This document shows, piece by piece, positions 1 to 64,000 of a DNA stretch of 64,000 nt. Positions within the stretch are counted from its first letter, which is position 1, and every line of letters starts with the position of its first letter. This DNA comes from Raja brachyura. Taxonomy: Eukaryota. The position numbers were made by a program, and so were the translations under genes. Where the stretch lies: positions 4,402,001 to 4,466,000 of the forward strand of contig OY740795.1 of assembly GCA_963514005.1 (NCBI GenBank). Reading direction: 5' to 3'. The notes beneath the pieces were generated by a model. That model searched no databases. It saw only the letters and a list, made by a program, of their open reading frames with translations, and was not told the DNA's origin.

Positions 1-348
1 GAGAATGTGAAATGTTCAGGACCTAATCGGGGTTTCTGGCGCTGTGAGGCAGCGGTTCCCCCAGCGGTGCCACTGTGCCGCTCAGTAAGGCAGCACCAAC
101 CCCCGTATTTAATGAAAAGAGAATCACTCGTGTTGAGAGACGCCGGCTGGCTGCTGGCCGTCCATTTATCGCTAAAGATCAACCCTTGTTACAGAATGTC
201 AGTTGGAATGAAGGAAAGATAACAACTTTTCATCAAAACATTAACCAAAGCCTTCATCTTACTAATGCAGCCATCGCACTCCAAAGAAACGAACATCATT
301 CTTCAATTCCTCTGTTAACTTAATCTGGACAACTACAGAGAGTTAATG

Positions 349-3300
349 CTATCTTTTTAACGAAGCAAATGCATGACAAAGAAATAGTACCGCATTCTTT
401 ATCTCCTCCCGGAATTTACGCTGGGTGACTACATAAATGCAAGTGTTGGTGCAAGAACTCAACAGCTGAAGCATGTTTCCACTTTCCTGGCGAATGAACC
501 TTGGGTCGTTGAAATTGGAACCACTGAAATAGGGTTCGTTTGAAAATTGAACGTAGAGGAAATCAACCACGTACGTCATCCACAACATGATGAAGCTGCC
601 CGAGATAGCGAAGAGTAAAATGATGGACTTCCTCCGACTTTCCATCTCTGCATCGCTCTGCTTATCTCCTTGATTCTGGGACATAAGTCTCGCGCGCGCT
701 CTGCTGGCGACTATGATGTGTCTGACCGTCAATGCGTTCAAGAGTAAAATCAGGACGAACGGGAGCCCAGGGTTTAAAATGCGTGCAAACCAATCATACA
801 CAGTCCATCCTATTGTGTTGTAACTGGATTTTACGCTACAAAACCAGGGTGTATTGTCAACTATGTAGAGGGGTTCGTAAATAAAGTACCAGGGGACGCT
901 TTTGAGACAGCTCAACAAACAGATTGTCCCAATAACAATCGCCGCCGTTCTCTCGGTGCAATATATGTTGCTTACCTTCTGGCAACAAATGGCAACGAAC
1001 CTATCAAATGTGAAAGCGACTGTCAGCCAGACAGAACTCTCCGTGGCTGCATAAATTGCAACAGTGCTGAGAGTACAAGCTGGGGTTAAGGACATAAAAC
1101 TAAATGGATAGTAAATGCCAACAATCCGATTGAAGATGACAGCTGTGATAACGACCAGTAGATCCATCACCGCCATGGACACCAGGTACCGGCTGATGCA
1201 TCTGGAGAGACCGCACCTTCCTCGGGCCAGGATTACAATCGCCACCAAATTAACTGTGAGAGGGAAGAGAATTGAAATTAACAAACGTGTTATTAATTTC
1301 CCACCAAGTGCCACGAGACGCGATTCCATGATGGAGCATTTTAATCCTGTCGAACAATCATTTATGGATGATGCCACCAAAGGAAAAATTTGTATTTTAC
1401 CAGTTCACCTCCACATTTAATCTTCAGTTGTGCGCAATAAAAATATGTACAAAAATGAATTTGAAAAGTGTATGGGAAATCTGCGCTGTGTTAGTGGCGA
1501 TAAATAAACACACGATTCCTTCTCTGCGATCCCATAAGGCAATATTCATAAAAATTGAGTTGCGGGTTTCCTCTAACATAGGAAGTACCGTTAGGTTCAC
1601 GTGGTGAATGTCGACATGTTGCTGTCACGTTGACGCAAAAAAAAACGTACATAAAAAATGAAATAGAGTTGCCTTCCGCACTTTCAAAGTATACAGTTCC
1701 GTGAGACCGGGATGAATATGTTTGCGGATCACCCACCACAGGTGGAATAGCAATGAGAGGCAACACATCCACAACACTAACCTGACAACCATCAGTTCAG
1801 ACTAGTTATTTCCACCACCTGCCGGATGTGTAACGCAATTTCAGGCTGTTATTACTTGAGGGCACGAGCTCAAAACTCATTACATTGAACTTGTGGTTGT
1901 CAGGCACCACGTATAAAACTTTATTCATCCCTGGAGGTAAATTGGTTTGCCAACCGTCACAATACACAACAAGGTACACGAAAAAGGAAAAGGCAAGTTG
2001 GCTGTGGCCCCTTCACCGGTACAAATGAACAAACAAACGAATACAGACTTATCCCCTGGACAGATGATTCTAAACTAGAGTATGTGCCCCCGTCCCCCAC
2101 ACCGGTACCCCTTTGTTCTCCCACTGTCCCTCCGTCAGAAAGGTGAGATTCGGAATGGGGGGGGGGGGGGGGGGGGTGGAGTTGAAGTGCTGGGCCACCG
2201 GGAGATCAGGTTGGTTAATGCCAACCGAGCGGAGGTGTTGGGCGCATCGATCGCCAACCCTGCGTTTGGTCTCACGAGGTAGAGCAGTTGACACCTAGGG
2301 CAGCGGATGCAATGGATTAATATCAATTAAATCACTGGAGTTATTTAATATTGAGCTTTTTTATTAAGTTAAGCTTTTAATATTAAGTTTTTTATATTGA
2401 GCTTATATTGATGACTGCTGGCGACAGAGAGTTAGATTGATAGATATATGGATAGATCGATAAATATACATAGATGTGTAGANNNNNNNNNNNNNNNNNN
2501 NNNNNNNNNNNNNNNNNNNNNNNNNNNNNNNNNNNNNNNNNNNNNNNNNNNNNNNNNNNNNNNNNNNNNNNNNNNNNNNNNNNNNNNNNNNNNNNNNNNN
2601 NNNNNNNNNNNNNNNNNNNNNNNNNNNNNNNNNNNNNNNNNNNNNNNNNNNNNNNNNNNNNNNNNNNNNNNNNNNNNNNNNNNNNNNNNNNNNAATATAA
2701 AGACGAGAATAGGTGTGAACATACTTTAAGCAAATAATTTATAAATGCGAACATTAATTTTATATACCAGAAGAGCGTGACAATGATGAAATAAGGAGCC
2801 AGGAGAACAGAAGCACAAAAATACAAGTTATTCATAAATCGTGTCATACAAATGGTATTTATTACATATCCCACTAAACATTTCCCTTCTTTGACGAGAC
2901 TGGGGGAATTTCCGTCCCTCACGACCGCTCACTTTAGATGTTAACACCCTCTTATCAATCTTTTTCACTGCAATATCTAAGGAAGCACACAAGAACCGCA
3001 TTTAAATTTTGATAACTTGATAATAGAACGAATGTTAAAACATTTGACGTTCAGCGTAAATACTCTCTAACCTAATTCACCAGGGCGCAGTAATGTGCTG
3101 CACACCGATACAATTTCCTTCCCATCAGAAGTCGAGCTCCAACTTATTATTGTCATTGTAGATACTGGAGCGACGAAGAAGAGGCTTGCAGAACGAATAT
3201 CTAAAACCGAGTTTCTCCAGAACCTGCCCCTACTGCATATTACCAGACTGTAATAAAGATATACAAAATGATTTTGATTTATATGTTCCATATAATAAGG

Positions 3301-4643
3301 ACATCTCAGTGAAGTTGGACATCGATGTATGCTTCAAAGAACTATCGCAGGTAACTGGAGGCACGACCGATGCCGTCTCTGTGAAATCCCGGAAACACGT
3401 TAAATAATTGAACGCTCGTCCAGTTCGATATAACCAGGCGTAGTTTGACATTTTCTCTGCAGAGCTCGTCCAATCATTTGCATTAAAATGCTAGAGTAAA
3501 TCGGCGGGTCAGGCAGCATCCCCTTCGGGTCGGGACCTGTCATCCGACCCGAAATGTCATAAATTGATGTCCTCTAGAGATGCTGCCTGACCTGCTGAGT
3601 CACTGCAGCAATTTGTGTCTTTTATCCAAATTATTTGCATGCCACATATCAGACACCGAAACCGTCCGACGATCATCAGAGAAGGAGAAGATCAGTCGGT
3701 TAGGAAACACTTTAATAACATTCTCAAGCCATTTATGCATTACTTTTCCAACTTCGCCGAATAACGGGGATCTCAGGAAGGAGAACCTGGAAAGTCACCG
3801 GATAACTTGAGCGGCCGAAGACACGCACAAGACGAGCAACATGGTAAAGAAACGCGTTACCGCGCACGATCCTGTCGAGGACCTCGTTGTCTGTTGAATT
3901 GCTCCGCTATTCAGAATTAGTTACACTCGCTTAATTCAAGTGCATTGCTCGTGGCTTGTAACAACGGAGCTGTCTGTTAACTTCACAATAGCGACTCCGC
4001 AAGTAAATTAAGTCTCCTCAACTTGCATGTCCATTGAAATCAATACAATGAAAATCTGGCGTGGTATCAAGTGCTGTGTAGCCGATGTTACTAACTTTGC
4101 AAAAGTAACAAATAAAGTAATAATCTTGTTTGATTTAGATCGTCCACTAGCAGAAATAGAGTGAAGCCCAGAGATTTTTCAGGAAGTTACCAAGTAGTGT
4201 AGGTTGTTGTGACTGCACATATTGTGAGTTTCTGCAAACGAAAGTTGGTAGATGTGAAATGTTTTTATTCATCCAGAGAAGCAGGCATACTTTCTGTCAG
4301 TAGCAACTCTCCAAACTCATAATACACCGTGTTTTTATACTCTTAAAAACAAAGATAACAGGAGACGATTCAATGCAATTTAATTGCTTGTTAAAAATAT
4401 TGGCCATCGTTCATATTAATTGCCGCCATCACTTAATTTCTGAAGGATGCCCTCTAATACTGGCAAAATGTCAACTTAATCACTGAAACATTTTCCGAAA
4501 GAACAAAAACCTGTAAGATTAGTATCGACGGTATGTCATTAAAAACCATTAGATATTTAGTACAACGGCTTACCCGGAACTCCAATAGCTGCAAGAAGTG
4601 GGTAGTAAACGGCATAAACTGGACCGCTTATTCTGCCGTGCAT
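349..4643 (-). CDS. GPR139/GPR142-like class A GPCR, gene 1 (subfamily A); exons complement(join(349..1253,4574..4643)), 324 aa
   Basis: Exon 2 ORF has seven hydrophobic segments, TM2 D, TM3 Cys plus DRF, ECL2 WFC and TM7 NTCIY. The acceptor is ccctctcacag|TT at 1253. Exon 1 MHGRISGPVYAVYYPLLAAIGVP-G ends at a g|gtaag donor (4574) and is homologous to the first exons of the other four genes. 70+905 nt = 325 codons. Confidence 0.9.
2065..2335 (-). mobile_element. Penelope-like element fragment (GIY-YIG endonuclease region) in intron of gene 1
   Basis: Frameshifted translation IHCIRCPRCQLLY...ETKRRVGDRCAQHLRSV..NQPDLPVAQHFNS matches the PLE GIY-YIG pattern. Confidence 0.75.
2483..2693. other. 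assembly gap (N run)
   Basis: Run of N. Confidence 1.
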
Positions 4644-4732
4644 TTTTCCAGTTTCGCTGCTGATATTCGGTCACGCAGCCTGTTCGCGATAGCTCAGCCA
4701 AACCTCTCAGTTATACGGAATCCACAGAGAGG

Positions 4733-4770
4733 CAATTAGGCAACTATGTTTTCAGTTTCTTGAACAAATA
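4733..4770 (-). promoter_or_regulatory. conserved bipartite upstream motif of gene 1 (TATTTGTT-N24-TAATTG)
   Basis: The same motif pair and spacing lie upstream of all five GPCR ATGs. Function is inferred. Confidence 0.5.
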
Positions 4771-5944
4771 GTTTTGGCATTGTTGTCCATACTTTTCTTT
4801 GTGCGCGGTCGAATTTTATTCCAAATCTCACCTTGGAGAGAACGATCCCTCATGGACCAGAATAGTCTCGATGCAATTTATCAGCAATTTCAGCAACCGC
4901 TGCTCAGTAACTAATTGGATTTCTTTTCACGTGGAGTTGTTATTTTTATTTGTTTGAATGGGTATGGAATACGAACATGATAATTATATTCAATGCAACG
5001 AACATGATAAATATATTCAACGATCGTACATTTATTTTCTGTCATCGTTTTGCATTAAAATGTACTGATTTGCATTGCCAGTGTTCCTCATCGTAGGTAT
5101 GCAAATACTTTCGTGTAAAACGATGATTTCTCCCAACTTTCAATGCGTCTTCAGAGAGATATTTACCAAATCATATTTTAATCGATGCAGTAAAGTAAGA
5201 ACAGATGTGGGTTGTTATCCAATCAATAACAAGAGCAAGTTAGCCAGCAAAGAAAGTGGTGCAGAGAACTACTGAGAATGAAGTCTTTATACTCAAATCT
5301 GGCTTTGTTCGTATTCAATTTCTCTACTGGCTAAATTCCTATTGTTACCAAATTGGTATTGTTGCTAAATTTAACATTGTGACGTGTACCGAGATATAGT
5401 CAAAATGTAAAGATGAAGGCGATGTAACAGTGAACAATCCCCATTGCCCATGAATTTAACTAACCTTGGCTTGAGGAGAATCCTCGTCAAGCACACCGAA
5501 ACAAAAGGTCTCCAGGGCAGCAAAACCTGAAGGTTAGGAAATATAAATGATGAACTTTATTCAGTACTCAATGCACAATACTATACACCGATGACCAATT
5601 CTGAGCTGCAGACGTTCCCTCGCCCGCCACTTGTAATGTTAGCACAAGGAATATAGAACATCGGAGCACATTAACAGCGCTTTCGACCCACTAAGTCTGT
5701 GCGGTTCCAATTTGAACTAATCCAACCTACATGATTTACAGCACTCCTGTTCACATTGAAATGCCTCGTAAATATCACTACCGTATCTGCATCCATTAGC
5801 ACCCGTGCAGCCCGTTCCAGGCACCTAATATTCTCAGTGTAAATAAAGTTGCCTCACAAATCTCCTTTAAACGTAACCCATCTGACGATAAACCTATGTC
5901 GTTTGGCGTTTGACATTTTCACCCTGGGCAACGGCGCTCATATT

Positions 5945-6405
5945 AACCATATAACCATATAACAGTTACAGCACGGAAACAAGTCCTCTCGGCCCTTCCA
6001 GTCCGTGCCGAACATTTATTTTCACCTAGTCCCAACCATCTGCACTCAGACCATACCCCTCCATTCCCTTCCCGTCCATATACCTATCCACTTTACTTTT
6101 AAATGTTAAAATCGATCCTGCCTCCACCACTTCTGCTGGAGGCTCATTCCACACAGCCACCACTCTCTGAGTAAAGAAGTTCCTCCTCATGTTACCCCTA
6201 AACTTCTGTCCCTTAATTCTCATGTCATGCCCTCTTGTTTGAATCTTCCCTACCCCCAATGGGAAAAGCTATTCCACGTCAACTCTGTCTATCCCTTTCA
6301 TCATTTTGAAGACCTCAATCAAGTCCCCCTTAACCTTCTGCGCTCCAAAGAATAAAGACCAACCTTTCTCTGCAACTTAGTTGCTGGAACCCAGGCAACA
6401 TTCTA
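5945..6405 (-). mobile_element. CR1 LINE 3' fragment
   Basis: TRGHDMRIKGQKFRGNMRRNFFTQRVVAVWNEP (CR1 ORF2 C-terminus) and a short tandem tail. Confidence 0.8.
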
Positions 6406-6571
6406 TGGAAAAATATTCGACACAATTAGCAGCACAATTAGATATCCATGGACAGCGAGATTTAGAGAAAGTGATTGAGGCATTTACGATAACCGCTTTT
6501 AAGAGGCGCAGGATATGACAGGGGATGGAGGGATATGGATCACGTGCAGGCAGAGGAAATTAGCTTATCTT

Positions 6572-7955
6572 GACGTGTAACCCCACTTTAGCTAATGTAA
6601 CCAAACTTTTTAATGAAAGGAGGGGGAGAGGAAACGGGAACTGTGGACCAGTTAGCCTTACATCGGTAACGGGGAAGATGCTTAAATCTATTATTAAAGA
6701 TGTAATAGCAGCGCATTTGGAAAACAGTGACAGGATCACTTTAACCTGCATGGATTTATGAAGGGGAAATTATGCTTGACTAATGTTCTGGATTGTTTTG
6801 AGGATGTAACAAGTAGAATGGATAATGGAAGGCCAGTGGATGTGGTGATCCAAAACATTCAAAAAGCATTTGACAAGGTCCCATACAAGAGATTAGTGTG
6901 CACAATTGGAGCACATGGCGTTGGGGGTAGGGTATTGACATGGATAAAGAACTGGTTATCAGACAGGAAGCAAAGAGTAGGAATTAACGGGCCCTTTTCA
7001 GAATGGCAGGAATGATTCGTGGGGCGCCGCAAGGCTCGGTGCAGGGATCCCAGTTATTTACAATATATATTAACGATTTAGGCGAGGGAATTAAATGTGA
7101 CGTCTCCAATTTTGCAGATGACACAAAGCTAGGTGGCAGTGTGAGGTGCGAGGAGTATGCTGTGAGGCTGCAGGGTGAATTGGATAGGTTGGGTGAGTGA
7201 ACAGATGCAGTATAATGTGGACAAATGTGATGTTATCCACTTTGGTGGCAAGAACAGTAAGGCAGGTTATTATCTGAATGGTGCCAGATTAGGAAAAGAG
7301 GAGGTGCAACGAGACCGGGTGTGCTTGTACATTAGTCACTGAAAGTAAGCATTCTGGAAGTGGAGAAAGCTAATGGCACGTTGGCCTTCAATGCGAGGAG
7401 ATTTGAATTTTGGAGCAAGGAGGTCCGCATCTGGAGTGGAGTATGGTGTGCAATTTTGGTCTCCTAAGTGAGGTAGGTTTACCAGGTTAATTGCCGGGAT
7501 GGCAGGACTGACATATGATGAAAGAAGGGTCGACTGGGCTGGTATTCACTGGATTATAGAAGGAAGGGAGGTGAATTTATAGAAACATGTAACATTCTTA
7601 GGGGATTGTACAGGCTAGATGCAGGAAAACTGTTCCCCATGTTGGGGGACTCCAGAACCACGGGTCACAGTTTAAGAGTAAGGGATGGGCCATTTAGGAC
7701 TGAGATGAGGAAGAACATTTCAACCAGAGAATTGTGAATCTGTGGAATTCTCTGCCACAGAAGGCAGTGGAGGCCAATTCACTGGATGTTTTCAAGAGAG
7801 AGATAGATTTAGCTCTTAGGACAAATGAAGCAAGGGATATGGGGGAAGAAGCAGGAACGGAGTACTGATTTTGGATGATCTGATGGAATGGAATGGCGGT
7901 GCTGGCTCGAAGGGCCGTATGGCCTACTTCTGCAGCTATTTGTATTTGTTTCTAT
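6572..7955 (+). mobile_element. CR1 LINE, 5'-truncated and decayed RT
   Basis: PVSLTSVTGKML, KAFDKVP, PQGSV..LFTIYINDL, FADDTKLGG; CR1 3' UTR. Confidence 0.9.
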
Positions 7956-8033
7956 AGAGTTTTGGATAGGCAGATAGATAGACCGGAATAGGAGGGATAT
8001 GGATTATGTGCAGGTAGCTAAGATTTGGAATCA

Positions 8034-8695
8034 GGTGGCTGCCTCGCCAACAGTCTGTCTGCCCCAATCTTTTTTGTTGTTGTTTTATGTGTTAAATGTA
8101 TGTTTAGTGTTCTTTAGCTTAGTTTATGGGGGGCGGGGGGCTTATTTTAATCCCTCACCTTGACGGAGAACCGATGTTTTTCCGTATCGTATCTCCGTCC
8201 GCACTGCAGCCTAACATCGCGGATCTGGCGATCTTTGCTGGAGATCGACTTCGGGTGTCCCAATCGCGGGAGTCGGCGGACTTATCATCGGGAGCTCGCG
8301 GTCCCTGTCGCGGATCGACCTCGGAGCTCCAACCGCGCGAGCGTGCGATCTTTAACATTGTGGCGCTCGCGTTCTCTGGTTAAAGGCCGACTTCGGCAGC
8401 ACCAAGCCGCAGGAGCGTCGATCGCCCCGACGCGGGGGGCATCGATCACCGGTTGTGGGAGCTTCTATCGCCCCGACTGCTGATTGTCCGCCTGCCCCGA
8501 CTGCGGGAGAATAAAGAGGAAGGTTTAGACTTTATTGCCTTCCATCACAGTGATGAATGTGCGGAATCTGTTGTGGTGGATGTTTATATGAACTTTTATG
8601 TAGTTGTGTATCTTGTTGCTTTTTTAGAATGGCTGTATTGTAATTTGAGTTTCACTGTACCTTAATTGGTACATGTGACAATAAACTGACCTTTG
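8034..8695 (+). repeat. GC-rich interspersed repeat (probable non-autonomous retroelement)
   Basis: CpG-rich core with a 3' end ...tgtgacaataaa resembling elements near 17.0-17.6, 29.5-30.3 and 52.5-53.05 kb. Confidence 0.5.
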
Positions 8696-9004
8696 CACCA
8701 TTGGCACTGTACAACGTACATTACTTCTTACGGTGCTGTACGTTGTACATTCTATGTTCTATGTTCTATATAACTAGCCACTGACTCATTAGCTGTCCGA
8801 AGGTTGTACATGGGAAGTTGGACGTTTATTTTTGTCAATACGCCATGAGATGTAAGGACGATCAGCTTGGGACGGACTGAGGACTCACAGGAGCTACCCA
8901 GCCGGCCCACAACCAAATATGACTTCCTAGTTCCACATCTGGTTTAACCACTATAAGTGGGCCGAAGGGCCTGTTTCCGAGCTGTATTTCTAAAACTAAT
9001 CGAA

Positions 9005-9150
9005 ACTCTCCTTCTCCTTCTGCTCCATGCTCTGCCTCTCTTCCTATCTCTGTCTCTTTCTCTGTCATGCTCTGTCTCTTTCTATCTCCCAGTCTCATCG
9101 TCTCTCTCTCTGCCTCGCTCTCTGTCTCTCTCCCTGTCTCTATCTGTCTC
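9005..9150 (+). repeat. CT-rich microsatellite
   Basis: (CT)n/(CTGT)n low-complexity tract. Confidence 0.8.
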
Positions 9151-9682
9151 CAGTAAACGGGTGATCGCTGGTCAGCGCGGACACGGTGGGACTAGACGCT
9201 GTATCTGTATAATAAACTAAACTAAATTAAAATTAAACATTCAAAACCGGCCCTAGTTATGGAGGCGTCAGACACTATCGATATTTTCCATTTAACTAAT
9301 CTGGATTCTGGGGTATGTGTCGTATCGTTCGTGAGACAGGTGACGCAATGCCCGACCCAAAACCTAGATATCCTTCTCTAAAACTAAAATGTAGAGTTGA
9401 CTAGAATGGTTTATCTTGGCTTTTATTCCATTCGACTCCAATGTACGCAGCAGACTAATCTACTTCTCGTACGTTTTCAATAATGATGAAAGGGCAGTCT
9501 ACGGATACGAGGTGACATTGGAGTGGTACTAAAATCGGACTGGGCGATGATGATAGGTCTCATGCTTCAATGAATGAAAGACAAAGGATTTTGGTGTGTA
9601 ATTCTGTAATACCCGCTTTCCAATTAAAGTGTAATTTTCAGCACGAACTTCTTACCTGAATCTAATATGATGCAACCTGAAT

Positions 9683-9721
9683 TGTTTGTTCGGTGACTGG
9701 AACTAACTCTATTTGTAATGA
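9683..9721 (+). promoter_or_regulatory. conserved bipartite upstream motif of gene 2 (TGTTTGTT-N25-TAATGA)
   Basis: Positional and spacing match to the motif upstream of the other four GPCR genes. A TATA-like tataata follows near 9754. Confidence 0.45.
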
Positions 9722-9833
9722 GATTTATTGGTCTCCATTTGCGTGGCAACAAGTATAATAAGGGAACCCATCAACAATGAAAGGCGAGGTTTGTGAGCGA
9801 ACTTTGGAAAAACGTGCCAACTGCACAGAGAAC

Positions 9834-12160
9834 ATGCACGCCCCGCCCACGGGATTGCCATATGCCATTTACTATACGGCACTTGCAGTTATCGCTGTTC
9901 CAGGTAAGGTTTGCAGTCAGTTTTTCTTTTTTGTAATTGTTCTAGTCAAGCCATGGCTTGGCAAAGACCGGCGAGTGTATAATATTTGTAATTAGCTTTG
10001 TTCGGACTTAAATCTGAGTAATTCATTCTGCCCTGACAATCTTTCCTGAGAAATGAATACTAGATTCAGAAGTGTTGCCGATATATCGATGGCTAATTAA
10101 TGACAGATTCTGTAAAACTGGATAGCGGTTCTTTCTGTTTAAATAATGAAGGAAGGGTGAACATATTGAAACGAATAAATGGGGCAAACAGAAAGACAAC
10201 TCTCGTCCTATAGGACAGTCTGGAACAAGCGATATCAAGTTAAACTTGCAACCAAGGTATTTGGGAAAAGGCTGGAAAATTTCTTCATACATGGTGTCCG
10301 GGCTTTTAAATGTCCTTCCACCATTTTAGTCAAAATTTCGTAGCTCGGCTTGATTGTCTCTTTTTAGGCAACCGTGTTTTAGGTGAAGAAACTATTAGCT
10401 ATGAAGGTATTATTTTCTAGAATGCATTTCAATTGTCTACGGGTATAGAGATACCAGATTTATTCTGGATCTCTTTATTCGATGTGAACCCAGCAGTGCG
10501 CTGTTAAAAGTATAATGTTAGTGACATCGACCCTGCTGAGCAATCCTTGCCAGTACCGCACCTGAACTCAGACAACCGCTGAAACTTGATCAATGTCCAT
10601 TCTAGCAGTGCACTAAATTAGTAATAGATATTGCCCCTGAACCTAACGCGCTGCTAAAGACGCTTTAGAGATGATTGGATGCCGAAATGGAAATACTACA
10701 TTCCCTGAATTAATGTTTCTCCCAAATTAAGTAGCAAATTAATGTAAGGCACGTTGGAAGGTAAATCGCTCCAAGAAGAGGATTGCGCTAACTTCGAGCA
10801 ATGTTACACGGTTAATTTCTAATGTAACATTCACTTCAGAATGAGTGCATTGCCGACGATGTCCCATCAATTCTGAGAATAACTATAATGAAAGCCTGCA
10901 TGGTTTGGGCCTATCATGACTTTTACTAAGCGTAGGACGGAACTGCAGATGCGGATTTTTACCAAAGCTAGACACACAATGCTGGAGTAACACCGCGGGG
11001 CAGGCAGCATCTCTGGAGAAACGGAATAGTTGGCGTTTCCTGTTGGAACCCATCTTCAGACTTAAGACTTTAGACTTTTAATAAGCTATATTTACTCAAT
11101 GGCATTGAAACCTCAAACCCCTGCTTGGGTGAGCACAGTATTATATCAGTTTCTATACTTTAAAGAATGAAGACTGCATCCTTAGTTTGCGTTCAGTATT
11201 TCCCTGAAACTGTAACATGTTCTCTCACATTCTCTCTTTTCCCTCCGTCCCCCGCCCTCTGATGCAGCCAATTTAGCGGCGATCGTGGTTTTGTCTCAAA
11301 ACAAATGCGGCCTCTCCAAGTGTATTACTCGCTATCTGCTGTCCATGTCAGTGACGGATCTTCTTGTCATTATCACCGCTGTGATAATCAACAGGTTCAG
11401 TGGGATTTACTTTCCGGGCAGCTTCCTATCCATCACTCCAGTCTGTAGTCTTACCATTGCGGTGACATATGCAGCCAGGGTCAGTTCCGTCTGGTTAACG
11501 GTCACTTTCACCTTTGATCGGTTTGTAGCTATTTCCTGTCAGAAGCTGAAAACAAAATATTGCACCGAGAAAACAGCAACAGTGGTCATAGGAACAGTGT
11601 GTGTGCTGGGATTTTTGACCAATATCCCATGGTATTTTATACATGAGCCTATCTATATAATCGACAACGTTCCGTGGTATTGCAGGCTGAAGGAAATCCG
11701 TTACACTTCGCCAGTGTGGACAGCATTGGACTGGTTTGATAGAATTTCCACCCCGTGTCTCCCGTTCCTCCTGATTTTGCTGCTCAACGCTCTGACTGTC
11801 AGATACATCCTGGCGGCCAGCAGAGCTCGTAGAAGGCTCCGGGACCAGAGCAATGGAGAGAAGCAGAGCGACCCAGAGATGGAAAGTAGAAAGAAGTCCA
11901 TAATTTTGCTCTTCACTATCTCCGGAAGTTTCATCCTCTTGTGGATGACGTATGTTGTACAGTTCCTGTACGTCCGCATCACGAATGACTACAACTTCAA
12001 AAGCTTCAATGACCCCAAGTTTATTCTACAGGAAGCCGGAAACATGCTTCAACTCTTGAGCTCTTGCACTAACACCTTTATTTATGCAGCAATCCAGAGA
12101 AGATTCAGAGAAGAGTTAAAGAAAATGTTTAAATTTCCATTAAGAATGTTTCGTGAATAA
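9834..12160 (+). CDS. GPR139/GPR142-like class A GPCR, gene 2 (subfamily B); exons join(9834..9903,11268..12160), 320 aa
   Basis: Exon 1 MHAPPTGLPYAIYYTALAVIAVP-G|gtaagg. Pyrimidine tract plus tgcag|CC acceptor at 11268. Intact 7TM ORF with DRF, WYC and NTFIY. Confidence 0.9.
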
Positions 12161-13405
12161 TAAATATAAATATAAAGACTGAAAAAATGAAGTTGAAATT
12201 CAATTTAATCTATTGAAGGTAACGAGCGATGTAACAAATTAACAGTTTTGAATCCCATATACTTTCTTCGAATCCGTTTTTCACTCCTAAGCGTGATATT
12301 TAATGTTTTATGAAACATTTTTACAAGTTTACATTTCGCCGTCTATCTTAATGATGATACCGATTTAGTAAAATAAAATCCCAACAAATTTTGCAGTCTG
12401 CTTCCTGTGTCAATTACGTGACACCCCAATTACTGAGAAATGGCCAATACTAATAAATAAATATTTGAAAACTCTGATAACTGAGTTTTTTAATAACACA
12501 AATAACCCAACAAAATGAGGCCTGACCACCGTAAATAGACAGAATATACTATTTGACTGATAGGTAATCATAATGGAGTGGTGGCCAAAGTATCACATCT
12601 CACTGCTGGTCACCTTCTCTGCAGAGCCAACGCCATTTATTTTTGGACAGTTCACATTTCTGCATCACCGCAGTTTATGAATACAATAGAAATCCTGGGC
12701 TTTTGTCATAATGATTAATAAAGTTTATAATTTATACTGTTTAATGTTTGGGTTTTCTTGATTTTAACGCCATAGAGCCACAGAGCATTACGGGTTTAGG
12801 CTCTACGGCCCACGTTGTTCGTGCCGAAGAAGATTCTGGTCCATTCTACTCTCTTCGATCCATATCAATCCATTCCTTTCCTATACATGTACCTGTCCAT
12901 ATGTATTTTTGTACTTCATACATAATGTCCCTTTTTTTGTAGGCATTGTACTTCCTTTTGGCAGGTCGTTCCGTAGATTCACCACCCTCTGCGAATAAAT
13001 TACCCTCCCCCACCCCCCATCCCTCGGATTCCTATTAAATATTTCCATTATCAAGTGGAACCAGTGGCTCTCCTACCCTGGGGGAAAAGGGGTCAGTGCG
13101 TTCACACTATTCCCCACGTGGGTTATACACCTGTACAGGAACATCTGTCAACCTCCCTTGGAATCCTCGAAAGATTAAAAACTGTGAGGGTCCTGCACTG
13201 GTTTGATTCCGATAAATGCAACGTCGCACACTTACCTAAATTAAACGAATTAGCAATTCCTCGGCGCACTCGCCCAACTGATTAAGGGGTCGCTAAGTTC
13301 ATGATAACAGTTTTTACTGTCTAGGATACCATCTAGTTAGTGCCATCTGCAAATTTACTGATCGTGCGTTATACATTTTCATCGTCTTCTGAGAACTGTT
13401 CTATG

Positions 13406-13781
13406 NNNNNNNNNNNNNNNNNNNNNNNNNNNNNNNNNNNNNNNNNNNNNNNNNNNNNNNNNNNNNNNNNNNNNNNNNNNNNNNNNNNNNNNNNNNNNNN
13501 NNNNNNNNNNNNNNNNNNNNNNNNNNNNNNNNNNNNNNNNNNNNNNNNNNNNNNNNNNNNNNNNNNNNNNNNNNNNNNNNNNNNNNNNNNNNNNNNNNNN
13601 NNNNNNNNNNNNNNNNNNNNNNNNNNNNNNNNNNNNNNNNNNNNNNNNNNNNNNNNNNNNNNNNNNNNNNNNNNNNNNNNNNNNNNNNNNNNNNNNNNNN
13701 NNNNNNNNNNNNNNNNNNNNNNNNNNNNNNNNNNNNNNNNNNNNNNNNNNNNNNNNNNNNNNNNNNNNNNNNNNNNNNNNN
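13406..13781. other. assembly gap (N run)
   Basis: Run of N. Confidence 1.
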
Positions 13782-13789
13782 GGTAGCCC

Positions 13790-16335
13790 GGATGAAGGGT
13801 GTAAGTTGCAGCAGGAGTTAAAACTGGCATGCAATAAAGGTAATGCCACCGTGGTGATGGGGGATTTCAATATGCAGGTACACTGGGAAAATCAGGTTGG
13901 TTCAGGACCCCAAGAAAGAGAGTTTGTAGAATGCTTCCGAGATTGATTCTGAGAGCAGCTTGTAATGGAGCCGACCAGAGAAAATGCAATTCTGGATTTA
14001 GTGTTGTCCAATGAACCAGATATGATAAGAGAAGTCAAGGTAAAGGAACCGCTTGGAGGTAGTGATCATAAGATGATTAGTTTTAATCTGCAATTTGAGA
14101 AGGAGAACATTAAATCGGAAGTGGCAGTGATGCAGTTGAACAAATGGGACTATGAAGGCATGAGAGGGGAGCTGACCAAGGTAGACTGGAAAGGGATCCT
14201 AGCAGGAATGACGGTGGAACAGCAATGGCAGGAATTTCTGGGCATAATCCGGAAGACGCAGGATCATTTTATTCCAAAAAGGAAGAAAGATTCTAAGGGG
14301 AGTAGGAGGCAACCGTGGCTGACAAGAGAAGTTAGGGATAGAATGAAACTAAAAGAAAAGATGTATAACACAGCACAGAGTACTGGAAGCCAGAGGATTG
14401 GGAAACTTTCATAGGACAACAGAAGGAAACAAAACGGGCAATAGGGGCTGAAAAGATGAAGTACGAGGGGAAGATGGCCAGGAATATAAAGCAGGACAGT
14501 AAAAACGTATTTAGATATGTTAAGGGGAAAAGAGTAGCAAAGTCCAATGTGGGTCCCTTGAAGGCAGACACGGGCGAAATTATTATGGGCAACAAGGAAA
14601 TCGCTGAAGCGTTGGATAGGTACTTCGGATCTGTCTTCCCTAAGGAAGACACAAACTATCTCCCAGATGTACTGGAGGACAGAGGATCTAAGGGGGTAAA
14701 GGAACCGAAATAAATTTTCATTAGGCGAGAAATAGTATTGGGTAGTCTAATGGGACTGAAGGATGATAAATCCCCTGGGCCTGATGGTCTGCATCCCAGG
14801 GTCCTCAGGGAGGTGGCACTAGAAATAGTGGACGCATTGGTGATCATTTTCCAATGTTCAATAGATTCAGGATCAGTTCCTGTGCATTGGAGGATAGCTA
14901 ATGTGATCGCACTTTTCAAGAAAGGAGCGAGGGAGAAAACGGGGAATTACAGACCAGTTAGCCTGACTTCGGTAGTGGGAAAGATGCTGGAGTCAATTAT
15001 TAAAGAGGTAATAATGGGGCATTTGGATAGCAGTAAGAGGATTAGTCCAAGTCAACATCGATTTATGAAAGGGAAATCATGCTTGACTAATCTTCTGGAA
15101 TTTTTTGAGGATGTGACAAGTAAAATGGATGAAGGGGTGCCAGTTGCTGCAGTGTATCTAGACTTTCAGAAAGCCTTTGATAAGGTTCCGCATGGGGGAC
15201 TGTTGATTAAAATTAGAGCACATTGTATTGGGGGTAGGGTGTTGACGTGGGTAGAAAATTGGTTGGCAGACAGCTAGCAAAGAGTAGGAGTGAACGGGTC
15301 ATTTTCAGAATGGCAGGCAGTGGCGAGTGGAGTGCCGCAAGGCTCGGTGTTGGGGCCGCAACCCTTTACCATATATACTAATGATTTAGAAGAGGGAATT
15401 AGGAGCAACACTAGCAAGTTTGCGGATGACAGTGTGAACTGTGAAGAGGAGGTTAGGAGGTTGCAGGGTGACCTGGGCAGGTTGCGTGAGTGTTCAGATA
15501 CAGTATAATATAGATAAATGTGAGGTTATCCACTTTGGCAGCAAAAACAAGGGGGGAGATTATTATCTCAATGGGGGTAGGTTAGGAAAGGGGGAGGTAC
15601 AGCGAGAACTGGGTGTTCTTCTACACCGGTCATTGAAAGTTGGCGTGCGGGTACAGCAGGCAGTGAAGAAAGCTAATGGAATGTTGGCTTTCATAACAAG
15701 AGGATTTCAGTATAGGAGTAAAGTGGTTCTTCTGCAGTTGTATAGGGCTCTGGTGGGACCACATCTGGAGTATTGTGTACAGTTTTGGTCTCCTAATTTG
15801 AGGAAGGACATCCTTGTGATTGAGGCAGTGCAGCGTAGGTTCATGAGATTGATCCCTGGGATGGCGGGACTGTCATATGAGGAAAGATTGAAAAGACTGG
15901 GCTTGTATTCACTGGAGTTTAGAGTGGTGAGGGGAGATCTTATAGAAACATATAAAATTATGAAAGGACTGGACAAGCTAGATGCAGGAAAAATGTCCCC
16001 AATGTTGGGCGAGTCCAGAATCAGGGACCACAGTCTTAGAATAAAGGGGAGGTCATTTAGGACTAAGGTGAGAAAAAACATTTTCACCCTGAGAGTTGTG
16101 AATTTATGGAATTCCCTGCCACAGAGGGCAGTGGAGGCCAAATCACTGGATGGATTTAAGAGAGAGTGAGATGGAGCTCCAGGGGCTAGTGAACTCATGG
16201 GATATGGGGAGAAGGCAGGTATTAGAGAAGGAAGGGTTATTGATAGGGGACGATAGCCATGATCACAATGAATGGCGGTGCTGGCTCGAAGGGCTGAATG
16301 GCCTACTCCTGCGCCTATTTTCTATGTTTCTATGT
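13790..16335 (+). mobile_element. CR1 LINE, long ORF2 remnant (APE endonuclease end + RT + 3' UTR), disrupted
   Basis: MGDFN, PTRENAILDLVL, SDH, KSPGPDGLHPRVL, NYRPVSLTS, DFQKAFDKVPH, GVPQGSVLGP, KFADD; (tttctatg)n tail; several frameshifts and stops. Confidence 0.93.
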
Positions 16336-17039
16336 TTGTTCTTTTCTATCTGTAAATATATCTTTAAAATGCGTGTGAACGGGACGGTGATAATATTGTA
16401 GCAGAAATAAAAGCACTGGCGGAACTCACCGCCAGACAGCATCCGTGAGTGTGTGTGTGTGTGGGGCTGGGGCGGGGGAAGATATGTACAGACGACCCTT
16501 CCATTCAGTTTGTGACTGCCCTATTCAAGATTAGAAGATAAGAAAAAGAGGCATGAAGAACTGCCTTGAAATACAGTATAAACACGAAACGTCGCCTTAT
16601 CATTCACTCCACCGATGCTGCTAGACACGCGGATTTCATAGAGTCATGGAGTGATTCGGCGTGGAAACAGGCCCTTCGGCCTAACTTCTATCCATGTACC
16701 TGTCTAACAGTTTCTTAAAGGTTGGAATAGTCCCAGCCTCAACTACATCCGCTGGCAGCTCGTTCCATACACCCACCACTCTTTGTGTGAAACAGCTACC
16801 CCCCAGATTCTTATTAAATCTTTTCCACCTGATACCCATGCCCTCTGGTCCTCGATTCACCTACTCTGGGCAAGATACTCTGTGCATCCACCCGATCTAT
16901 TCCTGTCATGATTTTATATAGCTCTATACGATAATTTACTTCAGCACCTTAGTTTAAGCTTCCTGGTATAAATTACTAAAAACCATAATTCTTACCTTAT
17001 CAATGGACTGCAAACCATTACAAAATGGCATGGGGAGTC

Positions 17040-18060
17040 CAGGGGGCGCCGTCCAGTTGGGTATGGCTGCCCTGCCTGTCCGTCCTTTCATTTCTTTTTT
17101 ATTTTTATTTTGTTAAAACGTGATGTTTGGAGGTCTATTCTTTTTATGTGTGCGGGGTGGGTGGGGAGGGGGGGGGGGGGGTGAGGGGGAAACTGTATTT
17201 CTCAGTCCCTACCTGGTCTGAGAGCCGGCTTTCCTCCCAGCAGAATCTCGACCCGTCCTCACGGCCTGCCATTGGAGTAAAGAGTTTCCGGACGGCGTTT
17301 CCGGACGGGACCGGCCAGAACCTCGGCTTCGGCGGCGGCGCAGCGCTGGAGCGCTATCGGGGAGCGGGCGATGCCTTTCCCGGGTCGCCGCGCTGGAGCT
17401 CCGGAATGCTGAGTCCGCCGATTGAACATCGGGGAGCTGCGGGTCTGTGGAGCGGCCAGCCGCGGCGCTGACATTAACATCGGGAGCCTGGGATCTTGCG
17501 CTGAGATCGCCAGTGGTGAAGCTCCGCCCAGGGCGGCCTGTCGGCTTCGGAAGCCGCGGTCTCCGGCAAAGAAGCGGTCGTTCCAGGCATCGCAAGCCGC
17601 TGCATTCAAAACAGTCCTGTAGTGTTGTCATAGCTCCCTCTGGCCAGACCCTAGCCTGCTTCACCGTGCAGGGAGTGGTGAGGACAGCGGAAAAAAATCA
17701 TCGGGACCTCTCTCCCCTCAATCGGGGATATTGCGGCCAAACGCTGCGTGTCTATGGCCAGCAGTATCATAAAAGACCCCACACATCTCCATCACGGACT
17801 GTTCACTCTGCTGCCCTCCGGAAAAAGATATCGCAGCATAAGGAGCAGAACATCAAGGTTCTGCAACAGCTTCTTCCCACGGGCCATCAGCCTCCTGAAT
17901 GCCATGTAATGGGCTGCCACCATTGTCTATTTATCCTTTTCATCCATGCCTATCCTTCGGTTAATTTATTGTGTTGCACAGGGAGCCAAATGCAACGTAA
18001 TTTCGTTTGGAACTGCATGCATCAATGTATTTCTAAATGGCAATAAAGTTTTGTTTGACT
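17040..18060 (+). mobile_element. GC-rich repeat followed by Rex1/Babar-like LINE 3' fragment
   Basis: The GC-rich core is shared with 29.5-30.1 kb. 17650-18050 encodes VQGVVRTAEK.. and the tctgctgccctccggaaaaagata Rex1-type C-terminus and tail. Confidence 0.6.
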
Positions 18061-18661
18061 TTGTTTTTGCACTAGTATTACCATTGGTCACCCTGATTCT
18101 TGACTCTTAACTATTTTATCCTTGTAATGGACGAACATCTACAAGTATATACGGGTCGTCAACCGTTTTTTAAGAATACGTTTCCTACTTGTAAACGACA
18201 GCAACGTCTTTCGGTGAAATACGTGGTGAATGGCTCTTGTGCAAAATAAGTTAGCTTCATTTTCTACTTGCAGACCATGTATTGTGTGAGTTTGTTTGCA
18301 ATGCAAGGAGTATGCTGCAATTTGCTTATGGGGTCTCATCTTGCACTTTCTGCTTAGCGAGTACATTTTGTGAACTTGTGTAGACCTTGGATGGTCGGTA
18401 TAAACAAAATGTTTGCAGAGATGTAACGAAAAATGTTGTGAATCCACCGTGCGTTGAATGAGTCCTCCGTGTATTATGTAAATGTATTTCGTTCTGTGCA
18501 AATTAGATTTACAATATTGCGACACAGGACAAAAATACGTAACCACCGCTACTCTGTTGCTTCAATTCTCTCCTCAACAATATCTCACCCAACTGCAGTT
18601 GTTTCACCTCGATGGCCAATTGTTAGAAAACAAAATGAGCACAGGGAACGTGTGTCAAATT

Positions 18662-18699
18662 TATTCGTTTAAGAAATTGAATCATCGTTAATCTAATTG
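18662..18699 (+). promoter_or_regulatory. conserved bipartite upstream motif of gene 3 (TATTCGTT-N24-TAATTG)
   Basis: The motif is followed by c.tctctgtggattcc..aactgagagg, which is also conserved upstream of gene 1. Confidence 0.5.
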
Positions 18700-18797
18700 C
18701 ATCTCTGTGGATTCCCGCCACGTAAAACTGAGAGGTCGGTTGTAGCAAAATTGCACTCCGGAAAACCTTCAGGAAAAACCAAACCATCTCATGAACA

Positions 18798-21274
18798 ATG
18801 CACGACAGAATAACTGGCCCAGTTTATGCCATTTACTACTCACTTCTTGCAGCCATCGGCGTTTCAGGTAAGCCGTTGTACTAAATTAGCGAGTGATATA
18901 TCGATGTTTAATAAATTACTGTTTTTCCGATAATTAACAAGGTGACACATGTTTCTCTGCGCGCTTCTACCTCGGTAAGCAAGCTCCAATGGTTCATTTT
19001 TAGAATTTGTCACGAAACTAAACTTTTGGTAACCACTTATAAAATGTGAGGTTTTGATGAAAGGTCTCCTGGCGGACTTGCTGAAATCAACAACGCCGTT
19101 GCATAAATCGTGACCCTCAGTGATGATGCAAAATGATTAATGGCGATCTTGCAACCTGAGATGCCTTTTCCCGAATTGTATTTCTATTCATTACAGAATG
19201 ATTGCTAATTGGGAAGATGCAAATTCAACTGCAAATCCGTAATCATAGAATGTATGCCATCACTCCAAGTCACAATTTACCCGATCTAGGTGAACGATGT
19301 AAATGGTCCAATGTCGCAGAGCGATTCAGCAGACAAGGAGATCCTTATCAGACAACAGTGGTGGCTGGATGGTGTGCGAGGTCATACTTACTTTCGGACT
19401 TCGCTTTACCACAGATTCTCTTTGCGTTACCGGACGAGACTAGTGGCTCTCCTCGCACTTCCACGCATTGCGTCTTTATTTTAGTCGGCCTTGGGCCAGA
19501 GCTTCTTATTTGTTTTCAGAAAATGCTACAATTTCTCATGGGTCTTTGAGAACATTCTTGATCGTTTTACTTTACGGATATTTATTGAAGGTCTGTTCTC
19601 TGATCATTTTCTTTAAAACATCCAAGTTAACGCCGATATAGTGTTTATTTTTTTTGAGCGTGCATACAAATAAATATTAAATGTATTCTGCAACTTGATG
19701 GTTAGCTTGGGGCGACTTTGTACCTTGCGGTTCAATATCTTCTCAGTATTGTATTTGTGGCACCACTACCTTGCTATACTTTATGAGTTAAGGCTCAATA
19801 CACTTCAAGGTAAAGGGAAACTGGTACATTGTGTTTGTGCCGTTACTGGAAAGGCCGCAGTATTGGATTGGCAGCCATTGTGGAAGAGACCTAGATTTCC
19901 ATTGCATTGTCCTCTCAAAGGGAAAATTGTACGCTAATAGATACCGACTAACATTCAATGGATTTTCTAGATACCTTCCAATCCTTCGCACTCGTGTCAT
20001 TACCTTTGAAATGAGAGCTAAATATTCCGGGTAAGATCGTGTCAGAAAATGATCCCGGGAACTATTTGTTTTCGCTTTGCTCTTAATCTATAAACTATTA
20101 TCTGTGACAACTTTAAAACATCCGGGTGATATTTTGCGTGAGTTTCCACTGTGGATGGCTCGATTTTCATCATGACAATACACAATAGGTGCAGGAATCG
20201 GTCATTCGGCCTTTCGAGCCGAATCATTTATTGTCTTTCAGTTGACTGGTTGCACGCAACAAAAAGGTTTTCACTGTACTTTGGTGCACGTGACAAAAGA
20301 TTACACTAAACTAAACTAAAATAAATATGATAACACGTCTATTAATTTAAATGTCTTTTCCATCAGTGAATGTGGTGGCGATTGTGATCCTGTCCAGAGG
20401 AAGATGCGGTCTCTCCAAGTGCATCACTCGGTATCTGGTGTCCATGGCGGTGACGGATCTACTGGTCGTTATCACTGCTGTTATATTCAACCGGATTGTT
20501 GGCATTTATTTTCCATTTAGTTTTATGTCCTTAACCCCAGCTTGTACTCTCAGCACTGTTGCAATTTATGCAGCCACCGAGAGTTCGGTCTGGTTGACAG
20601 TCGCATTCACCTTTGATCGGTTCGTGGCCATTTGTTGCCAGAAGCGGAGGAGTACATATTGCACAGAGAGAACGGCGGCGGTGGTCATTGGGACAATCTG
20701 TGTGTTGAGCTGTTTGAAAAGCGTCCCTTGGTACTTCATCTACGAACCACTCTACATCATTGACAATCAAGCATGGTTTTGTACCAGGAAATCAATCTAC
20801 AGCATATCACTCGCCTGGACAGTGTATGATTGGTTTGCACGCATTTTAAACCCAGGCCTCCCGTTCGTCCTGATCTTAACCTTTAATATTCTGACGGTCA
20901 GACACATTCTCGTGGCGAGTAGAGGCCGCAAAAAACTCGTGTCCCAGAGTCACGGAGAAAAGCAAAGTGACGCAGAGATGGAGAGTCGGAGAAAGTCCAT
21001 GGTTTTGCTCTTTCTCATCTCGGGCAGTTTCATCCTGCTGTGGATGACGTACGTTGTGAATTTCCTCTATGTGGAAATTTCAAAGGAACCCTATTTCAGT
21101 GGTTCCAATTTCAACGACCCAAGGTTCATTCGCCAGGAAAGTGGAAACATGCTTCAGCTACTGAGCTCTTGCACCAACACTTGCATTTATGTAGTTACCC
21201 AGAGTAAATTCAGGGCGGAAATGAAAAATGCTGCATTGTATCTCTGGAATCGAATTACTACATTAATAAGATGA
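18798..21274 (+). CDS. GPR139/GPR142-like class A GPCR, gene 3 (subfamily A); exons join(18798..18867,20367..21274), 325 aa
   Basis: Exon 1 MHDRITGPVYAIYYSLLAAIGVS-G|gtaag. Acceptor ttttccatcag|TG. Intact 7TM ORF. Confidence 0.9.
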
Positions 21275-21729
21275 GGGGACACTAAATCTCAACTTTGGCT
21301 AATCGTGCGATGAAATCTTGTTATCCAACGACCGTCGAACTGGCATTATCTAACGATAAATGGCCGATAAATAATTGATATTTGTGTTGGTTTATTATTG
21401 TCACCTGTATCGAGATACAGTGAAAACGTAGTTTTGCGTGCTATCCAGGCAAATTACAGCATAGATGAGCACATCAGGGTAGTACGAAAGAAAGAATAAA
21501 CCGAGTGGTGAAGATAGTGTTACGGTGACATGGAAAGAATCGTTTAAAAGTGCAAGGGCGCGAAGGGGAGATGAAAAGGGAGGAGAGGTATGTTCAATAG
21601 TGATAACAGCGGAGAAGCGGTTCTTGAGTATGGCGATCTCCATGATCCCAGCAGATAGATTTGCAAAACGGAGAGTCCATTTGTTCCCAAACTCTTCTTC
21701 TTTTTTTCTGTTAACCAATTCTGGATATA

Positions 21730-23323
21730 CAGTGGCTTGCAAAAGTTTTCATACCCCTTGAACTTTTCCACATTTTGTCACGTTATAACCACAAACGTAA
21801 ATGTATTATATTGGGATTTTATGTGATAGACCCATACAAAGTGGCGCATAATTGTGAAGTGGAAGGTAAATGATACATGGTTTTTTTACGAATAAAAAAC
21901 TGAAAAGTGTGGCGTGCAAAAGTATTCAGCCCCCTTTACTCTGATACCCTTAAATAAAATCCAGTGCAACCAATTGCCTTCAGAAGTCACCTAATTAGTA
22001 TATAGAGTCCACTTGCGTGTAGTCTAATCTCAGTATAAATACAGCTGTTCTGTGAAGGCCTCAGAGGTTTGTTAGAGAACATTAGTGAACAAACAGCATA
22101 ATGAAGCCCAAGGTCAGGGATGAAGTTGTGGAGAAGTTTAAAGTAGGGTTAGGTTATTAAAAAATATCCCAAGCTTTGAACATCTCACGGAGGACTGTTC
22201 AATCCATCATCCGAAAATGGAAAGAGTATGGCACAAGTGCAAACCTACCAAGACATGGCCGTCCACCTAAACTGACAGGCCGGGTAAGGAGAGCATTGAT
22301 CAGAGAAGCAGCCAAGAGGCCCATGGTAACTCTGGAGGAGCTGCAGAGATCCACAGCTCAGGTGGGAGAATCTGTCCACAGGACAATTATTAGTCGTGCA
22401 CTCCACAAATCGGGCCTTTATGGAAGAGTGATAAGAAGAAAGCCATTGTTGAAACAAAGCCATAAGAAGTCCCGTTTGCAGTTTGCCACAAGCCATGTGG
22501 GGGACACAGCAAACATGTGGAGGAAGGTGCTCTGGTCTGATGAGACCAACATTGAAGTTTTTGGCCTAAATGCAAAACGCTATGTGTGGCGGAAAACTAA
22601 CACTGCACATGACCCTGAACACACCATACCGACTGTGAACCATGGTGGTGGCAGCATCGTGCTGTGGGGATGCTTTTCTTCAGCAGGGACAGAGAAGCTG
22701 GTCAGAGTTGATGGGAAGATGGATTGAGCGAAATGCAGAGTAATCTTGGAAGAAAACCTGTTAGAGTCTGCAAAAGACTTGAGACTGGGGCGGAGGTTCA
22801 CCTTCCAGCAGGACAACGTCCCTAAACATACAGCCAGAACTACAATGGAATGGTTTAGATGAAAGCATATTCATGTGTTAGAATGGCCCAGTCAAAGTCC
22901 AGACCTAAATCCAATTGAGAATCTCTGACACGACTTGAAAATTGCTGTTCACAGACGCTCTCCATCCAATCTGACTGAGCTTGAGTTATTTTGCTAAGAA
23001 GAATGGGCACAAAATTCAGTCTCTAAATGTGCAAACATGGTAGAGACATACCCCAAAAGATTTGCAGATGTAATTGCAGCGAAAGGTGGTTCTACAAAGT
23101 ATTGACTCAGGGGGGCAGAATACTTTTGCACGCCACACTTTTCAGTTTTTTATTTGTAATAACATTTGGAAACCATGTATCATTTTCCTTCCACTTCACA
23201 AATATGCGCCACTTTGTGTTGGTCTATCACATAAAATCCCAATAAAATACATTTACGTTTGTGGTTGTAACATGACAACATGTGGAAAAGTTCAAGGGGT
23301 ATGAAAACTTTTGCGATCCACTG
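21730..23323 (+). mobile_element. full-length Tc1-family (IR/DR type) DNA transposon, transposase inactivated
   Basis: TA target duplication (21728-29 and 23324-25) and ~205-215-bp inverted repeats starting CAGTGG. The transposase (~22101-23106) has paired-like HTH, GRPPKL, WSDET, QQDN and SPDLNPIENL motifs with in-frame stops. The paralogous site is empty (~34340). Confidence 0.95.
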
Positions 23324-24474
23324 TATACCATTTCCCCCACCCCACTCGTCCAAACATCACAGCTCTTAACCAGCCTCATGAATGCGACCTCATAGAAGTT
23401 TGAAGATGCCACATGCAAGGCTCCTTCTATTCTGCCCAATCGTTTCTATTCATTTTCCTAAATATATTTCAAAGGTTGTTATTGTAACCACCCCAACTAA
23501 TTCCCCTAACAGCTCGTTCCAATTACAACACCTAGCATCTTCTGTGTGACAAATGTGCCACTCATGTTCCTATTAAATGTTTCCCATTTCTATTCCAATT
23601 TATGTGCTCTAGTTCTTCATGGCCCCCACCCGCCAAAACGACTGCACTCACTTTATCTATTCACCTCATGTGTGTGTACACATCTGCAAGATCATCTCTC
23701 AGACTCCAGCCCTAAGAGGAATTGTCATGTATTCCATTACCTCTTTCAATAGCTCATGGTATCGAGTTCTGGCGCCATCCTCCTCAATCGTCTCCGCATG
23801 ATTTCCTGCTTAATGACATTCTACCTCTAGTCGCTTAACCAAAACTCAACGCGATACTATAAGTGTGGCCTCACTGACGTATTGCACAACTGTTCTCCCA
23901 GTTAACGTGACGCCATTTACTCCGACCTTGCCTCTGGCAATTACGCAATCCCCTACTCCCAATTTCTCTTCACCACCGCATCTGCTCCCAAACTGAAGCT
24001 TTCCATTCTAGGACTTACGATATATCTCTCTTTAGTTAACGTGCCCCCCCCCCCCCCTGGTGTGAATTTTGATGTGTCTTACATCTGAGGCGTTACATCA
24101 ACTCGCTTGACGGCGGATATCCATATCATAACTCATACCATCTATTGTTTGACATCCGGTGCCCATGTCTGCTCATTGATTGATTGATCAAAATGATTTA
24201 TACAACTTTAGCACATTTAGGTGTGCATTCATCCTTGCGGCTTAAGTTTCTTTACTTATTCAATTGTACTTATTTTGTTCAGCTGCACTTCCACGTCGTA
24301 TTGTTTACAAATCCATTAACTTCGATTTTAAGACAATAGACAATAGGTGCAGGAGTAGGCCATTCGGCCCTTCGAACCAGCACCGCCATTCAATGTGATC
24401 ATGGCTGATCACCCCCAATCAATACCCCGTTCCTGCCTTCTCCCCATATCTCCTGATATTCATCTAATTAAGTA

Positions 24475-24636
24475 NNNNNNNNNNNNNNNNNNNNNNNNNN
24501 NNNNNNNNNNNNNNNNNNNNNNNNNNNNNNNNNNNNNNNNNNNNNNNNNNNNNNNNNNNNNNNNNNNNNNNNNNNNNNNNNNNNNNNNNNNNNNNNNNNN
24601 NNNNNNNNNNNNNNNNNNNNNNNNNNNNNNNNNNNN
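24475..24636. other. assembly gap (N run)
   Basis: Run of N. Confidence 1.
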
Positions 24637-25205
24637 GTATTCGCATACAAGGAATTTGCTTTGGTGCTCCACCCACAAGTAACAACATGACAAACAGTGA
24701 CAGTTACGAATGACTCAAAAAACGCTCAACATGAATAATAATAAAACATTAATGATAAAACACCATCGACCAAGCATGTTAACCAACAAAATACCAGATC
24801 AAAGGGAGGCTACAGATTTTCGGCTGTTGAGTGGAGCAATTACTCGTGGTTAAAAACTGTTTTTAAGTCTGGCTGTGTGGCAGCATTGTCAGTCCGGAGT
24901 CACCTTCCAGAGGGAAGTGATTCAAAGAGTTTGTGGCCAGGGTGAGAGGGGTCAGAGATGATCTTGCCTGCTCGCTTTCTGACCCTTGCAGTTCATCAAC
25001 GGAGGGACGGTTGCAGCCAATAACCTTCTCTGCTGATCGGACGATTCGCTGCAGCCTCCAGGTGTCGTGCTTGGTGGCTGAGCCAAACCAGACCATGATG
25101 GAAAAGGTGAGAACAGACGCTACGATGGCCGTGTATAATTGGACCATCATTGCCTGTGGCAGATTGTGCTTCCTCCGCTGCCGTAGGAAGTACATGCTCT
25201 GTTGT
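24637..25205 (-). mobile_element. Rex1/Babar-type LINE 3' fragment
   Basis: MYFLRQRRKHNLPQ..YTAIVASVLTFSIMVWFG..RLQRIVRSAEKVIG. Confidence 0.8.
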
Positions 25206-25489
25206 GCTCTGTCTACAAGTATGTACGGGTCGTCAACCGTGTTTAAGAATACGTTTCCTGCTTGTAAACGACAACAACGTCTTTAGGCATAACGCTTAAC
25301 ATCTATTGTTTGACATCCAGTGCCCATGTCTACTCATTGACTGATTGATCAAAATGATTAATACAACTTAAGCATTTAGGAGTGTATTTCAGCTTGCAGC
25401 CTAAGTTTCTTTACTTATTCAAATGTACTTATTTTGTTCAGCTGCACTTCCACTTCGTATTGTTCACAAATCCATTTACTTAGATTTTA

Positions 25490-26057
25490 AGACAATAGAC
25501 AATAGATGCAGGAGTAGGCCATTCGGCCCTTCGAGCCAGCACCGCCATCCAATGGGATCATGGCTAATCATCCCCAATGAATACCCCGTTCCTGCCTCCT
25601 CCCCATATCCCCTGACTCCGCTATTTTTAAGAGCCCTATCTAGCTTTCTCTTGAAAGTATCCAGAGAACCCGCCTCCACCGCCCTCTGAGGCAGAGAATT
25701 CCATAAACTCACAACTCTCTGTGAGAAAAAGTGTTTCCTCGTCTCCGTTCCAAATGGCTTACTCGTAAAACTTAAATCCTTAAACTGTGGCCCCTCGTTC
25801 TCGACTCACCCAACATCGGGAACATGTTTCCTGCCTCTAGCGTGTCCAAACGCTTAACAATCTTATATGTTTCAATGAGACCACCTCTCATTCTTCTAAA
25901 CTCAAGAGTGTACAAGCCCAGGTGCTCCATTCTCTCGGCATATCACAGCCCCGCCATCCCGGGAATTAACATTGTAAACCTACGCTGCACTCCCTCAATA
26001 ACAAGAATGTCCTTCCTCAAATTAGGAATAACAAGAATGTCCTTCCTCAAATTAGGA
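25490..26057 (-). mobile_element. CR1 LINE 3' fragment (shared with unit B 35325-35880)
   Basis: LWNSLPQRAVEAGSLDTFKRKLD. A 30-bp internal tandem duplication at its 5' end is present in both duplication units. Confidence 0.85.
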
Positions 26058-27129
26058 GCTGAACCCTCAATTCATCAATATACATTGTAATTCAACATTG
26101 CGCCTACTCATGAAATCCTAGAATAGTAAGGCAGAAGACAGTTGCCGGTACGTGTACCTGGTGGAATGTTCAGGATCCTACAGCAAAACCCACAACATGT
26201 TCAATTGCAATTTTATCCTCCCAGCGGCATTTCATATATGTTCAAAGCATCCGTTATATGTGTCTTATGCATTCATCTATGTTAGATTATATTATTTGTA
26301 TCACTTTTATGATATGGTATAATATGGCAATCCAATACTCCTGTTTCCATTCACGAAAAATGTACCACATTCTACCCCGAAGCGCAGTAGCTCGTCTAAT
26401 AAATTACTCTTATATAATACTCCAAAACAAACTTGTATTTGAATGAATCAGTATTCATTTATCCCTAAACTCTATGGATTGATTTAGCGAAATATTGATT
26501 ACAATATATTGTGTTCAAATAACATCTAAACATTGAATATATTTTTTCACGTAATACCTCGCTTGCCCGTTGTGAAAGTATTTGTCGATTATATTTTGAA
26601 CGCCGCGAACAGTAATTACTCTTCAAACTGCGATTAGATTATCTTGAACGTCTGTGCTTTTCGCTGGAGATTTCTACTGGGCAACCATTGGTGGACGGAT
26701 TGATAGTGTAAGAATGCGCACTCGAAGAAAGCTTTCGGGCAAAGTGTTCCACAGAGCCCATATATTTTATCAACAGATATGAAAAGAATATATCTTAAGA
26801 CTATGGTGAAGTGGGCACTTCACCATCTTTCACACAGCGCCTATTAGTTCAGCCACTTTAAAACTAGCAACTTGAACGCAGGACAAGTCCAACGATATAA
26901 TTATTGAACAAACAGACACGGCCAGACGTTTCCAAAAAATATTTCGTGAACATGGGAACATGCATTACTAAGCTCGAATCATTCCATAATCTTAGATGTC
27001 CTAAGCCACATGTGAATGGAATGGCGAAGAAAAAATAATAAAGGTGCTCAAAGTTGAGGAATTGATAAATACAATTCTGCATGCAAGGCATTGCCGTTGG
27101 GGGATCGGTAACACCTCCAACTCAGGGTC

Positions 27130-41000: not shown

Positions 41001-44000
41001 AACAGGAATAAAATATAGTTACAGATCCACGTAAAACATTGATAGCAGTATTAGAAGTAATGATAGTAATAACAGTTGTAACAATTGTGGTGGCTCCAGC
41101 GGCAGTAGTAATAATAGAAATAATAATAGTAAGAATAATTGTAATAACAGTGAAGGTTGTAGCAGCGCTGTGATCATATAGATAGCAGTAGAAGGAATGG
41201 TCGTAGTAGATGTGATGATATAGTTGACGAGAAGGACCGCCCTGGGCCCAACGGACCCCCAAAATTCGTCTTTGTGCAGTCTCTTCCTGCTCTGTTGAAG
41301 AATCTCTGACCTGACATTGTTAATTCTGTTTGTATTTCCACAGATGCTGCACAGTTTGTCGAGTCCTCCTTCCGATTTATCTTTCTATTTCTGATTTCCA
41401 TCATATTTTGATATTTTTTTTGTCACATCGTTGCTCCCATGTGGCGAAATGTTTAAAATCGCATCCTCTAGCCGATGTTAGTACAGCCAAATCGGTAAAA
41501 TGGCAGTCACGTACAGTCGAATCAGGGAACAGATATGTGGAAAAGATAAGTGGTTTCATGCCATTGATCCATAAAAATGCTTTATTCTCTTTATAGTTAT
41601 TAACCGGAAAAATATTGCTTTATATGTTTGTTTCTTCAAGAATAGGTATTAAAGTTTGCGAAGTTTATCTGAACACAAGCAAGCATCATTTAATATTTTA
41701 TTTCGGATTAAATATTCTGCGAACATTAACACCAATGTTGTGATGTTTGGGCTGCGTGAGGCACCTGCATTTTAAGCTCTTGGAAAAAACATTCAGACCG
41801 TATTAATTCAGTTAAGTTGTCAGTGTGTCATGAAGAATGCCCCTATCTAACTTCCTCTCTGCGGCTTTAACATCCGACAGTATCTATCCAATGAACATAA
41901 CCCCCACATTTCCACTTTGAAAGCAACGTTTTTTCTGAGTAAGTACAATGCTGTTTAAAACGAGTGTGGTTTGAAATAAACCACACTCTGGGATCGAGTT
42001 AATTTTGCACGTAACTGCAGACATTTACCTTTTACGGTATGTCTGCATGATGCAGGTGCACTTGCGGTTCCAACGGTAGTTTCACATCTGAAATAATTCG
42101 AGAGAGGATTTCACCCGGACAGAAAGTCGAGGCATTCTGGAATGAAGATGAATTTTACGATGATCCTTAAAAATCAAACATTTTGTTGAACACTTGTGAC
42201 GCCGCGTTTAATGGGCTGGGTGTCATTTAGCGACACTATAAACACAAAAGTGAGGCTCGGGAGAAAACAGTTAAGTGAAATAAAATCGCATTTGGCAAGG
42301 ATAATTTTTTTTGACGGGAAGGTTAGGCTATAGATGGGGAATACGATCAATATTATTATTAGTTTCAGCAGAATGGGTTTAAAGTTAAAAGTATGGTATT
42401 TCAGTGAAAGACCTCATATAAATCTTTATCATGGTAGCCACTGTCGCTGTTGGACGATTGTCAATTGCAAGCAGGGTAAGATAGGAAGTTCGCACACACT
42501 GGGCATTTTGTGGAAGGTTTCTTCTTCCGACGTCAGTGATAAGTAAACTACAGTGCCGCTGCCACAGTGTAAGAAAGTATTTAAGGATTTGGAATGTGTA
42601 CAGAAGATAGCTTCTGGCATTTCACCTGGCTTCATGTCGGCATGTCAATTGGAGAAGGTAAAATCACACTTCATAAGGCAAGCAATTATGTTGAGTGCTT
42701 ACGTCGACTAGTACTTGAAAATGTTTCCGTTGCCTGAATTATCGCAGCGAATGGGGGGGGGGGGGGGGGGGGTGGATAGACTGACGTGCTTAGTATGACA
42801 TTGTGTAGAAACGAACTGCAGATGCTGGTTTACATCTAAGAAAGGCTCAGATTACTGGAGTAACTCTGTCGTTCAGGTAGCATTTAGGGAGGGATGAGGG
42901 ATGGAATGGGTGAGCCTTCTTCAGGAAGAGTGTCAGGGGAAAGTGAAACAGAAAATAAAATTGCACTGCTAGGCGGGAAATGGGGAACTAAATAATGCAA
43001 TTAAAGAAAGTTGTATGGTGACTCTCGCTATTTCAGACCCAACAGTGTGAAATACTAGAGCGCATCCATAGCCTTCCAGTTGTCCTTTCGTCAGTATCAC
43101 CTTAAACGGCATCTAATGAAAGCGGCGAGCAAACTTATCCTATTCCGGCCACTTTTTATTTGCGCCATAGCTATATTCTGCATAATCCTTGTATCCTGTT
43201 GCCTTTACCGTTTCTCATCTATTTACTCTTCCTTTCCCTTCTCCGCCCTCTAAAATTTCAACTTTAATCTCCATTTTGCTTCTTCCAAATAACTATGCTG
43301 CCCCCACTCTGCCCATCTCTGTAACTTAATTTCATGCACCGTTGCAAATGTGCTGGATGTTTACTGTAAGGTCCACGTATTACGCAATCGTATCCTGAAT
43401 ACCCAGATGCAGCTACCGTATATCATATGGCTAATAAGTGCTAGATGTCTACGGTAAACGAATCCGTTGTCCTCCAAAAGGAAACATTGCGCAGTTTTAG
43501 ACTTCTGTTGGAGACTGTCGTCGAATAACCCAGCGGTTCAGGTAGCATCGCAGGAGGATATGGATAGGCAATGTTTCGTGTCAGAACCCTTTATCAGATT
43601 GATTGTAGTAGGTGGAGAGAAATCTGGAAGACAGATGGAAGCGGGTAAAAGCAGGCAAGTGATTGGTGGAGACAGGTGAGGAGGGCTGTTTGATGAACAG
43701 GTGGGTAAAAAACGGCAAGAAATAACACTAAAATAAAGTCCAGTGAGATAAGAAGAGAGCGGCTCTAAGCGTTGCAGGTGGAAGCAGACGAGGTGGAGAA
43801 ATTTACGTGGCAAGTGGGTGATATTGGAAATTGTCTTGGTTTTAATTATTGAATCCTTGACTCGTTAAAACCATTTTTTCCCATTTCAAGAAAACGGTCA
43901 TGTTGTTACACAACAAAGAAACAGGCCGCACGGCCTACCATGTCTACGCCGGCCATCAAGTGCCCAGATATTGGTATTTAGAACGTTGGCCCAGACCGAT

Positions 44001-44331
44001 CTCATTCTCTATTGTGTGTCACAAAGTCAAGCCTGATGGGGGGATTATATACAGGCCCTCTGGGTTCTACCTTCAGGAACATTGTTTCCTTGAGACGACG
44101 ATAGAATGTTAACGTATTTGTGTGACCTGTCATCAGAATTAAGGAGCTGCGGTTATCCGGACCCACATTAATATAGTGGAGCCGTTACAATTAAATTATC
44201 AATCAAGCTCATAAAAGGATTTATTTAAAAAGAAATAATAGAACATTTGAATCTATTACACTTCTCTAACATCCTTATTAAATCTGGAAAAATCGCAAAT
44301 ATAAAATACAACCCCGCAATAACATCACATT

Positions 44332-45097
44332 ACACAGATTATATTATTCAAAAGTTAGGTTGAATAAATGTTATTCAAATATTTCACCCATCTGTGATAA
44401 ATGTCTTTCTCAAAATGCCAATTTCACACATTCTTTCGTTTCTTGCACAAAACTCCAAAGATTTTGGTGTGATATATTTGATATATTCACTAGTTTATTT
44501 AAGATAAAAATGGAACCTAGCATGGAAATGATTATTTTTGGAGTAATAGGAGATGGAAACAAATTAAATATATCCCAAATCTCATTTTTTAATTATGGTT
44601 TAATAACAGCGAAAAAACTGATACTCAAATTCTGGAAAAAGGCTACTATACCAACACTCAAAATGTGAATTGGTAATATGTTGGAAACGGCCCATTCGGA
44701 AGAAATGAGACTCCTTCTAAAAGAAAAAAAAAGACCAATTCTTAACGAGCTGGTCTCCATTTATTGACTTTGTGGATTCATGTGGTGCAATAGTATCGTA
44801 AAATTAAAAATTCTGGGATTGAGTGAAAAATGATTAAGAATATAAAAGAAACATCGACTTGTGGCGTGGGGGAATCTCTTTTCTGCTTCACATTCTCACT
44901 TATTTCTTTCCTTACACCACATTCACTAGACTATTCTTTACTCTTCACTACCCCTTTCTTTCTCATTTCTTTCTAAAAAAAAATGGAAGTTGTACAAAGA
45001 ATGTTTTAATAATTCTGGGAACCGGTAAAAAGGTACTATTAAAATGTAATGTACTTCTAATAAATAAATTAAAAAATAATAATAATTTTAAAAAAAG
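44332..45097 (+). mobile_element. 5'-truncated L1-clade LINE with 11-bp TSD (aacatcacatt, 44321-44331 and 45098-45108)
   Basis: CDKC..THSFVSC zinc-knuckle C-terminus and A-rich tail. Absent from the paralogous site near 48375. Confidence 0.88.
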
Positions 45098-45170
45098 AAC
45101 ATCACATTCTCACGGAGTCCACGCCTGATTGTAGCGGGTTATGTGTACATAATTCACAGACTGAACTTAT

Positions 45171-45209
45171 AGTTTTTGTACCAGTGCCCTGTGATCTTGT
45201 AACATGGTG
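45171..45209 (-). other. recombination signal sequence of V2: CACCATG-N23-ACAAAAACT
   Basis: Heptamer 45203-45209 (CAC intact), 23-nt spacer, nonamer 45171-45179. Confidence 0.85.
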
Positions 45210-45759
45210 GTTCATGGCCGCGCAGTAATACACAGCGGAGTCGGACAACTCCGCGAGTGAGATATTCAGAGGGACGCGAGCGTTCATTCTGTCCTGCCGT
45301 GCAGTAAACCGCTTTTTGAAAGCTGGCGCGTTCTCTTCCAGATTTGCTGTGTGCCTGACCAACATATACTGCGGTCCACAACCCTCGAACTGGACGTACC
45401 AGTAAAAGTAAGCAGCAGTGTAGGTGGTGGGGTAGTCACATGGAAGGGTCGCAGTATTTCCTTCACTTATCACCAAGGCTGAAGGTTCTTGGGACAAAAT
45501 GTCCTGAGTGCTAACTTCTGAAATCAAATTACAAAAGATTTATTAATTACATATAATATATAAAGCACAACAACCCAACGCGGGAATTACAGTGGAAGCT
45601 TTCGCGAGAAACGATTGCAAGATTACGAGACACCGAGTCACATTTTAACCTCCCACGTCCATCAACTCCCACCCCAGCCCAATACCTTCCCACCCTCCAT
45701 TCCCCACCCCTGCACGCCAGCATCTGTGAGCAGATAAAGAATGTGCCGAAGATTCTCAT
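45210..45759 (-). CDS. T-cell receptor alpha/delta-type V segment V2; putative leader 45708..45759, V exon 45210..45517
   Basis: Leader MRIFGTFFICSQMLACR-G|gtgggg. Acceptor gatttcag|AA in phase 1. V domain DILSQEP..ATLPC..YFYWYVQ..KRF..VPLNISLAELSDSAVYYCAA followed by a 23-RSS. Confidence 0.87.
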
Positions 45760-46719
45760 TTTGATTTACAGTTCTGTGCGACTAATAGCTGCTCGATCGG
45801 ACATGTGTGTCGGTGCTGAAGTGCGGAGAGATCGCGGCTCCATAGGTGTTCTCCAGAGTGTCCGATCCTGATCAAAATCTCCTGGGAACTCACTCCTGTT
45901 CACCACCGATTGTGACAGAAATCCAGATTCATAGTCATACATCACGAAACAGAACCTGCGGCCCAATTTATCAATGCCGACCAAGCCACCCTCTCTACAC
46001 TAGTCCCTCCTTTCCGCGTTTTCCCCTTCCAAACCTCTCCTTTGCGTGTACCTGTCGAAATGTCTTTTAAATGTTGAGATAACACCTGCCTCAACTACCT
46101 CCGAAGGCAGCTCGTTCCATGTACCTATCAACCTTTGTGTGACAAAGTTGCCTCTCAGGTTCCTGTTAAATATTTATATTCTCACCTCAATCACTGAACT
46201 CTTATCTTAAATATTTCCCCAATCACATTATTATGCTTTAAAAAAATGGTAACATCAATAAATATCAAAAGGTCTCGTTAAATACCCACCTGGTGGCATG
46301 GATAGAAAGAAAATGAATGTCTGAGCGCATAATGCCCTGATGGCTAATAGGCAATGCCAATTAGGAGCCATGTCCATGTTTTATTTCACCTGCAAAAATC
46401 CTAGCCGTTCCGATCGCTTCCGGGAATGAAAACATTGAGCTGGACCGATTTTAAAAGAAAGAAAGGCGCGCACCTGTTCTACCCAAATACTGCGGCATTA
46501 TGTATCAATTTTCGTTGCTAGGCGTGGTCGTACATCCGTTAGGTGTCGGTTAAATAGGAGGCGGATTAACAGTTGAACTGTGAATAAATTAAGATCGCAA
46601 TACATTTTCCTATTGATGGACACAATGCCCCTTAATTTCTAATTGGCCAGTCATATTCCATTGTGTTTTAATATTATACAATTCACTTCCGCTGCTTTTG
46701 TACCTATGATCTTCCATTT

Positions 46720-47120
46720 TGGAGAATCGTCCGATCACCTGAGAAGGTTATTGGCTGCAACCTTCCCTCCATTGACGAACTGTACACTGCAAGCGCCATG
46801 AAGCGAGCGGGTAAGATCATCTCTGACCCCTCTCAACCTGACAACGAACTCTTAGAATCGCTTCGCTCTGGAAGGCGGCTCCGAACTGTCAAAGCTGCCA
46901 CAGCCAGACACAAAAACCGCTTTTTTCCACGAGTAGTAGCTCTACTCAATACCCAAAAGTCTCCAGCCTCCTTTTGCTCTGATATTTTATTTAATTCACA
47001 TGTTTAATCGATAATGTTTTATTATTAATGTTTAATGTTTTATGCGTTATTCCTAACTGTCACCGTATGTCATTGGCACTTGCGGGCGGAGCTCCATGGC
47101 AAATTCCTTGTATGTGAATA
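46720..47120 (+). mobile_element. Rex1/Babar-type LINE 3' fragment (duplicated at ~50000-50395)
   Basis: RIVRS.EKVIGCNLPSIDELY..KRAGKIISDPS; followed by a minus-strand CR1 tail. Confidence 0.8.
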
Positions 47121-48445
47121 AACATAGAGACATAGGAAATAGGTGCAGAAGGAGGCCATTCGCCCCTCGAGCCAGCACCGCCGGTCATTGTGATCATGGC
47201 TGATCGTCACCAATCAATATCCGTGCCTGCCTTCTCCCCATATCATAGAAACATAGAAACATAGAAAATAGGTACAGGAGTAGGCCATTCGGCCCTTCGA
47301 GCCTGTACCGCCATTCAATTTGATCATAGCTGATAATCCAACTCAGTATCCTGTACCTGCCTTCTCTCCATACCCCCTGATCCCCTTAGCCACAAGGGCC
47401 ACATCTAACTCCCTCTTAAATATAGCCAATGAACTAGCCTCAACTACCTTCTGTGGCAGAGAATTCCAGAGACCCACCACTCTCTGTGTAAAAAATGTTT
47501 TCCTCATCACCTTAAACGGCATCTAATGAAAGCGGCGAGAAAACTCATCCTATTCCGGCCACTCTTTATTTGCGCCATAGCTATATTCTGCATAATCATT
47601 ATATCCTGTTGCCTTTACCGTTCCTCGTCTATTTACTCTTCCTTTCCCTTCTCCGCCCTCTATAATTTCAACCTTAATCTCCATCTTGCTTCTTCCAAAT
47701 AAGTATGCTGCCCCCACTCTGCCCATCTCTGTAACTTAATTTCATGCACCGTTGCCAATGTGCTGGATGTTTACTGTAAGATCCACGTGTGACGCAATCG
47801 TATCCTGAATACGCAGAAGCAGCTACCGTATATCATATGGCTAATAAGTGTTAGATGTCTATGGGAAACGAATCCGTTGTCCTCCAAAAGGAAACATTGC
47901 GCAATTTTAGTCTTATGTTGGACACTGTATCGACGAATAACCCAGCGGGTCAGGTAGCACCGCAGGTGGATATGGATACGCAATGTTTCGTGTCAGAACC
48001 CTTTATCAGATTGATTGTAGTAGGTGGAGAGAAATCTGGAAAACAGATGGAAGCGGGTAAAAGCAGGCAAGTGATTGATGGAGACAGGTGAGGAGGGCTG
48101 TTTGATGAACAGGTGGGTAGAAAACGACAAGAAATGAAACTAAATTAACGGCCAGTGAGATAAGAAGAGAGCGGCTCGAAGCGTTGCAGGTGGAAGGAGA
48201 CGAGGGGATGACACGCACATTAATATAGTGGAGTCTTTACAAATAAATTATCAATCAAGCTTATAAAAGGATTTATTTAAAAATAAATAATAGAACATTT
48301 GAAACTATTGCACTTCTCTAACATCCTTATTCGTTCTGGAAAAATCGCAAATATAAAATACAACCCCGCAATAACATCACATGCTCACGAAGTCGAGTCC
48401 TCATTGGAGCGTGTTATGTGTACATAATTCACAGACTGAACTGAT

Positions 48446-48484
48446 AGTTTTTGTACCAGTGCCCTGTGATCTTGTAACATGGTG
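48446..48484 (-). other. recombination signal sequence of V3: CACCATG-N23-ACAAAAACT
   Basis: Identical to the V2 RSS. Confidence 0.85.
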
Positions 48485-49055
48485 GTACATGGCCGCGCAG
48501 TAATACACAGCGGAGTCAGACAACTCCGCGAGTGAGATGTTCAGAGGGATGCGAGCGTTCATTTGGTCCTGCAGTGCAGTAAACCGCTTTTTGAAAGCTG
48601 GCGCGTTCTCTTCCAGATTTGCTGTGTGCCTGACCAACATATACTGCGGTCCACAACCCTCGAACTGGACGTACCAGTAAAAGTAAGCAGCAGTGTAGGT
48701 GGCGGGGTAGTCACAGGGAAGGGTCGCAGTATTTCCTTCACTTATCACCAAGGCTGAAGGTTCTTGGGACAAAATGTCCTCAGTGCTAACTTCTGAAATC
48801 AAATTACCAAAGATTTATTAATTACATATAATATATAAAGCACAACAATCCAACGCGGGAATTACAGTTGAAGATTTCGCGAGAAATTATGACCCGATGA
48901 TTGCGAGATTGCGAGATACCGAGTCACATTTTAACCTCCCACGTCGATCAACCTCCACCCCATCCCAATACCTTCCCACCCTTCATTCCCCACCCCTACA
49001 CGCCACCATCTGTGAGCAGATAAAGAATGTGCCGAAGAGGTTTCTAACTTCTCAT
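48485..49055 (-). pseudogene. T-cell receptor alpha/delta-type V segment V3; V exon 48485..48792 is open but the leader (48994..49055) is disrupted
   Basis: The V exon is nearly identical to V2. The leader has 10 extra nt relative to V2, giving ATG AGA AGT TAG. Confidence 0.75.
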
Positions 49056-50394
49056 TTTGACTTGCAGCTCTGTGCGACTAATAGCTGCTCGAGCGGACAT
49101 GTGTGTCGGTGCTTAAGTGTGGAGAGATCGCACCTCCATATATGTTCTCCAGAGTCTCCAATCCTCATGAAAGAGGGAGCTCACTCCTGCTCACCACCGA
49201 TTGTGATCCAAATCCAGATTCATAGTCACACCTCACGAAACAGAACCTGCGGCGCAATTTATCAATGCCGACCAATCTCTACATTCGTCCCACCTTCCCG
49301 CGTTTTGCTCTCCAAACCTCTCCTTTGCGTGTACCTGTCGAAATGTCTTTTAAATGTTGAGATAATACCTGTCTCAACTACCCACGAAGGCAGCTCGTTC
49401 CATGTACAAACTTTGTGTGACAAAGTTACCTCTCAGGTTCCTGTTAAATATTTCTCTTCTCACCTCATTCACTCCACTCTTACGTTAAATATTTCCCCAA
49501 TCACATTATTATGCTTTAAAAAAATTGGTAAAATCAATAAATATCAAAAGGTCTCGTTAAATACCCACCTGGTGGCATGGATATGAAGAAAATGAATGTC
49601 TGAGCGTACAATGCCGTGATGGCTAATACGCAGTGGCAATTAGGAGCCATGTCCATGTTTTATTCCACCTGCAAAGTTTCTAGCCGTTCAGATCCGTTTC
49701 CGGCAATCAAAACATTGAGCTGGACCGATTTTAAAAGAAAGAAAGGCGCGCACCTGTCCTACCCAAATACTGCGGCATTATGTATCAATTTTCGTTGTTC
49801 GGCGTGATCGTACATCCGTTAGGTGTAGCGTAAATAGGAGGCGGAGGAACAGTTGAACTGTGAATAAATTAAGATCGCAATACATTTCCCTATTGATGGA
49901 TACAATGCCCCTTGATTTCTAATTGGCCAGTCATATTCCATTGTGTTTTATTATTATACAATTCTCTTCCGGTTCCTTTATACCTGTGATCCTCCATTTT
50001 GGAGAATCGTCCGATCAGCTGAGAAGGTTATTGGCTGCAACCTTCCGTCCATTGACGAACTGTACACTGTAAGGGCCAGGAAGCGAGCGGGTAATATAAT
50101 CTCTGACCCCCCTCAGCCTGGCCACAAACTCTTTGAATCACTTCCTTCGGGAAGGAACTGTCAAAGCTGCCACAGACAGACATAAAAACAGCTTATTTTC
50201 CCACGAGTAGTAGCTCTACTCAATAACCAAAAGTCTGTAGCCTCCTTTTCCTCTGGTGTTTTATTTAATTCAAATGTTTTATCGATAATGTTTTATTATT
50301 GATGTTTCTTGTTTTATGTGTCATTCCGAACTGTCACTGTATGCCATTGTCACTTGCGGGCGGAGCTCCAAGGCAAATTCCTTGTATGTGAATA

Positions 50395-51510
50395 AACATA
50401 GAAACATAGAAAATAGGTGCAGGACGAGGCCATTCGGCCCCTCGAGCCAGCAGCCTGCCTTCTCCCCATATCATAGAAACATAGAACATAGAAATATGAT
50501 CATGGTTGATCATCCAACTCAGTATCCCTTACGTGCCTACTCTCCAAACCCCCTGATCCCTTTAGCTACAAGGGCCACATCTAACTCCCTCTTAAATATA
50601 TCTCCCTCTTATCCATTGATTTCACCCGCCCCTAGAGCTCTATCTAACTCTGTCATAAATCCATCCAGCGATTTGGCCTCCACTGTCCTCTGTGGCAGGG
50701 AATTCCATAAATTCACATCTCTCTGGGTGAAAAATGTTTTTCTCACCTCAGTCCAAAATGGCATCCCCTTTATTCTTAGACTGTGGCCCCTGGTTCTGGA
50801 CTCGCCCTTCATTAGGAACATGTTTCCTTCATCTAACCTGTCGTCCTTTTATAATGTTATATGTTTCTATAAGATCCCCCCTTATCCTTCTAGACTCCAG
50901 TGAATACAAGCCTAGTCTTTTCAATCTTTCCTCATATGACAGTCCCGCCATCCCAGGGATGAATCTCGTGAACCTATGCTGCACTGCCTCAATCACAAGG
51001 ATGTCCTTCCTCAGAGATGATCTTACCTGCTCGCTTCCTGGCCCTTGCCGTGTCCAGTTCGTCACTGGAGGGAAGGTTGCAGCCAATAACCTTCTGAGCT
51101 GATCGGACGATAGATGCATAGCTGCATAGATAGCCGTACAGAGCCGTACAGCCTGTGGCAGATTGTGCTTCCACAGCTGCCGCTGGAAGTACGTCATCGG
51201 TTGTGCCTTTTTGACTGTGGAGTCGATGTTTCCCCCCATTTAAGGTCATTGGAGATTATGGTTCCCAGGAACTTCAAAGGCTCCACATGAATGTGGTGTT
51301 GTTGACGGTGAGTGGGGTGAGGGGAGGGGGAGCCCTCCTAAAGTCTCCAATCAATTCCACTGTTTTAAGAGCATTGAGCTCCGGGTTGTTGCAATGGCAC
51401 AAGGACGGCAGCTGTGTACATTCATGTCTTTACGCAGATTCCTCCCTATCCTGGATCAGTCCAATCAGGGTTGTGTCATCCGCAAACTTGAGAAGCTTGA
51501 CAGAGGAGTC
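50395..51510 (-). mobile_element. nested CR1 (to ~51012) and Rex1/Babar (~51012-51510) fragments
   Basis: RKDILVIEAVQHRFTRFIPGMAGLSYEERL (CR1). Rex1 RT part with reverse-strand KFADDTTLIGLI. Confidence 0.75.
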
Positions 51511-51519
51511 AGTGGAGGT

Positions 51520-53970
51520 ACTTTAGAGGTCTGCATCCCCGCTTCCTCTTTAGACTGTCAGAACTATCTGAGTTCTGCAGCTAACCAGGGTTTGTCGTTG
51601 GAAGGGGACTCCTACGACAATGAGTCAGTGGATGTTCTCACTCCCCCCGACGCCACTCCCCTCATTCCAGTGTAGGAAATCCAAAAGTTCATCGTGACCA
51701 CTGAGGGAGCCCAAAATCGGCCCAGACTGGCCTCCCTCCGCTGACCAAACGTACAAGGGCTCACTGGCTCACTGAACCTCATCCTCAAAAGCGGTGGGAG
51801 GGGCACTGGAGCGATGGGGTTGAAGGGGAACGACCGGCGTCAGCTCAGGTCCTTCTTGGACCTGCAACTAAATGGATGCAACTAAATTTAAAGTGGCACT
51901 TTCTTCCCAATAACCCTCTCTGGCTTAACCCCTCCCTTCACCACCTCCAGTTTAAATTCCAGTTGGAATATTTTGGAGGACCAAATAACAAAGAAGACCA
52001 AGACGACCTGGAAAAGGACGCCAAGGCTCAGAGCAGCGTTGTTCCTGCTGAGGGTAGAGGGAGCAGTAGAGCACCCCTTGTTGCCAAGATCCGGAAGGTA
52101 AGACGCACCGCCACGCCACCTAGCGTCCGTAGGGGGAGGAGCGGTTCTGCTGTCAGCGACCGGCGGGACGGTGAGGGGATCAGGTGTACTCCAGACATGG
52201 CGATCACCATAGCCAGTTGCAACATAATTGGCAGCAAGAGGCCTCTCCGCACGTTTAAGCATCTTTCAACCCTGATGGATGGGATATATGCGTGACCTTC
52301 ATGCAGGAAACCCACACCATCCCAGGAGACGAATTCACTTGGGTCCTGGAGTGGGTTAGTGTGGTCTTCATGAGCCACCTCTGCTCCATTTCCAATGGGG
52401 TGGTCTTTTTATAGCACTCGAATTTCCGGCAAGAAATCCTAAAAGTCCAGGAACTGGTGCCAGGAGGTGAAATTTTTTTTCAAGTTCCTACCTTCCCGGA
52501 GATCAATTTTTGGATCACAATCTCCGGGCTTTGCGGCCTACCATCGCTGGAGTTGGAGGCCTCCTCGGACCGTCCACCGACTTAACAGCGGAGCGGATTC
52601 CTTGCCAGGGATCGCTCCCACCGCGGCCTGCGGACTTACCATCAAGGGCTCGCAGTCTCGGGAGAGGCTAGTCGGGAGCTCCAACGCCGCAGAAGGTTCG
52701 ACCAGCCCCGACGGGAGGTTCGATCGCCCAGCGCGGGGAAGCTGACAACCCCCGATGCAGGAGCTGTACGCCTCAACGCGGAGGGCCCGAACGCCGCCGG
52801 CTACGGGAGTAAAGATAGTCCTATCAACGAAGGCTCCCGACCAAGGAGGAACAAAAGGAAGGACTTGAACTTTATTTCGCCTTCCATCATAGAGAGGAAT
52901 GTGCAGGAGTCACTATGGTGGATGTTCATGTTAAAATGTGTTTTTGAGTCTGTTGCTTTTCATTGTATGACTGACCTGGCTAGTGAAATTCCTCGTGTGT
53001 TGCAAAACATACTTGGTGAATAAAATCTGGCTCTGATTCTGATTCTGATTCTGATTCTTCAAGATGCCGATGGTGGATGTCAGCCATACCATCCTGCTGA
53101 GGATGTCCGGCTTCCACCTGGACTTGTTGAGAGTCTGGAACCTGGTTGATGTCGACTGCCCCCCCCCCCCCCCCCCCCCACCTCTGCCGGTGGAGGGCGA
53201 CGGCCCAGGCGTGAGAGCAGCCGGCTCTTGTCCCGCCCCACCAGTTGTCGGGGGGCTGAAACTTGTGTACTTGCGACTGAGCAAACCCCCGTTCAGCCGG
53301 AGGTACTCGTCGGATCCAGGTGCCGTAATCCTTCCCTGTAGCCGGTCCCACACAACTTGAGCCGCCTTTCCTCCACACTCTGCATTTCCTCGCCCTGGTC
53401 TACGGTCCGGACAATAATTGCCTTCCGGTCGCGAGAGGGCCCCCGGTGGAGATCCCTCTACGCAGGGATTCTCACCCTCTGCATCGGGGACCTGGGATGG
53501 AGGGTGTTGCACCGACGAGTCCCTTGCAACCTGTTTCTCTCGCGGTTCACAGACCCGCGACCCACATGCCACTTTTGCGGGCTGGAAGAGTCTGTATCAC
53601 GTTTATATGGAGTATGTGAGGTTGCAGCCCCTGTTCTATTATCTAATGGTGCTGCTCCTTGCCTTCTGGCTGCACTTCTCACCCCCCATCCTCATCTTTG
53701 GACAGCCTGTGCATAGGGGAGAGGGTAGGGCTGGGAATGTCCTGGTTGGGTTGTTCCAAGGCCCGGGGAAGATGGCCATCTGCGAGTCACAGCGCCAGGC
53801 GGAAGAGGGCTCTGCTCGAGCCGGCTGCCTGCCCCTTTTCCGGGGTTACGTTTGTGCCCGGTGGTGTTAGAGAATGTACACGGGCACCTTGGGGGAATTT
53901 CCGGGACCGTTGGGCACCGTGGGAGGTTGAATGCATCCTTGACTATGATTGTAGGATAGTTGTATAATAG
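51520..53970 (+). mobile_element. decayed Tx1-clade LINE, interrupted by a GC-rich repeat (~52470-53055)
   Basis: Endonuclease start ITIASCNI..QETH near 52200-52320. C-terminal DLGWRVLH..CHFCGLEESV.H..LHFSP.ILIFG. Confidence 0.7.
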
Positions 53971-54009
53971 TTGTTGACACGAAGCGGGGGGGGGGGGGGG
54001 GGGGGGGTG

Positions 54010-55078
54010 GTGGGGGGGAGTGTTAGGGTGAGGAGGATGCTAGGAGGCTACAAGTTGACTTGGATAGGTTGGGTGAGTGGGCAAATGCATGGCAGATGCA
54101 GTATAATGTGGATAAATGTGAGGTTATCCACTTTGGTGGCAAAAACAGGAGTAGACTATTATTTATATGGTGGCCGATTAGGTAAAGGGGCGATGCAACG
54201 AGACCTAGGTGTCATGGCATACCAGTCATTGAAAGTCATTGGCATGCAGGTGCAGCAGGCAGTGAAGAAAGCGAATGGCATGTTAGCATTCATAGCGAAA
54301 GGATTTGAGTATAGGAGCAGGGAGAATCTACTGCAGTTGTACAGGGTCTTGGTGAGACCACACCTGGAGTATTGCCTACAATTTTGGTCTCCTAATCTGA
54401 GGAAAGACATTCCTGCCATAGAGGGAGTACAGGTAAGGTTCCTACACCTGCACCTATTTTCTATGTTTCTATGTTTCTACAGCCATCAGGCTATTAAACA
54501 CTACAACCTCAAATAAGCTCTGAACTAAAACAGACTATTATTGTTAATATTGCAGTCTTACTGTTTATTTTGTTGTGAGTATGTATGCGTGCGACAGATT
54601 CCTGGGATGTCAGGACAGTCTTATGAACAAAGACTGCATAGACTCGGTTTATACTCTCTAGAATTTAGGAGATTGAGAGGGGATCTTATAGAAACGTACA
54701 AAATTCTTACGGGGTTGGACAGGCTAGATGCAGGAAGATTGTTCCCATTGTTGGGGAGGTCCAGGACAAGGCGTCACAGCTTAAGGATAAGGGGGAAATC
54801 CTTTAGGACCGAAATGAGAAGGACTTTTTTCACACAGAAAGTGGTGGGTCTCTGGATCTCTCTGCCACAGAGGGTAGTTGAGGCCAGTTCATTGGCTATT
54901 TTTAAGAGGGAGTTAGATGTGGCCCTTGTGGCTAAGGAGATCAGAGGGTATGGAGAGAAGGCAGGTACGGGATACTGAGTGGGATGATCAGCCATGATCA
55001 TATTGAATGGCGGTGCAGGCTCGAAGGGCCGAATGGCCTACTCCTGCACCTAATTTCTATGTTTCTATGTTTCTATGT
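54010..55078 (+). mobile_element. CR1 LINE 3' fragments (two pieces, with Rex1-type tail between)
   Basis: QVQQAVKKANGMLAFI..RPHLEYC.QFWSP; RLGLYSLEFRRLRGDLIETYKIL; (tttctatg)n tail. Confidence 0.85.
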
Positions 55079-55167
55079 TACGAGTGTTTAAAAAATCTTG
55101 AAATCAGCTGACAATCACCATGATGAAGGTAACACCCCTTCCGTTGGGGGGGGGGGGGGGGCACAAA

Positions 55168-55540
55168 TTGCTACAAAATTCAGTTTGGTGGCTTGCACTC
55201 TGCCTGAAATACTACGAAAATCAGTTTGGTGGCCTGCACTATGCCTGAAATGCTACGAAATTGAGTTTGGTGGCCTGCAGGCTACCTGAAATGCTACGAA
55301 GTTGAGTTTGGTGGCTTGCACTCTGCCTGAAATACTACGAAATTCAGTTTGGTGGCCTGCACTATGCCTGAAATGCTACGAAATTGAGTTTGGTGGCCTG
55401 CAGGCTACCTTAAATGCTACGAAGTTGAGTTTGGTGGCCCATACTCTCTCTGAAATGCTACGAAATTGAGTTTGGTGGCCCACACTCTGCTTGAAATGGT
55501 ATGAAATTGATTTTGGTGGCCCGCACTCTGCGTGAAATGG
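55168..55540 (+). repeat. minisatellite, ~40-41-bp unit (tgctacgaaattgagtttggtggcctgcactatgcctgaaa), ~9 copies
   Basis: Direct inspection. Confidence 0.9.
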
Positions 55541-55557
55541 AATTTCAAGGAATAGCC

Positions 55558-55805
55558 GTGATTGATCTACCAGCCCACCAGCCCCGAGTGACTGATCTGC
55601 CAGCCCACTAGCCCTGACTGACTGAGCTGTCAGCCCACCAGCCCTGAGTGACTGAGCTGCCAGCCCACCAGCCCAGAGTGACTCAGCTGCTAGGCCACCA
55701 GCACTGAGTGACTGAGCTGCCAGTCCACCAGGCCTGAGTTACTGAGCTGCCAGCCCACCAGGCCTCAGTGACTGAGCTGCCAGCCTACCAGGCGTGAGAG
55801 CTAGC
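55558..55805 (+). repeat. minisatellite, 30-bp unit (gtgactgagctgccagcccaccagccctga), ~8 copies
   Basis: Direct inspection. Confidence 0.9.
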
Positions 55806-56706
55806 CCAAGAATCCATCCGGCCCACAATGTCCACACTAGCCCTCCGGAAACCAGTCCCTTCGGCCCACAACAACCATACTAGCGTTCCGGAAAGCCACA
55901 GGCCACCAATATTGGAATTGACGGAGAGGTGGAAAAATGCGTTGGGGGACCAGCCCTCCCGTGTGAACATGGGACCCAACGGGTCCCACTTAGTCTAGTA
56001 TATATAAAGATATATATTTATATATGTGTGTATTTGTGCGTATGTGTATATATACACACTGGACTTTCTCTCTCTCGTTTATCATATTGGTTATAGTGTA
56101 CTATGTTTACATATGCCGTTGTGTTGCAGCAAGTAAGAATTTCATTGTTCTATCTGTAACATAAGACAATAAAACACTCTTGACGCGCCAGTATTCAACT
56201 GCTATTCCAGCCCAGGTTGCAACGATTAGGCACGAAAATCCAGGTAATGCTAAACGACCCAAAGTCGTTGGTCGGCCGCTCTCTTATCAAACGACATGTT
56301 CCACGTCAGTACAATATCATCAATAATGTATTTTCAACCATGTAGTGTATCTATGGTCCTCTTTATTCCTGAATGTGACTCCAGGCATATGACAAAGTGA
56401 TTTGGCCTGAATTGATGATGAACCATATGCTTTACTCTTGCCACAAATTACTATATCCTTATTTTAACAAAATTAAATGGTAGATGTCAACTTAATTTGA
56501 TGGAATTTTATTTCGCAGTTATTGATCACCGGTGCACTATAACCAATGGGATTCGTTGTCCATTTTTAATCGATGTCTCATATTAGCATTATAGCTGACC
56601 ATAAACAATACAATCACCAGCTCATGCACAGTTCCAATACAGGGAAACACTTTATTATTCCTCTTTATTAACATTGCAAATGAAATAAGGATTTACTCAG
56701 TTAACC

Positions 56707-58978
56707 TCATTGTTTCAATCGTTGGGTAATTAAATCAAATGGATATTTCACCGCGCCTTTTAACTGCTCTCTAAATTTGGTCTGCGTCCCTGCGTAAATG
56801 CACGTGTTGGTGCAGGAACTGAGAAGCTGCAACATGTACCCGCTTTCTTGCAGGATAAACTTTGGATCGTTGCCATTTGACACGACGGAGTAGGTATTGC
56901 TTGTAATTTGTACAAACGCAAAATTTACAACGTAGGTCAACCACAAGAGAATAAAACTGCCCGATATGGCGAAGAGTAAAATTATAGACTTTCTCCTGCT
57001 CTCCATTTCGGGGTCACTCTGTTTCTCGCCATTGCTTTGGGCCCGGAGTCTCCTGCGAGCTCTGCTGGCGGCGAGAATGAATCTGACTGTAAAAGCGTTG
57101 AACAGCAGAATCATGAGGAACGGGAGGCAGGGGTTCAAAATTCGGTCCAGCCAGTCATAAACCCTCCAGCCAACGCTAGTGTAATTAATTTCTTTGATGC
57201 TGCAGTACCAGGGTATGTTATTCGCAACATAAACAGGCTCGTAAATGAAGTAAAAGGGAACGTTTTTCAGACAGCCCACCACGCAGACGACTCCTATAAC
57301 AAGACCCGCGGTTTTTTCGGTGCAGTACTTCAGCTTTAGCTGTTGGCAGCAAATGGCGATGAATCGGTCGAAGGTGAAAGCGACTGTTAACCAAACGGAA
57401 GTGTCTCTGGCAGCGCAGCTGAGGACAATACCCAGACTGCAGGCTGGTGTGGTGGACAGGAATGTAACTGGGAAATAAATCGCCCGGAGCCGGCTTAATA
57501 TGACAGCTGTGATAATGACCAGGAAATCCGTCACGGCCATGGACACCAGGTAGCGAGTGATGCACTTGGAGAGGCCGCACTTTCCTTGAGAAAGGATCGC
57601 AATTGTCACCAGGTTGGCTGTAAGGGGAAGAGACACGAGACAGGTTAGTGATCATTCGACCTCCGAGTTTACCAGTTAGAGAAAAGCTGTTATCAAATAA
57701 TTCATCCAAAAAAGTCACATATGTATGTTCCCCAGAGGTGCTGCATAACCCTCTGAGTTTCTCCAGCACTTTGTAGTCTGTTTTTTTCACATATCTAATA
57801 ATTGTTTTAGTGGTTTAACTTTATCGGCTTATCGATAGTTATCCATTTATAAATAAAAATATTTATCATAAATACAATTAAATTATCAAACGGAAAATAA
57901 GATGCAACATTTATTTCCAAGTGTGAAGCCTTTCCTATTGCAGCAGAACACACGAATCATGAAAAGGTCAAACAACGCATCATGTTGAATGGGCGAGTGT
58001 TCTAATAAATCTCAACGCAATGCGTGGTTTACAAGGCAATAAGAAGCAAAATCAAACTATGAAGATATTGTAATAAACTTTTAAGCTGCCTGGAATACAA
58101 GAAAGTCACTGTAAATGTCATTGATATTGAACATGTCCGTGGTTAATGTAAATATATCAAAGAAGATCAGATGATATTATATGCAGCAGCCAGCGAAAGT
58201 AATGCCACAGAACAAATATTTGAACGCTAATCCAACTGTTATTTCTTGCGTCGCTTCAAGAAGGAATTTTGTTTTTTGTTGCAAGTAGGTATAATTTTTT
58301 ACGGCCAATAACCGGGATCTTTCTCCCTCTATTGTGTCAGCTCAACGCCTCGTTAGCAAAGCTCCGTGCTCCGTGACGATTATAATTATAAATATATCAG
58401 ATCATAATTAGCAGCGGATCATTTTGTGATGTTGTCTTCTCCAACCATCTGAAAGTAGAGAGTGGAGACCCGAAAGGAAGACAGGCCAGACGTAAAAAAC
58501 TAAGGAACCACCAAATTATTAAGAAAAAGGAATTTCGGAGCTAGATTAGACAGTTATGACTAAACCTTGACTGTGTCTTAATAGCCCAATATCATGCTGT
58601 AAAATAAATGATTCTTCCAATAATATAAAGAGAATAATTATATAACCAGATTCCCTTTCAAAGTTACTCGATCGTATTCTTATTTCGTAAAGAGAACAGA
58701 ACGAATATAACCAGATTCCCTTTCAAAGTTACTCGATCGTATTCTTATTTCGTAAAGAGAACAGAACGAATATCAATCGATAGTTAAGGCGTAACGCGGC
58801 ATATATTCGATACGCAGCCTGCGTCTGAAGATTAAAGGTACAGTCGACACTCTATTCCACTTAGATTTGGTCAAACCTTGAATACTCGTTTAGTCGTCCA
58901 AACTTTACCTAGAACACCGAAAGCGGCAAGAATAGAATAATAAATGGCAAAAACTGGTCCATTTCCAGGAGCATGCAT
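56707..58978 (-). CDS. GPR139/GPR142-like class A GPCR, gene 5 (subfamily B-like); exons complement(join(56707..57617,58909..58978)), 326 aa
   Basis: Exon 1 MHAPGNGPVFAIYYSILAAFGVL-G|gtaaag. Acceptor cttccccttacag|CC. Intact 7TM ORF with DRF, WYC and NTCIY. Confidence 0.9.
58641..58770 (+). repeat. perfect 65-bp tandem duplication in intron of gene 5
   Basis: tataaccagattccc...agaacgaa occurs twice, at 58641 and 58706. Confidence 0.92.
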
Positions 58979-59065
58979 TTTTCGTGACAGTGTGCTTGTT
59001 AGTCGTAGCTTCTGAAATAAGTATTTGACGCTTCTACTTATAGCCCATGTCAGCCGCCGAGGCAG

Positions 59066-59104
59066 CAATTAACTTGGATCATGATGCAATTTTCCGAACA
59101 AACA
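59066..59104 (-). promoter_or_regulatory. conserved bipartite upstream motif of gene 5 (TGTTTGTT-N25-TAATTG)
   Basis: Same motif pair and spacing as genes 1-4. Confidence 0.5.
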
Positions 59105-59542
59105 AATGTAAGCAGTCATTTTCACGCTTGTGCTAATTAATCAGGGGAAAATGCTCTAACATTTAAGACCGAATAATATAAAGTTCAGTTAAAAATTAAA
59201 TCCTTGTAAAGTAAAATTAAATGGCAATCTAAGAAAATAAGAAGAATAGTAGAATTTCAAAATACACTTGATAAAATATAAATAAATACAAAGTTGTAAA
59301 ATTGGTGCTAAATTGGCTGGACCAGAGACTGTGCAGAGGTAAACCATTGTTTTCAGACGGGTGGAAATTTCACAATGGAGTTCCAAATGCGTCTGCTTGA
59401 AGGCTCTAGATGATTCCCCGATTCATGAAGCAAGCTATAAATTCAAGACTTGTAAAAAATATACTGGAAAGGAAGTTACCAGGCGTGATATTTGATGAAT
59501 GCTTTCCTAGATTCAGGGCGATCGGTGAGTCCCAGCAAACGG

Positions 59543-62500
59543 GTAGAATAGTAAGATTAAACATGAACTTACCAGTTTGAAGTTTGATCTTTATTTTATG
59601 AGGAGTTACGATGAGGGATTACGTGAAGAACCCCGACTGCCCGCAGAGCGTGTCAATATTCAAAGCACCGGTGTGAAATCACAGATAATAGTGACTGAAG
59701 TATAAAAGTAAGAAAACAGAAGACTAGAACTACCAGATGACATTTAAGAGGGTTGGGAGCGGAGGGCACGTAATCCCTCATCGTAACTCATCATAAAATA
59801 AAGATCAAACTTCAAACTGGTAAATTCTCGTTTAATCTTACTATTTTACTTCGGAGTCACGTGAGTGACTACGTGAAGATTTCAAAGCTCTGTGATTTCA
59901 CGCCGTGAAAACGAGTCTACACAGCCACAACTGTTTCATTGACAAATTAAGGAAAATATATTCATAATACACACAGTTATGACATAGATTTAAACATGCT
60001 AATGTTATTAATAAAGTAATAATAATAGTCCCGCCTTTCACTCGGATGGAATCTATAATCAATAAAATAGAGTTGACAAATACCCTTGGTCTAGTAATGG
60101 GTTAGTATAAATGTTTGAAATTCGTTCGTTTGACCATGCTGCAAGCGTTAGGACTTGGTCCAATGGCACGTACGACCCTTGCTGCTGATGTTATAGCAGC
60201 CCTGATGGGGTGATAACTAGAATCAGTATCTACTCCTACATAATCAAAGTCAATTTTATCCTCTGGAAGTGACCTGAACAGATACGTTCATATACGTTTT
60301 TGTGACTAACAACATAACCAGTTCAGAGCCTCGAAGACTTACAGTGACCTAACGTATGATTATATATGTATCCTCACTTTACCAAATGTCCCTGGGTATG
60401 CCGTGAACTATTTAAGACACCACTTGTGCTGTGCTTAAGTGAATTATAAGCATACATATTACATATTATTGTTTACAGACGTAATCATCTTGTTCCATCG
60501 CAACTATGTAGCGACTAAACCTGTTGCGCTAACCAGCGCTAGGAGGATAACCACCTATGAGATCCAGCGAAACTAAGGATGTAGCTGGACCCCCCTGATG
60601 AAAAGTGTTCACACAATGTTGACATCCCATACTGCATTGTACTTGTCCTGGGAAACATTGTGTTAAAGATATGCTTACCAACTTGATATCCAGAGTGAAC
60701 CCGACAGTGCGGGTCTTGTTTGCTGCAGCCAGTACAATGAGAAGGCACGTTGGCACAGTTAATGGCCGTACAACTTAATTATTGACAAAGATCATTTAAA
60801 ATGAACTCCAAACATCAGTAATTTGTACCGTCTTCAATGCTACATGAACATTCAACAAACGTTTTCCATCTCCTGGAAAAGAAAGTCCTGCTTTTTTGGT
60901 GCTATCGCAGCACACTGAACATATACAAGGACTGATGTGACAACTCCAGCCGTAAATCAGTCTATTGAATCTGCAGAACATAATTTGATTTTAACATGCA
61001 ACGGCTGATTTCTCAAGCCACAGACTGCTCCAGAAAGTTACATTAAATAAAATAACCATATAAGGTTATATTATTATTCCCGACAACCGGAATCAAAGTT
61101 GCACAGGCCAATCACACAATAGGAACCTAAACGGCTCTTAACGACTTCATTTGAAGCCCCGAGAAATTAAGCAAAAGGAGGAAGACACAAAGACCTTCCT
61201 TCTCCCTGTAGCGAGAATGTATTTTTCGCCACTGATGTGCCACATATTTTGCAACCCGTGAAAAAGCATGAAACAAACATATGTACATTCGGTGTAATTC
61301 AACTCCCGTTCTGTGTTGTCATGGACCTATACCTGATGTTACTCCAGTGGCCAACGAGATTATGTAACCATAACAGGATTCTTTACTTGATTACACCCAC
61401 GTGACTAACATATGCCACCGTCATAACGTGTCAACATGAAGTTGAGCATGCAGATATGCATGTCCGCTCAATTACTCTTAACCCACAAAATGCGTAGGGT
61501 CTATAGATATTTGACACTAATAACAGAAGAATTGGCAATTCATACAAATCTCCTCTACCTCCAAAGCAGAGATGATATTGGCAATTTCCCATTCTTAGAC
61601 CATTAGCATCATTTTGCAATGTAATTAGATATTTATTGCTTAACCTACTGTAAACAACGCTGAACAATGTCTATCCATCATTGCGACTTAGGCAGTTTCA
61701 GCTGATAATAGTAAAGTGTGTCAACCATGAACCACATGGTACTTCAGAGTTCTCCATTTATGATGATTTCAATTCTTCCACTTGCACGGCTGAACCACAT
61801 CCATGATATTGCCAATTAGTCTTAATGACTAGAATACTGTTTTATAACAACAACGCTGTAACAGACTTCTATTGCCTCCAATCTGTTGCCTAGGACGGTG
61901 TCATAAACCAATTGATAACTCAATGTAAATTGTAATTACCTGATAGTGTGCATGGAACCTCTGGTCAGCTTTCATGCTGCTACCAGCTTCAGTGACCCGC
62001 TTACCATCATCCTGCAGGATTTGCCTGTTGAATAGGTCTTAACTGACGAACAGATTCGGCGGCTGGGTCTAATGTCCCCCTGATAGCGGTGTTCACTTCA
62101 GATGTGTTGTGATGGCAAATCTTGTTGTCAGTAATAATATCTGACACGTGACCGTCATCCATTTTGGTATGTTTACGGCTATACCATCACTCTCCTCCTT
62201 CATGAGGAAGCCATTAAACAGCCCTACCACAAGGCGCTGCTGGCGCGGCCCCTCAAATTGACCGACTGCCATGGGCCCGGCGTCAGACTAAACTGACCCG
62301 TTGGCTTTAATGTGTCGGGGTATGCTCTCTGCAACATCTCCAACAAGTCTATTTGATAACAACTTAATTTTAATTGAATAGAGGAGCCCAATTTCTCAAA
62401 CATGGTTTGAGACTGAAAACAGTGGATTATACTATTATAGTGCCTCATCACAGCAATGCCTCCACCAAATATCTCCAATGATACTGTAACTGGGCACCTC

Positions 62501-64000
62501 TATGACTCCAGTTGTTAACCAGCTATTTTTCATAATGAACAGGCCACACCTAATGAACCTGTCTGCTAATTTTAACTTGTCTAAAACCATCATAACCATA
62601 ATTCTGACCTGCCTCGACAGACAAGTCTGCACAATTTTTTGAACCCATCTTGAGGGCAACCCTGGTCAAAGTACTACACCTAGCTAAACACAATTCTGAT
62701 CCAATACCAGCCTGATTAGAATGTTAGTATCGTCCAATTTTGCATGTTTTGATGCCTCTAAATTGAATGTCTTGATGATTTGAATTGTTCAACCAAATGT
62801 AAATCTTATCCACTTGTAAATGGTTCCTTGCTGTAGAACTCCAGTGTAAGAGCAAACTGCCCCGGGAAGCTCACCTCTCCCATGAGGGAAACATTATGCA
62901 GCCCTTCTACATATGTTGCTGCCTACATTATGAAGGCCTGCTACAAGGTGCTGCTAGCGTCGCTCTCCCATATGCCGGTGCTACCATAGCCTTGGCCGTA
63001 ATATAAAGCAGCCCTGCTACAAGGCGCTGCTGCTGTGGCCTCTCCCATAGGCCGGCGCTGCCATCATTGATATCTCATAACGCAGCCCTGTACAATAGGT
63101 ACTGCTGGCTCTGGCTCACCCATATGCCCGGCATTGCCATAGACTCGACATCCATTAAAGCAGCCCTGTACAATAGGTACTGCTAGCTCGGGCTCATCCT
63201 TATGCCCGGCTTCCCGTCAAGCAGCCTTGTGCAATAAGTGCTGCTAACGTATGCCCGGTATTGCCTTAAATTTGGCATCCCCTCAAGCAGCCCTGTGCAA
63301 TAGGTGCTGCTGACTCGGGCTTATCCATATGCCTGGCATTGCCATAGATTCGGCATCCCATAAAGCAGCCCCGTGGAATAGGTGCTGCTGGCTCAGGCTT
63401 ACGTATATGTTCATCATTAACGAGAATCAACATCCCCTAAAGCAGTTCTGTGCAAAAAATGTGCTGCTAGCTCAGGCGCACCCATATGCCCGGCACTATC
63501 ATAACTCATGTAGTTGGGATGTATCTAGATGGACCCTCCTTTCCACAAGGGCTCCATCCTGGTCAACTTAAAATGTTTCCATACCTGGAGGGAAACCCTC
63601 CCGGCATCAGGGCTGACCATATTGGTCGGTCCCCCCCCTGTCCGATAACTACTGCGGTCTGGTCAGCTTCAGCCCCATATTGTGGGCCACTGCGGTCTAA
63701 AACCGCACTGCTGCTGAAGTTCCGCTCCCCGGGAACCCAGCGTTCAGAAGTCACTGACCGTTTTGTCAGTGACTGAGCTTCACGAGCCCGATATTCTCCA
63801 GCTGCCCGCTTCCGCGGTAGGACCGGGGTCTCCCCACAGCCCGCAGCTGGTTCCCTGGTCGGCACCTGTGAAGCACCCGGCAGGAACCTCTGCGGAAGAA
63901 AAGATTCCCGCAGGACATCAAAAAACAGGTAAGAAATAACTTACTTGGAGTTTAACCTTACCTCTGGCAGGAGCGACATACCTGCCAGACCGGTGCTTCG
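59543..64000 (-). mobile_element. decayed DIRS1-like tyrosine-recombinase retrotransposon
   Basis: An 83-bp inverted repeat pair (59543-59625 and 59767-59849) is typical of the terminal repeat/ICR end. The minus-strand remnant RAA.TSAA...VPLDQVLTLAAWS near 60130-60210 resembles a YR C-terminus. A degenerate tandem repeat lies at ~62930-63500. Confidence 0.7.

Follow-up and report, generated by a model that had tools for sequence, protein, structure and literature searches.

More than 1,000 GPR139-clade receptor genes in Raja brachyura: a likely olfactory repertoire of cartilaginous fishes

Large noses and abundant olfactory neurons are characteristic of sharks and rays, yet in surveys they have the fewest olfactory receptor genes of any vertebrate group, with only 20-62 known in cartilaginous fishes (PMC10869828). 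In the catshark, neurons labelled by the V2R co-receptor v2r1 are only moderately frequent (PMC10116579). The receptor family considered here resembles the vertebrate OR, TAAR, V1R/ORA and V2R/OlfC receptors in being very large and clustered, with a short N-terminus and a variable pocket. It also resembles vertebrate olfactory receptors in its promoters of the O/E, homeodomain and TATA type and in its apparent interleaving with TRAV segments, and differs from them in having two coding exons and an origin in a neuropeptide-receptor clade.

The closest described receptors are GPR139 and GPR142. GPR139 is single-copy, with orthologues ~70% or more identical across vertebrates; its agonist site comprises E3.32, F3.33, H5x43, W6.48, R6.51 and N7x38, of which E3.32, H5x43 and R6.51 are reported to bind Trp/Phe (PMC7318219). 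The sister group of GPR139/142 is the expansion of protostome FMRFamide-type-1, MIP, proctolin and myosuppressin receptors (PMC8557429). These are the next look-alikes of our family in the ESM Atlas and, unlike it, diversified alongside endogenous amidated peptides. Nematode srw members of the FMRFamide-type group act as chemoreceptors.

Outside subscription journals we found no description of the family in the literature. A text search for GPR/GPCR terms found no mention in PMC11979771, PMC12227049, PMC10751288, PMC10869828 or PMC10116579.

Five intact genes in the window

The window, a stretch of 64,000 nucleotides of R. brachyura, contains five two-exon GPCR genes (g1-g5), all intact, and three TCR-like V segments. 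The features are as follows, with promoters assigned from sequence motifs.

349..1253, minus strand: g1 exon 2, from mid-TM1 to the stop (gene model; 7tm_1)
4574..4643, minus strand: g1 exon 1 (ATG, N-terminus and first half of TM1)
4711..4738, minus strand: putative g1 promoter, with homeodomain-type TAATTG (4738-4733), O/E-like TCTCTGTGGA (4730-4721) and a TATA-like box (4715-4711)
9716..9758, plus strand: putative g2 promoter, TAATGA and a TATA-like box, no strict O/E match
9834..9903, plus strand: g2 exon 1
11268..12160, plus strand: g2 exon 2
18694..18711, plus strand: putative g3 promoter, TAATTG, 2 nt, then O/E-like TCTCTGTGGA
18798..18867, plus strand: g3 exon 1
20367..21274, plus strand: g3 exon 2
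31309..31326, plus strand: putative g4 promoter, composite as in g3
31413..31482, plus strand: g4 exon 1
32965..33872, plus strand: g4 exon 2
36724..37031, minus strand: TCR-like V segment with a 23-bp RSS, between receptor genes
45171..45506, minus strand: TCR-like V segment with a 23-bp RSS
48446..48781, minus strand: TCR-like V segment with a 23-bp RSS, a 95% identical duplicate of 45171..45506
56707..57617, minus strand: g5 exon 2
58909..58978, minus strand: g5 exon 1
59038..59071, minus strand: putative g5 promoter, TAATTG and a TATA-like box, no strict O/E match

In each gene a GT..AG intron in phase 1 separates exon 1 (70 nt) from exon 2 (893-911 nt), and the product has 320-326 amino acids. 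All five proteins match Pfam 7tm_1 above the cut-off, which places them among the class A (rhodopsin-like) GPCRs. Assignment to the OR family by sequence was rejected; 7tm_4 matched one of the five, scoring 20.8 bits where the cut-off is 27.

The first-pass annotation had described about eight residues ahead of TM1, an MH start with no N-terminal sequon, DRF in place of DRY, proline-free TM6 and TM7 motifs, and retention of the TM3 and ECL2 cysteines and the TM5 proline. These observations hold in all five proteins. From the MH start 24 residues precede Asn1.50, and exon 1 carries no sequon; the TM6 motif is FI(L/M)LW(M/L)TY, the TM7 motif NT(C/F)IY, and P5.50 is kept. A Mobula relative that is 82% identical over exon 2 has an AlphaFold model (mean pLDDT 85) with seven helices, of which TM1 starts at residue 8, and fold comparison returns GPCR matches. 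An in-frame ATG 19 codons upstream in g2 would add an N-C-T sequon, but it probably lies outside the transcript, since it is only 23 nt past the TATA-like box.

Contigs of all three matching public runs (two studies) cover the exons and intron of g3, so that the locus is not peculiar to one assembly and an artefact was rejected. These runs cover intron and exons alike, and no RNA run was found for the g3 exon among the public runs listed. A tandem duplication (18062-21729 and 30664-34343; 93.6%) contains g3 and g4, which are themselves 96% identical.

Relation to GPR139, GPR142 and low-copy relatives

Databases label the family "GPR139" and, judged by sequence comparison, wrongly. The true GPR139 and GPR142 orthologues are present in one copy each, on C21 and C23, respectively, and the family is only 24-31% identical to them. 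The AU test rejects a tree that groups the family with GPR139/GPR142 (p=0.005); it used 28 of the 56 alignment rows in a quick tree and was run after the first tree had been seen. Instead, the family forms one clade, with support of 100/100, with its sister, an amphibian/sturgeon gene with 20 clusters in amphibians, roughly one for each species, and a single match in sturgeon. The earlier proposal that these are not GPR139 orthologues is thus upheld. Orthology was rejected on identity, on the tree and on the agonist-site residues. Among 50 family copies, numbered from our own alignment, W6.48 occurs in 50, R6.51 in six, H at 5.42 in eight, F3.33 in seven and N7.39 in 13, and E is outside the seven commonest residues at 3.32. 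Because the Trp/Phe-binding residues are mostly replaced, most members give no indication of sensing amino acids in the manner of GPR139.

Membership of the broad GPR139/GPR142 clade is evident from the phase-1 intron just before Asn1.50, the absence of P7.50 and Asn at 5.58. The best solved-structure match by sequence is 7vug (E 9e-10), and GPR139/GPR142 also rank top by fold. The family differs from GPR139/GPR142 in keeping C3.25, gaining P5.47, mostly losing P6.50 and replacing the Trp/Phe-binding residues. With the amphibian/sturgeon 'probable GPR139' gene it shares the WLTVAFTFDR motif and the short N-terminus; that gene, in contrast, is low-copy, keeps P6.50 and lacks P5.47. Three candidate paralogues from the genome search proved to be other GPCRs, presumably one chemokine-receptor-like and two somatostatin-receptor-like. 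The amphibian/sturgeon gene and the coelacanth/teleost paralogues may correspond to the subtypes of GPR210 described by Rinne et al. 2019 (PMC6504862).

The suggestion that altered activation switches set the family apart did not survive this comparison and was rejected as its defining novelty. Loss of P7.50 and the short N-terminus go back to the wider clade: GPR139, GPR142 and every outgroup in the alignment (amphibian, fish, amphioxus and invertebrate) also lack P7.50, and the N-terminus is just as short in the amphibian, fish and amphioxus relatives. P7.50 does occur in 12 of 120 homologues and in one of 100 own-genome copies. The core residues D2.50, DR, P5.50, F6.44, W6.48, N7.49 and Y7.53 do not vary among the 50 copies compared. 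On the alignment, only the extra TM5 proline P5.47 and the loss of the TM6 proline are family traits. The latter is not universal: P6.50 is kept in seven of 100 own-genome copies, and it is lost also in the coelacanth/teleost paralogue. Its loss would characterize subfamilies and has probably been tolerated without being a cause of the expansion. Many ORs have Thr in place of Pro at 6.50.

Family size and diversification

The five genes are a small part of a family of more than 1,000 mostly intact receptor genes. Two independent measures give its size: the TM3 motif has 1,371 exact matches genome-wide (control motif, two) and the TM7 motif 1,146 (control motif, 22). Exon 2 is intact in 35 of 40 systematically sampled matches, and we therefore estimate about 1,200 intact receptors (1,371 x 35/40); within 264 kb around the window all 15 copies are free of stops. 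The first-pass annotation was right about the expansion and, with five genes in view, greatly understated its scale; its picture of an intact, tandemly amplifying and ligand-diversifying repertoire fits the family as a whole.

The family is carried by sharks, rays and one chimaera, and the window subfamilies have orthologues in both sharks and rays; these subfamilies are therefore old and maintained. Comparison across vertebrates shows that one ancestral gene, still low-copy in amphibians and sturgeon, was amplified in clusters on many chromosomes. Copies arise and are lost in this clustered family, with a median pairwise identity of 52% and recent duplicates up to 99% identical (50 copies).

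By our alignments the receptor core and intracellular face have stayed fixed while the predicted ligand pocket diversified. Mean entropy over 50 copies is 2.04 bits at 28 pocket positions against 0.58 at 22 positions of the G-protein face (p=2e-6), giving a hypervariable putative pocket on a conserved signalling core. In 18 non-overlapping pairs pN/pS is 0.43 in extracellular and 0.23 in intracellular parts, and pooled pairs show no excess of dN over dS.

Near-identical duplicates, the position of many listed clusters near contig ends and the chance that some small-contig copies are haplotype duplicates would suit a peptide or amino-acid receptor gene that multiplied in repeat-rich chromosome ends largely neutrally or for dosage, most copies being redundant or silent. 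We regard this as very unlikely, given the high proportion of intact copies, purifying selection, the low median identity, the subfamilies common to sharks and rays, and promoter motifs that are conserved where flanking DNA fails to align.

Promoters, neighbourhood and probable function

In mouse OR promoters O/E, homeodomain and TATA motifs are enriched (PMC3247239). As sequence motifs, the family promoters have in common a TATA box and, ~20-25 nt upstream, an O/E-like site that often has a homeodomain site next to it. Among 83 promoter sequences (40 mutually unalignable clusters, cluster-weighted, in a sample that leans towards C15 subfamilies), compared with eight upstream or intron windows and with shuffles, homeodomain sites occur at a frequency of 0.69 (control windows 0.15-0.33, shuffles 0.35), O/E matches of 7/8 or better at 0.28 (controls at most 0.08), adjacent homeodomain and O/E pairs at 0.19 (controls 0.00) and TATA at 0.43 (controls 0.04-0.24). 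The exact O/E pattern first tried was found in none of 33 promoters; the signal emerges with mismatches allowed and de novo. An unguided search yields tCtCnggGGA and TAATTGtCtC (log-likelihood 73-80, against 35-51 in 12 shuffles), and about 19 cluster-weighted O/E matches fall at TATA-25 to -16, with at most 3.5 in any other 5-nt bin.

The strict composite has 49 matches genome-wide (control 18). Since just four of these are placed at family promoters, three in the window and one ~31 kb to its left, the tight homeodomain-O/E composite is, by motif matching, a subfamily trait, while O/E (EBF)-like and homeodomain motifs characterize the putative promoters more widely. Homeodomain-to-O/E spacing is mostly 2 nt in the family and 1 nt in the mouse Lhx2-Ebf composite probe, TAATTG-A-TCTCCAAGGAA (PMC5608512 suppl. 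7). Such architecture is documented for ORs of ciliated neurons, a cell type that sharks apparently lack. EBF and homeodomain factors are active also in B cells and other neurons.

Fourteen of 130 scored copies lie among V segments at C15:25-997 kb, just upstream of ~93 J segments with 12-bp RSS, and Ig-type C1 exons occur in or near clusters at C15:4.85-4.97 Mb, C3:128.64 Mb, C47 and C25. The three V segments of the window would belong to the TCR-alpha locus, because the J array is 3.2 Mb away; sequence searches assigned them to no particular chain. DAD1, the TRA neighbour in mammals, is on C4 and not C15. This interleaving keeps an immune role as a rival, namely an EBF1-driven repertoire for pattern or peptide sensing in B cells, T cells or granulocytes, kept near antigen-receptor loci. 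Mammalian odorant receptors too are interspersed with TRAV segments (PMC2275272), and TCR linkage therefore does not imply immune function. Moreover, Ets and Runx sites are not enriched (8/33 and 6/33 promoters, against 6.7 and 6.1 in shuffles), NF-kB sites occur in 2/33, and many clusters had no nearby C1 match among the 150 scored. We consider a leukocyte repertoire improbable; of the two roles proposed in the first-pass annotation, chemosensory or leukocyte, the promoter motifs favour the former.

From these promoter motifs we judge that the family probably works as an olfactory chemoreceptor repertoire in cartilaginous fishes. Lhx2- and Ebf-type factors would switch on individual genes in olfactory sensory neurons. 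The ligands would be small molecules or peptides carried in water, a different one for each receptor, and a single G protein, either Go/Gi or Gq, would serve the whole family. The signalling cells may be the microvillous, TRPC2-positive neurons of which the shark nose is composed. Size, pocket diversity and a conserved signalling face would equally suit chemosensory cells elsewhere (solitary cells of skin or gill, taste cells, gut enteroendocrine cells, ampullae or sperm), and in the catshark such non-olfactory sites express OR and V2R-like genes; this alternative seems unlikely to us, as the homeodomain, O/E and TATA set is best known from olfactory neurons. The top-50 gene list for catshark 'brain and olfactory epithelium' contains no GPCR, and V2Rs are missed there as well.

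The olfactory reading may extend further, and the chances seem to us about even that this is an overlooked fifth vertebrate olfactory receptor family: more than 1,000 GPR139-clade receptors from a neuropeptide-receptor lineage, controlled by Lhx2/Ebf and sparsely expressed in the olfactory neurons of sharks and rays. With ~1,200 intact receptors under one automatic name, and OR-type promoter motifs, the puzzle of few receptors becomes directly testable. If true, the olfactory reading would do away with the view that ~40 receptors account for smell in cartilaginous fishes. Irrespective of tissue, the growth of a low-copy orphan gene into a GPCR family comparable in scale to the mammalian ORs is a major trait of the chondrichthyan genome.

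Size and intactness of the family

The five two-exon GPCR genes of the window (g1–g5) are intact, with a phase-1 intron between a 70-nt exon 1 and a long exon 2, and their products of 320–326 amino acids share 62% to 96% identity. Every motif listed in the first-pass annotation (DRF, TM6 and TM7 without proline, a short N-terminus) was confirmed in them. Gene g3, including its intron, is covered by contigs of three public runs (two studies). In the databases the closest proteins belong to skates and rays (up to 83%); all the named ones among the best 120 of 2,587 matches are elasmobranch GPCRs (two rows lack a name), nearly all carrying the automatic name 'probable G-protein coupled receptor 139'. 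Databases already list the family proteins, automatically named, but the literature searched nowhere describes them as a family. A Tc1/Sleeping Beauty-type transposase fragment (22161–22727, +) and LINE reverse-transcriptase fragments (13953–16169, +) are intergenic in the window.

A protein search of the R. brachyura genome returned family matches for all of the best 130 of 2,670 candidates, 126 without a stop and 95 on contig C15. We counted 1,371 occurrences of the TM3 pattern W[LF]TVxFTxDR (reversed control 2) and 1,146 of the TM7 pattern CTNT[CF]IY (control 22), in clusters spread over many chromosomes. Exon 2 was intact in 35 of 40 TM3 matches, taken at fixed steps through the first 100 listed (C1–C11 only), which suggests about 1,200 intact genes, a count that may still include haplotype duplicates on small contigs. 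The expanded family of the first-pass annotation is real, its scale having been greatly understated. The single chimaera member seen, a Callorhinchus protein, nests inside the family, which places the apparent origin of the family before the chimaera/elasmobranch split.

Ancestry and receptor motifs

This genome holds one GPR139, on C21, and one GPR142-like gene, on C23, which is 57% identical to GPR139 and which we infer to be GPR142. Both share an intron position with the family, whose members are 24–31% identical to GPR139. In a tree of 56 rows the 37 family rows and a low-copy amphibian/sturgeon gene form one clade (support 100/100), adjoined by coelacanth/teleost paralogues, with GPR139 and GPR142 separate; the branch that holds the family alone has lower support (82/72). 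Shark and ray orthologues exist for the window's subfamilies. Grouping the family with GPR139/142 was rejected (AU p=0.005, 28 rows), which bears out the earlier view that these genes are not GPR139 orthologues. The coelacanth/teleost paralogues resemble in kind the fish and coelacanth subtypes named GPR210 by Rinne et al. (PMC6504862), and may be the same.

The amphibian/sturgeon gene is a low-copy orphan GPCR conserved in frogs, salamanders, a caecilian and sturgeon (P0213, P0278–P0297); databases call it GPR139, yet it is distinct. No amniote version was found among the matches of the protein search. The TM3 cysteine, kept in the expanded family, is missing in GPR139 and the GPR142-like gene of this genome (L001:820–1773 (-), C21).

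Altered activation switches had been proposed as a mark of this family, a suggestion that our alignments do not support. P7.50 is missing in GPR139, GPR142 and all aligned outgroups, Y5.58 is likewise replaced by Asn, and N-termini are equally short in amphibian, fish and amphioxus relatives; these traits are inherited. P6.50 is kept in GPR139/142, amphibians, sturgeon, amphioxus and some early-branching family members, and is found in 4 of 120 homologues and 7 of 100 copies from this genome (85 parsed from 100 fetched loci and 15 around the window; the 15 loci left out comprised five broken, three other GPCRs and seven unparsed). Most of the family has lost it, as has, independently, the coelacanth/teleost gene. 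Of 50 copies, 48 carry a second TM5 proline, at 5.47, which is absent from this column in all 18 outgroup rows. The core switches D2.50, D3.49, R3.50, P5.50, F6.44, W6.48, N7.49 and Y7.53 do not vary among the 50 copies, so that normal signalling is likely.

Diversity is concentrated in the ligand pocket. Over 50 copies from this genome, 28 pocket positions have a mean entropy of 2.04 bits, and 22 positions on the G-protein face one of 0.58 bits (p=2e-6); both sets were picked from what is generally known of class A receptors. Across 18 non-overlapping pairs, the extracellular half has a pN/pS of 0.43 and the intracellular half one of 0.23, which points to purifying selection overall, relaxed on the extracellular side; the pooled pairs gave no proof of positive selection. 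We regard neutral expansion of the family as very improbable.

Antigen-receptor neighbourhood

The interval between g4 and g5 contains three TCR-like V segments.

TCR-like V segments of the window
36724–37031, (-), V segment with 23-bp RSS
45171–45506, (-), V segment with 23-bp RSS
48446–48781, (-), V segment with 23-bp RSS

The RSS of the first, at 36.8 kb, reads CACACAG-23-ACAAAAACT. A duplicated block at 26833–26964 (-) has both flanks of this segment without the V itself, suggesting its clean deletion in one copy. The three segments lie about 3.2 Mb beyond the J-alpha array on the opposite strand, and could be orphons or be rearranged by inversion. The V leader at about 45.76 kb seems open; the putative leader sequences of the remaining two segments hold stops.

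On C15, numerous V segments, among which at least 14 family copies are interspersed, occupy 0–1.0 Mb; beyond them comes an array of about 93 J segments with 12-bp RSS (1122000–1239000; 103 lines less six false and four duplicates), an arrangement that has the layout of a TCR-alpha locus. The J-alpha-type array includes a recent run of about 50 near-identical segments (1.164–1.200 Mb). DAD1, a neighbour of TRA in mammals and chicken, is here on another contig (C4:58334352–58337023). Ig-type C1 exons lie in or near family clusters on C15 (0.55, 1.52, 4.85–4.97 and 58.4 Mb), C3 (128.64 Mb), C47 and C25, a co-location by position only.

Such proximity keeps alive the idea of an immune role, which we nevertheless judge unlikely. 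The linkage also has a parallel in mammalian olfactory receptors (ORs), interspersed with TRAV segments as family copies are among V segments here (PMC2275272). Term searches of the main text of two shark antigen-receptor/MHC papers found no mention of GPCRs (PMC12227049, PMC10751288).

Promoters and proposed function

We recovered exon 1 of 86 copies and the upstream DNA of 83, the latter in 40 mutually unalignable clusters. Homeodomain-type, O/E-like and TATA motifs at -170 to -50 from the ATG exceed eight control windows (upstream or intron) and 100 shuffles. The scan used the EBF consensus. An unguided search recovers the TAATTG motif and the O/E-like one, both scoring higher than any of 12 shuffles, and the O/E-like site mostly lies 20–25 nt upstream of the TATA box. 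The same three motifs are enriched in mouse OR promoters (PMC3247239). PMC5608512 describes OR enhancers driven by adjacent Lhx2–Ebf sites, and its supplement 7 gives an OMP probe that matches our EBF consensus.

Several points count against an olfactory reading of these promoters. A strict homeodomain and O/E composite gave 49 matches (control 18), only four placed at family promoters, and is not family-wide; the homeodomain-to-O/E spacing is one base off the mouse probe; a strict O/E match is missing in two of the window's five genes; and the sample is biased towards C15.

On balance, we think that the family is probably an olfactory receptor repertoire. Its genes would be expressed in olfactory neurons, and the receptors would bind external ligands and share one G protein. 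Catshark olfactory neurons are described as microvillous, TRPC2+ and Go+, with v2r1 label at moderate frequency (PMC10116579). It is doubtful that the family works instead in other chemosensory cells. In cartilaginous fishes 20–62 olfactory receptor genes are known (PMC10869828), and a catshark genome paper covers only the four known families (PMC11979771). The family studied here is a chemoreceptor-like GPCR expansion.
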